DNA of 64,000 bases, taken from positions 101,800,595 through 101,864,594 of the forward strand of contig NC_090382.1 of NCBI RefSeq assembly GCF_036365525.1. The letters run 5' to 3'. The first letter of the stretch is position 1, and each line of letters begins with the position of its first letter. Positions 1 through 64,000 of this stretch are shown here, one piece after another. Below the pieces are notes generated by a model. It ran no database searches. It saw only the letters and a list, made by a program, of their open reading frames with translations, and was not told the origin of the DNA. Position numbers and translations under genes: made by a program. The DNA is from Heterodontus francisci (Eukaryota).

Positions 1-461
1 CACCAGACTTGTTCCCGGGATGGCGGGACTGTTATATGAAGAGAGATTGGGGAAAATGGGCCTGTATTCTCTAAAGTTTCGATGAATGAGAAAGAAACCG
101 ACAAAATACTTAAAGGGATAGACAGGGTAGATGCAGCTAAGATGTTTCTCCTGGTTGAGGAGTCTAGAACCAGGGGACACCATTTCAAAATAAGGGGGAA
201 GCCACTTAGGACAGAGATGAGGAGAAATTTCTTTATCAGAGGGTTGTGAATCTTTAGAATTCTGTACCCCAAAGGGCTGTGGAAGCTCAGTCATTGAGTA
301 TGTTTAAGGCAGAAATTGACAGATTTCTAAATACAAGTGATTTAAGGGGATATGGGGATAGTGTGGGAAAAGGCATTGAAGTGGATGATCAGCCATGATC
401 ATATTGAATGGCAGGGCAGGTTCAATGGGCTGAATGGCCCACTCCTGTTCCTCTGTTCCTA
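1..461 (+). mobile_element. CR1 LINE 3' fragment
   Basis: Degenerate end of CR1 ORF2 and the 3' UTR tail (gatcagccatgatcatattgaatggc...ctcctgttcctctgttcct) shared with many copies in this window. Confidence 0.85.
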
Positions 462-989
462 TGTCTCACCAAGGGTTTTTTGGTTCACCTTCAAAAGCAA
501 TCAACAGAAATATCCAGTTCAGGTCACAAGGGAATCTTATTCTTACACCCACTGGCGATGTGATCATTTATTCACATGTCAAGCAGTCAGAGAATACCCC
601 TACATATAAGACACTCAGACCACTTTTGAGAGTTACCAGCTCCACTGTACTCAAGAGAATTTCTCAGGAAACACCCTAATGTTGTAACTATTATGCTGAT
701 ATTTCTCCATTCCAATGTCGACTGGAAAGGAATTTCCTTTATTCGATTGAATGGATTTTATTATTTTTGATTCATAAATGTGAATTGAAATGAATCCATT
801 GAATTCACCTGATTGGTTACATCATTCTTAATGTCCCTATTTTATATTTACACCCATGTTCCAGGGGAAAAAACAAGGACCACATTCTGCAGTAAATCCC
901 ACAGTGGTTTCTGTGCTCACTGTATTTGTGTGTAACAGTTTTATATTAGTTATTATTTAATACCTACTGCAAGGTAGCTCTGGACTTAC

Positions 990-1262
990 CCAGATCCACA
1001 TCAACATTTGTGTTTCCACTGAGAACAATGGAGTCATTTTCATGCACTTCCCATGTATATAAATTCTGATTCTCTGCTCCAACTTGTCTGACTATCAGAT
1101 AGACTGTGTTATTCAGATGGATCTCATCAATATTGTTCCTCCTGTTCTGCTGAGATGAGTCTCTTGGTTTCCAGTGAAGACTGACTGTATCTGAGAGTTT
1201 GGAGATGGTACAGCTGAGGGTGATGTCACTGCCCATTACAGGCCTCTTTGAATTTGTCTCAA
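990..1262 (-). CDS. Gene B Ig exon D6 (D2-type, C2-like; F-strand Cys replaced by Trp)
   Basis: Acceptor ...tttttacag, donor G|gtaagt; 273 nt, phase 1-1; VETNSKRPVMGSDITLSC...SLHWK...NLYTWEV...VDVDL; near-identical to 62131-62403. Confidence 0.93.
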
Positions 1263-1516
1263 CTGTAAAAACAGATAAATGAGCTGTAGTATAGTTGTCC
1301 CTCAGCTTTCTGAACAATTGCATTCGAAATTTTCTTCTTCTACAAACAATCAGACAAATGGTAAGCAGCTGTGCTAAGTGCTGACAATCAGCATTTCCTG
1401 GATAATGTGAATGCTTGGCTGCTTCATCTTCTGCAATTACCTGCTGATGCTTGGCAACATCACCCAAAGACATTGGCCTGGATTTTTATTTACTTGACAT
1501 GCCGAAAGCAAGCGGG

Positions 1517-1770
1517 TAAGAAAACCACGGGGAATCCCAAAGAATCGCAGCAAGTGGTTGAGGTCTGAAATGCACTGCCTGAGAGTGTGGTGGAGGCAGG
1601 TTCAATTGAAGCATTCAAAAGGGAATTGGACTGTTGTCTGAAAAGGAAGAATGCGCAGGTGGGGAGAAGGCAGGGGAATTGAACTGAGTGAATTGCTCTT
1701 TCAGATAGCCGGTGCAGACATGATGGGCTGAATGGCCTCCTCGTGCACGGTAACAATTCTGTAATTCCCA
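1517..1770 (+). mobile_element. CR1 LINE 3' end
   Basis: ctgcctgagagtgtggtggaggcaggttcaattgaagcattcaaaaggg...; same subfamily as 4233-4420 and 21490-21822. Confidence 0.8.
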
Positions 1771-2803
1771 TGCACACTGTGTGGCAGAGATGTATGTGAT
1801 GTCACTGATCTGTTCCCTGCCTGGGAGCCAGCCAGGCTGACAATTTGGCTTCCAGTCAGACAGGGAATTGGTTGGTCGAGGCTATAGGGTCAGTTCAGTC
1901 CCTGTCGGGGGATGTCATTTCAGAGTAGGGGAGTGAGGAAAGCTCAATCCTGGTGGGGGCATGGGGTGGAGGAGGGGATTAATCCCAGAGGGAGAAGGGG
2001 GCTCATTTTGAGGGTGATACCGGAGGGACCCGGGCCTCCCGATCTTCAGACCCAGGGAGTGGCGGGGAGAAGGGAATTGGAGACCGGGGATGGGGGGGCG
2101 GGTGTGTACTTGGATGCCAAGAGGAGGGTGATGTTTGGAGGCCCTTGAGGGCTGGGAGTGGGGGTGGGAGGGGGTTTGGGGGTGTTTGGTGATCGGTGGC
2201 CTAATGAGTGCAAACCCGCTTCCTTGGAGTGTGTCACCCGCCACCTTCTGGTTCAAGTAAAGCTGTAAGTGGGCAGGTTGGAGGTGGTCTTCGATCAGTA
2301 GTCTGAATTTTAAGACTTTAATCCCACCTGACCCCAAACTGCCCGTCATTTTTGGTTAAGAGTCCCCAAAAGAAATATTCACAACACGCAGTTCTACCTC
2401 TCCACCTTTTGAGATTCTCCCATTGCCTTGGCACTAACAAGTCGCTTGCCTAATACCTTTGCAAGAGCGAAGCCATCATCTTCAACCCTTGCCACAAACT
2501 CCAAACTGCTATTATCATCTCCATCACCCTCCATGGCCATTGTCTCAGGAACTTTAGGAGGATGGACAAAAATTTGTGAAAAAATGTGAATGCTATTAAT
2601 TAAACTTACTAACCCTTACTGCATGCACTAACTCTAATGCACTGAGGATTTTACTGACCTGGCTGTTTTGAGTGAGATTCATTCTGGGCTGGGTGATAGA
2701 GCTGAAGGATCATGACATGATCCCAACATTCTGTAGGAATATTCATGGAATTACTCACAGAAAATCATATTATTGAACCCTTTCTAGTCCTTGTCCTACT
2801 TAC

Positions 2804-3148
2804 CTTTGATCCCAAATACTTCAAACTGTTTCAGGATTTTCTTACTGGGCTGTGTCTGAGTCCAGGTGAACAATCCCGCAAGTTCAAAGGTGGGGTTTCT
2901 GATTCTCAGGTTAAGGGTACCCCAGTCCTCACATATCCTCTGAGAAATGCCTGGTATATTATTGTACTCATTGCTCCATTGTACAGCCCATCGCTGATCT
3001 TCACTGTGAAAAGTACCCAATTGATATGTAGTTTGTTTCCCTGAGTGTGGTCTCCATTCCAAGACAATGGGACCATTTCCAGGATTGTCTGGTCCTTTCA
3101 ATACAAAGTTCCCTTCCTGATGGAAAAAATAAATATAATTCGGGAATT
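2804..3148 (-). CDS. Gene B Ig exon D5 (D1-type V-like domain lacking the canonical B- and F-strand cysteines)
   Basis: Acceptor ctttattgcag, donor AAAG|gtaagt; 345 nt, phase 1-1, open; EFPNYIYFFHQEGNFVLKGPDNPG...LEWRPHSG...LAGLFTWTQTQPSKKILKQFEVFGIK; clear paralog of 20947-21285. Confidence 0.92.
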
Positions 3149-3251
3149 CTGCAATAAAGGAGAAGATATATTTTAAAATCAGATAGAAATGTCCTCAATT
3201 GGATCTGTGTAATTGTTAATCCTATAAAGAATTTGTTTTCAATAAGTTATT

Positions 3252-3587
3252 GGCCGGAATTTTACATGGATGTCCCGCCCACCAGCTTAAAAGTTGGAGG
3301 CGAGCCGGCCTCGGCCGAGCCAGGAAGCCACGCAGCAATTGTGTGTGAAACAGGCCCTTAACTGGCCTTGCGCGCGACTTCCGCCCCTCTGAGGCAGGAA
3401 GTCCTACTTCCAAGAGCGGTCGGCCAATCAGCTGTCGGCATCCCAGCTGCTGGTAAAATGGCAGCGGGGATGGGTAGCCGAAGGGAACGCCACTCACCGC
3501 TTCCCAACTCAATTTCACGCCCCGCCCCTGCCACCCCCTCCCCCACCATATTCAGACCTCTCCCAGAAGTGGTGTAAAATGCCGGCC
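3252..3587. mobile_element. Non-autonomous DNA transposon (Harbinger-like MITE)
   Basis: TIRs ggccggaattttaca / tgtaaaatgccggcc (1 mismatch), flanked by a 3-bp ATT duplication (3249-3251, 3588-3590). Confidence 0.75.
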
Positions 3588-4232
3588 ATTAGTTATAGTG
3601 CATTTTCAAATTGACACAGCACAGGAACACTCGAGTAAGGAGTTATATAGAAGAAAGTCACTTTCCTATAATATGATAACTTATTATAATGGATTATTGT
3701 TTCTCATATTTTATTGGAATGAAAGGTTTAACTATATATATAATGCTCTTTTAATGAAGAAACTGTTCTAAAACTTGTTACAAAAAGGGGAGTAAAAGGA
3801 TTAAAAGACAATAAGAAATTATGTGAAACTTTGGAGATGTAACTGGACATTCAAAAAAAAATGGCTTGGATGAAGGCTTTTAAAGGAACAAGGAGAAATG
3901 GAAATGTACTGAGACAATTCCAGATGGTGGATGAAAGCTGATGAGCAATGGTTGTCAAGGGGGCCATGGGAAATGGAGAGCTGGGTGTCCTCAACATACA
4001 GAGGGATGATGATCCTGTGCCTACACATGATATCACCAAGTTTGATAAGGAAAAGGAGGAAATTTTATATTTGGAAGCAACCAGCTGCCTTTATCAATCT
4101 GGGTTTTTTTGCACTTCCACATGTATATAGCCTGCTTATGTAACCAAAGCATAGAAAAGTTCCAGACATTCAGATGGATTTTTTCACCCTGCACATGTAG
4201 GGAGCAAATTCTGGACCATTCTGCGGGAGAAC

Positions 4233-4420
4233 ATGGTGGAGGCAGGTTCAATTGAAGCATTCAAAAGGGAATTGGACAGTTATATGAAAAGGAAGAATGT
4301 GCACAGTTATGGGGAGAAGGCAGGGGATGGGACTGAGGGAATTGCTCTTTCAGAGAGACAGTGCAGACATGATGGGCCGAATGGCCTCCTGTGCTGTAAC
4401 AATTCTGTCATCCTTTGATT
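4233..4420 (+). mobile_element. CR1 LINE 3' end
   Basis: VEAGSIEAFKRELD-type ORF2 C-terminus followed by the CR1 tail. Confidence 0.8.
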
Positions 4421-4827
4421 TCATAATATCACCCAGTTACTAAATCAGACTCATGCTGGACCACTGCAAATACTTGCCATCTTAAAACATGCCTTTCCCA
4501 CAGTCTCCTGTGGGGTGTTTGTTAGAAAATGCAAAGTGTTCATAGACTTTTGTCCAAAAATCAAGGCAGCCTCTGCTTCCTGTTCTTCCCTAATCTTGCA
4601 CACTGCTTACTGATCCTAGGAGTAGATGAGGAAGACCTTTGCTGATCTCACACTTTGGCTCCTTCGACAATCTCTAGTTGCAATGCAAGCTATCAGCACT
4701 TCACTGAAAGCTTGCTGGAGCATCAAGGTGGGAGCCTGCTTAGTGCACTGGCAACTGTTCACCCACTTTCCAAATGCACAGAAATAATGTAAATTCAAGC
4801 ACATTGCCAACACAAGATCTCTGTATT

Positions 4828-5053
4828 TAAAGGTCTGCAAAGGAAACCCGACCAAGCTAGAATGCCGGACCCGTAAGTGCGACCCGACCTGAACCCGACA
4901 CATGTCGTCGGGTCGGTTAGCAGGTCTTTACAGGCCTGGTAAAGGCCTGCTACCCGACCCCGATGGGACCAGATGACATGTGTCGGGTTCAGGTTGGGTC
5001 GCGCTTCCCGGTCTGGCATTCGGGCTCGGTCGGGTTTCCTTTGCAGACCTTTA
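4828..5053. repeat. Fold-back (MITE-like) palindrome, about 226 bp
   Basis: taaaggtctgcaaaggaaacccgacc... pairs with ...ggtcgggtttcctttgcagaccttta; complementary along most of its length. Confidence 0.85.
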
Positions 5054-5281
5054 CCAGGAAGGCATTGTCTCTGTTTATCCCAATTCCTGCATACGTCTCT
5101 TTTATGTCTGCTTACAGAAAACAGCACAAATTTGTACCTGAGGGGGTAACTCCCAACCAGTGCTCACTGGCAGAGCAAATTCATCAATTCCAAACTCTGT
5201 GCTTTTTTTTTTTGGACAGTTAAATGGGAAAAAGCTGTTTCCTTTTCCTATCCATCCTGAAATCAATCAGTCCAAATTCAT

Positions 5282-6080
5282 AGAATCAAAGAATTGTTAC
5301 AGCACAGAAGGAGGCCATTCAGCCTGTCATGTCTGTGCCAGCTCTCTGCAAGAGCAACTCAGCTAGTTGCACTTCACCACCCTTTCCCTGTAGCCCTGTG
5401 AATTTTTTCTTTTCAGCTACTTGTCCAATTACCTTCTGAAAGCCATGATCGAATTTGCCTCCACCACACATTCAGTGCATTCCAGATCCTAACCACTCAC
5501 TGTTTAGAAGAGTAAGAGACAACTTGATTGAAACATATAGATGCAAAACTAATTTGTCTTCTTATTTAAGGAAGGTTGTAAATGTGTTGGAAGCGATTCA
5601 AAGAAGGTTTACTGGATTAACACCTAGAATGGGAGGGTTGTCGTTAGAGGAAAGTTTGGACAAGCTAGGCTTGTATCCACTGGAGTTTAGAACAGTAAGA
5701 GATGACTTGATTGAAACATATAAGATCCTGAAGGGGCTTGACAGGGTGGATGTGGGAGAATCAAGAACTAACAGTCACTGTTTAAAAATAAATCACCATT
5801 TAAGACAGAGATGAGGAGAAATCTTTTCTCTGAGGTTTGTGAGTCTTTGGAACTCTCTCCCTCAAAATGCGGTGGAAGCAGAGTCTTTAAATATTTAAGA
5901 CAGAGGTAGATAGATTCTTGATAAGCAAGGGGGTGATAAGCAAGGGGGTGAAAGGTTATTGCATGTAGGCAGGAATGTGGAGTCGAGATTATAATCAGAT
6001 CAGTCATGATCTTGTTGAATGGTGGAGCTGGCTCACGGGGCCGAGTGGCCTACCCCTGATCCTAATTTATATGTATGTAT
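5282..6080. mobile_element. CR1 LINE fragments (short minus-strand tail followed by a plus-strand 3' fragment)
   Basis: LEAIQRRFT...LGLYPLEFR...DLIETYKILKGLDRVDV in ORF 5455-5814. Confidence 0.85.
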
Positions 6081-6522
6081 GTTCATATGTTTGTATACAA
6101 TATTTGCATCTGGGAAATATTTTTTGCTGTGATCATTTTGGCCATTCCGTCTCAACATTTCTGATTTATTCTTGGTCAGAAAACCAAGGGAAGTGACTCA
6201 ATTTTTCTGTCAAAAGTAAATGCTTGGACTGTTTCTGGGATTTTACCAAAAGTGTAGTTGAAACGTATGGACCAGATTTTAATTTATCCAAAACACATCC
6301 ACTTACATGGAGTTAAAATCGTGCCCATACGGACCAGGAAAGTTCTAAGTTCATTCCCAGGCTATGCTGAGTTATCTCAGGGTAAACTTTCTGATGCTCT
6401 ACACCGCTGTAGAGCTTCACACACAGGATACAAAGGAGGGATTAATTCTGGCAACAAGAACAATAAGTAACAAGAATTTTATTTCGAGATTACACGTATA
6501 AAGAGCAAACACAGGTACTTAC

Positions 6523-6792
6523 CACTGCACTCCAGATAGTACGGGACTAAAACCTGGGGTTTGTTTTGATAAAACACAACACATATCCAGTTCCCTTTGC
6601 CTCTGTCAGCTTTCTGAATAATCAGTCTCAGTGATTTCTCTTCCCCATTCTGTCCATTCAATGTTTTTTCTTCAACAGTTTTGCCATCACTGTTAATCCA
6701 AACAAGTCTCATTGATTCAGTGACATCAGAGACAGAGCAGGTCAGGGTAACAGTGTCTCCCTCAGTCACTGCATCAGGTGGTTCAGCTGTGA
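6523..6792 (-). CDS. Gene B Ig exon D4 (C2-like, WxC F strand)
   Basis: Acceptor tcttgtttccag, donor G|gtaagt; 270 nt, phase 1-1; VTAEPPDAVTEGDTVTLTC...LVWINSDG...GNWICVVFY...YYLECS. Confidence 0.93.
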
Positions 6793-6868
6793 CTGGAAAC
6801 AAGAAAATCATTTAGATTTTAAACAAGAACATGATAATTGAAAACAATGGAAACATTCAGTTTCCTAC

Positions 6869-7219
6869 CTTTAACTGTGATTAATTTAATTGTCACATAT
6901 TTATATAATCCCAGAGAACATGTGTAAACTCCTGCATCTTCAAACAGTACAGGGACAATCCTCACACTGAAGTTCACACCATTAAATGTTGCCATTGTGG
7001 GGACCAGTCGACTCCCAAAGTCAGCCCTGTTTATATTGATGAGCTGATATTTCGATGCAGATGCTATTTCTTTTTCCTGATTTTGAAGATGATATGACTT
7101 CCAGCTCCATGCAGCAGAGTTGTGATCATAATAATAATAATAATAATCATAGCAGATCAGGTAGAGTTCACTGTGATCTGTGCCTGACCGATAAACAGTG
7201 TAACTCTTCGGAGATAAAT
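6869..7219 (-). CDS. Gene B Ig exon D3 (V-set; absent from the ORF track)
   Basis: Acceptor ctcagcaacag, donor AAAG|gtagga; 351 nt, phase 1-1, open; YLSPKSYTVYRSGTDHSELYLICYDYYYYYYDHNSAAWSW...FGSRLV...VLFEDAGVYTCSLG...KLITVK with a canonical DxGxYxC. Confidence 0.93.
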
Positions 7220-7499
7220 CTGTTGCTGAGAGACAGAGAACAATATGTTAGAATTTTACTGCGGCTGAAGTACAGAGAAAAATCAAAGTTATTTGCAGCT
7301 ACAATTAAATGAAGCTATTTTGTGTTTAGATCATCATAACTTCATTTTAATCATGTTTTTGTCAAAGCTGTGAGCTGTTTAAACATTGTAACATGGGTGA
7401 ATTCAATACCCATAAGGCAACAGAAAATTCAAAAAAATTATGCTGTTTTGATTTTTGTGCCCTAAACAACACCACGACATCACAGGATCAATATTTTGA

Positions 7500-8052
7500 G
7501 TTTCAGTCAGTATCACCTCAAGCTGCCATTTCTGTCCTTGTCCTGCTGTAGTGTTCCAGTGAAGCTCAATGCAAGATCGAGGAATAGCACCTCATCTTCT
7601 GATTAGGCACTCTACAGCCTTCTAGACCCAAGATTGAGTTCAACAATTTCAGGGCATGACTGTCTTTTTGTTGTTTTTTTTAAATTTTGTTTCATTTTTT
7701 AACAATGTGTCTGTCTTAAACTTGTTTTTCATGTTTTTGCTTTCAGATAGAACTGTTCGTTATTCTGCCATTTACACTCTCTCTGGAATAATGCTTTGTG
7801 TTTTAGTATAACTATTGCACTCCCTTTGCCTTATGTTCTGTGACATCGCTTGTCTTTTAATTTTCCCTGCCCTCCACCCTATCACATGCCTTCCCTTTTG
7901 TTCTTCTTCCCTCTTTCACTTGCTCAAAGCTTGTTACATTTCTGACTTTTGCCGGTTCTAATGAAAGGTCACAGACATGAAACATTAACTCTGTTTCTCT
8001 CTCCACAGATGCTACCTGACCTGCTGAGTATTTCCAGAACTTTCTGCTTATA
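7500..8052 (+). mobile_element. Penelope-like element 3' remnant
   Basis: gaagctcaatgcaagatcgaggaatagcacctcatctt... ending in acagatgctacctgacctgctgagtatttccag; family assignment by recognition only. Confidence 0.55.
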
Positions 8053-9710
8053 TTCCATGACTTCCTGCTACTGGCAGTTGCATGTCGTGTAGAATTTTGT
8101 GATGGGCCATATAAGGTTTCCCTCAGGCATTCCTTTCACTTAAAATTGCACTTTCAAAATCTGAACTATCGAGCCTTTGGCCGTTCATTCGCTAAAACGT
8201 TTCTGCAGCGACTGATTTGCTCAACTGCACCCTCACCTCCACCTTCGTTCCCAATAAAACCATTACTCTCTCTCTCCTTGGCTGTTCCCCTGGTATGGCC
8301 CTCATCTTTGCTCCCTTAAGTCCAAGGGCATAGACTTGAAAGGAAATGGCAGACTAATTTAGCCATTCAAGGCCAGATCTGATTGGACCACATAGAGCAC
8401 CATCAGATCCTGCTTTCATCTGCAAAACTGCTCACTATTTCAGGGGTCATAGTCTAAGGATACGGGGTAAACCTTTCGGACTGAGATGAGGAGAAATTTC
8501 TTCACCCAGAGAGTGGTGAGCCTGTGGAATTCGCTACCACAGAAAGCAGTTGAGGCCAAAACATTGTATGTTTTCAAGAAGGAGTTATATATAGCTCTTG
8601 GATCTACAGGGATCAAAGGGTATTGGGCAAAAGCGGGAACAGGCTACTGAGTTGGATGATCAGCCATGATCATAATGAATGGCGGAGAAGGCTCGAAGGG
8701 CCGAATGGTCTACTCCTGCTCCTATTTTCTATGTTTCTATATTTCTATCCTGGAATGCAAAGACAACAGCTAGGGCTTATTTTCTCTACTGCAAACTATC
8801 GCTCTCTCCCCGCCTCCTTCATTCTCACCTCCAACAATAAGTGCGAGGAGCTTATTAATTCATTTTGTCACAACAATCCTAACCATCCAATCAACTGCTT
8901 CTGCTGCTTCCTACTCTTCCCAAGCCCATCAGGCCAATCTTCCTCCAAAGCTGGTCCCTGTCCTAACTCTGAACTTGCTCCATTTGGTTAGGCATCCACC
9001 GCCAGATCTCATGTCCTGTTCACATCTGCTAAAAGTGCTCACTGCTCCTGGATTATCCTGAAATGCAGAGATAACCACTGGCTTTTTTTCTCTACTGCAA
9101 ACTGTCTTCATAAACCCCTCTCCCCTGTCTCCTCCACTGTCACCTCCAGCAATAAGTGCCAGGAGCCATATAGACTTCTTTGTCACTAAGATAAAGAACA
9201 TCTGATTAGATGCCTGTGCTGCTTCCCTCGCCTCCTCAAGTTGCCCAGGCCTAGGTTCCTCTCAACTCTCAAGCACCCCACCCCCCTCCCCCCCACCATA
9301 GTCTCGAACGAATATTTCTCTAGTTTTGTTTCCTATCTCCCCTCATGCCTTCTCCAAGATCATCTTGTCCATGAGACATATCTCCTGCTCCTTTGACCCT
9401 ATTCTCACCAAATTGCTGGCCAGCCAACATCCTTCCTGCTCCCCATATTATCTATTGTTAACTGTTCCCTTTCTCCTTGAAACCTGCCATCATCAACCCT
9501 CTCCTCAAAAAGCAACCCTTGACCCCGCTATCCTTCAAACGACCATCACATCTCCAACCCGCCTTTCCTCTCCAAAGTCCTTGAACATGTTGTTGCCTCC
9601 CAAATCCATGCCCATCTTTCCAGGAGTTCCATGTTTAAATCCTTCCAATCAGGTTTATGCCCCTGTCATACTACCAAAACTGTTCTTATCAAAGTCACAA
9701 ATGATGTCCT

Positions 9711-10855
9711 GAAGTGATTTATGACTGTAACCCCTTATAGGGACTAAACCAGTACATCCCTATAAATCTCCTTTAAATAAGTTCAAACCAAAAGATTCTC
9801 AGACACTTATTTGGGTCCAAAGAGTTGTACTAACTTTCCCTCAAAGAATAAAACAAACAGAATATTACCATCTTTCGGATAGCCTATTTTTAATATGATG
9901 GCTAAGTCATAAATATCCCGGATATTATAAAGGTCTGGGAAACTCTCTTCTCTCCATTTAAAGAGACACAGAGAGGGCTTCTTGTAGTTGTATACAGAAT
10001 GCTACATGAGATGATTTATTAACTTTTATAGATTTATTAAAGAATTTAGCATGTATTAAACTTATTAAGTGGATAAGTACATTACAAAATTAGATATTAC
10101 TGAGAGATTTAACACACATTCTTATTTCCAACATAGAATCCAAAAGTTTAACCTTGCTAATGTTACAGCAAAATTATCTTAGAATATCCAGAATATCCAA
10201 CAAAATTTAAAGTAAACTTTTACCTTAAATCCTCCAAGCAAGGCATGGGACAAGAAGTGTTGTTTGAAGATAGAACACCTCTAAAATTTGCTTTCAAAAC
10301 TTCTCATTTTTATACTATTTCTTAAGTGTTATCTGACTTCTGCATTTAGATGTGAGCTTCCTGTGTTCCTTTTAAAATCCACATTTGATGGTATCATGAA
10401 ATAACTCTCCACTTAATGTTTTACTGAAAAACCCTTGTTATTTGAAGTTGTGAGCTTTTATATGGTCAAAATGTTTATAATTGTGTTTACTTGACCTCTT
10501 GTTCCTGTAATTCCATTTTCATTTATTGTTAATTGCCCTTTTTATGGTGCCTTAAAGCAAACTCTGGAGCCGATTTATCTGCATCAACAACCCCATAAAC
10601 TAATTAAGTTTATTGCTACCTCTTACTGAGGTCACACAGGATATTTCAATGTGAGTGTTTATCTTCCAATTCTCTCTCAACAGAAATTCTATTCTAACAG
10701 GAACCTTGAATTATTTAACCCTACCTTCTTAAAGGGGAATATCAGTAAGTTCTAAAAACTGACCTTTTATTCAATCTTTACGTCTAAAAGACATAATACA
10801 CTAGCTATTTCCAAATTCTACTTAATCAAGCCTATTATTCCTATATTCCATCACA
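9711..10855. mobile_element. Probable solo LTR inserted in the L2
   Basis: AT-rich block ending ...ccatcaca that splits a contiguous L2 motif (aaagtcacaaatgatgtcct / atatgactgtgacaaagg); 5' terminus and TSD degenerate. Confidence 0.5.
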
Positions 10856-11315
10856 ATCTTATATGACTGTGACAAAGGTAAACTGTCCCTCCTTGTCCTC
10901 TCGACCTGTCTGCAGTCTTTGATATGGTTGACCACACAATCCTCCTTCAATGTTTGTCCTCTATAATCCAGCTGGTGGGGGGAGGGGAACTGCACTCACC
11001 TGGTTCCATTCTTATCTATCTAATCATAGGCAGATTATCATCTGCATTGGTTTCTCTCTCATTCCCACACCATTACCTCTGGTGTCCCCCAAGGATCTAC
11101 CCTTGGCCACTCCTATTTCTCATCCACATGCTGCCCTCGGTGACATCATCCAAAATGACAGCATTAATTTCCAAATGTACGCTGACAACACCCAGCTCTA
11201 CCTTACCACCACCTCTCTTGATTTCTCCACTGTGGCTAAATTATTCGACTGCTTGTCCGACATCCAGTGCTGAATGAGCAGAAATTTCCTCCAAATAAAC
11301 ATTGGGGAAAACCAT

Positions 11316-13919
11316 TGTTTGGGATAGAAATGCAGTACTCTACTAATGTGCTTCCTGGCTTGCCGTATTCATGTGATCTTTACCATGAGGAACTCTGACT
11401 GGGGGCAGCCGTCACAGTAGTTTCATTAAAGGCATAGTCTACACCAGACTGGTGTCCTGTGAGCTCCTAACATGGTGTTAGAAGTGGAGCTGAGACTGAG
11501 CAGTGAAGAAGCACAGCTACAGAACGAAAGCCACAGGAATGGTCACAACTGCTAAAAGACACAGGAAGCCACAGAAAAGGAAAAAAGAAACAGCTGAAAG
11601 CACAGGACAATGCTTGCAAATTTTCCTCTGCCTGTGCCGGTAGAAATGAAAGGTGATATGAAATAGAACAGGCAGTTTTTCTTTTCGCAATGGCAAAATT
11701 ACAAAATTGCAACAGATTTAATTAACAAACCAGAACATCTGCGAGTAGCTACACTTTTATCACTGTTGAGGAGGGACTGTTACAAAGTGCACTCTACCCT
11801 AAATCTCTGGAGAACAAAAAAAAAACGGACAGCAGAAATTTTGAACGCCTTGAAGGCACACTTTGAACCCCAAGCAAAGGTAACCAATGAATGGTATATG
11901 TTCAATATTAGGGCCCAAGTTGACAAAGAGTCCATTGATCAATAGGTGATTGTATGAACACAGCTCACAAAATCCTGTGAATTTCCACAACAAAAAGATG
12001 ATCTAATTAAGGACAAGATTGTGTTAGGCATAAGATATCCCACTGTGAGAGCATGTCTAATGAGAGAAGACAAACTTACTCTCAGCAGCTAGACCATATT
12101 CATGGAAGAACAGACCAGGCCTTGCATTATGCTGATAGACATTCCATGCGGAAAGGGCAGAAAGATCACAGACAAAGGGCAGGATGCAAATACTGCGGAG
12201 GACATCACACACAGAAAAGAAGACATGTCCAGTGTGGGGAAAGCAGTGTTCTCACTGCAAGAAACGGAATCATTTTGCACACAAGCATTTGGCTAAATAG
12301 AAGCACAACAAGCAGGTACGAATGGCCACTGGAGAGATGTCAGCTGAAGATTCTGACAAATCACTATACACCGTGTAACAAGTTGGTTCAGTCAGGTCGA
12401 TAGGTGATAAATAGTTTGTGACTTTTGGAATGATAACTGCAGAAGAGAATATCCAGTCAACATAAAATGCCAGATGGATACCGATGTATCATGCAACATC
12501 AGGACCTTCACAGACCTGTGCAAAGTGGCTTAACATGGCGATCCAAAAATGAAGCCCTTGAAAGTAAGGTTGAAGCTTTCTGATGGCACCATACTAGTGC
12601 CGAGAGGGTAAGTTACTCTGAGAGCCCAATGCAATGGCAAGAACGAAGATTTGGAGTTCCAGATCATAGACGGCAAGCAAATGCCACTCATCTCAGTTGA
12701 AGCAAGTCTAAAGCTTGGACACTTAACACTCAATGTGCAAAAGGAGACCGTGGAACAGATCCTAGAGAAGTATACCAATGTATTTACAGGTTTAGCATGT
12801 CTTCCTGGAGAATACCATCTCGAAGTAGATGAGAGGGTCAGACCAATTCAGCATCTGCCATGGAAAGTTCCAGCTGCCCTCAAGGCCAGCGTGAAAGACA
12901 AGAAAGAAGAGCTGAAAAAGAAGGGAGTAGTCAAGAAAGTGCCAACTCCAACAGAATGGATTAGCAGCATGATAGCAGTGAAACAACCTGGAAAGCTGAG
13001 AGTATGCATTGACCCAAATGATCTAGATAAAGCTCTGAAGAGATCTCAATACCCCATGCCAACCATCAAAGGAATTTTGCTACAACTTGCAAAGACAAAA
13101 ATCCTCACTACCCTAGATGTGAAGGATGGTTACTGGCAAGTGAAGCTGGATGAAAATCAGATTCTGGACACCGTTCGGGACATACAGATGATTGCGCATC
13201 CATTGCCGGAACTGAGCATTGGAGATCCAGTCAGGTTACAGACCTTCAACATTCTCAACAAGTGTCAGCCCAAGTGGCAACTTGGGACCTGTGTAAAGCA
13301 GTTATCACCTCGATTGTATGTGGTGCAAGTGAACGACCAGATATTCTGTTGCAAACACAGGCACATACGCACAACTGGAGAAGCTTTCCATCAAAGCAGG
13401 CGGCCAATTGGGAAGATCAGAACTCACCAACTGCACAGGCCACAGAACAACCATCAGCCCCAGAGGTCCACAGCATCCCAACAACAGAAATGGAACAACA
13501 ACAGTTATCGCAGCAACAAGTGACAAGGGTACGACACTCACCGGAGAAGGAAAATCAACCAGATGTGCAATCAGTGACAATGCACACGCACACCATTAAG
13601 AGACTGGCATGATTTAATGACTATATGTGCAATACATGTGCAGAGAATAACGAGCTACTAATGCATGAGAACCGTTATGTGCATCGTGGATAACTTGGGC
13701 AACTCACAGTGTAAATGATAATGCAAGCAAATATTTTTGGTTTTTTTGCATGAAAATGGGGATGTTTGGGATAGAAATGCAATACTGTATTAATGTGCCT
13801 CCTGGCTTGTCATAGGCATGTGATCTCTACAATGAGGCACTCTGACTGGGGGCAGCCATCACAGCAGTTTCATTAAAGACAGAGTCCACACCAGACTGGT
13901 GTACTGTGAGCTCATAACA
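11316..13919 (+). mobile_element. Gypsy LTR retrotransposon, internally deleted
   Basis: 157-bp LTRs at 11316-11472 and 13763-13919 (TG..CA, about 18 mismatches by eye); 5-bp TSD ACCAT; PBS tggtgttagaagtgg; PPT; RT N-terminus (KLRVCIDP..LDVKDGYWQV) in ORF 12651-13523. Confidence 0.92.
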
Positions 13920-14482
13920 ACCATAGCCATTGTCTTCTGTGCCCACTAAAAATTCCATTCTCCATCTGCCAACTCCATTGCTTTCACTAGCAGCCGTTCG
14001 AGGCTGAACCAGACTGTTCACAAAATTGGTGTCATATTTGACCACGAGATAAGCCTCCGACCATATATCCACGCCAACACTAAGACTTCCTATTTCCACC
14101 TCTGTAACATCGGCCAGCTATACCTCTGCCTCAACTCATCTGCCGCTGAACCATTGCCTTTGTTATCTCTAGACTTGACTTTCCAATGCACTCCTGGTTG
14201 GTCTCCCACATTTCATCCTCTGAAAACTTGAGGTCATCTGAAGCTGTGCTGCCTGTGTCCTTACTTGCACCAAGTGTGGTTAAGTGCCTTGGAACATCTT
14301 ATTACGTTAAAAGTGCAACATAAATATAAGTTGTTGTTGTTTAAGATGCGCCTTGAAACCCATCATTTTGACCAAGTTTTTGCCTATCTGCATGAATCAC
14401 CTTAAGTGATGCAGTATCAAATCTTGCTTTATAACACTACTGTGAAGTGCCTTGTATCGTTTTGTTACATTAAAGGCACTAT

Positions 14483-15460
14483 TGTTACAACCAACCACTC
14501 AAGACAAAGCCCCCAATCAAAATATATAGTTCTGATTGAGGTGGGAGCAATGGACAGTCAAATCAGTTCCACCACTCCACAGATCGTCTAACTTAGTACT
14601 TTAAACTTTTCAAATTAAAGAAAGCCGCAGCCAAATTGACCATCTATTAACCCCTCAAATGAGGCTAACCAAACCAGGTGCCTTTAACTGTTTAATCAGA
14701 AAAATTTAATTCTTAAACACTACTAAGATATAAATAACATTTAAAATAGAAAAAAATTAGTGTCTTTGCAGATTTATGCTCCTGCTGAAGTGAATTCTTC
14801 CAATGTGGAACAGTCTAATGTTGCTTGAAGTCCTCATGGGCACTGTCATCTGATCCCTTTAAAGAGATGTGCTCCACAAAAGGCATAAAAAACATTCCTT
14901 AGATGAAGGAATTAGTGCTGGGAAATGGGGAATGGAAAAAAAAAAGGTTCTTCAACAGTAGAACAGTCTGTAGTATAGTTCAGCAGTTGAAGTGATGGTC
15001 TTCTTCTTCCAGCGATGAATTCAGCAATTACAGTTCAATAGTTAAAGTAATTGGTTATTTTCTTTGAAGAAATTAACCTGGCTTGGCCAATCAGAATTCT
15101 GAGAATATAATAAATAAGGTTTAAATAAACTGAGGGAGAGCTCTCATTTTCTTCAGTGTATGCTGGCTGACAGTCTATGTGTGTCTGTTAAGTGTGTCTG
15201 TACAAATCAGTTAGCCAGTTTTTCAAAAGGCAATCAGCAACATTTTATCCGGTCCTTGGTCTCTGAATGGCTGATGCCAGGTAACCAGGATGCATTCTTT
15301 GAAGCTGGTTGGTTCCCTCTCCGTATGGTTGGATCCAATAGCAACCAAAATGCATATTAGTAATTTCTGAGGCTTGCGTGTTCTTAAAGCAGTACTGATC
15401 CTTTTACAGCCTTAAAAGCACACTGCATACTTCCTGGAAAAAAACTACAGGGTCATAACA
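14483..15460. mobile_element. Solo LTR
   Basis: tgttac...cataaca termini with a 4-bp TSD CTAT on both sides. Confidence 0.75.
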
Positions 15461-16659
15461 CTATTTAAAAGCCCGTTTTTTTGTTGTTAATAATTGGAAT
15501 AATTAAGTCAGAGAAAGTCCCATGCAGAATTTCATGGGTTTTAGCAAAATATCTGCCACCAGTGTTCACCTCCCCCATGTAAAATGGATACCTGTCTGCT
15601 CCAGTGCCTGACCCATGTTAACATAATCCTTCAAGAAACATCGCCGCAGTTTGTGTTGATGGAAATTTGTAAATTTATTTACAGTAAATGTCTGTCTACT
15701 TCAGTATTTAATATTTTGCACAGATTGTATACCTGTTCATTTTCTGTATGCCTTTCCTTCTTTTTCTCCATTTCTACCAAAGCTTTAAAATTTTCTCAGC
15801 CAGACTAATGCAGAGTCAGTTTATTTGCTGCTGAAATACAACTTCACAGCTGACAAAATTGAAAGGTTGGGAATTCTTTACTTACTGTCCAGGGAACAAT
15901 CATGATGCTTTCTTACAGAAACATGGGGTAATTTGTATGATAATGTAAAAGGGTGATAATATACTGGCAGCGCATTTTATATCACAAAGATGACTTATTA
16001 TTGCACGTGGTTAAAATTACCTGTTCACATTCTATCCCACACTAAATCCTCCTCAACCATCCCCACTGACATACACTCGCTCCTTTCTCTCAATACCTTG
16101 GATTTAATATCCTCATTATCATCGATAAATCACTCCACAGCCTCACCCCAGTTTACCTCTGCAACTTCCTGCAGGATAATCTCCTTTCACATTCCCTGTT
16201 ATCCTCTTACTGTCCCCTCCCTCTATTCCAACATTGGTGTCAAACATTTTCTGTTTCCTCAGCTCTAACCTCTGGAACTCCCTCTCTAAACACCTCCACC
16301 TCTTGCTGTATATTCACTCACACTGAAAACCTATCTCTTTGCTGAAGCTTACCGTCACCTCTCTGAACTTTCTCATTAATACTGAAATCAAGTTAATTCT
16401 TTCTCAGTGAAGAATAATTTTTTCTTTCTTCAATATGATATGTTACTGAAAGCATTTGCTGGTTTTATTTTATAGTCCGTTATCAGTTATTAAAAAATGC
16501 TGCAATTCAGATTCTTTACCTTCTGATTTTGAACTGCCTCACTTACTTTGACTATTCCAGTTTCTATGGGGTGAAAGGGACAAGATGAACAAATATTGGC
16601 TGCTTCCTTGTTCCATTTCTACAACTGGTCAAGTGGTTACCCATTCACTTTCCTGTATT

Positions 16660-16720
16660 TATTCTACACTTCACACAAATGCAAATTCTTATCTTCTACT
16701 CCAAAGTGTCACTCTCAGCA
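16660..16720 (-). pseudogene. Relic fragment of a D2/D6-type Ig exon
   Basis: Reverse complement reads HFGVEDKNLHLCEV*NK, aligning with QVGAENQNLYTWEVHEN (D6) and HVVVEDEKSYVCEVQEN (D2); one stop and a 2-nt deletion. Confidence 0.5.
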
Positions 16721-17107
16721 TTTCCCCGCTTCCTCGTCCAAAGCCCCACTCCCAGCATCTGTAATTTCCATATCCGACGATCACTCCTGTACATTGCGAT
16801 TATTTCTATCATTCGCTCTACTATCGATGGCAATTGATTCCCTATCCTTCCCTCTTCCCTTAGTCCTGCACCCAGCTCAATGTTAATTTGAAAGCTAGAG
16901 TGTGCAGCAGCTGGAATTACTTCAAATAACAGCAGAACTCGGTTAGATTGACGTTGAGTGAGGAGAGGCCAGTTTTTTGTTCAACCTTGATATGTGCACC
17001 AGATCATCACTTGTTAACTGTAAGCATGAAGTTATGATGATTAACATGTATGTAACAGTTTGACATTAGTAACTTTTTGATATCAACTGTGAGGAAACTG
17101 CACTTAC

Positions 17108-17377
17108 ATTCGGTCACAGAAAAATCTGCTTCTCCTGTGAGAATAACGGATCTATTTTCCTGCACTTCACACACATACGACTTCTCATCCTCGACTACAA
17201 CATGTTTGATTATCAGATAGACTGTGTTATTTAGTTGTATCTGGTCAGTTTTCCTCCTGTTCTGCTTAGATGAGTCTCTCTGTTTCCATTGAAGACTGAC
17301 TGTATCTGAGAGTTTGGAGATGGTACAGCTGAGAGTAACATCACTGCCCACCTCAGGCCGCTGTGGACTTGACTCAA
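17108..17377 (-). CDS. Gene B Ig exon D2 (C2-like, both cysteines present)
   Basis: Acceptor ttttccacag, donor T|gtaagt; 270 nt, phase 1-1; VESSPQRPEVGSDVTLSC...SLQWKQ...KSYVCEV...FSVTE. Confidence 0.93.
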
Positions 17378-18059
17378 CTGTGGAAAACAGATTAATATGA
17401 GTTAGTGTAGGTAGTTGCATGTACAATCCAATGATTAGCTTCTAAATGAGCATGTGCCCATTATCAGCACTTGTACCTTGATGCATTGAAGAGTCAGATC
17501 AGATTACACAAACATGCATTTTAGCAGTAGAATAAAATTGGCCTGAAAATTCTGGGTTCTACTCTGCCAGCGTAAGTGAGGCAGAACGGGGCTGGTGTCA
17601 TCTATACCTGAACCTGCTGGAGTATCTGAGCTCAGATCAAAGTTTCATAGTTTGGCTGGCATTTGGGGATGCCCATACAATAATGGACTGGTGATAGAAA
17701 AACACCAGTGGTGAGTCTGGTGGAAATGTAGTACCCATATTATAAGTCATGGAAAAGGCATCAGTTCTACTCTGTGCTCAATGTGCCTGGAACATTTCAA
17801 TAAGACTACCGAACACATGCATTGGAAGCTTGAGCACAAAATCCACATCAGAACTCATAACAGCCCCAGAGGTTATGAAAATCAGTGGGTCCCCAAAATA
17901 CATCAGCACAGGGCTCCAAACATTGAGCCTCCATGAGGAATGGCACTTCAGAAAAAGTTTGTTCTAAAAATGCCCACCTTGACTTTCAGTTAGCAGTATG
18001 CTATAGATGGAGAAAAGCGATCCCACAACCAAAGGATCAGGTCAAAGCCCGGCCATATT

Positions 18060-20078
18060 GACACATGACGTGGTGAATGGTGATGGACAATTGAACAACT
18101 AACTGGAAGAGGAGGAGTCTCAATGAATATCGTTATCCTCAATTATGGTGGTGCCCAGCATGTCAGTGCAAAACACAAGGCTTAAGCGTTTGCAACCATC
18201 TTTGACCAAAAGTATGGAACGGATGATCTCCTTCAGAGGTCACCGATGCAAGTCTTCAGCCAATTCAATTCACTCCATGTGAAATCAACAAACGGCTGTG
18301 TGCACTTGTGCTCTGGATATAACAAGGTCTATGAGTCCTGACAACACCCGGCTGTAGTGCTAAATATTTGTGCTACAGAGCTAGCTCCACCTTGTCAAGC
18401 TGTTCCACTACAGCTACAACAAAGGCACCTACCTGATAAGGCAGACAATTGTCCAGGTTTCTCTTGTCCACAAAAAGCATAACAAATCAACCTGGCCTAT
18501 TACCAGCCCATCAGAACACTCTCAATCATCAACAAAATGGTGCAAGGTGTCCTCATCAGGATTATCAAGCAGCACTTACTCAGCAATAACCCATTCACCA
18601 ATGCTCTGTTTGGGTTCTTTCAAGGGCACTCGACTCCAGACCTCATTACAGCCTTGGTCCAAACATGAACAAAATAGCTGAATTCCAGAGGTGAGGTGAG
18701 ACTGACTGCCCTTGACATCAAGGCAAGACTGAGTATGACATCTAGGGCCCTAGTAAAACTGGAGTCAATGGGAATCAGGGGGAAAACTCTCCACTAGCTG
18801 CAGTCATACTTAGAACAAAGAAGGATAGTTGTGGTTGTTCGAGTCCAATCATGTCAGTTGCAGGACATCACTACAGGAGTTCCTCAGAGCAGTGTCCTAG
18901 GCCCATGTTTAGCTGCTTCATCACTGAACTTCTTTCCATCATAAAGTCAGAAGTGGGGATGTTGATGATGGCAGTGTTCACTAGCATTCACAACTCCTCA
19001 GATAATAAAGCAGTCTGTCCCTGCATGCAGAGAGATCTGAACAATGTTCAGGCTTGGGCTGCTAAGAGGCAAGTAACATTTGAACCACACAAATGCCAAG
19101 TAATGACCACCTTGAACAAGGAAGAATCTGACCAACTGCCCTTGACATTCAATGGCATTACCTTCACTGAATTCCCTCAGCATCAACATCATGGGGGTTA
19201 CCATTGACCAGAAACTGAACTAGACCAGCCATATAAATACTGTGGCTACAAGAGCAGGTCACAGGCTGGGAATTCTGCAGCAAGTAACTCACCTACTGAC
19301 TCTCCAAAGCCTGTCCAGCACCTACAAGGGACAAGTGAAGAGTGTGAAGGAATCCTCTCCACTTGCCAAGATGAGTGTAACTGAAAAACACACAAGAAAT
19401 TTGACACCATCCTGGACAAAACAGCTCACTTAATAGGCAACTAAAAACAGAAAGTGATGGAAATACCCAACAGGTCTGGCAGCATCTGTGGAGTGAGAGG
19501 CAGAGTTAACGTTTCAGGTCTGTGACCTTTCATCTGAACTGGTCACAGACCTGAAACGTTAACTCTACTTCTCTCTCCACAGATGCTGCCAGACCGGCTA
19601 AGAAATTCTAGCACTTTCTGCTTTTATTTCAGATTTCCAGCATCCACAGTATTTTGCCTTTATTCCACTTAAGTGGCATCTCATCTACCACCGTAAACAT
19701 TCACCCCCTCCAGCACTGGTACACAGTGGCTGCAATGTGTACAATCTACAAGATGAACTGCAGCAACTCCCCAAGTCTCCTTCGACAGCACCTTCCAAAC
19801 CTGCTATCTCTACCGCTTAAAAGAACAAGGGTAATAGACTCACGGGAACACCACCATGTGCAATTTTCCCTCCAAGTCACACAGCATCCTGACTTGGAAC
19901 TATATCGCCGTTCCTTCACTATCAATGGGTCAAAATCCTCATACATCCTCCTTAACAGCACTGTGGGTGTATCCTACACCATATGAAGGCAATTCACCAG
20001 TACTTTCTCCAGGGCAATTATAGCTGGGCAGTAAATGCTGGCCTTGCAGTGACACTCACGTTCCATGAACGAATAAAA
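18060..20078 (+). mobile_element. CR1/L2-clade LINE, degraded, with a palindromic insert at about 19443-19660
   Basis: RT remnants; same family as 37600-38375 (+) and 41135-43560 (-). Confidence 0.8.
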
Positions 20079-20946
20079 AAAGTTTCCACATGCAACATGG
20101 CTAGTAATTATTACATTTTCAACAGGGATGTTATTTCCAAGCTAAGGCAAAATAATGGTAGCATCCACTAGCTGCTGGTGCATAACAATTTGGTGCCTGC
20201 CCCCATGTGGCATTCGCCATGTACCACTCACTTTGTCCCATGAGTTAACTTTCTATTCTGGGCAACTCATTATGGTGCAGTTTGGGATAACACCTCCAGA
20301 CTAGTGCAGTCAGGATGATATTTTAACCACCATGACACTTTAGGATTGGATTACATTCTCTATCAAGTGCATTTGACAGTGACCTTAGGCTTATTTAGAT
20401 GCTAATCACACATACCTACCAGGTTGTGCAGCTATTTAGCAACATTGTTAGTTGGCGGAATTGAGATGGTTCAATTTAACCAATCTTCTCTGTGTTGTTT
20501 TTTCCTAATTTCCTGACTACAAGTTGCACGGATACTTGACTCATGGTGTTAGACAACCAAATGAGATATCAAACAGGTTCATTGGATTACAATCAGGAGC
20601 AGTGAAATGACCAATCTTGTACCTTTGCCTAGTGCTGAGGCTTATTACTTACTCCAAATAATCTATTGGTTTGGTAACAGAACTGAATACCTCTTACAAA
20701 AAGTGCGCCAGTGTAAAAGCCATAATTTCTGAGGTAGATTCCTTCTTTGTTATTTCTGGTGAAATTGCTTTTCCTCATATCGACCATGTCAGCAGAAACA
20801 ATGAACAAAATCTTTCCCTGATTGTTTTAATGAGAGATGCATTTTGCACTGGGTGATACAAATCTCACATGATCTCTTATTATACGTGAAATTATTTACA
20901 GAAAAATAATTTTATTGATTCATTTCTCAAATGTTATTTCACTTAC

Positions 20947-21285
20947 CTTTGATACCAAATATGTCGTACTGCTTCAGGATTTTATAACTCGGCTGTGTTT
21001 GAGTTAAGATGAATGATCCTGCAAGTTTAAATGTAGGTTTAATTGTCAGATTAATGGTACCACGGTCCCGTTTTATTTTATTGTGTAAGAATCTGCTTCT
21101 AAAGTATTCACTCCATTCTGTTTTCCACCAGCCTAATTTCTCTTTGTGAAAAGTACCCAGCTGCTGGATTTCTTGTCCTGAGTGTGGTTTCCATTCCCAG
21201 ACAAAATGTTCATTTCCAGGACTGTCTGGTCCTTTTAAGGAAACGTCATCTCCCTTATCCAAAAAATAAATATGATGTGGGTTTC
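20947..21285 (-). CDS. Gene B Ig exon D1 (V-like, no cysteine)
   Basis: Acceptor ttctttctaacag, donor AAAG|gtaagt; 339 nt, phase 1-1; RNPHHIYFLDKGDDVSLKGP...VWEWKPHSG...LAGSFILTQTQPSYKILKQYDIFGIK. Confidence 0.92.
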
Positions 21286-21489
21286 CTGTTAGAAAGAAGA
21301 ACAATGTAAGCGTTATAATATCAAATCAAATTACCTTAATCCAATTTTGTCATTATTAATGTTAATTTATTTAGTCATATTTTTATAATCTGATCATGTT
21401 GCCTTCATCGCACAATTATGCAAAAATACAGAACAATCCCATTATACATTCAATGTATCTATTTCGAGACTCATCTGAATATCTGGTCA

Positions 21490-21822
21490 GAGTAGGTAGT
21501 GAGAAACTGTTTCTACTCATGAAAGGTTCAAGAACGAGAGGGCACAGATTTAAAGTAATTGGCAAAAGAAGCAAAAGTGACATGAGGAAGAACTTTTTCA
21601 CGCAGCGAGTGATTAAGTTTTGGAGTGCACTGCCTGAGAGTGTGGTTGAGGCAGGTTCAATTGAGGTATTCAAAAAGGAATTAGACTGCTATCTGAAAAG
21701 GAAAAATGTGCAGGGTTATGGGGAGAAGACAGGGGAGTGGTATTAGGTGAATGCTCATTCTGAGAGCTAGTGCAGCCACGATGAGCTGAATGGCATCCTT
21801 CTGTGCTTTAACAATTCTGTGA
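21490..21822 (+). mobile_element. CR1 LINE 3' end
   Basis: SRTRGHRFKV...RKNFFTQRV in ORF 21396-21746. Confidence 0.85.
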
Positions 21823-23235
21823 TATATCACTATAGAAAATAATGAAAATAAAATGAGCAGACATTGTTAAATCCATGTTACAGAAAGAATGGCTGCAAAT
21901 CTCCTTGTGACTCCTGGTCTACAGAGTACATTATTTTAGCTGGTGTTGACACGATGGACCGAACCTGCACTGTAACAGTTCTGTGATTCTGTGATTATCG
22001 GGTGCACAGGAGCTGGCAGGAGAGAAATTGGAGCAGGATATGGTTATGTCAGGTCTCCTGTTTGTTCTATGATGGGGCTTCCCAAGGTGCTGGGAGATCA
22101 GACGGTGCCTGTGTCCTCATCCCCTTGTCTGAAAAGACACCTGACGGAGATAAACCAAATCTTGGAACATGACTTTCAGCCTCTATCCTCCAAATCCTTT
22201 GCTATTTCTGTGAAGATGACAACGCAGCTGTGAAGGTGACATTTAACATTAACACATTTCGATACTTCCAGGTGGCTTCTGGTGACATTAGTCACATCAT
22301 CAGTCAATAGTTCATCATTACCAATCCCTGGACTGCATTTTTAACTGTGAATCATCATGTGCCTTTATTTCAAGGCAAACAGTTAAGTAATACTGGATAC
22401 TCAAGGATAACAGTAAAATCCTCATTGTAACTAATAGTTTATTTACATTTTCACAAGGGAACTTGTCTAAAGCAGTAAATACCGTGTGTCTCTTGATAAA
22501 AGAGCAATTTTCATCAACATTACCAAAAACACTGGTTCTGTGCACACTGTATTCAAAGCAAAATTTAAGGAAAGCCTTTGGATACTAAACTAGAATGATA
22601 TAGAATTTATCGTACAGAAATGGGCCATTTGGCCCAACCTGTCTGTGCTGGACACTTACAAACAAGGTGAGGGTGGGTACATAAATCGCATAATTTCTGC
22701 CCACCTCAGGAAACCCCAACATAGGACAAAAATTACCCCGCTTCCCCTTAAATGCGTTTATGCCACATACCTCAACTACGTCATGTGGTATCAAGTTCCA
22801 CATTTTAACCACTCTGAGTAAAGAAACCTTGGAGGATTTATTAGAGGATTTATTAGTGGCAATATTGTATTTGTGACCCCGAGTTTTAAACTACTCCACA
22901 AGTGGAAACATCTTCTACCCTATTGAGCGCCGTCATAATCTTAAAAACTCTATAAGGTCGTTCCTTGCTGCATGCAAGAGTAGATAGACTGATGGATGGA
23001 ATAATGGGTTGGATAAAGCAGTTGAAGAACAATGAGAAATTGGTCATGATTTTCATTTTATTAAGTTGTTCCATTGTTGGAATTTGAAAAGTGAACTCCT
23101 GCATCTTGTTGAAAGGAGCTGGGACATGGAAATAAAGACCTTACCTCCTTTCTGAATAGTAGGTAAGAAATTTCACTGAACACTATTATTAAGTAAAATG
23201 ACAGTATTTACATTTGACAGAAATATAACACTTAC

Positions 23236-23323
23236 TTTGTGCGAGAACAGTCTGAAGTGGGAATACAAAGAAACTTAACATCAAACCAGCTGGTATTTTG
23301 CTGCAGAAAAATTGTTGACTCAT
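23236..23323 (-). CDS. Gene B signal-peptide exon (coding part; exon starts at about 23345)
   Basis: ATG at 23323 gives MSQQFFCSKIPAGLMLSFFVFPLQTVLAQ with a hydrophobic core and VLA|Q cleavage-like site; phase-1 donor A|gtaagt matches D1; upstream acceptor tttcttacag. Confidence 0.82.
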
Positions 23324-24682
23324 TTTGCATATTCAGTCTCTTTCTCTGTAAGAAATATACAGATAGCTATAGATACATATAGATATAACACCAGAAAACC
23401 ACCTGAAGTAAAACTGAGGTCCATAATAGCTCTGTGGAGAGCCGATGGACTCGATGGCTGAATGGCCTCCTTCTGTGTCGTAAATGACTCTATGAATCTA
23501 TGACACAATGATTAACTCTGCAGACTGTGAAGAAGAGGAAATGAGATAAAACAGCTTGATGAATTATTGCTTACACTTCCACACTTACGAAATATTTCAC
23601 CATAATTTTCACTTCCACACAGCTTAATAAAACTGATCAGAAAACTGATGCGTTTTATATAACTGATACTATGAATTAACATTTTCTCATTCACTATTGT
23701 ACCAAGCATATAAACGCTATGGTAACTGGTGCTGGTCAGAGGCTGAATATTCTGCGGTGAGTAGCTAGTTTCCTGACTCCGCAAAGCCTCTCCACCATTT
23801 ACAATGTACACGTCAGGCAGGTGATGGAATTTTCTTCACTTGTGAGGATAAGTGCAGCTGCAACAATGCTCAAGAAGCTCGACACCTTCCAGGACATACA
23901 GTCTGCTTGATTGACAACTTAAACAATCACTCCTTTTTGGTAACATATCCAAAACCTGCAACTCCACCACCTAGAAGGACAAGACGAGCAGGTGCATGGG
24001 ATCACCATCACTTCCAAGTGGCCCTCAAAGTCATATTTCATCCTGACATGAACACCTATTGCCATTCCTTCATCATTGCTTGGTCAAAATCTTGGAACTC
24101 CCTACCTAGCAGCATTGTGGGAGAACCTTCAACATATGGTCAGCAGCAGTTCAAGAAGAAGGCTCATCACCACCTCCTCAAGGACAACTAGATAAGGGGA
24201 AAATGCCAGTCTTACTAGTGATGACCATATTCTAAGAATGATTAATTCACAAAAAAATGGTTACACATTTTAAAAGACCTTTTCCAGCTGTTTTGCATCC
24301 CAGTGAAAGGATATTACAGGATACCATCTCACAACACAATGTAAAATAATATAAAATACTGGTCAGGGGTAGGGTTGAAAGAACAAGTCATCAAAAGGAA
24401 AGTCTTGATGTGTGCATCTGAGCCAAATCAGAGTCAACTTAATTCCATCACTCCTGTGCACAATTACATCTTGAACCTCAGTTGTGTGATCTATTCCCTC
24501 AGGTTGGGGCACTGCGTATTGAGCAATGAAATTCTTTGCAAATGTAATTGTATTCAATCAGCATGTTGGAGTTGGAAGCCATCTATCTTGAGGACTAATA
24601 GCCTGGAAATTAGTCTGTGCAGCTCCTTTTTTAGGGCACTAAATCATGTCATAATTTTCAAAAAGGACATTTAGAATGCGGG

Positions 24683-25078
24683 AGGTGGTGGCATTTTGGT
24701 AATGTCACTGGACTAGTAACTCAGAGGGTGAGATTAATGCTCTGGGGACATGGGTTTGAATCCCACCATGAAAGATTGTGAAATTTGAATTCAATTAATA
24801 AATCTGGAATTAAAAGCTAGTCCAACAGAGACCATGAAACCATTGTTGTAAAAACCCATCTGGTTCACTTTTGTCCTTTAGGGAATAAAATCTGCTGTCC
24901 TTACATCTGCTGTCCTACTCTGGTCTACATGTGACTCCAGATCCCCACCACTGTGGTATACTCTTAACTGTTCTCTGAAATGGTCTAGCAAGCCACTCAA
25001 CTCAAGGGCAAGTTGGGATAGGCAACAAATGCTGGCCTTGCCAGTGACGCCTGCATCCCATGAAAGAATGAAAAAAAA
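24683..25078 (+). mobile_element. tRNA-derived SINE with a LINE-like tail
   Basis: A/B-box-like head (ggtggtggcattttggt...gggtttgaatccc); related copy on the minus strand at about 31205-31617. Confidence 0.7.
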
Positions 25079-25452
25079 GATGTCCTAGGCTTGAAATAAT
25101 TGTGTTCTAATGAATATAACCATCTTCCTTTGTTCCAGGTATGACTCCAGTCATTGGAGAGTATTTCCTCTCATCTGCATTCACATCAGTTTTACTGGGG
25201 CTGCTTGGTGTCACACTAGGTTAATCGTTGCCTTAAAGTGCAGTATTATAAACATATGTTCTTTCTTTATAACTCCTGTGTGCAAGCATGTATATATGTA
25301 TGTGAACATGTGTAACCATTTTACAGACCTACACTTTCTTTTTATTCGTTCTTGGGATGTGGGCATCACTGGCAAGCTGGGGATCTCAGGAAGAGACCAA
25401 GATGGATTATCCACTCAGCTCATTTGGCTTCACTTCACTGGCATTGCATATA

Positions 25453-25795
25453 GAATCATAGAGAGATACAGCACTGAAACAGGCCCTTTGGCCCACCGAG
25501 TCTGTGCCGACCATCAACCACCCATTATTACTAATCCTACATTAATCCCATATTCCCTACCACATCCCCACCTTCCCTCAATTCTCCTACCACCTACCTA
25601 CACTAGGGGCAATTTACAATGGCCAATTTACCTATCAACCTGCAGGTCTTTGGCTGTGGGAGGAAACCGGAGCACCTGGCGGAAGCCCACGCGGTCACAG
25701 GGAGAACTTGCAAACTCCGCACAGGCAGTGGCCAGAACCGAACCCATGTCGCTGGAGCTGTGAGGCTGCAGTGCTAATCACCGCACCGCTGTGCC
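25453..25795 (-). mobile_element. HE1-like shark SINE
   Basis: Reverse complement of the head ggcacagcggtgcggtgattagcactgcagcctcacagctccag plus a CR1-type tail; second copy at 54648-54969 (+). Confidence 0.8.
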
Positions 25796-26509
25796 TCTCC
25801 CTTATATGTTAAGGGAGAGGATTGTGACAGATATGGAGAGATATCAGGCACAAGTTCACTGCAGCTGGGGCAGGCAGAAATGATAATGCAGGTGTCAGCT
25901 CACAGGAGAGTGAGGTTGTGCACTAGTTCTGCTGCAGAGGATTTAGATATTGACTTTGATGAACCAGATTGCAGGTTGTATAAATACCTAAATGCACTGC
26001 AGAGCCTGCCGGAAAGTTTATGGAGGAGCATGGAGGAGTCCGGCATTTACTTGGCTCAGGCCTTAGTACAGATCTTGGATTCCATCCTTTACACTATGGA
26101 TGGAGTAGCTACCTCCAGAAGCACATCTGTGGAACCAGCCATGATGCAACAGCTGATGGCCGATATGTGAGCTTCTATTGCAGCATAGCCAACACCAGTC
26201 AATCTCTGAGTCATTCAGTGGAAGCTCAAACTGTTATCATGTAAAGTTAGTTTGCTGCCATTGACACTTAAGGCTGTTGCCATCTTGGCTTTAGCTGCCA
26301 GTGTGCGAAAAGGCTTCCAGGACATCACAGCACTGCTGCAATCTGTTTTCCGACAGATATGCTCCCAAAGACCAGCTGTGGATATCGCCTCCTGCTGAGA
26401 TCCCTTCTCCCCTTCTCCCTCTTCCTCTCCTAGCAGCTTGTCCTGCTCTGTGTGACCTCTTCTCATTCTCCCTGTCATGTTTAATGCCAAGAGGAAGCCG
26501 TTCTAGGCT

Positions 26510-28222
26510 ATACGAACATACGAATTAGGAGCAAGAGTAGGCCACTCAGCCCTTCATAAGGATTCTGCAAGAGGATATAGATAGGTTGAGTGAGTGGGCA
26601 AAAACTCAGCAGATGGAGTTCAATGTAGGAAAGTGTGAGGTCACGCACTTTGGTAGGAAGAATCAAATGGCAGACTTTTATGTAAATGGAGAGAGACTTC
26701 AAAAAAGTGTAGCACAGAGGGATCTGGGTGTTTTTGTGTACGAAACACAAAATGTTAGCATGCAGGTGCAGCAAGTAATTAAGAAGGCAAATGGAATTTT
26801 GGCCTTTATTGCTCGGGGGTTGGAGTTTAAAAATAAGGAAGTCTTTTGTTACAACTGTAGAGGGCGTTGGTGAGGCTGCACCTGGAGTACTGTGTACAGT
26901 TTTGGTTCCCGTACTTAAGAAAGGATATACTGGCTTGGAGGCAGTTCAAAAGGATTCACTAGGCTGATTCCTGGGATGAAGGGGTTGACTTATCAAGAAT
27001 GGCTAAACAGGTTAGGCCTTTATTCGTTAGCGTTTAGAAGAATGAGGGTTGATCTTACTGAAACGTACAAGATTCTGAGGGGGTTTGACAGGGTAGATGT
27101 TGAGAAGATGTTTCCACTAGTGGGGGAATCTCAAACTAGGGGACATAGTTACAGAATAAGGGAACACTCATTTAAAACTAAGATGCAAAGGAATTTCTTC
27201 TCTCAGAGGCTGTTGAATGTCGGGAATTCTATACCCCAGAGAGTTGTGGAGGCTAGATCACTGAAAGTATTTAAAGAAGAAGTACATAGATTTTTGAAAT
27301 ATCAGGGAGTTGAGGGCTATGAGGAGCTGGCACGAAAAAGGAGTTGAGTTCTGGGGCAGATCAGCCATGATCTTATTGAATGGCGGGAAAGGCTTGAGAG
27401 GCCGAATGGCCTAGTCCTGCTCCTAGTTCTTATGTTATTATTGTACTTCGCCATTCAATAAGTTCATGGCTGAACTGATTACTCCACATTTCCACCTACC
27501 CCTGATAACCTACCCCCGCTTGCTTATCAAGAATCTATCTACCTCTGCCTTAAAAATATTCAAAGACTCTGCTTCCACGGCCTTTTGAGGAACAGAATTC
27601 CAAAGATTCACCACCCTTTGAGAGAAAAAATTTCTCCTCATCTCTGTCTTAAATGGGAAACCCCTTATTGTTAAACAGTGACCTGTAGTTTGAGATTCCC
27701 CCACAAGGGGAAACATCCTTTCCACATCCACCCTGGCAAGACCCCTCAGGATCTTCTATGTTTCAATCAAGTCGCGTCTTACTCTTCTAAATTCCAGCAG
27801 ATACAAGCCTAGCCTGTCCAATCTTTCCTCGTAAGACCGCCCGCCCATTCCAGGTATTATTCTGGTAAAGCTTCTCTGTACTGCCTCCAATGCATTTTCA
27901 TCCTTCTTTGAATAAGGAGACCAGTACTGTACACAGTACTCCAGATGTGGTCTCACCAATGCTCTGTATAGCTGAAGCATAACCTCCCTACTTTTGTATT
28001 CAATTCCCCTCGCGATAAATGATAACATTCTATTAGCTTTCCTAATTATGTGCTGTACCTGCATACTAGCCTTTTGCGATTCATGCACTGGGACACCCAG
28101 ATCCCTCTGCATCTCAGAGCTCTGCAATCTCTCACCATTTAGATAATATGCTTCTTTTTTATTTTTCCTGCCAAAGTGGACAATTTCACACCTTCCCACT
28201 TTATACTCCATTTGCCAGGTCA
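26510..28222. mobile_element. Two CR1 3' fragments tail-to-tail (26510-27440 +, 27445-28222 -)
   Basis: WQMEFNVGKCEV, LVRPHLEYCVQ and RNFFSQRV motifs on opposite strands. Confidence 0.9.
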
Positions 28223-29909
28223 CCTATGTCTGGAAGCAACTGTTCTGCGTACAAATCTTTAAGTCATTAAAAAAGTACTTCAGCATGAGCCAGACTGTTC
28301 CCTGCAGATGACTGGAACCTTTAACATGTAGTGAAAAGCATCCAAAATGTGTGGAATTGCATTAACAGGCAGAAGAAATAAACCAGCAACAAGGCCGTGC
28401 AGTTGATGATCTTTTTACATAGCACTGATGGGGAAGTCCTTCATGCCATTAAATGTGTACTCAGCTATGGGACATTAATAGACTGTGTAGGCTGCAGTGT
28501 TGATCTCTAAAATCTTAAAATTAGCATTAGATGCTGATTGATGCCATGGTCTGCCTGCTCAGCATGCTGCCAGCTGACATTAGGTATGTGCATGCTAACC
28601 TTTTGATCAATATAGCATCAAGAGCACTTCACAATGTGAACACAATGTGAACACATAAACCAGAGGCTGGTTTATAAGGGCAGGAGCATTGTATCATTTC
28701 ACACACACTGGGCTGAAGTTTGTTGAGCTCCTGACGTCGGGCTCCGTGATGAAGGGGCCCGGAAGATCGGAGCGACAGCGGCCCACCACAGAGCCCGACA
28801 CCAGGAATCCCAGGCCTGATCTTCCCGGTGGTGGGGAAGCTCCATGTCGGGACATCCGCTGCCCTGCGGTGGGACCCATATTTCAATATTCAAATTACCT
28901 ATTTAAACCCATTTAAGTGGAAGCCGGAGCGATCTTACAGGCAGTTCCACATCTTCCGAGTAACAGCGGCACTCCCCGCCTTAACATTCCCTGGTGCCTT
29001 AACAAAGCTGGTGTCACTGAGGTGGAGAAGGTGGGAACTCTGCATTTGTAGTGAAGTTGGGGGAGGAGGTGGCCAACTCCTCACTTAGGTCAGTTACGGG
29101 GTTGAAATTGGTCAACTCTGCACTTAGTGCTGTTAGGATGAAAAAGGGGTAAACTGGGCTTTTCTGCTGTAGAAGTTGGGGGCGGGTCAAACTTTATTTT
29201 TTGTTGCAGTTGTGGGGTGGGGATGGGGTCAATTTTGATCTGTCAACACAGGCCTTTAAAAATGGAGCCAGCACCTGCGCAGAAGCCGAGGCCGCCCTCA
29301 CCACGTGATTAGGGGGGGGGCGGCCGTCATGCATATTAGAGCCGCCGTGCACTACATTGCGGCAGCATGGCGGCCCGTGCATGTGGGCCACCATTTTTTT
29401 TCACTCGCTGCCACGTCCAGCGACACGACAATAAAATTCAACCCACTATATTACTGTGCTGATAAAGGAAATCTAAGATAACTCATAGTTGTTTGGTAGT
29501 ACAAAACATTGATAACTCAATGGGACAATTTAAGACTGCAAGGTGTAATTTCCAAGTTCATTTAGAAGGGAACAGGTTTCAGGCAGATGCTTCTGTCAGT
29601 CAGAGCTTCCACTTTTCCTTGTATTATATTCAATGAAGGAGCTGAACCAAAAGTAAGAACAGTCTTCAAGCTCATACTAAGGACTGTCAAAGAAGTTTGT
29701 TTGTAATGGTGCATCTGTTCTCTTACATTTTATTTTGTTTGATTCCTTAACTTTCTCTTTCTCTGTGAGACGTTTTCAACTAAATCGGACATCATTGATC
29801 AAAGAACTGAGTAGCCAGCAGAACTTTGAAGGATAATAAAAACCTCAAATAGAACCAGAGTATCACTGGGGAAACCAGAAACCCAAACTGACTTTTGGCG
29901 ACCACTGAT

Positions 29910-30485
29910 ACAACAACAGCTTGTATTTATATAGCACCTTTAACATAGTAAAACATCCCAAGGCACCTCACAGGAGTCTTATCAAACGAAATTTGACGTC
30001 AAGCCAAATAAAGACATATTAGGGAAGACGACCAGAAACTTGGTAAATTGTTAAGTTTTAAGGAGCATCTCAAAGGAGGAAACTGAGATAGAGAGGCAGA
30101 GAGGTTCAGAAAGGGAATACTAGAGCTTGGGGCCACGACAGCTGAAGGCACAGCCTCCAATGGTGGAGTGATGAAAATCGGGGATGCTCAAGGGGGCAGA
30201 ACTGGAGCAGCACAAATATGTTGGAGGATTGTAGGGCTGGAGGTGATTGCAGAGATTGGGAGAGGCGAATCCATGGAGGGATTTCAAAACAAGGAAGAGC
30301 ATTTTAAAATTGTGGTGTTGCTTAACCGGGAGCCAGTGGAGGTCATCGAGCACTGGAGTAATGAGTGAACGGGACTTGGTGCAAGTTAAGACACAGAAAG
30401 CAGAGTTTTGGATGACTTCAAGTTTACAGAGGGTAGAATGTGGGAGGCTGGCCAGGAGTGCATTGGAATAGTCACGTCTAGAAGG
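29910..30485 (-). mobile_element. L2-like LINE 3' fragment
   Basis: SRRDYSNALL...ITPVLDDLHWLPV in ORF 30120-30542. Confidence 0.85.
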
Positions 30486-30794
30486 AAGAAAGGGATTGAT
30501 GAAAATGTTACATTGACCAGGCAACATGCAGGAAAGCTTCAAATGCGTAAATCAGCAGATGGCAGTCATTGAGTTGTAAGAAACTTACTTCATGGAGTTT
30601 TGTGAAAAAGGAGATGAAACCAAATAAATAATTACCTGATGTCTTGAATAGGCTGAAGAGGAGCAGGGTGCAACAGGAATTGATCTGAAGGAGTGAAAGA
30701 TCAAACAGTAGGGATCATCAAGCCAAGCGCTCAGCTATTCAATCCACATTTACATCCTTTAAAAAGGAGTATGATTTCAGTAAGGATAGCCTAC

Positions 30795-30960
30795 CTTGTG
30801 GGAAGAGACAAGTGAAAAAGTGCAGAGACGGAGCAGCAAAGCTCCTTGCACAGTGATACGCAGCAAACTGAGGTTGTCAATTGTTACACCACACAAAGTA
30901 ATTGACGTTGTCTCTTGTGAAACAGCAGGATAAGTGAGTTTTCTCTTCCTTTTCAGATCA
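30795..30960 (-). promoter_or_regulatory. Candidate non-coding first exon and promoter of gene B
   Basis: Unique island with donor CAAG|gtaggc at 30795, near RUNX (TGTGGT 30888-30893), CRE-like (TGACGT 30903-30908), GATA (30929-30934) and ETS (AGGAAG about 30945-30950) motifs; the leader exon has an acceptor and so needs an upstream exon. Confidence 0.35.
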
Positions 30961-33179
30961 GATTTCAGACATCACTGGTGTTGTGTACATTGCAGCTGAG
31001 ATCGAAAATGGGGTCAAAATAGGACATAGAACGAACTTATCAAACTCAAAAACATTACGGGATGGGTAACAAAGCGATCAATCTTGGAACCTGTTACTTT
31101 AAAGGTTACTGGAGGATCTCAAATGGCAGAGCTCATGGTAAATCTGAGAATCTGCTGTTTTATAATGAAAGCAGCCATTATATCATGAAGGGCCAGAGAT
31201 TTTTTTTTCTTTTATGGGATGTAGCCATCACTGGCAAGGCCAGCTTTTGTTCCCATTCCTAATTGCCCTTGAATGGAGTGGCTTGCTAGGCCATTTCGGA
31301 GGGCAGTTAAGAGTTAACCACATTGCTGTGGGTCTGCAGTCACATTTAGGCCAGACCAGGTAACGACAGCAGATTTATTTTCTAAAGGACATGAGGGAAC
31401 CAGATGGGTTTTTATGACAAACAATGATAGTTTCATGGTCCCATTCGTGAGAGTAGCTTTCAATTCCAGATTCTTATTTAATAATTGAATTTATTAATTC
31501 ATTGAAATTAAATTCCACCACCTGCTATGGTAGGATTTAAAACCGTGTCCCCAGGGTATTAGCCTGGGCCTCTGGATTACTAGTCCAGTGACATTACCAC
31601 CACACCACCATCTCCCCTATATTCGCTAAAATTCTGGTGTTCCAGCTCTGCTGCCTATAGAGACAGTCGGAATGCATCTGTCTCTAATCCAGTGATGAAG
31701 GAAGCAGTGTTGGATCTGGTTCTGGGGAATGACATGGGAAAGTGTTGTATGTTACAGTTGGAGACCATTTAGCCGACAGCAACAACAACATCATTCAATG
31801 TAGAGTAATTACAGAAAGAGACCATAAAATATTGAAGGTAAAACTGGTTTTCTGGGTAAGAGCTAAATTCAGTGATTTTCGAAGGGACCCAGCACAGGTA
31901 GATTGGAGAATGTGATTGCCGGGTAAAACAATGAAGGAGCAATGAAGGGCGAACAGGGTAGGGACGGTTCAGGCACAAACTAGGCATATTCCTTTGAAGT
32001 GAACAGTAGAATACCCAAAGATAATGCAACCTAGATGAAAGGGGAAATAAAAGTTCAAATAAAAGAGAAAATGGAGGCTTATGGAAAACATCATTGTTAT
32101 GAACGCTGGACCTTGTAACACGATTATGTTTAAAAATTGTGATTTTTTAAAAGTTCGTGGATTCTAGAAGGTCATGTGACATCACATCCACTCTGCAAAA
32201 GGACAAGGCAGATGTCTTCGTTACCAGGACAACTGATAACACAGATAAAAGAATTTCTTCTGAAAAATAGTGACTGCAGCGCTAACACCTGAAGAACAAT
32301 GGGTTGCACCCTCCCAGACTTTCGGGTTGTAAAACAAGGAGTCAGTCTTCAGAAGGTGCAAATGTACCAGGCAGCTGGTAACACCTGGGAACAATAGAAG
32401 GCCCAAGTGACTCCGTGAAACCAGACTTCTAGACTCCGCATATTGGAACATTACAATAAGCTATTGACATTTGAGTCCAGATATATTTAGCAGACTTTCA
32501 GAAGGCAGGCAGGCTGTCAGAAGGGAGCCCAGAGGTTGCAGCCTCACAGCAGGCTGTAATAAAGAAAGACAACCAACAGTGTCAGCTCGAGAGACGGAGA
32601 GAGAGAGGGAGAGGGAACACCTGCTCTTGGAAGCCTGATACAGCAAAAAGCTGCAACGACTTGAACCTATTTTGAAAGTTGAACCTTGGGGAGATGTAGA
32701 AGACCAGTGTGGGAGCACCAGGAATCACCTTATTCATTAACGTCCAGCTCGGAAGTGCTCAGAAAAGTGAGCGAAGAGAACATTGATTTTTGAAAAACTC
32801 TGGGCGATCCAACCCATGTAACTCGGAGGAGTTTGGGACTTTCAACTGCAAAGGATTTTGCCAGAAAAAAGGACTGTGGAATGTATAGGTGTGGAGTGAG
32901 GTTTTCAACTATTTTAATAAGTAAAGAAAATACCTTTCGTTGTCATTTGGGCAGCAGCTACTTGTAAAGTACTATTTAATTAATTGGGGTTTTCTTTTAG
33001 TTTAGATGTTACGATAGAATCTTAAATTGTAAAATCTTGGGTAATTCTTGAAATTTGTCTGCGGGTTCATTTTTCACATCAATGATCTCATTGAGGTCAT
33101 ATCACCATCAATATCATTGGGGTTGCCATTGACCAGAGGTTTAACTGGACCAGCCATATAAATACTGCGGCTACAAGAT

Positions 33180-34785
33180 AGCATTGAAAAGGAGAAGGTA
33201 TTAGCGGTTTTAGCGGATTTAAAAGTGCATAAACCACCAGGCCCAGATGAGATGTATCCCAGGCTTTTAAGTAAGGCAAGGGAGGAGATAGCAGGGGCTC
33301 TGACACAAATTTTCAAATCCTCTCTGGCCACAGGAGAGGTGCCAGAGGATTGGAGGACAGCAAATGTGGTACCATTATTCAAAAAGGATAGCAGGGATAA
33401 ACCAGGTAATTGCAGGCCGGTGAGTCTAACATCAGTGGTAAGGAAACTATGGGAAAAAATTTTGACGGACAGGATTACTCTCCACTTGGAGAGGCAGGGA
33501 TTAATCAAGGATAGTCAGCATGGCTTTGTCAGGGGGAAGTCATGTCTAACAAACCTAACTGAACTTTTCAAGGAGTTGACTAGATGTGTAGATGAGGGTA
33601 AAGCAGTTGATGTATTCTACATGGACTTCAGTAAGGTTTTTGATAAGGTTCCGCATGGGAGATTGGTAAGAAGGTAAGAGCCCATGGGATCCAGGGCAAT
33701 TTGGCAAAATGGATCCAAAATTGGCATGGTGGCAGGAGGCAGAGGGTGATGATCAAGGGTTGTTTTTGTGATTGGAAGCCTGTGACCAGTGGTGTACCGT
33801 AGGGATCGGTGCTGGGACCCTTGCTGTTTGTAGTGTACATTAATGATTTAGACGTGAATATAGAAGGTATGATCAGTAAGTTTGCAGATGACATGAAAAT
33901 TGGTGGTTTTGTAAATAGTGAGGAGGAAAGCCTTAGATTACAGGACGATATAGATGGACTGGTAAGATGGGCAGAGCAGTGGCAAATGGAATTTAATCCT
34001 GAGAAGTGTGAGTTGATGCAATTTGGGAGGACTAACAAGGCAAGGTGGTAAGATCCTAGGAAGTACAGAGGCTCAGAGGGACCTTGGCCTACTTGTCCAT
34101 AGATCACTGAAGGCAGCAGCATAGGTAGCTAAGGTGGTTAGGAAGGCATATGGGATACTTGCCTTTATTAGCCGAGGCATAGAATATAAGAGCAGGAAGA
34201 TTATGATAGAGCTCTATAAAACGCTAGTTAGGCCACAGCTTGAGTACTGCGTACAGTTCTGGTCGCCATACTATAGGAAGGATGTGATTGCACTGGAGAG
34301 GGCGCAGAGGAGATTCACCAGGATGTTGCCTGGGCTGGAGCATTTCAGCTATGAAGAGAGACTGAAAAGGCTAGGGTTGTTTTCCTTGGAGCAGAGAAGG
34401 CTGAGGGGAGACCTGATAGAAGTATACAAAATTATGAGAGGTATAGATAGGGTAGATAGGAAGAAACTTTTCCCCTTAGCCAAGGTGGCGATAACCCGGG
34501 GGCATAGATTTAAGTTAAGGGGCAGGAGGTTTAGACGGGATTAAATGAAAAATCTTTTCACCCAGAGGGTGGTTGGAATCTGGAACACACTGCCTAAAGG
34601 GGTGGTAGAGGCAAGAAGCCTCACAACATTTAAGAAGTATTTAGATGAGCACTTGAAATGCCATAGCATACAAGGTCATGGGCCAAGTGCTGGAAAATGG
34701 GATTCGAATAGATAGGTACTTGATGGCCGAATGGTCACAATGGGCCGAAGGGCATGTTTCTGTGCTGTAGAACTCTGTGACTCCA
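33180..34785 (+). mobile_element. CR1 LINE RT region to 3' end
   Basis: PGPDEMYPRLL, QHGFVRGKSCLTNL, KFADD and LEYCVQFWSP in ORFs 33225, 33809 and 34134. Confidence 0.92.
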
Positions 34786-35564
34786 ATGGCAGGTCAGAGA
34801 CTGACTCATTTTACCTCTTACCCACATCCTCAAGATGTTGAAGTCACATACATGGTAACTGACAAAAAGTTGACCAACAGCTTTAAAAAAAGCTGACATA
34901 CAATCAGAAAGGCCTACAACTCCAAAACCACCCTGAATGAGTTTGCGATATATGAGCACTTGTACTTGTGGAAATCAAGAGCAAGTCACTTGCTGCTGAA
35001 TGGGGCTGATATGGTATAAGGTTCAATGTGATTCAGCTAGAACCTATTAAAACAAGGATTTTCTAATTATGCTTGGAACAAACATTATTATTTCCTTGAC
35101 TGTGAAATAGCCATTTAACATTTTTCTTCAAGTATTTTCTTTCTTAATTGTTTCTTATGTATATTCAAATTGTAAAATCCGAGGTTAAAATTTATTTTAT
35201 TAGCCTAATCTTATTTTCCATTGTGTATTCACATTCATTCTTAGCAACCTAAAGGTTAAAATGAGTTTAGCAATATAGTATCAGTGGCTAGTAATGATGC
35301 AAGAGCATTCCTAAATATATTTATTCATTGTTGGGAATCAGGATCTATAATTTTCTTACTATTTTTTCTCGAATTTTATTTTATATTGAGGAAAAAGTTT
35401 TTACAGAATTGCACATAGAATCATAGAATAGTACAGCACAGAAGGAGGCCATTTGACCCATCGAGTCTGCACCAGCTCCTTTGAAGAGCAATCCAGTTAG
35501 TCCCATTCCCTTGCTTTTTCCCCAATTCTTGCAGGTATTTTTTCACCTTCAAAATGTATGAGCT

Positions 35565-35995
35565 GTGGCTTAATCAATAGCACTCTCTTCTATAAATCTT
35601 TGGGTTCAAGTCCCACTCCAGGACTTAAGCACAAAACTCGAGGCTGACACTCCACTGCTGCACTGTTGGAGATGCTATCTTTTGGATGAGATGTAAAACC
35701 GAGGTCCAGTCTGCCCTCACAAGTGGATGTAAAAGGTTCTACTGTGTATGTCAAAGCAAAGCAGGGGAGATATTGCCGGTGTCCTGGCAAATATTTATCC
35801 CTCAATCACCAGCACAAAAACAGATTATCTGGTCATTATCACATTGCTGTTTGTGGGAGCTTGCTGTGTGCAAATTGGCTGCCACATTTCCTACATTACA
35901 CAATGACTACACTTCCAAATTACTTCATTAGCTGTAAAGTGTTTTGAGATGTTCGGTGGTTGTGAATGGTGCTAAATAAATGTAAGTCTTTAAGT
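35565..35995 (+). mobile_element. Deu-domain SINE (SacSINE1-like)
   Basis: B-box gggttcaagtcccactcc, core cttttggatgagatgtaaaaccgaggtcc and an L2-like tail. Confidence 0.65.
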
Positions 35996-37459
35996 CTTTC
36001 ATTTTTACTTCATGCTGCAAAGTGTACCCAAAATTATTACTCATCTTGAAGAAAAAAAATCAAAAAGGTTATGAAAGTTTAGGAGAGTACGGGTTTACAG
36101 ACACAAGGTTTAACTTTTTTTACCCTATTTTTGGTACATTTCCTACATGTTAGAATCTAGTGTGACAATGGACAGTAATTTTTTCCTTACATTTAAAAAT
36201 GGAGAAATCTGAGGATTATTTTGAGAAAAGAAATCCTTGGCTCTAGGGGCTAGCACCCTGAGAGAGTGGTAAGGTGCCCCTCCAATTCTTCGAGCCACCC
36301 TCTTGGGTGGATGCACATGAGCTGCAAATAGCACAGGCCTTTGAGACAGGGACATCGCTGGGCAATACTGACTATCAGAAATCCCGCCCCCTGTGCTTCC
36401 ATTATGTGTAAGAGCCTCCAAGATTTTCAATCCAGGTAACACATGGTAAGCTCTTTAAGGCTTGTTAATTAGCAAGAGTTTCACATCATATTCATGGGAT
36501 TATGATGCATCCAACCTCCATAATCCCATTTTCTGGGAGGAAATGAGACAATGAAGGATGGAAAAGTCATGGGCACTGTGGTTTTTCCGCATAATAACTT
36601 GGAGTTGAAGCCCTTCAGGGCTGCATGGCTCTGGGTAGTAGAGGGCATTCTAGGAGAAGTTTCATTTTTGGGATGCCTCTCCACAGTCACCATTGATGAA
36701 TTTGTTTGGCTGCAACCCCACTTGAGCATAAGTGTTTTGCAGTAGCTGACACCAGTTCTAATGCAATTGACACACAGCCAATTAGGCTTTCGTCGACTCC
36801 TGAGGGGATGGATTCCTCTGGGTCATTGGACAACTCGTGTGCCTTTGTCTGTAGATGTGTTGACTAATCAGCAAGGTGGTAGCTGTGGGGGTTACAATCT
36901 AGGGGCTGGATAGTATGTAAGATGCTGGCCCTCGACTTGAGCCTCTTTGTTGCAGGCTCCTTCTGAACAAGGGGATGACGAGTGCTACTGGGGCACAGAA
37001 GGAGTTTGCACTTCGCGGTCCCTGTCAGGCTTTGTCGAGTCTGTGAATCCTTCTAAACGCTACACCTACCCTTTAGCTCCCATCAGGAGCCAACAAAAGT
37101 GCTACATTGCATAATTGAATCATCATTGTTGGACATTACACGTCTGAGATCTTAATTGAGTGGGCAGCAAACTTATGTGAAACATTATTTATTTTTCATA
37201 AAGAAGTTGCTGTTTAACATAGATGTACAGAAGCTGTGAAAGGATTGTTGAAAGTTCATTGAGAACCACTTCTGTTGTAAGTTTTTTTTTTCAAACATGA
37301 ACATAACTCATGAATAATAAGTATTGCAATGATTGTGTTAAATCAGAGAAATTACATAGGAAGGAAGGTCCATTTCTGTTCTCAGATAAAAATATCAGTA
37401 CCAAAAATATTATTTTCCACATATCTAACTCCAAGCTCTTCCTGCATCTCCGGTTCAGA

Positions 37460-37531
37460 TTATTTCTGTTTTACTTGTGCAATTTGTGCATAGATGACAG
37501 ATGAATCATCTTCCTTTGAATGAGCCGGGTT
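37460..37531 (-). CDS. Gene A last coding exon (ITIM VIYAQI)
   Basis: Acceptor tttctctcttgtag, phase 0; NPAHSKEDDSSVIYAQIAQVKQK*; possible poly(A) signal AATAAA (minus strand) at 37188-37193. Confidence 0.85.
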   Translation of the reverse strand, partial: NPAHSKEDDSSVIYAQIAQVKQK

Positions 37532-37599
37532 CTACAAGAGAGAAATTAACCATTTATAATAATGTGAACTATTAATGCATCTCTTTACATCAAATACAT

Positions 37600-38375
37600 C
37601 AGATCATGCAGCATGATCTGGACAACATTCAGGCTTGGGCTAAAAAGTGGCAAGTAACATTTGGGCAACACAAGTGCTAGGCAATGACCATCACCAAAAA
37701 AGAGAATCTAACCAGGTCCCCTTATCTTTCAATGGCATTATCTGGACCAGTCATATTAATACTGTGGCTACAAGAGCAGGTCAGAAGTTGGGAATTCTGC
37801 AGTGAGTAACTCACCTGCTGAGTCCCAAAATCCTGTCGACCATCTACCAGGCACAAGTCAACAGTGTGCTGGAATACTCTCCACTTGCCTGGATGAGTAC
37901 AGCTTAAACAACACTCAAGAAGCTCAACAGAATCCAAGACAAAGCAGCCTGTTTGTTTGGCACCCCATCCACCACCTTAAACATTCATTCCCTCCACCTC
38001 TGGCGCACAGTGGCAGCAGTGTGTACTATCTAGAAGATGCACTGCAGCAACTCGCCAAGCCTCCTTCGACCACACCTTCCAAACCTGTGACCTCTATCAC
38101 CTAGAAGTACAAGGGCAACAGATGCATGGGAACACCACCACCTGCAAGTTTCCTCCAAGTCACACATCATCCTGACTTGGAACTATATTGCAGTTCCTTC
38201 ACGGTCACTGGGTCAAAATCCTGGAACTCCCTTCCTAACAGCACTGTGCGTGCATCTACACCACATGGACTGCAGCTGTTCAAGAGGAAGCTCACCACTA
38301 CCTTCTCAAGGGCAATTACAAATGGGCAATATATATGGGCCTTGCCAGTGATGCTCACAAGTCATGAACGAGTAA
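37600..38375 (+). mobile_element. CR1/L2-clade LINE 3' fragment
   Basis: Same family as 18060-20078. Confidence 0.75.
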
Positions 38376-38456
38376 AAAAAAACAACTTTACAAATTTGTT
38401 GCAGATATTAATATTGTATGGCGTGTGATTTCATCAGTTGGAATTGATGTACTTAC

Positions 38457-38500
38457 AGTATCTGAAGATTGTTTATTGCGTTGAATACCATGTCTATGCC
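38457..38500 (-). CDS. Gene A cytoplasmic exon 4
   Basis: attattacag / gtaagt boundaries; 44 nt, phase 1-0; GHRHGIQRNKQSSDT; supplies exactly the phase change needed to reach the last exon. Confidence 0.78.
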
Positions 38501-40802
38501 CTGTAATAATTGCAAATATTACAATTAAAAGATAATATTGATAGATCAGACTGACAAAAAGTGACATGTAAATGTCCTCAGCTTACTGCATTTCAAACAG
38601 AGAATGGATCGGCAAGACTTGGCAAGTCAGTGAACCAAGTTGTCCTCTGTAAGACTCAGATCCAAACGAAGCACTGCATTTACAGTGAGCCATAGGGCTG
38701 GTCATAAATGAACTAAGCTCCCTGTAATACTCTGAGAGTGTGAGACTGTCATTGTCACTACAGTGTCAGAAAGCAAAGAAATTATAAACAGCAAGAGGCC
38801 ATTTCATCCATTGCAGCTCGGCTGGGGCGAGTTGGTCATCTGCAGCTATCATTCTAACCCAATTTCCTGCCTTATCTCACTGACATTTTATCATATTTAT
38901 TTACTCTTTATCCTATATTACATGTTGGGCTTGACTCTCCTGGTCCTTCCAGGTGAAGCCGTGTCAAAGTGGAATCCGCCTATCCAGGCTTCAGAGTGTC
39001 TTAATACGTTTGGCCAGGCCATTAGCACGGTTTGAGTGAACGATTGTTGCAGGACTCTGGGAAACAAGCAGAGTATCAATCACATCACAGGGTTGAGAGG
39101 ACTGGCAACAATGGGAAGGGCCACAGGTCTTGAGGCTTTCTGGCTGTTGACCAGCAGTCAGAGGCTTAGCTCAGGATTCCATGATTGTTGAGAGATGACA
39201 GGACCCACTACTAGCTCACTCAGGTGCTTTTGGAAGTGGGTGCTCTTCAGATGAAAATACAGGAAAGTGAGGTTGGACCAAGCAGGAACTGCTCCTTCAG
39301 TCTTATTTTCATTGAAGCTTGGAAACAATCTTAAAGGAATGGAGGTCCTATGTCACAGATCACCATCCTTTTTTACCAAATGCTGCTCAAGCCATAGTCC
39401 CCAAAGGACCATAGGCATTTCTCCTCATTACAGAGAGACAGATGGCAATGTACAGGTAGAGGGTCACCACTCCTCAAGCATGGGGCATGGTGAGGAGGTA
39501 GGCCTCCATGAACTACCACAGCCAGTACAGGGATTTAACCCACACTGTTATTTTTTCTTTCTGCATCACGCTATAGCCATCTAGCAAACTAAGCTAACCA
39601 ACTTATTTTGGACTGCGAAAACCCGGCGAATACGTATTTCCTGGCTACTGTTGAAAAATTAGCTTTATTTATATCAATTCGAGAAGAATTTTCATAGTGT
39701 TTTTCACCTCCTCAGGTTCTCCCAAAGCAACTGAAACACATTGATCGTTTCGTCAACTGTTCCAGGGAATTAATGTCCATAAATGCAACATTCCCTCTGC
39801 AGCAAGCAGAGGTAAGCCTGAGCCAAGCTGGCAGTCTGAAGGCTGAAACATGTTTCCTTCGACATTACATGTGCAATATTTGATGTGATATAATTTAAGA
39901 ATGTCAGAAGTTTTCCTTTTATTGTGGTTCCATATTGCTAATAACTTCAACATTTAGTTCAAAAATTGTCACAATAAATGTTCATCTTTCACATCACATT
40001 TTTTCCAGAAAAGTTCCAATTGGAAAGATACGACCAATTCCATTGATAAAAATGCAATGTCACCAAGATTTATTGTCTGTGCAGGAGAATGCACTTGTCA
40101 TAAGGGCCCTAAATCATCCTACAATATTTTTTACATTTGTTCTTAGGATGTGGATGATCCTGGTTCAGTCACATTTATTACCATCTCTGGTTACCCTAAG
40201 AAGGCAATGGATATTCTTCTTGAAGCAGTTATACACTTCAGAGAACAGTTAACCACAAAGTGTGGATTAGAGTTCCAAGTAAGCCACAAGGTAGGTGTCT
40301 TCCCCTGGAGGGCATTAGTAAACCCAATTATCTTGAGTTCCCTGATGCTCACTTACAAATAAGATTTATTAAATTCAATTCCACAACTTACCATAGTAGG
40401 AGAGGAACTGATCACTTTCAGGCTGGCAGGTCAGTACCATAGTTACCACTACACTGTGCCTGGCTGTTGAGAAACTATGATATTTGTTGTTTCTCGTCTC
40501 AATGCAGCTCCTACAGGGAACGGAACTACAGCAGAATACTTTTTCGAATTCAACATTAAATTGCAATTTCACTCAGAGAGGGCAAAAGAAGAATATCTGT
40601 GGCAAATGGAAAAATGGCACACTGGTTCATCAGTGAGTGCTCTTCTGAGATTGGTGAGAGAACACTTTGATGGGGTAGAGAATAAAAGCTTTATGATTAG
40701 GTGCCTAAATGTAATGAGTTTTATTATTCAGCACTAATAATTGTCCTTGAAGAACAAACACAATGAAAAAAGGAAAATTATTGCAATATCAGATTTCATT
40801 AC

Positions 40803-40859
40803 CTTGTGCTTTTTCTTGAAAAATGACAGATCCATAATGAATATCTTCCCTTTCTGTGT
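40803..40859 (-). CDS. Gene A cytoplasmic exon 3 (ITIM IHYGSV)
   Basis: ttattctctgcag / G|gtaatg boundaries; 57 nt, phase 1-1; NTEREDIHYGSVIFQEKAQ. Confidence 0.85.
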
Positions 40860-40897
40860 CTGCAGAGAATAAGATAGAAATAAAGTATTTGCATCTA

Positions 40898-40904
<7 letters not shown>

Positions 40905-40932
<28 letters not shown>
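40905..40932. repeat. (TA)n microsatellite
   Basis: Read directly from the sequence. Confidence 0.95.
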
Positions 40933-40935
<3 letters not shown>

Positions 40936-41134
40936 TGCCTGAACATCTCCCAAAACAAGTAATGAATTACTTTTAATGTGGAAATACCATTATCAAGTAA
41001 ACATATACAGCATCAAGGTCCCAAAAGCAGTACATTAGATAACAACCAGTTAATCATTTGTGGTGGTAATGATTGAGGGAAGAATATTCATCAGGACGTC
41101 GTGCTCTCCTTCAACTGTATGATGATTATTTTTA

Positions 41135-43560
41135 TTTGTTCATAAGATGTGGGTGTCGCTGATAATGCCAGCAGTCAACCCCAATTCCGAATTGCCCTTG
41201 AGAGGGTGATGGTGAGGCGCCTTGTTGAACCGTTGCAATCCATTTGGTGTAGATACATCCACAGTGCTGTTAGGATTTGAGTTCCAGGCTTTTAACACAG
41301 CGAGAGTGAAGAAACTGTGATATATTTCCAAGTCAGGATGGAGTGTGACTTGGAGGGTGGTGTTCCCATGCACCTGCTGCCTTCTAGGTGATAGAGGTTG
41401 TAGGTTTGAAAGGTACTGTTGGAGAAGCCTTGGCAGTGCATCTTGTACATGGTACACACTGTAGCCATGGTGTGCATTAGTGGTGGAGGGAGTGAATGTT
41501 TAAGGTTGTAGTTGGAGTGCCAATCAAGTGGACTGCTTTGTCCTGGATCATGTTGAGCCTCCTGAGTGTTGTTGGAGCTGCACCCATCCAGGCAAGTGGC
41601 GAGTTTTCCAACACACTTGTGCCTTGTAGATAGTGGACAGGCTTTGTGGATTTAGGAGGTGAGTTACTCACCTCAGAATTCCCAACCTCTATAGTCACAG
41701 TATTTACATGGCTGACCAAGTTAATCTTCTGGTCAAAGATGATCCCCAGAATTTTGATGATGGGGGATTCAGTGATGGTAATGCCATTGAATGTCAAAGG
41801 GAAATGGTTAGACTCTCACTTGCTGGAGATTGTCAATTTCTGCCGGTTGTGTGGCACAAATGTTACGTTGCTTGTCAGCACAAGCCTGAATGTTGTCCAG
41901 ATCTCACTGCATGCAGGCACAGACTGCTTCATGATCTGTGACTGACAATGCGCACTGTGAACGAAGATCGTAATTCTGACATTATGATGGAGGGAAAGTC
42001 ATTGAAGCAGTTGAAGATGGTCAGGCCGAGGACACTGCCCTGGGGAATTCCTGAAGCAATGTCCTGTGGCTGAAATGATTGGCCTCCAACAAACACAACC
42101 ATCTTCCTTTATGCTAGGTATGACTCCAATCAGTGGAGAATATTCCCCCGATTCCCATTGACTTCAATTTTATGAGGGCTCCTGATGCCACCCCCAGTCT
42201 AATGCCACCTTGATATCAAGTGCCGTCACTCTCACCTCACCTCTGGAATTCAGCTCTTCTGTCCATGTTTGGATCAAGGCTGAAACAAGGTCTGGAACTA
42301 AATGGTCCTGGTAGATCCAAAAGTGAGCATTAGTGAGCAGGATATTGATGAGTAAGTGCAGCTTGATAGCACTGACGATGACACCTTCTATCACTTTGCT
42401 GATGATTGAGAGTAGACTGATGGGGTGGTAGCTGGCTGGATTCGATTTGTCCTCTTCTTTGTGGACAGGACCTACCTGGGCAATTTTCCACATTGTCAGG
42501 CAGATTCCCATGTTGTAGCTGTGCTGGAACATCTTGGCTAGGGGTGCACCTTGTACTGAAGCACTACAGCCGGGATGTTATTGGGGCCCATAACTTTGCT
42601 CTATCCAGTCTACTCAGCCATTTCTTGATATCACGTGGAGTGAATCGATTTGGCTGAAGACTGGCATCTGTGATGGTGGGGACCTCTGGAGAAGTCTGAG
42701 GTGGATCATCCACTTGCCACTTCTGACTGACGATGGTTGCAAATGCTTCAGCCTTGTCTTTTGCACTGACATGCTGGGCTCCGCTATTATTGAGGATGAG
42801 GATGTTCATGGAGCCTCCTCCTCTGGTTAATTGTTTAATTGTCCACTACCATTCATGATTAGATGTGGTAGGGCTGCAGAGGTTTGATCTGACATGTTGG
42901 TTGTGGGATTGCTTAGCTCTGTCTATAGTATACTGCTTCACTTTTCAACATGAACGTCGTCCTGTATTGTAGTTTAACCAGGTTTTCACCTCATTTTTAG
43001 GTATATCTGGTGCTGCTCCTGGCATTCTCTTTGCCACTCATCACTGGACCAGGGTTGATCCCCTGGCTTGATGGTAATGGTAGAGTGAGGGATATGCCAA
43101 GCCATGAGGTTGCAGAATGTGGTGAAATACAATTCTGCAACTGCTGATGGCCCACAACGCCTCATGGATGCCCAGTTTTGAGTTGTTACATCAGAACATC
43201 GGTTCTGAATCTATCCCATTTAGTGGCAGTGCCACACTACATGATGGAAGATGTCCTCTTTGTGAAGACAAGACTTTGTCTCCACAGGACTGTGCGGTGG
43301 TCACTTCTACCAATACTGTCATGGACAGATGCATCTGTGACAGATAGATTGGTGAGGATGAGGTGAAGTAGGTTTTTTCCCTCTTGTTGGTTCTCTCACC
43401 ATCTGCCACAGGCCCAGTCAAGCAGATAAGTCCTTCAGGACTCGGCCAATTGGGTCAGTTGTGGCCCTTCTGAGCCACTCGTTGTGACGAACATTGAGTA
43501 CATGGACAAGGAAACTTCCTGCTGATTACCACCTACTGCCCTTCCTCAACTGATGAATCA
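41135..43560 (-). mobile_element. CR1/L2-clade LINE, degraded
   Basis: YHPISLLSIISKVIE...ALDIK in ORF 42170-42532. Confidence 0.85.
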
Positions 43561-43581
43561 GTACTTCTCAAATTAATGCCA

Positions 43582-43662
43582 GCTGTGATGGCTGAATGGT
43601 TAAAGTGCTGGCTTTGAAATTCAATGGGGTTTCTCCATGCAGTTCAAGCCCTGCTCACAGTA
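43582..43662 (+). pseudogene. Degenerate tRNA-Ser (CGA-type) pseudogene
   Basis: gctgtgatggctgaatggttaaagtgctggctttgaaattcaatggggtttctccatgcagttcaagccctgctcacagta matches vertebrate tRNA-Ser(CGA) GCTGTGATGGCCGAGTGGTTAAGG...CCTGCTCACAGCG, with CpG-type decay. Confidence 0.75.
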
Positions 43663-44029
43663 GCTCTGGTTAATATGTAAATTTGGGAGCACTGCTTTTC
43701 TTGATCTAGATTAATGATCTAGACTTTGGTCTATCAGGTACATTCTCAAAATTTGTGGATGGCACGAAACTTGGAAGTATTATGAACTGTGAGGAGGATA
43801 GTGATAAGCTCCAAGAGGACTTAGACAGGCCAGCGGAATGGGCAGAAAATGGCAGATGAAATTTAATGCAGAGAAGTGTGAAGCGATTCATTTTGCTAGG
43901 AAGAACGAGGAGAGGCAATGTAAAACAAAGAGTACAATTCTAAAGAGGGTGCAGGAGCAGAGAGACCTTTTTTTTGTGTACAAATCATTGAAGGTGGTAG
44001 GGCAAGTTGACAACGTGGTTAATAAAGGT

Positions 44030-47000
44030 CATACGGTCATAAGAACTCGGAGCAGGAGTAGGCAATTCAGCCCCTCGAGCCTGCTCCGCCATTCAATACG
44101 ATCATGACTGATCCCATCTCGGCCTCAGCAACACTTTCCTGCCTGTTCTCCATAACGCTTCAACCCTTTAGTAATTAAAAATCTGTCTATCTCCTCCTTA
44201 AATTTACTCAATGTCCCGGCATCCACCGCACTCTGGGGTAGTGAATTCCACAGACTCACGACCCTTTTAGAGAAGTATTTTCTCCTCATCTCCATTTTAA
44301 ATCTGCTACTCCTTATCCTAAAACTATGACCTCTCATTCTAGATTGCCCCACAAGAGGAAACATCCTCTCTATATCTACTTTGTCAATCTTCTTAATCCT
44401 CTATCTACCTCAATTAGATCTCCTCTCAGTCTTCTAAACTCTGGAGAGTAAAGGCCTAAACTGCTCAATCTCTCTTCATAAGACAAACCCCTCAACTCTG
44501 GAATCAATCGAGTGAATCTCCTCTGAACTGCCTCCACTGCAACTACATCCCTCCTCAAGTAAGGGGACCAAAACTGTACGCAATACTGCAGGTGCAGTCT
44601 CACTAATGCCTTGTACAGTTGCAGCAACATTTCCCTACTTTTATATACTATTCCTTGAGCAATAAATGCCAAAATTCCATTTGTCTTCCTTATTACCTGC
44701 TGCACCTGCATACTAGCTTTCTGTGATTCATGCACGAGGACACCCAGATCCCTCTGCACTGAAGCATTCTGAAGTTTCTCTCCATTTAGATAATAATTTG
44801 CCTTTCTATTCTTCTCCACAAAGTGGATAACCTCACACTTATCCACGATATACTCCATCTCCATCAAAGAAGCTGACTCACTCCAAGCAGAAGGGCCGCC
44901 TGCGCATCAACACTCGCAGAATTTCTCATCCACAGCTGTTAGATAAGTTTCTAAATTCACTTGAAAAAGCCCTTCAAAACACTCCTACAGGGGATGCAGA
45001 GACCAAGTGGGCCAACATCAGAGACGCCATCTATGACTCAGCAGTGATCACCTATGGCAAACGTGTGAAGCAGAATGCAGTCTGGTTTCAATCTCAGTTT
45101 GAAGAGCTGGAACCCATTATAGCCGCTAAGCGCATTGCACTGCTGAACTACAAGAAAGCCCCCAGCGAGTTAACATCCGTAGAACTTAAAGCAGCCAGAA
45201 GCACTGCACAAAGAACAGCCAGGCGCTGCGCAAATGACTACTGGCAACACCTATGCAGTCATATTCAGCTGGCCTCTGACACCGGAAACATCAGAGGAAT
45301 GTATGATGGCATTAAGAGAGCTTTTGGGCCAACCATCAAGAAGATCACCCCCCTCAAATCTAAATCAGGGGACACAATCACTGATCAATGCAAGCAAATG
45401 GACCGCTGGGTGCAGCACTACCTAGAACTGTACTCCAGGGAAAATGTTGTCACTGAGACCGCCCTCAATGCAGCCCAGTCTCTGCCAGTCATGGATGAGC
45501 TGGACGTACAGCCAACAAAATCGGAACTCAGTGATGCCATTGATTCTCTAGCCAGCGGAAAAGCCCCTGGGAAGGACGGCATTATCCCTGAAATAATCAA
45601 GAGTGCCAAGCCTGCTATACTTTCAGCACTCTATGAACTGCTTTGCCTGTGCTGGGATGAGGGAGCAGTACCACAGGACATGCGCAATGCCAATATCATC
45701 AGCCTCCATAAGAACAAGGGTGACCGCGGTGACTGCAACAACTACCGTGGAATCTCCCTGCTCAGCATAGTGGGGAAAGTCTTCGCTCGAGTCGTTTTAA
45801 AGAGACTCCAGAAGCTGGCTGAGCATGTCTACCCTGAGGCACAGTGTGGATTTCGAGCAGAGAGATCGACCATTGACATGCTGTTCTCCCTTCGCCAGCT
45901 ACAATAGAAATGCAGTGAACAACAGATGCCCTTCTACGTTGCTTTCATTGATCTCCCCCAAAGCCTTTGACCTCATCAGCAGACGTGGTCTCTTCAGACT
46001 ACTATAAAAGATCGGATGTCCACCAAAGCTACTAAGTATCATCACCTCATTCCATGACAATATGAAAGGCACAATTCAGCATAGCGGTGCCTCATCAGAC
46101 CCCTTTCCTATCCTGAGTGGCGTGAAACAGGGCTGTGTTATCAAACCTACACTGTTTTGGATCTTCTTCTCCCTGCTGCTCTCACATGCGTTCAAGTCCT
46201 CAGAAGAAGAAATTTTCCTCCACGCAAGATCAGATGGCAGGTTTTACAAGCTTGCCCATCTAAGAGTGAAGACCAAGTACGGAAAGTCCTCATCAGGGAA
46301 CTCCTCTTTGCTGACGATGATGCTTTAACATCTCACACTGAAGAGTGTCTGCAGAGACTCATCAACAGGATTGTGGCTGCCTGCAACAAATTTGGCCTAA
46401 CCATCAGCCTCAAGAAAACAAACATCATGGGACAGGACGTCAGAAATGCTCCATCCATCAATATTGGTGACCACGCCTTGGAAGTGGTTCAAGAGTTCAC
46501 CTACCTCGGCTCAACTATCACCAGTAACCTGTCTCTCGATGCAGAAATCACCAAGTGCATGGGAAAGGCTTCCACTGCTATGTCCAGACTGGCCAAGAGA
46601 GTGTGGGAAAATGGCGCACTGACACGGAACACAAAAGTCCAAGTGTATCAAGCCTGTGTCCTCAGTACCTTGCTCTACGGCAGCGAGGCCTAGACAACGT
46701 ATGTCAGCCAAGAGCGACGTCTCAATTCATTCCATCTTTGCTGCCTCCGGATAATCCTTGGCATCAGGTGGCAGGACCGTATCTCCAACACAGAAGTCCT
46801 CGAGGCGGCCAACATCCCCAGCATATACACCCTACTGGGCCAGCGGCGCTTGAGATGGCTTGGCCATGTGAGCCGTATGGAAGATGGCAGGATCCCCAAG
46901 GACACATTGTACAGCGTGCTCGTCACTGGTATCAGACCCACTGGCCGTCCATGTCTCCGCTTTAAAGACGTCTGCAAACGCGACATGACGTCCTGTGACA

Positions 47001-48515
47001 TTGATCACAACTCGTGGGAGTCAGTTGCCAGCGATCGCCAGAGCTGGCGGGCAGCCATAAAGGTGGGGCTAAAGTGTGGCAAGTCAAAGAAACATAGCAG
47101 TTAGCAGGAAAAAAAGACAGAAGCGCAAGGGTAGTGCGAACTCTGCAACAGCCCCGACAACCAACTTTATCTTCAGCACCTGTGGAAGAGTCTATCACTC
47201 TCGAATTGCCATTTATAGCCACTCCAGGCGCTGCTTCACAAACCACTGACCACCTCCAGGCGCTTACCCATTGTCTCTTGAGACAAGGAGGCCAAAGAAA
47301 GTAAGAAAGACTCCATCTGCCAAATTTTGGCCCGTTCACCTAACCTACCCATATCCATTTGTAAATTTCTTATTTCTTTACTGCAAATTACTATCCCACC
47401 TATTTTAGTCTCATCTGCAAATTGGGCTATTGTACCTTCTACCCCTGCATCCAAGTCATTAATATATATTGTAAATAATTGGGGCCAAAGGACCGAACCC
47501 TGTGGCACCCCACGAGTTACATCTTGCCAACCAGAAAAAGGAACTATTTATCCTGACTCGCTTTTTTCTGTTGGTTAGCCAATCCTCTATCCATGCTAAT
47601 AAATTGCCCCAACCCCATGTGATCTTACCTTGTGCATTAACCTTTTGTGCGGCACCCTATCAAATGCCTTCTGGAAGTCCAGATATACTACATCTACAGG
47701 ATCCCCATTATCCACTTTGCTTGTTACAGCTTCGAAGAACTCTAGCAAATTAGTCAAACACGATTTACCCTTCATAAAACCATGCTGACACTGATGTATT
47801 GTGTTTTGACTTTCTAAATATCCCGTTATTACTTACTTAATAATGGATCCTAACAATTTCCCAATGACAGATGTTAAACTAACTGGTCTGTAGTTTCCTA
47901 CTTTCTGCCTCCCTCCCTTTTTGAACAAGGGTGTTATATTAGCATTTTTCCAATCCACTGGAACCTTTCCTGCAACCAGGGAATTTTGGAATATTATAAC
48001 CCATGGATCCACTATCTCCGCTGCCACTTCCTTTAAGACCCTAGGATGTAGGCCATCAGGCCCTGGGGATTTGTCTGCCTTCAATCCCAATAGATTGCTC
48101 AGTACTTGTTCCCTCGTGATGATGATTTTTCTAAGTTCCTCTCTTCCTATAATCTCTGCATTTCCTGTTACTATTGGGATGGTACTAGTGTCCTCCACCG
48201 TGAAAACTGAGGCAAAAAACTGATTTAGTGTCTCCGCCATTTCTGTGTTCCCCTCTAGTAACTCCCCAGTCTCATCCTCCAAAGGACCAACATTCACTTT
48301 AGCTACTCTCTTACCTTTTATATACTTATGGAAGCTTTTGCAATCCGTTCTTATATTTTGCACTAGTTTTCTTTCATAATTTACCTTTGCTCTTTTTATT
48401 ACTTTTTTAGTAACCCTTTGTTGATCTTTAAAAGATACCCAATCTTCCAGCCTGCCACTGGCCTTTGCAATATGGTATGCCTTAGTTTTTGTCTTTATGT
48501 TATCCTTAACTTTCT
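44030..48515 (-). mobile_element. CR1 LINE split by an RTE insertion
   Basis: ORFs 47833-48591, 47236-47508, 44376-44867 and 44125-44364 are collinear CR1 ORF2 pieces. Confidence 0.92.
44861..47309 (+). mobile_element. RTE-clade LINE (5' truncated) nested in the CR1
   Basis: NYRGISLLSIVGKVFAR, QCGFRAERSTID, LLFADD, RWLGHV; TSD actccatct at 44852-44860 and 47310-47318. Confidence 0.92.
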
Positions 48516-48539
48516 TCCTCTCGAGAATATATTTTAGTT

Positions 48540-49170
48540 GGGTATGTGGGTTCCTGGGCTTTATAAATAGGGGAATGGAGGACAAAAGCAAGGAATTTAT
48601 GATGAATCTTTATAAAACCCTGATTCGCCCTCAACTGGGAGTATTTGGTCCAATTCTGAGCACCATGATTTAGGAAGGATGTGAAGGCTTTAGAGAGGGT
48701 GCAGAAAAGATTGACAAGAATGGTTCCAGGGATGAGGAGCTTCAGTTATGTGGATCAGCTGGAGAAGCTGGGTTGTTTTCCTTTGAGAAGAGAAGGTTGA
48801 GGAGATTTGATAGAGGTTTAAAAATAATGAGGAGTCTGGATAGATTAGATGTGGAGAAACGATTCCTGTAGGCAGTAGGGTCGAGAACTAGAGGACACCA
48901 ATTGAAGACGATTGGCAAAAAAAGCAATGGCAACATGAGGAAAAACATTTTTACGTAGTGTCTTGTTCAGATCTGGAACGCACTGCCTGAAGGTGTGGTG
49001 GAGGATGATTCAGAAGAGAATTGGATAATTATCAAAAGCAAAAGACTTTGCTGGGCTACTGGAAAAAAGTGGGTGAGTGGGACTAGGTGACTTGCTCTTC
49101 CAGAGAGCTGGGATGGACATGATGGGCCAAATGGCCTCCTTCTGTGCTGTCACCATTCTATGATTCTATA
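48540..49170 (+). mobile_element. CR1 LINE 3' fragment
   Basis: Typical 3' ORF2 and tail ending attctatgattctat. Confidence 0.8.
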
Positions 49171-49863
49171 ACTTAGGGGAAGCACAGAGGCTAGCGACTG
49201 TACGGAAGGTACTGTGTGATGGTGGGGACCTCAGGAGAAGGCTGAGGTGGATCATCCACTTGGCACTTCTGGCTGAAGATGGTTGCAAATGCTTCAGCCT
49301 TGTCTCTTGCCCTGACATGCTTGGCTATCATTGACGATAGGGATGTTTATGGAGCTTCCTCCTCCTGTGAGTTGTTCTACTGTCCACTACCATTCATGAT
49401 TGGATGTGGCAGGGCTTTGTCCATGTTTGACCTGATGCCGTGAGTCTTCAGAGAGTCCAGAGTCAGTGTCGAGGACTCCCAGGACCATGTCCTCCCAACT
49501 GTTTACCATTGTGCTGCCACCTCTGTTGGATCTGTCCTGCTGATGGGGCACGATGTACTCAGGGATGGTATGGGATGAATCTGGAATGTTAACTCTCAGC
49601 TATGATTCTGTGAGTATGACTATGACAGGCTTTTGCTTGACTAGTCTGTGGGCCAGCTCTCCCAATTTTAGCACAAGTGCCCAGCTTCACAACTTTACTA
49701 AAAATTGTGAAAATATCTCAGAATTTATCATTGCATATCTGAAGAGCTTTTTCACCAAAGTATTAAACTAGAAACAAAATCTTAACTCAATGCAATCTCA
49801 CAGTTTCTATATAAACAATACCTACACTGAGATCGAGCAACATATTATGATTTATCTACTTAC

Positions 49864-49941
49864 TGTCTTCTTTTGCCTTTTGATTGACTTCAGCATAATC
49901 AGCAAAACTACTTGTCTCAGGCACCAGCGTCTCATTATCTT
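49864..49941 (-). CDS. Gene A cytoplasmic exon 2 (ADYAEV)
   Basis: ttttttccag / A|gtaagt boundaries; 78 nt, phase 1-1; EDNETLVPETSSFADYAEVNQKAKED. Confidence 0.85.
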
Positions 49942-50354
49942 CTGGAAAAAATATTTTTCTGATTCAGACATTAGCATGGTTTGTTTTTCAAAAAGCTATA
50001 TCAGGTATGGCTTAAAAAAATTGCTCCGTTGCTAATGAGATAGATTTGCGTGATTAGGGTCACAAGTGGTTTTCGAAATAGTAGAGTATTGTGATGTGTG
50101 CTGGCAGCATCTAATGTTTGTAGGTAATATCTCAGATAATGTAGGATCGATTTTTGAGAGGGGAAGTGTTAAGGACTCAAAATGTAGCTATTAATCAGAC
50201 TGTTAATTGAGATACATGACAAACTATAAGTGAGATTTAAACTGGTGCAGGCTATCATTGTGTGACGTGGTTTCTTAATGTCTATGGTTTGAACGTACTC
50301 TTCAAATGAAGATTGGAAAATGTTACAAATATAACAAATAATGAAAATCACAAA

Positions 50355-50565
50355 TAAAAACAAGAAATGCTGGAACCTCTCAGCAGGTCTGGCAGCATCT
50401 GTGAAAAGAGAAGCAGAGTTAATGTTTCGTTCCGAAGAAGGTCACTGACCCGAAACGTTAACTCTGCTTCTCTTTTCACAGATGCTGCCAGACCTGCTGA
50501 GTGGTTCCAGCATTTCTTGTTTTTATTTCAGATTTCCAGCATCCGCAGTATTTTGCTTTTATTTT
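50355..50565. repeat. Palindromic Penelope-end-like element
   Basis: aaacaagaaatgctggaacc..cagcaggtctggcagcatctgtg is inverted as cacagatgctgccagacctgctg..ggttccagcatttcttgttt; twin at 51451-51663, relative at 19443-19660. Confidence 0.8.
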
Positions 50566-51031
50566 AATGAAAATCACATCCTGACATACAATAGTATTGA
50601 ACTACATTGTAGAAAGTTCCAGATCACTTCGCAGCTTGAGTTCCTATTGCTCTCAATGAATGAGTTTCAACAGGTTTCCAGTTGGGTAACTGACTAGTCT
50701 CATCAACAGTTGTCTCACTCCGGGGTGTTTAGGAATTGTGAATTTGAGTGGCATATGTTCCACAGCATCCTGGGAACTAAGCTTTAGAAAGTTCCTGAAT
50801 AGCCAGACTCTGGATTGGAGACCTAACAGTAAGAATGGGAACTGATTATGAAGAATAAGAAAATGAACCTGCAATCAACAGGATATTTGAATGTGACAGA
50901 ATAGAGGAATAACATTTCTGTGTTTGAGTGTCATTTTATGTAAAACTGAAAATTACAATTACGCAATTGCTATGAACAACTGCGCAGAGCACATTAAAAT
51001 CCCTGTTATGTTATTAGTGTTTAAATATTAC

Positions 51032-51124
51032 CTTGAATTTGCTGGATTTCATTAATATTTGAATAAAGCTGAGGTGCCTCTTCTGTATTTTCCCCTCGTT
51101 GCAGAGGTTTCTGTCTTTGATTCC
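51032..51124 (-). CDS. Gene A cytoplasmic exon 1 (YSNI)
   Basis: AG/GT boundaries (an in-frame alternative AG lies 6 nt upstream); 93 nt, phase 1-1; GNQRQKPLQRGENTEEAPQLYSNINEIQQIQ. Confidence 0.82.
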
Positions 51125-51450
51125 CTGAACCTATTCATACAGAAATCGCCCATTAACATGCGTTCAGCTTTCCTTACAAGGAATGCAGTGTAGAATGATG
51201 CCTGGACTTCAAGGGTTAAATTACAAGGAGTGATCACACAGACTAGGGTTGTATTCCTTGGAATTTAGAAGGTTAAGGGGTGATTTGATAATTTGAGTGT
51301 AGTTTTAAAGATTTTAATGGGAACTGATTGGATAGAGAGAAACTATTCGCTGTGGTTGGGGAGTCTCAGACTCGGGGCATAGCCTAAAATTTAGAGTTTA
51401 AAATTTAGACTAAGCTTTTGGCCGCCAGTCCAAATACCTCCATATAATAT

Positions 51451-51663
51451 AAAAACAAGAAATGCTGGAACCACTCAGCAGGTCTGGCAGCATCTGTGGA
51501 AAGAGAAGCAGAGTTAACGTTTCGGGTCAGTGATCCTTCTTCGGTCACTGACCCGAAACGTTAACTCTGCTTCTCTTTCCACAGATGCTGCCAGACCTGC
51601 TGAGTGGTTCCAGATTTACTTGTTTTTATTTCAGATTTCCAGCATCCGCAGTATTTTGCTTTT
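51451..51663. repeat. Palindromic Penelope-end-like element
   Basis: Near-identical to 50355-50565. Confidence 0.8.
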
Positions 51664-52034
51664 ACAAATATCTGCATATGTGGCTCAGTGTCAAATTCAG
51701 TTTAATAACACCCCTGTAAAGCATCTTCGGATGTTTTTCCACATTAAAGGCACTCTATAAATCTAGGTTGTTGATTTTGTTATACAGCTGTGATCAGTTG
51801 CATCGTCTCGTACTGAACTCCCATCATTCTAGCAGTTCAGGAACTGTTGCCTTCCAAGAATATTTGACACATAGAAAAACCAACACATCTGTTTATGCAA
51901 TCCGAGTGAATTACATTGTTTAAAATTAAACAAGGATATCATTATCATTCCTGGATTTGGGAATCATGTGCCACATTCACATTTTATTACATGTATCAGA
52001 CTTGAAATTGAACGCAGCAATTTACATATCTTAC

Positions 52035-52142
52035 CTGCAACCTTGCACTTTCTTAGACTCAGTACCAGTGCCAGGATAATGATGAGGAGAAGAGCCAGAC
52101 TTCCAAAAATAACAACATTGGTATGTTTGAAAGTGGAACGAC
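52035..52142 (-). CDS. Gene A transmembrane exon
   Basis: ttattcttctgatag / G|gtaaga boundaries; 108 nt, phase 1-1; SRSTFKHTN-VVIFGSLALLLIIILALVLSL-RKCKVA, an uncharged TM segment with a basic stop-transfer. Confidence 0.92.
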
Positions 52143-52188
52143 CTATCAGAAGAATAAGCACAGATTTCACATTTAGTTAATAGATTAA

Positions 52189-53400
52189 GGGCTAGAAATT
52201 GGTTCGCTCTGATTTGCGGGCACAGGGGCCATGATGCATAACCTGCTGCAGTTGTTGGAAACGAGGTGGGCAGCATGTAAAATTTGTGTACTAAATCCCC
52301 CAATTTCCCTGACTGTAGCACAGCCATGAGCAGCTCCCGTGCTGAACTGGTCTCCGTTGCACTGCCTGGACCATCTACGCACCGCAGGGAGACGAGTAGC
52401 ATTCTGAAGAAACCACATGCTCCAGGCAGCCTTCCCTTTTTAAAAGCGCAGTCCCTATAAAAGGGAAGTCGCAGAAATGCACTGCAGGCTCCTTGATAAC
52501 TACTCTGAAGCACTCAGAGAGAAGGAAAATGGTGCACGACATCAAAGAAGGGGCTCCCTGCTTTAGTGACGCCACTCTGGATGCACTGGTTAGAAAGGTG
52601 AAGGCCAGGAAGGAAGCTGTGTTTCCACTGAGAGGCAGGCAGCTTTCACAATTGACCTTCGGTAGGGAATGGGATTATGTGACAATGGCAGTTAATGCCC
52701 AGAGTGTGACGCCCAGGACATGGCAACAGTGACGAAAGAAGTTTAATAACCTCATTTGGATAGTCAAGGTGCATGAATGCATCTGCACGTCTGAGTTCAC
52801 ACCCACCACACTACCCACTACACAATCCACATCTCACGGTGATCAACACACCCCACCCCCAATACTCCTGCAGCAACACGCCCTGACACTGAGAACGCAC
52901 CGCTCTCATCCTTACACTAACCTCACCCACACATGTCTTCCAATCATGCCAGCCACATACACACCTGTACAAGCCTCCATAAACCTACAGCTATTCAGCT
53001 ATAGCAGGCAGCTCACCCAAACACAGTGACACACAGTCACTGACATTCTACCCTCTCTTTTGTAGGAGAAGGTCACCAATAACAGGTAGGAGACTCACAG
53101 GACTGGCAGGTGACCAGCACAGAATTATTGGGACCAATGCCATGAAGCCAGTGACACTTAGCACTGCCAAGGCCATTGATGATGATGATGATGCTGCCTT
53201 ATGCACCTTTTCCACTGACTCCTGCTATGAAATGGAAATTGCAAACTGTGAACCTCCTGCTTTCCTCCCAACCCTCCCCTCCCCTTCTGCTTTTGTGCTT
53301 TGAAATTATCATGAATTACCACCTGGTCAGTCAATGCAGCCTCATGAGGAAGGGCCAGAGCAACAGCTGACCTCTGAGGAAGAAGCAACATCACTTGAGG
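52189..53400 (+). mobile_element. Harbinger-type element remnant with a Myb/SANT-like ORF
   Basis: taa|gggctagaaatt terminus; APCFSDATLDALV...W..VTMAVNA.SV.PRTWQQ*RKKFN. Confidence 0.7.
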
Positions 53401-53759
53401 ATGTAACTAGTGGGATGGATAAGGGGGAAGCAATGTGTATTTGGATTTCAGTTTCTCCCTATTTACTCTGTCCAGACCCCTCATAATTTTGAATACCTCT
53501 GTCAAATCTACTCTCAACCTTCTCTTCTCGAAGGAGAACAGTCCCATCTTTGCCAATCTATCCAAATAACTGAAGTTTCTCATCCCTGGAACTATTCCTA
53601 TAAACCTGTCCTGCACCCTCTCCAAGGCCTTCACATGCTTCTTACAGTGTGGTGCCCAGAATTGGACACAATACTCCATTTGCAGCTGAACCAGTGATTT
53701 ATAAATGTTCACCATAACTTCCTTGCTTTTGTGCTGGTGTTGACCAAGATTGTGTCATC

Positions 53760-55235
53760 GCATCAACATTCTTCTCCATCTTCCTCACTGCAATTTTGCA
53801 CCTCACCTCCAGCAATCCCGCCACAGGAGCAGTGATAACTTACAGGATGGACAGGAAATTATTCAACCTCCGTCACCTCCACTCCAAAATCAAAGCTCAC
53901 ACTAAGCTCAGTCATTGAGCTTCAGTATGCGGATGATGTTTGTGTATGTGCTCACTCAGAGACTGAGCTGCAAGTCATCATTGACTCCTTCACTGAAGCA
54001 TACGAGAGGATGGGTCGTACTTTAAACATCCAGAAGACTGAGGTCCTCTTCCAACCCACTCCCACAGTACAGCATCATCCCCCATCAACTAGGATCCACA
54101 GTGAGACCCAGTAAATGTGGACCAATTTCTCCAGAGTCTCCCCTCAACGAAGGCAGACATAGATGAGGAAGTCCACCAGCACCTTTAGTGTGCCAGCTCT
54201 GCTATTGGCTGACTGAGGAAGAAAGTATTTGAGACCTCAAACCCAGGACGAAGGTCGTGACATATTGGGTAGCAGCGATCCCTGTGCTCCTATTTGTTTC
54301 TGATACAATCTATAGCAGCTATCTCCAGGCACTGGAGAAATCTCATCAACGCTGTCTCCACAAGATCCTTCACATGCGTTGGTAGGAGAGGCGGTCTAAT
54401 GTCAGTACCCTCTCCCAAGACAACATTCCCAGCATCAAGGTGCTCATCACCCAAAACCTGCTTCGCTGGGCGGGTCACGTCACTCACATGTCTAACACCA
54501 GGTTCCCAAAGCAACTGTTCGACTCTGAGCTTTGCCACAGCAAATGACTCCCAGGAGAACAGTGGAAACACTTTAGGGACGTTCTCAAAGCATTCCTGAA
54601 GAAATCCAACATACCCACCAAATCACAGGTGTCCCTGCCCCTCAACTGGACGGCACAGTGGCGCAGTGGTTAGCACCGCAGCCTCACAGCTCTAGCAACC
54701 CGGGTTCAGTTCTGGGTACTGCCTGTGTAGAGTTTGCAAATTCTCCCTGTGACCGCGTGGGTTTCTGCCGGGTGCTCCGGTTTCCTCCCACAGCCAAAGA
54801 CTTCCAGGTTGAGAGGTAAATTGCCCCTAGTGTAGGTAGGTGGTAGGAGAATTGTGGGGATGTGGTAGGGAATGTAGGATTAATGTAGTATAAATGGGTG
54901 GTTGTTGGTTGACACAGACTCGGTGGGCCGAAGGGCCTGTTTTAGAGCTGTATCTCTCTATGACTCTAATTGCACTAAGTGGAGACGGTTTATTCGGAAA
55001 GGTACTGAGCACCTCGTGAGATTTCGACATGAGCACACAGAGGCCAAGTCCAGGCAGTGGAAGGAGCATACAGTCCCCCAAGTAACTCGCTTCTCCAACT
55101 CTTCAAACACCACATGCCCCACATGTGGTGGAGTCTGCAGTTCACCCATCGGACCCATTAGCCATGTCAGAGCGCATGGAACCGGAGTGGAAGCAAGTCA
55201 TCCTCGGTCCTGAAGGACGGCCTAAGAAGGAGACG
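53760..55235 (+). mobile_element. RTE-clade LINE remnant with an HE1-like SINE at 54648-54969
   Basis: gagcttcagtatgcggatgat (ELQYADD), a C-terminal CPTCGGVC motif and the SINE head ggcacagtggcgcagtggttagcaccgcagcctcacagc. Confidence 0.8.
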
Positions 55236-56866
55236 GATCTATGACTCTATTTATAAAACCCAGGATGCTGTATGTCTTATTAACTGTTTTTCAACCTGCC
55301 CTGCCACCTTCAACGGTGGGATCCTGGGCTTTATAAATCGAGGCATAGAGTACAAAAGCAAGAAAGTAATGATGAACCTTTATAAAACATTGGTTTGGCT
55401 TCAAATGGAGTATTGTGTCTAATTCTTGGCACCACACTTTAAAAAGAATGTGAAGGCTTCAGACGGGGCAAGAGAAAAGATTTAGGAGAATGGTTCCAGA
55501 GTTTACAGACTTCAATTACAAGCATAGATTGGAGTAACTGGGGCTGTTCTCCTTAGAGAAGAGAAGTTTGAGAGGAGATTTGATAGAGGTGATCAAATTC
55601 ATGTGGGGTCTAGACAGAGTAGATTGAGAGAAACTGTCCTCTTTGGCAGAGGAGTGGAGACCCAGAGGACACCAATTCAAGGTCATTGGCAAAAGAACCA
55701 GAGGCCACATGAGAAATCATTTTCTTTACATGGTGAGTGGTTAGGATCTGGAATGCACTACCTGAGACGGTGGTGAAGGCAGATTCAATCATGGTTTCAA
55801 AAGGGAATTGGATAAGCAATGAAGTTTAGAAATTTTCAGGGTTACAGGGAAAAGGGTGTGTGGGATTAGCTGAATTGCTCTTGCAGAGAGTCACCATAGA
55901 CTCGACAGGCCAAATGGCCTCCTTCTGTGCTGTAACCGTTCTGATTGGCATCCTTCCCTCGATGAAAGATGATGGACAGGCAGCAAACAATCCATTTAGG
56001 TGGGGTGTCTTCTCTTGGTGCACCTTCGCTGGCTCTGATGATGTGAAGGCCAATCCTTGAGAGGCATGTTCTGCCACAAATGCTGCACATGAGGCTGCCA
56101 AGTGTCATTGTGAGCTGTTGTTTTCAATGTTGGCGCCTGTTGCCAAGCTGCTGTAATAATTGGTCATCATGGTAGTGCACACTAGTCCACAGAATGTGTC
56201 GCCATTTCCCTCTTTCACCAGTTAGTGACTCCCAGGTGTGATAGTCAACACTTAGGAACTTCATGTCATATTAGCAGCCATCCATGAGGCGGAGCTTTGG
56301 GTGCTCCACTGGTCATCTGGCCCCTGCTACCTCACCATACAGAAGGTCCTTGGGTATGCGACTGACTGAAATAGTGGCTGAAAATGGGCACTACACACAG
56401 GAATGATGGATGCAAATCCTTTCTTCTGTTTTGCACCTGAATAGTACTACATCTGAATTTCCTCTGTGGCTTTTCAGATAGCTGGCCTTCAAGTTAGTTG
56501 ACCAATGTAAATTGCATGGAACTGAGTGTCGGAGTCCTGTACACCCAGATCCCCGACTGTATTGCTGGCCGAAATTCAGAAACAGGTTTACTTCAAAACA
56601 AGAAACCTGGAATTATAGCTTCCAGAGCTATAAAGTTCCATTTACTCAAGTAAATTGCAAGCAAGTAATTCTGACTGCTTCAGGTGATGTCCCCCAAGGG
56701 GTCAGTATTAGGATCACTGTGCTTTTTGATATAAGTTATTGATCTGGACTTGGGTAGAAAGGGTGTAATTTCAAAGTTGCTAAATGACACAAAACTCTGA
56801 AATGTAGCAAACAGTAAGAAGGATGGTAACAAACTTGAGGAGGACATAGACTGATGAAATGAGCAG

Positions 56867-57851
56867 TGTGACAGAAACCACACATGCCAAATGGAAACAT
56901 ACTAATTTTGTCATATGGAACACTTTTTCAACTTTTACTGGACACTGAACATAACTTGTTTAAAATAAAACACAGAGCTGAATGGCTGAAAACATGGCTG
57001 CACATTTGCATTCTGAGAGACAATGGGAGTGCTCCCTGATTCAATTAGTCAGATGGGTTTTGTCAATAATGATGATCAACAGGCATTGAGAGCCATTGGT
57101 TATGTAAGAGCCAGCACTCCACAGACAATCACCCTCCACACCCCCACCGAGTGTGTCTAGTAAGCTTTGAAGAATCAACAACCCTCACAGACGATGCCTT
57201 TGCAAACAAAGCTGGTCACATGACTAACTTGCTGGCCAACCTGGCAATTGATTGAATTGTGCCTCACAGAAAAGTTCAGGGAGACTGAAATTATGAAGAC
57301 CAAAGAGAAGCAAAGTCTCTCTCTCTGTCTCTCTCTCCAGCAAAGTTCCAGGGACCCATGGAAGCAACGCAAGCCTCAAGAGAGAAGACCCATGCAGCCT
57401 TCTGATACCAACGAAACAAGTTGACAGTCTGCATTGGGCCCCAATGAGAACTGCAAGACTTAACTGCAATCAAAGACTTAACAGCAAAACTACAACCAAT
57501 AACTGAATTCCATTTACTACTCCAAACCCTTCCCCTTTAATTCTTTCTCCTCCTCTGTATCTATTTGTGTGTGTGTTTATCGCGTTTGCATGCTCGCGTG
57601 GTTGCGTTGCGTATTTTTAGTAATTTTAACGGTGTTGGAGTGTTAAGGTTAATAAACTTACAGCTTTCTTGTTTAAACCTGAGAAAGCCTGTCTGATTGG
57701 TTCCTTTACAATTACAATTAGACAGCACGAGCAAGGACTCACTGAGGTGAAGCTAAAGACACTGTGTTTTTTAAAGTTAAACCCTGTTACAGCCAAAATA
57801 GAAAAGGGGCCAGAGGGGCGCTTGAGACCCCTTCCTCACCTGGTCATAACA
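56867..57851. mobile_element. Solo LTR inserted in a CR1 fragment
   Basis: tgtgac...cataaca termini, TSD GCAG, and CR1 sequence continuous across the insert. Confidence 0.8.
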
Positions 57852-58629
57852 GCAGACACATGTAGTATGAAATTTAATGCAGAGAAATGAGAAGTGATTT
57901 GGTAGGAAGAAGGAGGAGAGGCAATTTCAACAAAATGGAATAATTTTAATGGGGCGCAGGAACAGCAAGGCCTCGGAGTTCACAAACCTAAATCTTTGAA
58001 TGTGACAGAAAAAGTTGATGAGGCTGGGATTAATCAGTGGAAGGGCATAGTACAAAAGCAAGAAAATTTCACTAAAAACTGAGATGTGAAGGAATTTTTT
58101 CTCTCAGAGGGTCGTGAATCTCTGGAATTCTCTGCCTCAGAGAGTTGTGGAGGCTAGGTCACTAAATGTATTTAAGGAGGAGGTAGATAGATTTTTGAAA
58201 TCTCGGGGAGTCGAGGGTTAGGCAGAGCAGGCCAGAAAGAGAGGTTGAGGACTGGGACAGATCAGCCATGATCTTATTGAATGGCGGGGCAGGCTTGAGG
58301 AGCTGAATGGCCTACTCCTGCTCCTACTTCTTATGTCCTTATTTAAGATAATTAGCAAAAGAACCAGAGCAAAGATAAAGCGAATTATTTTATGCAGTGA
58401 GTTATTATAACCTGGAATGCACTGCCTGAAAGGGCGGTGGAAACAGATTCAATCATAACTTTCAAAAGGAAATTGGATAAATATTTGAAGAGTAAATATT
58501 TGCAGGATGATGGAAGACGAGGGAAGTGAAGCTAATTGGACAGTTCTTTTTAAAGAATCGCACAGTCCTAAGTGGCCAAAATTACTTCTTTCTGTGCTGA
58601 AAGATTCTGTGATTTCCAGTTGATTCCAG

Positions 58630-59030
58630 GCTGATGTCATTCCCCAGCCAATTAGTCCCAGTCCATTAATTCCCCAGCAAATTGTTCCCCGAGGAACATT
58701 CTCAGACCCATAATTCCCTGGCCAATCAATCATTTCCCCCCAATCATTCCACACCGAACATTCCACCCAATCATTCCCTGACCAGTCATTTTCTACCCAA
58801 TTGTGATCACTTTCCTGATTGTCTGACAGAAGTCATGTCAGTAAAGCATGAGGAACCATATTCAAATGTGTATAGTCACAGAGTGAAAGGAAGCAAGTTA
58901 TTTCTGCTCCTTTCCTGAGTTGATTTCACATGAATCTAAGCCAGTACGCTAACCATTCAATCAATCATTTCACAACCAATCATTGGCTAATTAACTATTC
59001 TTTCCCCAACCAATCATTCAGCAGCCAATG
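58630..59030. repeat. Degenerate tandem repeat, unit about 15 bp (cattccccagccaat-like)
   Basis: Repeated cattcc...ccaat units at 58635-58800 and 58950-59030. Confidence 0.55.
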
Positions 59031-60187
59031 GTTTCCACTTCCAGGATTTCCTGCCAGAAGTGATATTGGATGAGTATGGGTCATGTCCAAATGACTGGGA
59101 TTGACAGAGTGACATTAAGGGCTGAATTTTCACTTTGGGGGTGGGAAAAAAGATCCAAGCCCATTTCCAGGTCCTGAAGCCATCCCCGGGGGGATTGCTG
59201 AACTTTGACCTGGGCGCCTCCTTCATTGGCATGGAAACAGGTATCCTCTTCAATTAAGGGAAGCAAGCACCCTCTCGAAGCTGCAGGATCAACCAGTGGG
59301 CTTCCAGATTCAGAGCAGCACCTGGCTACAGTAATAGGTGGGTAACTGAGAGGGTGCTTCAACAAGAAGCCACTTTAAAAAGAAATTTAAACCAAAAATA
59401 CAGAAAACAGCCAGGCCACCGCTATCTGGAGGGGAACCCCCCTACAGGCTGGACCTCCACTCAGGCAGACCAGCAGTGCCTATAGGCCTGCCTGCAGTGC
59501 CAGTACACAGCATGAAACTGGATGCCTCCCTCCAAACAGTTAAACTGCACTACCCACACCCCCACCCTACCACCCAACTCCCCCGTTGCATCAGAAACTG
59601 GAAGCTGATTGGAAAATCACAGCTCACCTCCAGTATATACCCTCAACAAGGCTCTTAATGAGCTGAATTGCTTGTCCCCTTCATAGGGGCAGCCTTGCCA
59701 GGGCCCAAACCCGCGTTGACCAAAATGCCGATGCTGGGAATGGGGTCAGGAAACTGGCATGCTGGGAGGCCTCTTAATTATCCAACCCCATTCGCTTACA
59801 TTCTCAAACTCAGTGGAGCATGAAAATTCAACGCCTATGTGTCACATTTTCCACCATTACTCACTAGCACAACACGAGATGCAAGGAAAACTGCAATGTG
59901 ACCAGCATCTAGTCTTATTACAGTGGGCAAGGGGGGAATTTAGCATTTCAAAGATTCCTTACGGGAGTATAATGGACCTAAAAGACTTTTTTTTGCATTT
60001 ATTCATTTTCAATCCTCTCCGTAGCTTCGAGCTGTTTCGTTTGACTTTTTGATGTTTATATATGCAGACCTATCCTGTGAACTCTTAATAATGTGGAGTG
60101 CAACAGAATAAGAAGTTATCATAATTAAAGAGTATTAAGTGACCAGAATTGTCTTTGAAAATGACAAGCAAAATCTGAGAGACTTAC

Positions 60188-60457
60188 TGTTAAACTTCAG
60201 ATAATATGGAATTAAAACCTTGGGTGTGTTTTGATGAAGTAAAACACATGTCCAGTTCTCTCTGTCTCTATCGGTTTTCTGAATAATCAGCTGCAAAACA
60301 TCCTCTTCCTGTTTTTGTTCCTTCAATGTTTTCTCTGCAACAGTTTTGCCATCACTACTGATCCAAACAAGTCTCATTGATTCAGTGACATCAGAGACAG
60401 AGCAGGTCAGGGTAACAGTGTCTCCCTCAGTCACTGCATCAGGTGGTTCAGTTGTGA
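60188..60457 (-). CDS. Gene A Ig exon D8 (D4-type, WxC)
   Basis: 270 nt, phase 1-1, AG/GT boundaries; VTTEPPDAVTEGDTVTLTC...ENWTCVLLH...YYLKFN. Confidence 0.93.
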
Positions 60458-60535
60458 CTGTGGAAACAAGAAAATCATTTAGATTTTAAACAATAACATG
60501 ATCATTTAAAACCATGGGAACATTCTGTCTCCTAC

Positions 60536-60874
60536 CTTTAACTGTGATTAGTTTGATGGTCACAAAATTATATGATCCCAGAGAACATGTGTAAATTCCT
60601 GAATCTTCAAACAATACAGGGACAATCTGCACATTGAAGTTGTTGCCATTAAAGTTTGTCTCGGTGGGCACCAGTCGACTCCCAAAGTAGGTCCTGTTTA
60701 TATTGATAGGCTCAGATCTGTAAGTAGAAGCTATTTCTTCTTTTTGATTCTGAAAATAACGTGATGACCAGGTCCATTTAGTTTCAGTGTAATCAGATTG
60801 AACTTCACAACTTAGGTAGAGTTCACTGTGATCCGTGACTGACCGATAAAGTGTGTATATTATGTTGTGTAACT
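60536..60874 (-). CDS. Gene A Ig exon D7 (D3-type V-set)
   Basis: ctattgcag / G|gtagga boundaries; 339 nt, phase 1-1; ELHNIIYTLYRSVTDHSELYLSCEVQSDYTETKWTW...FEDSGIYTCSLG...KLITVK. Confidence 0.93.
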
Positions 60875-62130
60875 CTGCAATAGACAGACAGGAAACAAGA
60901 TGTTAGATTTTTATAGTTCCTGAGATACAGATGTTGTAAATTTCCACAGGACCAAACAGCGTCCTCCTGGTATGTCAGCTGGGAGTGCAGCATTAGGACA
61001 GGGAAATCGGCTGGGACCTGGATACACTGGCTGCTGGCCCAGGCTGATAGTTCTTTAAATGTCAGGTTGCAAGTCCATCTGCCTTAAATATGGCTCAGTC
61101 AAAGTGATATTTCTCCATGGACAGTAGATTTGTTAAACTGTCTCAGCAATTAATTATCAACAAATGCCTCATTCCCATTGTATTGGTACATCTGGTCCCA
61201 TTGTGAATAGGAGGTCAAATAGAGACAGAATCATTGATGGCCTGAATGGTCTCCTTCTATGCTATTATGACTCGATGACTCTATGACATAGGCAGGTCCA
61301 TCAAAGAGTGCAATGTCAGTCTAGCTTGATAGAGAAAGCAGCAAGGGGAAGCTTTGACTAATTTCTGAACTCCAGCAGGTCGGAGGTTCATTCGGAGTTA
61401 ATTTGTTTAGGTTAATTAGTTGACCCACTGGTTTGGAACAGTGAGGCATGTTCATTATTTTGAACTTATGCACAAAGACAGGTAATACTGATTAAACTAA
61501 GTGAATCCGATCATAACTGTTATTCTGTATGTTCCCTTGCTGTGAAATAAAGCACTTAAACTGACTTTGTCTCACCAAGGATTTTTTAGGCTGTCTTCAA
61601 AAAATACTAAAGATGCATGTGCGATAGACACAAATATCCAGTTTAGATCACAGGGGAATCTTATTCTTACACCCCAGGCTGTGCCATCACATAATCAGTC
61701 ATTGGGCAGTATGAGATTAACCCTGAATGTAAGATGCTCAGACCATTTTAGTGAGTGACCAGCACCACTGTACCCAAGAGAATGTTTCAGGAATGACCCT
61801 AATCTTTTAACATCAGTGTTGGGTGCCTTTAATTTGTTTGTATTTCTCTATTCCAATGTCGACTGGAAAGGCATTTCCTTTATTCAATTGATGGATTTTA
61901 TTCTTTTTGATTCACAAACATGAATTGAAATGAATCCATTGAATTCACCTGGTTGGTTACATCAGTTCTTAATGTCCCCATTTTATATTTACACCCATGT
62001 TCCAGGGTAAAAACAAGGACCACATTCTGCAGTAAATCCCACAGTGGTTTCTGTGCTCACTGTACTTTGTGTGTAACAGTTTTATATTAGTTATTATTTA
62101 ATACCTACTGCAAGGTAGCTCTGGACTTAC

Positions 62131-62403
62131 CCAGATCCACATCAACATTTGTGTTTCCACTGAGAACAATGGAGTCATTTTCATGCACTTCCCATGTATA
62201 TAAATTCTGATTCTCTGCTCCAACTTGTCTGACTATCAGATAGACTGTGTTATTCAGATGGATCTCATCAATATTGTTCCTCCTGTTCTGCTGAGATGAG
62301 TCTCTTGGTTTCCAGTGAAGACTGACTGTATCTGAGAGTCTGGAGATGGTACAGCTGAGGGTGATGTCACTGCCTATTACAGGCCTCTGTGAATCTGTCT
62401 CAA
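62131..62403 (-). CDS. Gene A Ig exon D6 (D2-type, F-strand Cys replaced by Trp)
   Basis: 273 nt, phase 1-1; VETDSQRPVIGSDITLSC...NLYTWEV...VDVDL. Confidence 0.93.
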
Positions 62404-63249
62404 CTGTAAAAAACAGATAAATGAAGCTTAGAATTCTCAATAAGTGTTCTGAACTATTGCATTCAGAACTTTCTTTTTTTTACAAAGACACAGTGGTGGG
62501 AATTTTATTTCAATGTGAGGGTGGGAACGGGGCGGATGGTCATTTAACCCGCCCCCCGTGTGGGCATGCTGTTTTCCCGACACAAAACCAACACACTCAA
62601 TGTTTAAAAAGCTCCACCAAGAGCCAGAGGAGACAATCCGTCCGAGATCGATGATTGGTCACTTAGACCTCTTAGCAAACTTGTTGTTTGTTGACCATTT
62701 TGAATTTTCTTTGTAGGCTCAGGATCCACACAGGGTCTCAAACCACAACAGGGAGGAGAAGTTGCAAACACAATGGAGAGACAACAGCAAGAGGCACCAT
62801 TAAAGAGAGAAGGCTCAGAAAAGGCCCTCATTCACAGGCAGTCAGTTTTATAGAGACAGGAGAATTATCTGTCCTGTTACTTCGCTCTTGACAAGGACAT
62901 TGGGTGGGAGGCGATTGCTTTAGAGGGTGTGGACGGTCCCTTCTGCTTAGAGGCCTCACGGATTCATGAGTGAGGTGTTCCTGAAGACTACACATTCCAA
63001 CTGAAAAGAAGGAAGGACATAACAGGAAATGGGATCAAGCGATTCTGAGATTGGATCAACTTGCAATGAGGAGCAGCATCCGCTGGAGCAGAGGCAAACC
63101 CCTGGGCACCAGGAGCGAGGAAGGAGGGGCAGGAAGGCAACAAAGACAATACCCTCAACAGAGCATCGACCACCAAAGGAGAAACTACCTGGACATGTAG
63201 GAGTGTCAGTGCTGCAGAAGGCTGTACCTGTCCAATTAGATTGTTGCTG

Positions 63250-64000
63250 ACATGTGTACCCTTGTTAAGGGCCATCTGAGGGTTTGTGGAAACCATCACT
63301 ATAGCCTTCCCATGACTGTAAATGTCACAGTGGCCTTGCATTATTTTGTAACTGGGTCCTTCCAGGGAATGGCAACAGTCATTGGTGGCATCTTGCAGGC
63401 AGCAGCACATCATTGCATCACAGAGGTAACGGACACCGAGAGGTCAGGGGATTCCACTGAATTCCAAATGGATAGTGGCACTCAAGCTCAAAGAGCAGTG
63501 ATATTTGTCTCCATCACTGAATTCCCTCAGGTGCAGGGAATCTTTGATTGCTTGCATGCACCAACTGGGAGATTCCTCAACAGGAAGGGATTCCATTCCC
63601 GAAACATTCAGCTGGTATGCAACCACAACAAGTGCTTTATACAGGTGCGTGAACGCTATCCTGGAAGCTGCCATGAAGCCTTCATCCTTTGTTAATTTCA
63701 GGTCCTGAAGCTCTTCATGGTGCAATGGGAAATCTGTGGATGGCTGTTAGCAGATAAACCTTTTCCAATGAGGAGATGGCTGATGGTTCCAGTGCATAAT
63801 CCTGCCTTGGAGGCTGAGAGACACTACAACAGATGCCACCTGAGCACAAGGGTTATTACTGAGCAGGTCATCGGCCTCATGAAGATGATGTTCAGGTGCC
63901 TTGGCCGGTCACGTGGCTCCTTTCAGTACACTCCCTCAAGGGTCTCACGCATTGTGGTGGCCTGTTGCACAGTTCATAGCATGTCCTTGACAAGGGAGAA
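63250..64000 (+). mobile_element. Harbinger (HARBI1-like DDE) transposase remnant
   Basis: FPQVQGIFDCLH...NRKGFHSRNIQLVC...RYPGSCHEAFIL; the element probably begins near 62495. Confidence 0.85.

Follow-up and report, generated by a model that had tools for sequence, protein, structure and literature searches.

A tandem cluster of putative inhibitory receptors with eight immunoglobulin domains in the shark Heterodontus francisci, and its likeness to CD4 and LAG-3

Results

Two neighbouring genes with eight Ig domains each

The window analysed here (64,000 nucleotides of Heterodontus francisci contig NC_090382.1, positions 101,800,595 to 101,864,594 of the forward strand) holds parts of only two neighbouring genes: gene A is present over its 3' two-thirds and gene B, which extends leftward beyond the window, over its 5' three-quarters (Table 1). 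Every Ig exon of the two genes is encoded on the minus strand, is bordered by AG/GT and has phase 1-1. Gene B is RefSeq XP_067899204.1 (P0075; 1033 aa) and gene A is RefSeq XP_067900054.1 (998 aa), both from H. francisci and both named "uncharacterized protein"; each model reads leader, eight Ig domains, transmembrane segment (TM) and a tail that carries two ITIMs. P0075 is 100% identical to gene B D1-D6, and its residues 681-1033 have no 100% match within the window; P0072 and P0171 (XP_067900054-60) are 100% identical to gene A D6-D8, to the TM exon and to the two final tail exons; over the three other tail exons their tails follow the exon borders determined here. The gene B leader exon is unused by the RefSeq model; it matches the Pristiophorus leader at 70% (tblastn, E 1.3e-05), and its splice gives ...AQ-R-NPHHIYF, the same as in paralogues.

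A preliminary description made from the sequence alone had placed exon borders at 6523, 3148, 1262, 990 and 62403, had read gene B as leader-D1-D2-D3-D4 followed by a second D1-type and a second D2-type exon, all in phase 1-1, and had proposed L-(V-C2-V-C2)x2-TM-CYT for each gene. The borders are exact, the gene B exons were recovered as described, and the RefSeq models of both genes, 100% identical to the window exons, have the proposed architecture. We consider it quite probable that genes A and B encode type I proteins of a tandem cluster, with a signal peptide, (V-C2-V-C2)x2, an uncharged TM and an ITIM tail; this judgement covers the whole of our best explanation, i.e. structure, splicing and family history as well as the inferred inhibitory function.

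Table 1. Exons and other features of genes A and B in the window
Feature	Coordinates	Strand	Characteristics	Evidence
Gene B signal-peptide exon	23236..23323	-	conserved; ATG at 23323; phase-1 donor	tblastn
Gene B D1	20947..21285	-	V-like, without Cys pair; most variable domain	
Gene B D2	17108..17377	-	C2-type, YVCEV	
Gene B D3	6869..7225	-	V-type; in-frame (TAT)6 run 7128-7145	
Gene B D4	6523..6792	-	C2-type, NWIC	joints on both sides
Gene B D4-D5 intron	3149..6522	-	3374 bp, mostly repeats	GT..AG ends; contigs X1, X2, X4
Gene B D5	2804..3148	-	V-like, without Cys pair; D5-type	89-92% conserved between shark orders
Gene B D6	990..1262	-	C2-type, YTWEV	joint 2804>1262
Gene A D6	62131..62403	-	C2-type, YTWEV (F-strand Cys to Trp); first gene A exon within the window; phase 1-1	100% XP_067900056.1 residues 553-643
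Gene A D7	60536..60874	-	V-type with Cys pair	V-set 2.8e-07; 100% P0072 residues 644-756
Gene A D8	60188..60457	-	C2-type, NWTC; donor homologous in position to that of D4	100% P0072 residues 758-846
Gene A TM exon	52035..52142	-	uncharged; RKCK stop-transfer	100% P0072 residues 848-882
Gene A tail exon 1	51032..51130	-	YSNI (YxN site)	absent from isoform X3
Gene A tail exon 2	49864..49941	-	DYAEV	
Gene A tail exon 3	40803..40859	-	ITIM IHYGSV	
Gene A tail exon 4	38457..38500	-		
Gene A last coding exon	37460..37531	-	ITIM VIYAQI and stop (ends 37460)	

D3 to D6 are joined in one mRNA

Contigs were kept from four runs, labelled as RNA only by guess; they establish the existence of joints, with abundance and full length outside their scope. 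The exact D4-D5 joint (6523>3148), with GT..AG ends and coverage confined to exons, occurs in contigs of three runs (X1, X2 and X4) from two studies, as the preliminary description had suggested looking for: the X1 contig has a depth of 604 and zero mismatches across 102 nt of D4, and the X2 and X4 contigs (471 and 554 nt) contain 200 nt of D4 and 271-345 nt of D5. The joint 6869>6792 is found in all four runs and the joint 2804>1262 in X2 and X3; D3, D4, D5 and D6 therefore share one mRNA. Contig coverage is concentrated on exons and repeats, and the non-repeat intron stretches have almost none. The full-length eight-Ig mRNA is predicted by Gnomon models, the contig data concerning the D3-D6 joints of gene B.

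These joints bear directly on whether the exons instead form separate four-Ig genes, one running from the leader to D4 and the next starting at D5, with the eight-Ig models as read-through artefacts. Many family members are true four-Ig proteins, one skate four-Ig model begins with a D5-type domain, and the exons are all in phase 1-1, so that any cassette could stand alone. Against this stand the 6523>3148 contigs, to which a contig of a paralogue adds a further D4-D5 join; a D4-D5 junction sequence conserved across 24 aligned eight-Ig proteins; a single leader and a single TM for each 61-kb period; and an intron in which a hydrophobicity scan and tblastn with nine family proteins found neither a leader nor a TM exon, in agreement with the earlier view of a repeat-filled gap devoid of both. 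Separate genes for D1-D4 and for D5 onward are thus largely refuted, and we regard such an arrangement as highly improbable.

Gene A has six RefSeq isoforms: some lack certain tail exons (X4 retains just one ITIM), one is missing D1, and another stops ahead of the TM. As the phase 1-1 exon design also permits skipping, the eight-Ig mRNA could be a minor form, the main products being shorter isoforms that skip exons or cassettes, including secreted and ITIM-less ones. This seems improbable to us, as none of the six listed isoforms skips a whole cassette, all keep D2-D8, and the contigs contain the D3>D4>D5>D6 joints with no alternative joint from D4 listed.

The cassette doubling is old and its halves are distinct

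Self-BLAST aligned 504-1346 with 61628-62486, ~61.1 kb apart, in an 868-bp match of 88.8% that includes introns, whereas the first D2-type exon of gene B matched gene A D6 at 80.9%, confined to the exon; the first gene A exon thus pairs with the second D2-type exon of gene B, as had been recognised. Gene B D5 and D1 are 72.7% identical, and gene B D3-D4 and gene A D7-D8 are 84.5% identical. Pfam assigned D2, D3, D4, D6, D7 and D8 to Ig or V-set; D1 and D5 had no Pfam match and contain no cysteines. The F-strand motifs of the C2 domains are YVC in D2, NWIC in D4, YTW in D6 and NWTC in D8, and D2 has two cysteines and D6 one. WxC therefore marks just one C2 domain per cassette: the motif that the preliminary description gave for the C2 domains of CD4 and LAG-3 occurs here in D4 and D8 but not in D2 and D6.

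In domain trees, a D5-type clade spans sharks and rays (support 95), and a D4-type clade (support 97) is separate from the D8-type. These trees date the doubling to before sharks and rays diverged, and D5-D8 form separate domain types that are conserved. Variability is highest in D1: gene A and gene B are 65% identical in D1 (family mean 49%) and 96% identical in D6 (family mean 74%).

Eight-Ig models of ~1000 aa occur in 18 elasmobranch (shark and ray) genera, and other family members have 4, 12, 15 or more, and 20 Ig domains. An HMMER search of 1.84 billion proteins gave just 41 clusters, every one of them "uncharacterized"; distant members come from chimaera, bichir, sturgeon, eels and coelacanth, and tetrapods and other teleosts are absent from the family matches. 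A 2013-era nurse-shark GenBank entry carries a family member under the name "obscurin-like". We found no paper describing the family. The architecture, of which the preliminary description knew no described example, is already in databases as models listed as "uncharacterized".

ITIM tails and lysine-TM relatives

The tail (~120-150 aa, five small exons) has two canonical ITIMs, a YxN site and an additional tyrosine. The tyrosines of the gene A tail lie in YSNI, YAEV, YGSV and YAQI, and its sole cysteine lies in RKCK; the gene B model has both ITIMs as in gene A (IHYGSV and VIYAQI). Gene A thus combines an uncharged TM with at least one (S/I/V/L)xYxx(I/V/L) motif, and its tail contains neither Cx(C/H) nor (F/Y)xxL(D/E), the motifs of CD4 (for LCK) and of LAG-3, respectively (PMC10768021).

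Across the family, 59 models combine an uncharged TM with an ITIM, and in ~30 the TM contains lysine or arginine, mostly in a conserved lysine motif: GYL(L/F)VKL is found in ~25 shark and ray models with tails of 8-45 aa, including H. francisci XP_067899148.1. ITIM forms thus coexist in the family with short-tailed forms whose TM lysine is conserved, and this lysine suggests activating partners.

From the motifs, we infer that genes A and B encode inhibitory receptors. The membrane-distal D1 would bind ligand, Src-family kinases would phosphorylate the ITIMs, and the phosphorylated ITIMs would recruit SHP-1/2-type phosphatases. Lysine-TM relatives may signal via an adaptor of the DAP12 or FcR-gamma type; if so, this would be a paired-receptor family.

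A predicted likeness of the four-domain unit to CD4 and LAG-3

In the AlphaFold model of one four-Ig member (pLDDT 80), strands 132-147 and 336-350 bridge the V-C2 joints; in the eight-Ig model, strands 131-145, 336-351, 541-555 and 745-760 cross all four joints. The eight-Ig protein is thus predicted to consist of four rigid V-C2 pairs, with a V-to-C2 strand in each, and three linking loops. In Foldseek searches with the four-Ig model, ranks 1-7 were all LAG-3 or CD4, whereas with the eight-Ig model long multi-Ig proteins came first and CD4/LAG-3 stood at ranks 29-36; the ranking therefore depends on domain number. The four-Ig model superposes on the whole CD4 ectodomain with Z 15.5-17.7 over 313-327 residues (VIA), and rat CD4 D3D4 fits a family model with an rmsd of 2.6 (170/177 residues). 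Rigid two-domain fits gave 2.6-3.7 A over 170-176 residues for CD4 D1D2/D3D4 and 4.9-9 A for nectin, CD166 and CAR. On these models the four-domain unit would be nearer to CD4/LAG-3 than to any other solved structure.

Sequence comparison is less clear-cut. The family profile matched CEA at 1.5e-13, LAG-3 at 4.7e-13 and CD4 at 4.7e-10, the CEA total being the sum of six weak domain matches; the best single stretch belongs to LAG-3 (26.6 bits vs 17.1 for CEA). The LAG-3 match comprises two collinear stretches, each a V end plus C2, in which WxC aligns with LAG-3 WGC and WQC. A single D4 exon matched LAG-3 D2 at 0.003, and phmmer with D3 returned no CD4 or LAG-3. Among 29 aligned four-Ig members, bony fish included, W414 of the D4 WxC is nearly invariant and C416 invariant; in D2, the whole family retains Y211 and C213. 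Kinship with CD4/LAG-3 by sequence is thus not firmly shown. The earlier designation of a CD4-like receptor stands on structure and less well on sequence, and it does not extend to the tail motifs.

It could be that the proteins are eight-Ig ITIM receptors whose likeness to CD4/LAG-3 is generic or convergent, with an origin in a CEACAM, SLAM/CD2 or nectin-like V-C2 family, an alternative that we think rather unlikely yet deserving of weight. CEA tops the PDB profile matches, and CEACAM1 scores 5e-08; D1 has no disulfide, like the CEACAM N and SLAM/CD2 V domains, and its nearest folds when searched alone are SLAM/CD2-type V domains (NTB-A, Z 13.3; CD48); D2 and D6 lack WxC; the ITIM-type tail recalls CEACAM1; and NCBI has auto-named some members CEACAM5-like, VCAM1-like or CD276 homolog. 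However, the best single stretch is collinear with LAG-3 over V-C2 in both halves, the leading Foldseek ranks are held exclusively by LAG-3 and CD4, rigid-pair superposition was obtained for CD4 two-domain fragments only, the D4 WxC is preserved as far as bony fish, and, in contrast to the CEACAM A/B repeats, the repeat unit includes a canonical V domain. The family probably forms an ancient branch of its own, with kinship to CD4/LAG-3 but itself neither CD4 nor LAG-3.

Discussion

CD4 and LAG-3 are four-Ig co-receptors for MHC class II. Like them, the shark family has the V-C2-V-C2 order and phase-1 exons (the unit being present twice here), a membrane-proximal C2 in each cassette (D4 and D8) with WxC in its F strand and, by prediction, a continuous V-to-C2 strand; they also provide the best whole-ectodomain structural matches and the best single-stretch profile match. 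LAG-3 is inhibitory, as the shark family putatively is. The differences are equally plain: CD4 and LAG-3 have four domains, whereas the shark genes have eight and their relatives 12, 15 or more, or 20; in the family, D2 and D6 lack WxC and the disulfide is missing in D1 and D5 but not in D3; the tail has two classical ITIMs in place of the CD4 and LAG-3 motifs; and the family is multigene, with lysine-TM partners. Sharks possess separate CD4 and LAG-3 genes (PMC10768021).

We raise, tentatively, the idea that this family represents a third lineage within the CD4/LAG-3 superfamily, undescribed so far and already present in the jawed-vertebrate ancestor, cassette-multiplied and split into ITIM and lysine-TM forms. 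If so, this lineage would have been retained by cartilaginous fish, bichirs, sturgeons, eels and coelacanth; the whole V-C2-V-C2 cassette would have been multiplied to 8, 12, at least 15 (probably 16) and 20 domains; sharks would have a germline-encoded paired receptor system with a role like that of KIR/LILR; and the ligands might be MHC class II-like or otherwise polymorphic.

CEACAM1 and CEA, which have the highest summed PDB profile score, share with the family an N-terminal V-like domain lacking a disulfide (as in D1), serial duplication of a domain pair and, in CEACAM1, an ITIM tail. However, the CEACAM repeat is C2-C2 (A/B) and the family repeat is V-C2-V-C2, the CEA stretches score only 2-17 bits each, and structural searches favour CD4/LAG-3. 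We did not assign the family to the CEACAMs: its D3 and D7 are canonical V-set, in place of an N domain followed by repeated C2 A/B pairs.

Within SLAM/CD2, the disulfide-free V domains of NTB-A and CD48 are closest to the D1 fold, and Ly9, a doubled V-C2, is a precedent for doubling of a V-C2 unit. SLAM/CD2 C2 domains have two disulfides and family C2 domains one; D3 and D7 are canonical V, and the TxYxx(V/I) switch motif is missing from the family tail. Membership was rejected here also, D2 having two cysteines and D6 one.

KIR, LILR/PIR, CHIR, teleost LITR/NITR/NILT and skate MDIR differ from the shark family in domain types and in the four-domain cassette, and none had a match among the 41 HMMER clusters. 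Skate MDIR is CD300/pIgR-like; no family match bears the MDIR name. All of these receptors nevertheless form tandem multigene clusters, with ITIM-tailed members beside short-tailed members with a basic TM, as in the shark family; a fast-evolving membrane-distal domain and a variable domain number are likewise common to the KIR/LILR-type families and the shark genes.

Two neighbouring receptor genes lie partly within the window

The window contains zero N runs, and the Ig-type open frames of interest lie in every case on the minus strand, where gene A and gene B, two neighbouring genes encoding eight Ig domains (D1-D8 in protein order), are each partly included. Reading of the DNA around every exon showed clean splice borders and a uniform phase, and the borders at 6523, 3148, 1262, 990, and 62403 reported in the preliminary description proved exact on re-reading. 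A search by tblastn with nine family proteins (the family comprising genes A and B and fish relatives named "uncharacterized") also located a conserved leader exon upstream of gene B D1 and, downstream of gene A D8, a transmembrane (TM) exon with five tail exons after it.

Exons of genes A and B located in the window
Feature	Position	Strand	Basis
Leader exon, upstream of gene B D1	23323-23236	minus	tblastn, nine family proteins
Gene B D1	21285-20947	minus	AG/GT, phase 1-1
Gene B D2	17377-17108	minus	AG/GT, phase 1-1
Gene B D3	7225-6869	minus	AG/GT, phase 1-1
Gene B D4	6792-6523	minus	AG/GT, phase 1-1
Gene B D5	3148-2804	minus	AG/GT, phase 1-1
Gene B D6	1262-990	minus	AG/GT, phase 1-1
Gene A D6	62403-62131	minus	AG/GT, phase 1-1
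Gene A D7	60874-60536	minus	AG/GT, phase 1-1
Gene A D8	60457-60188	minus	AG/GT, phase 1-1
Gene A TM exon, downstream of D8	52142-52035	minus	tblastn, nine family proteins

Self-BLAST bears out the earlier pairing of the first visible exon of gene A with gene B D6 and not with D2: the segments 504-1346 and 61628-62486, flanking introns included, align over 868 bp at 88.8% (offset ~61.1 kb), whereas gene B D2 matches the gene A D6 exon at 80.9%, with similarity confined to the exon. D5 matches D1 at 72.7%, and gene B D3-D4 matches gene A D7-D8 at 84.5%. Pfam calls an Ig or V-set domain in D2, D3, D4, D6, D7, and D8; D1 and D5 lack the Cys pair and gave no match in Pfam or by phmmer against the PDB, and their V-like typing comes only from ESM features (D1 falling in V-set clusters) and the fold model.

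BLAST of single window exons against family proteins from the databases gave 100% matches to two RefSeq proteins of Heterodontus francisci. Gene B is XP_067899204.1 (1033 aa), which matches window D1-D6 at 100%. Gene A is XP_067900054-60 (isoform X1, 998 aa), where the 100% match spans window D6-D8, the TM exon, and tail exons 4 and 5; its RefSeq tail also passes through tail exons 1-3, with the same borders as in the window. Both models contain eight Ig domains, a TM segment, and a tail. No 100% match in the window exists for residues 681-1033 of gene B or residues 1-552 of gene A; judging from the RefSeq proteins, gene B D7 to tail and gene A leader to D5 would lie beyond the window edges, as had been predicted. 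The same chromosome also carries several shorter family genes and a third gene (XP_067900062-66) that is nearly identical. RefSeq and one cDNA-type entry of GenBank already contain the architecture, for which the preliminary description knew of no described receptor; it is not new to databases.

The 5′ exons of XP_067899204.1 (30914-30792 and 30687-30631, minus strand) give an odd 63-aa N-terminus, and the model omits the signal-peptide exon 23323-23236, an exon in phase with D1 and conserved among paralogues and across other species; the model probably has a wrong 5′ end, unless this is an alternative start.

D4 and D5 are joined in spliced transcripts

The preliminary description reported finding neither a TM nor a leader exon in the gap between D4 and D5, and both approaches that we applied to 3149-6522 agree: a hydrophobicity scan gave no TM-like stretch, and tblastn with the nine family proteins gave no leader or TM homologue. 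As leader and TM were found only outside this gap, a 61-kb period contains a single leader, eight Ig exons, and a single TM. An "NWIC" match on the plus strand (3161-3259, E 0.2-0.9) has the wrong orientation and was taken as chance.

Four public runs from two studies (runs X1-X4, transcript-like contig sets whose RNA nature is presumed) were aligned to 950-6949. Coverage fell on exons and repeats and was nearly zero over non-repeat intron. Sequences joining 6523 to 3148, named earlier as the check on a single gene, are present in runs X1, X2, and X4, with GT..AG ends on the minus strand: the joint in run X1 has zero mismatches over 102 nt of D4, and the contigs of runs X2 and X4 (471 and 554 nt) cover 200 nt of D4 and 271-345 nt of D5. 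The joint 2804>1262 occurs in runs X2 and X3 and the joint 6869>6792 in all four; as the data are kept as contigs, they report the presence of a joint and not its abundance. Exon-limited coverage together with exact splice joints is the pattern of spliced RNA, and D3, D4, D5, and D6 therefore lie on one mRNA. The D4-D5 join was also seen for a paralogue, in a more divergent contig.

The predicted fold of the four-domain unit resembles CD4 and LAG-3

The D4 exon alone aligned end to end with LAG-3 D2 (E 0.003); CD4 and LAG-3 were absent from the phmmer matches of D3. Neither G6F nor DICP proteins were among the hits of the searches. A family profile of 29 four-Ig members matched LAG-3 at 4.7e-13 in two collinear stretches, each starting at the end of a V domain and covering the whole C2 domain after it with the F-strand WxC motif aligned, and matched CD4 at 4.7e-10; its match to CEA (1.5e-13) scores slightly above that to LAG-3, as the sum of six weak stretches.

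The AlphaFold model of a four-Ig member (pLDDT 80, pTM 0.72) has long strands over both V-C2 joints, and that of gene A with eight Ig domains (pLDDT 71) has the running strand at all four; a strand running from V into C2 is described as an uncommon feature that typifies CD4 and LAG-3 (Takizawa et al., PMC10768021). In Foldseek against the PDB, ranks 1-7 for the four-Ig model are LAG-3 and CD4, whereas the list for the eight-Ig model is led by contactin, DSCAM, and titin, a ranking uninformative on kinship because long multi-Ig proteins dominate it. By VIA-align, the four-domain CD4 ectodomain fits the four-Ig model with Z 15.5-17.7 over 313-327 residues, and CD4 two-domain fragments fit D3-D4 at 2.6-3.7 Å over 170-176 residues, much more tightly than do nectin, CD166, CAR, or Fabs.

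The family nevertheless differs from CD4 and LAG-3: WxC is missing from D2 and D6, the tail lacks both Cx(C/H) and (F/Y)xxL(D/E), and D1 alone most resembles SLAM/CD2-type V domains. Sharks moreover possess CD4 and LAG-3 genes of their own (PMC10768021). Our reading is that the family would be related to CD4/LAG-3, or would at the minimum resemble them in structure, but would not strictly belong with them.

Distribution of the family and age of the doubling

A HMMER search with the D3 exon against 1.84 billion proteins returned only 41 clusters, all from fish and all "uncharacterized" or similar. In sharks and rays, 18 genera have models of ~1000 aa with the V-C2-V-C2 cassette twice in the same order, and a chimaera has one model of 823 aa. 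Other forms have four Ig domains (including more distant members in bichir, sturgeon, eels, and coelacanth), 12 (Heptranchias, 1404 aa), at least 15 (Scyliorhinus canicula, 1710 aa), or 20 (eel); where there are 12 Ig domains or more, the repeated units are internal ones of D4 type and D5 type. Nurse-shark AGQ17915.1 (GenBank "obscurin-like protein", 916 aa) is a family member. The N-terminus of the S. canicula model matches a transposon-derived open frame at 48160-48252 (minus strand) at 61%, and the 5′ end of this model is probably transposon sequence.

In the tree of first-cassette-position (V-like) domains, those at position five group in a single clade (95*) across all sharks and rays and those at position one in a separate clade; D4-type domains (97*) stand apart from D8-type. 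This places the doubling before the shark-ray split and identifies D5-D8 as conserved domain types; as the chimaera domains group by species, the date goes no deeper than elasmobranchs. Variability is highest in D1 (65% between genes A and B; family mean 49%) and lowest in D6 (96% and 74%), a pattern that fits a putative ligand contact at D1.

Proposed function and significance

Gene A combines the eight-Ig ectodomain with a single uncharged TM and a tail that carries, besides YSNI and YAEV, two canonical ITIMs (IHYGSV and VIYAQI). Its RefSeq isoforms (37460-52142, minus strand) drop ITIM exons, D1, or TM: the YSNI exon is skipped in isoform X3 and the YAEV exon in X2, X4 retains the last ITIM alone, one lacks D1, and one stops short of the TM and could be a secreted form. 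Across the family, 59 models have an uncharged TM and ITIMs, and ~30 have a lysine or arginine within the TM, mostly in a conserved GYL(L/F)VKL lysine motif followed by a short tail of 8-45 aa. Such coexistence is the signature of paired inhibitory/activating receptors and marks the family as a candidate system of this kind. In the mechanism we propose, D1 would bind ligand, and phosphorylated ITIMs would recruit SHP-type phosphatases and dampen the cell; lysine-TM relatives would signal via an acidic-TM adaptor.

To our knowledge, few paired receptor families have been described from cartilaginous fish, to which this candidate would be added, and CD4 and LAG-3 have been taken to form a family of two, with no known relatives for its V-C2-V-C2 unit. 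Searches of the literature on shark CD4/LAG-3, nurse-shark "obscurin-like" proteins, MDIR, shark paired ITIM receptors, and eight-Ig or LAG-3-like proteins yielded no account of the present family or of its likeness to CD4/LAG-3, and it goes unmentioned in Takizawa et al. 2023 (PMC10768021), where the sole outgroup proposed for CD4/LAG-3, a lamprey "CD4-like" molecule, is described as disputed. A large, old family with a four-domain unit nearest to CD4/LAG-3 in shape would supply a real outgroup for the origin of MHC class II co-receptors. Stepping of receptor length by whole cassettes, from 4 to 20 domains, is an unusual route to altered reach, and dozens of RefSeq "uncharacterized protein" entries could receive names and grouping.

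Sequence peculiarities of exons and introns

Both genes read YTWEV in D6 (~1060-1075 and ~62200-62215, minus strand), with Trp in place of the F-strand Cys; the replacement is nearly invariant in 24 aligned eight-Ig proteins of sharks and rays, and D6 consequently lacks the Ig disulfide. Inside D3, an in-frame (TAT)6 microsatellite (7128-7145, minus strand) encodes YYYYYY just past the first Cys of the V domain, where paralogues and orthologues have different residues; a slippage-prone repeat thus occupies a variable loop of a receptor domain.

A 14-aa match at 16667-16708 (minus strand), 400 bp downstream of exon D2, resembles the D2 F strand (VEDK..LC.EV); with E 0.35 and stops on either side, we regard it as chance or a dead scrap. 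A transposon-derived, reverse-transcriptase-like open frame lies at 46528-47101 (plus strand). Interspersed repeats (190-464, 1546-1767, 4234-4408, 5280-5933, 8460-8734, and others) have many copies in the window, show very high depth in the transcript-like runs, and occupy most intron sequence, including the D4-D5 intron.

What the first reader, a model, noticed from the sequence alone, without database searches (positions are those of the whole stretch)
37460..52142. Hidden 120-aa cytoplasmic tail with two ITIMs, an ITIM-like motif and a Grb2-type YxN; neither CD4 nor LAG-3
Seen: five small exons missing from the ORF track splice in frame after the TM exon. They give RKCKVAGNQRQKPLQRGENTEEAPQLYSNINEIQQIQEDNETLVPETSSFADYAEVNQKAKEDNTEREDIHYGSVIFQEKAQGHRHGIQRNKQSSDTNPAHSKEDDSSVIYAQIAQVKQK*. 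Known: IHYGSV and VIYAQI fit the ITIM consensus (I/V/L/S)xYxx(L/V/I) that recruits SHP-1/2, and YxN is the Grb2 SH2 motif. CD4 needs a CxC Lck clasp and LAG-3 has FxxL and acidic EP motifs; none of these is present. The TM segment has no charged residue. Inference: a classical phosphatase-recruiting inhibitory receptor on a CD4-like ectodomain.
Basis: partly seen in the sequence, partly recalled or inferred. Interest (0 to 1): 0.78.

Follow-up and report, generated by a model that had tools for sequence, protein, structure and literature searches.

The report
Shark inhibitory receptor tail exons
The small exons are real and transcribed: they form the tail, carrying two conserved "off-switch" tyrosine motifs, of a horn shark surface receptor built like a doubled CD4, a gene already in the public annotation but unnamed and unstudied.

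Summary
Confirmed. On the minus strand, a 108-nt TM exon (52142-52035) is followed by five GT-AG exons in compatible phases.

RNA-like contigs of four runs from one sample show the c4/c5 and c3/c4 splices. They run on from c3 into the end of c2.

The window is Heterodontus francisci. A RefSeq protein (P0174, "uncharacterized protein isoform X3", 965 aa) matches the window exactly from D2' to the stop. That isoform skips c1, the YxN exon, and I did not test c1 use by RNA.

Both ITIMs occur in 61 of 61 distinct homologous tails. No tail has a CD4 Cx(C/H) motif, and one of 61 has a LAG-3-type motif.

The ectodomain of the full protein is two tandem V-C2-V-C2 units. A predicted model of a four-domain relative matches four-domain CD4 best (Z 15.4-17.6) and also LAG-3.

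The family is large in sharks, rays and chimaeras. It has mutually exclusive ITIM-tail and Lys-in-TM forms, so it looks like a paired-receptor family. No paper found in my searches describes it.

The scan had already noted the neighbouring paralogue (s1-872338). Phosphatase binding is inferred, not shown.

The parts
62132..62404 (-). D2' exon (C2-type Ig domain of the membrane-proximal unit). Its F strand reads YTWEV, so the usual second Cys is missing.
   Evidence: Exact match to P0174 aa 553-643. Pfam Ig_3/Ig_2/I-set weak hits.
60537..60875 (-). D3' exon (V-type Ig domain).
   Evidence: Exact match to P0174 aa 644-756. V-set hit.
60186..60458 (-). D4' exon (C2-type Ig domain with the WxC motif, NWTC).
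   Evidence: Exact match to P0174 aa 757-847. Pfam ig 1.6e-07. This exon was the query.
52035..52142 (-). Stalk/transmembrane exon (108 nt, phase 1-1). The TM is uncharged and is followed by juxtamembrane RKCKVA.
   Evidence: Exact match to P0174 aa 848-882. Homologues' TM segments hit here.
51032..51124 (-). Tail exon c1 (93 nt, phase 1-1 cassette). It holds the YxN motif (LYSNI).
   Evidence: AG/GT sites and frame. Hit by the tails of P0001, P0004, P0009, P0015 and P0019. Absent from P0174. No RNA test here.
49864..49941 (-). Tail exon c2 (78 nt, phase 1-1 cassette). It holds the ITIM-like FADYAEV.
   Evidence: Exact match in P0174. Its 3' end is seen as the loose end at 40859 in X1 and X2.
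40803..40859 (-). Tail exon c3 (57 nt, phase 1-1 cassette). It holds ITIM 1 (IHYGSV, Phe at +5).
   Evidence: Joint 38500|40803 in X1-X4. Exact match in P0174.
38457..38500 (-). Tail exon c4 (44 nt, phase 1 to 0). A spacer with no tyrosine.
   Evidence: Joints on both sides. Exact match in P0174.
37460..37531 (-). Coding part of the last exon c5. It holds ITIM 2 (VIYAQI) and the TAA stop.
   Evidence: Joint 37531|38457 in X1, X3 and X4. Exact match to P0174 aa 943-965.
37100..37459 (-). 3' untranslated region, at least to the edge of the stretch laid. AATAAA lies at 37193-37188. The true end was not determined.
   Evidence: Contigs of X1-X4 cover 37100/37209-37531. Sequence.

Best explanation
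The region holds the 3' part of a horn shark (Heterodontus francisci) gene for a type I membrane receptor. Its full form is signal peptide, two tandem V-C2-V-C2 units (eight Ig domains), an uncharged TM helix, and a modular tail. The tail is built from small cassette exons, each carrying one tyrosine motif.

Inferred mechanism:
- Ligand engagement next to an activating receptor lets a Src-family kinase phosphorylate the two ITIM tyrosines, which lie 39 residues apart.
- The pair then docks the tandem SH2 domains of SHP-1, SHP-2 or SHP-2L and dampens signalling.
- Skipping or including the phase-1 cassettes c1 (YxN, Grb2-type), c2 and c3 would tune which motifs are present.

The gene is one member of a large, unnamed chondrichthyan family. 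Its members carry either this ITIM tail or a TM lysine with a short tail. That is a paired inhibitory/activating family on a CD4/LAG-3-like scaffold.

Shown: the exons, the splices, transcription, motif conservation, the fold resemblance and the two tail classes.

Inferred: phosphorylation, phosphatase and Grb2 binding, the inhibitory outcome, the adaptor for the lysine forms, the ligand and the cell type.
For: - Splice sites and phases.
- RNA joints c2-c3-c4-c5.
- Exact identity to RefSeq P0174 aa 553-965.
- P0174 has two ectodomain halves that are 61.6% identical over 406 aa.
- Homologues' tails hit each of the five exons.
- ITIM 1 and ITIM 2 are in 61 of 61 distinct tails, YxN in 45 of 61, C.[CH] in 0 of 61, and [FY]..L[DE] in 1 of 61. 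One ITIM 2, VIYVQI, was missed by my narrow pattern and counted by eye.
- Of 140 family proteins, 57 have the two-ITIM tail, 22 have a TM lysine, none has both, and 61 have neither.
- Paralogues show cassettes duplicated or skipped: two c1 in P0213, two c3 in P0154, two c2 in P0196, no c1 in P0174 and P0211.
[quoted passage not shown] Phe at pY+5 and Ala at +1 with Ile at +3 are favoured by the SHP-2 SH2 domains (PMC12151841, passages). ITIM 1 has Phe at +5. ITIM 2 has Ala at +1 and Ile at +3.
- Fold: the AF2 model of P0153 has pLDDT 80.4 and long strands 132-147 and 336-350 running from V into C2.
- Foldseek: ranks 1-2 are LAG-3 and ranks 4, 5, 9, 10 and 11 are CD4.
- VIA-align: ranks 1-4 are four-domain CD4 (Z 17.6-15.4, 311-327 residues aligned). 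LAG-3 D3-D4 gives Z 13.4 at rmsd 3.5.
- PDB sequence search with P0156: the top four hits are LAG-3 (E 1e-4 to 3.5e-3).
Against: - There is no biochemical evidence of any kind.
- The cell type is unknown because the runs are coded.
- All RNA evidence is from one sample, as contigs, on runs whose RNA status is only guessed by their record.
- c1 use is unproven in this gene.
- The tail set for the conservation count was chosen by similarity to a tail, which favours conserved motifs.
- Sequence similarity to CD4/LAG-3 is weak. With a family profile, titin, CEA and NCAM scored above LAG-3. With the D4' exon alone, CD276 and IgE came before LAG-3.
- The fold model is of a relative (P0153), not of this protein.
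- An ITIM pair can also serve other SH2 proteins.
Confidence: 0.8

Rival explanations
1. It is a member of the CEACAM family. Such members have been reported from cartilaginous fish. Like CEACAM1 it would have an N-terminal V-like domain without a disulfide, C2 domains, and an ITIM/ITSM-type tail.
For: - NCBI names some relatives 'CEACAM5-like' or 'CEACAM1-like'.
- D1 of the family has no cysteine.
- The family profile hits CEA at 5.7e-14 and CEACAM1 at about 1e-9 in the PDB.
- PMC5112662 states that CEACAMs exist in cartilaginous fishes (passages).
Against: - The D1 exon alone finds no CEACAM N domain. Its only PDB hit is an unrelated enzyme at E 1.9.
- No CEACAM chain is among the 50 rows shown by Foldseek or by VIA-align, where CD4 and LAG-3 lead.
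- The domain order is V-C2-V-C2 repeated, not N-(A-B)n.
- D4 carries WxC.
Confidence: 0.07
2. The tail is mainly an activating or adaptor-type scaffold, as in teleost G6F-like or mammalian G6F. The tyrosines would recruit Grb2 and kinases rather than phosphatases, for example on thrombocytes.
For: - The nearest named clusters in the ESM Atlas are 'g6f-like' (0.96, 196 of 256 features) for the shark relative P0156, and likewise for a salmon relative.
- G6fL has four Ig-like domains and a conserved YxN (PMC3528668, passages).
- c1 carries YxN.
Against: - There is no ITAM. Tyrosine spacings are 19 and 39 in P0174, while G6fL's ITAM tyrosines lie 12 residues apart (Y515, Y527).
- The two most conserved motifs are canonical ITIMs.
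- YxN is the least conserved motif (45 of 61) and is skipped in P0174.
- The family has separate lysine-TM forms for activation.
Confidence: 0.1
3. It is the shark orthologue of LAG-3 or CD4 itself, with a diverged tail.
For: - LAG-3 is the best PDB sequence match of P0156.
- CD4 and LAG-3 lead the fold searches.
- LAG-3 has an ITIM-like motif that is a true ITIM in some teleosts (PMC10768021).
Against: - This is a many-copy tandem family. Two genes lie in this window, and each species has dozens of proteins.
- It has eight Ig domains.
- It has no Cx(C/H) and no (F/Y)xxL(D/E).
- D2 lacks WxC.
Confidence: 0.02

Closest known systems
LAG-3 (CD223)
   Same: - It is an inhibitory receptor on a V-C2-V-C2 ectodomain.
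- It is the best solved-structure sequence match of the relative P0156.
- LAG-3 D3-D4 superposes on the model's D3-D4 (Z 13.4, rmsd 3.5, 22% identity).
- D4 carries WxC.
   Different: - The LAG-3 tail motif (F/Y)xxL(D/E) is absent.
- Here there are two classical ITIMs plus YxN.
- There are eight Ig domains instead of four.
- This is a multigene family with lysine-TM partners.
- D2 has YxC or YTWEV, not WxC.
CD4
   Same: - Four-domain CD4 is the best structural match of the modelled relative (Z 17.6-15.4).
- CD4 D1D2 fits both the D1-D2 and the D3-D4 halves (Z about 13, rmsd 3.2-3.5).
- A continuous strand links V to C2 in the model. I recall this as a CD4 hallmark.
   Different: - There is no Cx(C/H) LCK motif.
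- No CD4-named Pfam family is among the matches.
- D1 has no detectable sequence similarity to CD4 D1.
- The tail is inhibitory in type.
Teleost G6F-like (G6fL) and mammalian G6F
   Same: - G6fL has four Ig-like domains, a TM and a tail with a conserved Grb2-type YxN (PMC3528668).
- It is the nearest named cluster by language-model features.
   Different: - G6fL signals through an ITAM. This tail has ITIMs and no ITAM.
- I could obtain no G6fL sequence from the tools, so there is no alignment-based test.
- The teleost relatives that I did find by sequence are all unnamed.
Classical two-motif inhibitory receptors (PD-1, PECAM-1, SIRP-alpha, LILRB/KIR)
   Same: - Two tyrosine motifs at a spacing suited to tandem SH2 phosphatases.
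- The first motif resembles the PD-1 ITIM pattern xYGxxxF. The second resembles its xYAxI motif (PMC12151841).
- There are paired activating relatives with a charged TM residue, as in KIR/LILR (recalled).
   Different: - The ectodomains are unrelated.
- The 39-residue spacing is at the long end (recalled values).
- The tail is encoded by five small exons that are duplicated or skipped among paralogues.

Membership tests
ITIM-bearing inhibitory Ig-superfamily receptors (functional class) | At least one cytoplasmic (I/V/L/S)xYxx(I/V/L) motif | tested here: met
   IHYGSV in c3 and VIYAQI in c5. Both are present in 61 of 61 distinct homologous tails.
ITIM-bearing inhibitory Ig-superfamily receptors (functional class) | TM segment without a charged residue | tested here: met
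   The TM is VVIFGSLALLLIIILALVLSL. None of the 57 two-ITIM proteins carries the TM-lysine motif.
ITIM-bearing inhibitory Ig-superfamily receptors (functional class) | Phosphotyrosine-dependent binding of SHP-1/SHP-2 or SHIP, with an inhibitory effect | not testable with these tools
   This needs biochemistry. The only support is that shark SHP genes and their pY pockets are conserved (PMC12151841).
CD4/LAG-3 family (criteria from PMC10768021, passages) | V-C2-V-C2 ectodomain | tested here: met
   Pfam finds a V-set in D3 and Ig/C2-like domains in D2 and D4. The model of P0153 matches four-domain CD4 over residues 32-434. In this gene the unit is present twice.
CD4/LAG-3 family (criteria from PMC10768021, passages) | WxC motif in strand F of both D2 and D4 | tested here: not met
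   D4' has NWTC. D2' has YTWEV, and the D2 of the paralogue has YVCEV. The motif is therefore met in D4 only.
CD4/LAG-3 family (criteria from PMC10768021, passages) | Location in the conserved LAG-3/CD4 genomic block | not testable with these tools
CD4 | Cx(C/H) LCK-binding motif in the tail | tested here: not met
   The tail has a single Cys (RKCK). C.[CH] is found in 0 of 61 tails.
LAG-3 | (F/Y)xxL(D/E) motif in the tail | tested here: not met
   It is absent from this tail (one search prints the tail). It is found in 1 of 61 tails.
G6F-like (G6fL) | Cytoplasmic ITAM together with YxN | tested here: not met
   YxN is present in c1, but no Y..[LI] x6-12 Y..[LIV] occurs. Tyrosine spacings are 19 and 39.
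G6F-like (G6fL) | Sequence homology to G6fL | tested here: inconclusive
   The only evidence is language-model nearest clusters named g6f-like. Three database searches returned no protein named G6f-like.
CEACAM | CEACAM-type N domain | tested here: not met
   The D1 exon has no CEACAM hit in the PDB. No CEACAM is in the 50 rows shown by either fold search.

The most novel reading that the evidence does not exclude
This family is an ancient third branch of the CD4/LAG-3/G6F group. It would have been kept from chimaeras and sharks to ray-finned fishes and the coelacanth, and expanded in cartilaginous fish into polymorphic paired inhibitory/activating receptors. With their CD4-like V-C2 rods they would read MHC or MHC-like ligands. 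That would make them the fish counterpart of KIR/LILR, and a window on how CD4 and LAG-3 arose.
Probability: 0.15. Interest if true: 0.8.

Novelty: new member of a known kind. Interest (0 to 1): 0.45.

Why it matters
Sharks are the oldest living lineage with adaptive immunity of the human type, yet their innate-like paired receptor families are barely described.

A large family combines three things: a CD4/LAG-3-like scaffold, a classical double-ITIM tail, and lysine-TM partners. That offers testable candidates for shark NK- or myeloid-type checkpoint receptors. It also bears on the origin of CD4, LAG-3 and G6F.

The exon-per-motif tail, with cassettes skipped or duplicated among paralogues, is a neat case of tuning signalling by splicing.

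For this one locus the news is modest. The gene model is already public, and the mechanism is the standard ITIM one.

Tried and rejected
**Searches that gave nothing specific**
- Pfam gave only generic Ig families for the exons and for five relatives.
- The family profile against the PDB was dominated by many-domain Ig proteins and did not discriminate.
- The D4' exon alone ranked CD276 and IgE before LAG-3.
- The D1 exon alone found nothing.

**Attempts to get a G6F-like sequence for an alignment test failed**
- The chondrichthyan profile gave 126 hits among 8000 candidates.
- The teleost/sturgeon/coelacanth profile gave 86 hits.
- A salmon relative gave 51 hits.
- None of these hits was named G6f-like.
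- An ITAM scan of the held proteins found a lamprey protein, not G6fL.

**Literature**
- 'G6F-like' found 6 papers.
- 'G6F' + 'shark' found 5 papers.
- 'obscurin-like' + 'nurse shark' found 0 papers.
- 'cartilaginous fish/ITIM/paired receptors/immunoglobulin superfamily' found 107 papers with 3 of the 4 terms, of which 15 were listed.
- 'CD4/LAG-3/shark/cytoplasmic tail' found 28 papers, of which 15 were listed.
- None of the listed papers describes this family. I read only listings and the passages named in the report.
- Ohashi 2010 is not held. I know it from citations and recall.
- Supplements were not opened. Supplementary Files 5, 6 and 10 of PMC10768021 and File 3A of PMC12151841 could bear on the family's placement and on the SH2 claims.

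**Considered and rejected**
- Pseudogene or unexpressed: rejected on the RNA joints.
- A charged-TM exon in this window: none was found.
- An allele as the explanation of the Tyr-to-Ser reads: see Noticed in passing.

**The joined step was left out**
- The joined spliced peptide was never sent to a search or a fold.
- Exons were searched one at a time by window reference.
- Natural database proteins served for full-length work.

Full report
**What is in the sequence**

The gene lies on the minus strand. Reading the flanks gives these exons:
- a 108-nt stalk/TM exon, 52142-52035
- c1, 51124-51032 (93 nt)
- c2, 49941-49864 (78 nt)
- c3, 40859-40803 (57 nt)
- c4, 38500-38457 (44 nt)
- c5, 37531-37463, followed by TAA

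Every exon has AG before it and GT after it. The TM exon, c1, c2 and c3 are phase 1 to 1, so they are cassettes that can be skipped without a frame shift. c4 goes from phase 1 to 0, and c5 starts in phase 0. The introns are full of LINE-type reverse-transcriptase debris. That is why an ORF list hides these 14-31-codon exons.

Upstream on the same strand lie three Ig-domain exons. A second gene of the same kind fills 23.3 kb down to the window's start.

**Is it spliced and expressed?**

The look-up of sequencing runs gave four runs of one sample and study that hold the stretch. Their record only guesses that they are RNA.

I laid them on 37100-41000. The contigs show the joint 37531|38457 in X1, X3 and X4. 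In X2 the same joint appears as loose ends on both sides. The joint 38500|40803 is seen in all four runs, and both joints have CT..AC ends, which is GT..AG on the minus strand.

At 40859 the contigs of X1 and X2 continue into 30 letters that are the reverse complement of the end of c2. I made that comparison by eye. Exon bins are tens of times deeper than intron bins.

So the c2-c3-c4-c5 splices exist in transcripts. This is one sample and contigs only. It says nothing of level, cell type or rare forms.

**Identity of the gene**

The D4' exon, searched alone against 1.84 billion representatives, gave 345 proteins at E up to 0.001 and 12 at up to 1e-30. The best are 'uncharacterized' proteins of sharks and rays.

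A profile search then returned P0174, a Heterodontus francisci 'uncharacterized protein isoform X3' of 965 aa. Its residues 553-965 match the window exactly and in order: D2', D3', D4', TM, c2, c3, c4, c5. The window is therefore horn shark, and four of the five 'hidden' exons are in RefSeq.

P0174 joins the TM exon straight to c2. The exact c1 peptide is in none of the proteins I held. c1 is supported by its intact frame and splice sites, and by 22-24 of 30 identical residues with c1-type exons of annotated relatives. My one reads call did not cover it. The YxN motif is thus optional at best.

The second gene in the window is P0173 (1033 aa). It is the paralogue that the scan noted before (s1-872338).

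**The tail and how it should work**

IHYGSV and VIYAQI fit the ITIM consensus. FADYAEV has Ala at -2. LYSNI is YxN. In P0174 the tyrosines lie 19 and 39 residues apart, so there is no ITAM.

I picked homologous tails with phmmer, using the tail of P0156 as query. That found 66 of the 357 proteins held, giving 61 distinct tails. Motif counts in those 61 tails:

| Motif | Tails with it |
|---|---|
| ITIM 1 | 61 |
| ITIM 2 | 61 (one, VIYVQI, fell outside my narrow pattern and was counted by eye) |
| YxN | 45 |
| C.[CH] | 0 |
| [FY]..L[DE] | 1 |

The set was chosen by tail similarity, so the count is partly circular.

Paralogues duplicate or drop single cassettes. There are two c1 in P0213, two c3 in P0154, two c2 in P0196, and no c1 in P0174 and P0211.

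Passages of PMC12151841 say three things. [quoted passage not shown] Phe at pY+5 helps both SH2 domains of SHP-2. The C-SH2 domain favours Ala at +1 and Ile at +3. ITIM 1 has Phe at +5, and ITIM 2 has Ala at +1 and Ile at +3.

From this, and from general knowledge of tandem-SH2 phosphatases (recalled), I infer a standard sequence. A Src-family kinase phosphorylates the two tyrosines, an SHP docks on them, and nearby activating signals are damped. None of this is shown.

**The ectodomain**

Pfam sees only generic Ig families. P0174 has two halves that are 61.6% identical over 406 aa. That means two V-C2-V-C2 units.

- D1 has no cysteine and no sequence match in the PDB.
- D4 has WxC.
- D2 has YxC, or YTWEV in the membrane-proximal unit.

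By sequence, the four-domain relative P0156 finds LAG-3 as its four best PDB matches, but only weakly (E 1e-4 to 3.5e-3).

I built an AlphaFold2 model of the four-domain relative P0153 with 36 aligned family members. It has pLDDT 80.4 and pTM 0.72, and long strands run from each V into the next C2 domain.

Foldseek ranks LAG-3 first and second, and CD4 at ranks 4, 5, 9, 10 and 11. Their TM-scores of 0.34-0.45 (by target length) compare with 0.27 or less for the other rows shown.

VIA-align puts four-domain CD4 at ranks 1-4 (Z 17.6, 17.4, 16.6 and 15.4, with 311-327 residues aligned). The next row is JAML at 14.1. CD4 D1D2 fits both halves, and LAG-3 D3-D4 fits D3-D4 (Z about 13, rmsd 3.2-3.7).

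'CD4-like ectodomain' therefore holds at the level of fold and architecture. This rests on a model of a relative.

**Family**

Of the 140 chondrichthyan family proteins I held, 57 have the two-ITIM tail. A further 22 have a lysine in the TM with a short tail. None has both, and 61 have neither by my patterns, many of them fragments. One lysine form, P0011, is from horn shark on the same 122-Mb contig.

More distant collinear relatives, all unnamed, occur in several groups:
- chimaera
- sturgeon
- coelacanth
- cyprinids, characins, catfishes, salmonids, eels and pike

The salmonid ones have four Ig domains with YxN plus ITIM-like motifs.

The ESM Atlas puts clusters named 'g6f-like' nearest to both the shark and the salmon protein. 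G6fL is a four-Ig thrombocyte collagen receptor with YxN and an ITAM (PMC3528668). I could get no G6fL sequence, so that link stays a lead.

**Comparison and novelty**

It is neither CD4 nor LAG-3. The defining tail motifs are absent, WxC is missing from D2, it is a many-copy family, and sharks have their own CD4 and LAG-3 (PMC10768021).

It works like LAG-3 or PD-1 in kind, as an inhibitory Ig receptor. It looks like KIR/LILR in family organisation.

The searches named under Tried and rejected found no paper on this family. The gene model itself is public. I rate it a new member of a known kind, of moderate interest.

**What was left out or unavailable**

The joined step was left out.

Noticed in passing
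window 37491 (within c5): In run X1 only, an 82-nt contig (depth 426 of 1283) reads G for T. On the coding strand that turns the ITIM 2 tyrosine codon TAT into TCT, which is Ser. The reads may come from that paralogue rather than from an allele.
   Followed up: partly
window 23323-991, minus strand: A second family gene (RefSeq P0173, 1033 aa) lies here. It has a leader near 23.3 kb, D1 at 21.3 kb, D2 at 17.4 kb, D3-D4 at 7.2-6.5 kb, then D1' at 3.1 kb and D2' at 1.3 kb, and runs off the window. Its D2' is 96% identical in protein to that of the studied gene. The N-terminal 64 residues of the RefSeq model map to 30914-30631 and may be a spurious first exon.
   Followed up: partly
window 62132-62404 and 991-1263: The membrane-proximal D2' domains read LYTWEV where the D2 of the first unit has Y-x-C. 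The F-strand cysteine is replaced by Trp while the B-strand Cys stays. The same holds in the catshark, manta and electric-ray relatives.
   Followed up: no
proteins P0097 and P0141 (not in the window): Two hits of the D4' exon are a lamprey protein (Lethenteron, P0097) and a protein NCBI names 'basement membrane-specific heparan sulfate proteoglycan core protein-like' (P0141; its organism is cut off in the listing). Both end in an ITAM-like YQAL(x10)YDNL. This may bear on the 'lamprey CD4-like' debate mentioned in PMC10768021.
   Followed up: no
protein P0193 (nurse shark, GenBank AGQ17915.1): One family member was deposited by hand as 'obscurin-like protein'. Its tail after the TM reads as an unspliced run-on. 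I found no paper for it.
   Followed up: partly
window 37624-38409: The c5-c4 intron holds a repeat that is very deeply covered in all four runs (word depth up to 272,000) and has many odd joints. It is most likely an expressed transposon family. The copy at 37742-38267 resembles 19220-19985.
   Followed up: no
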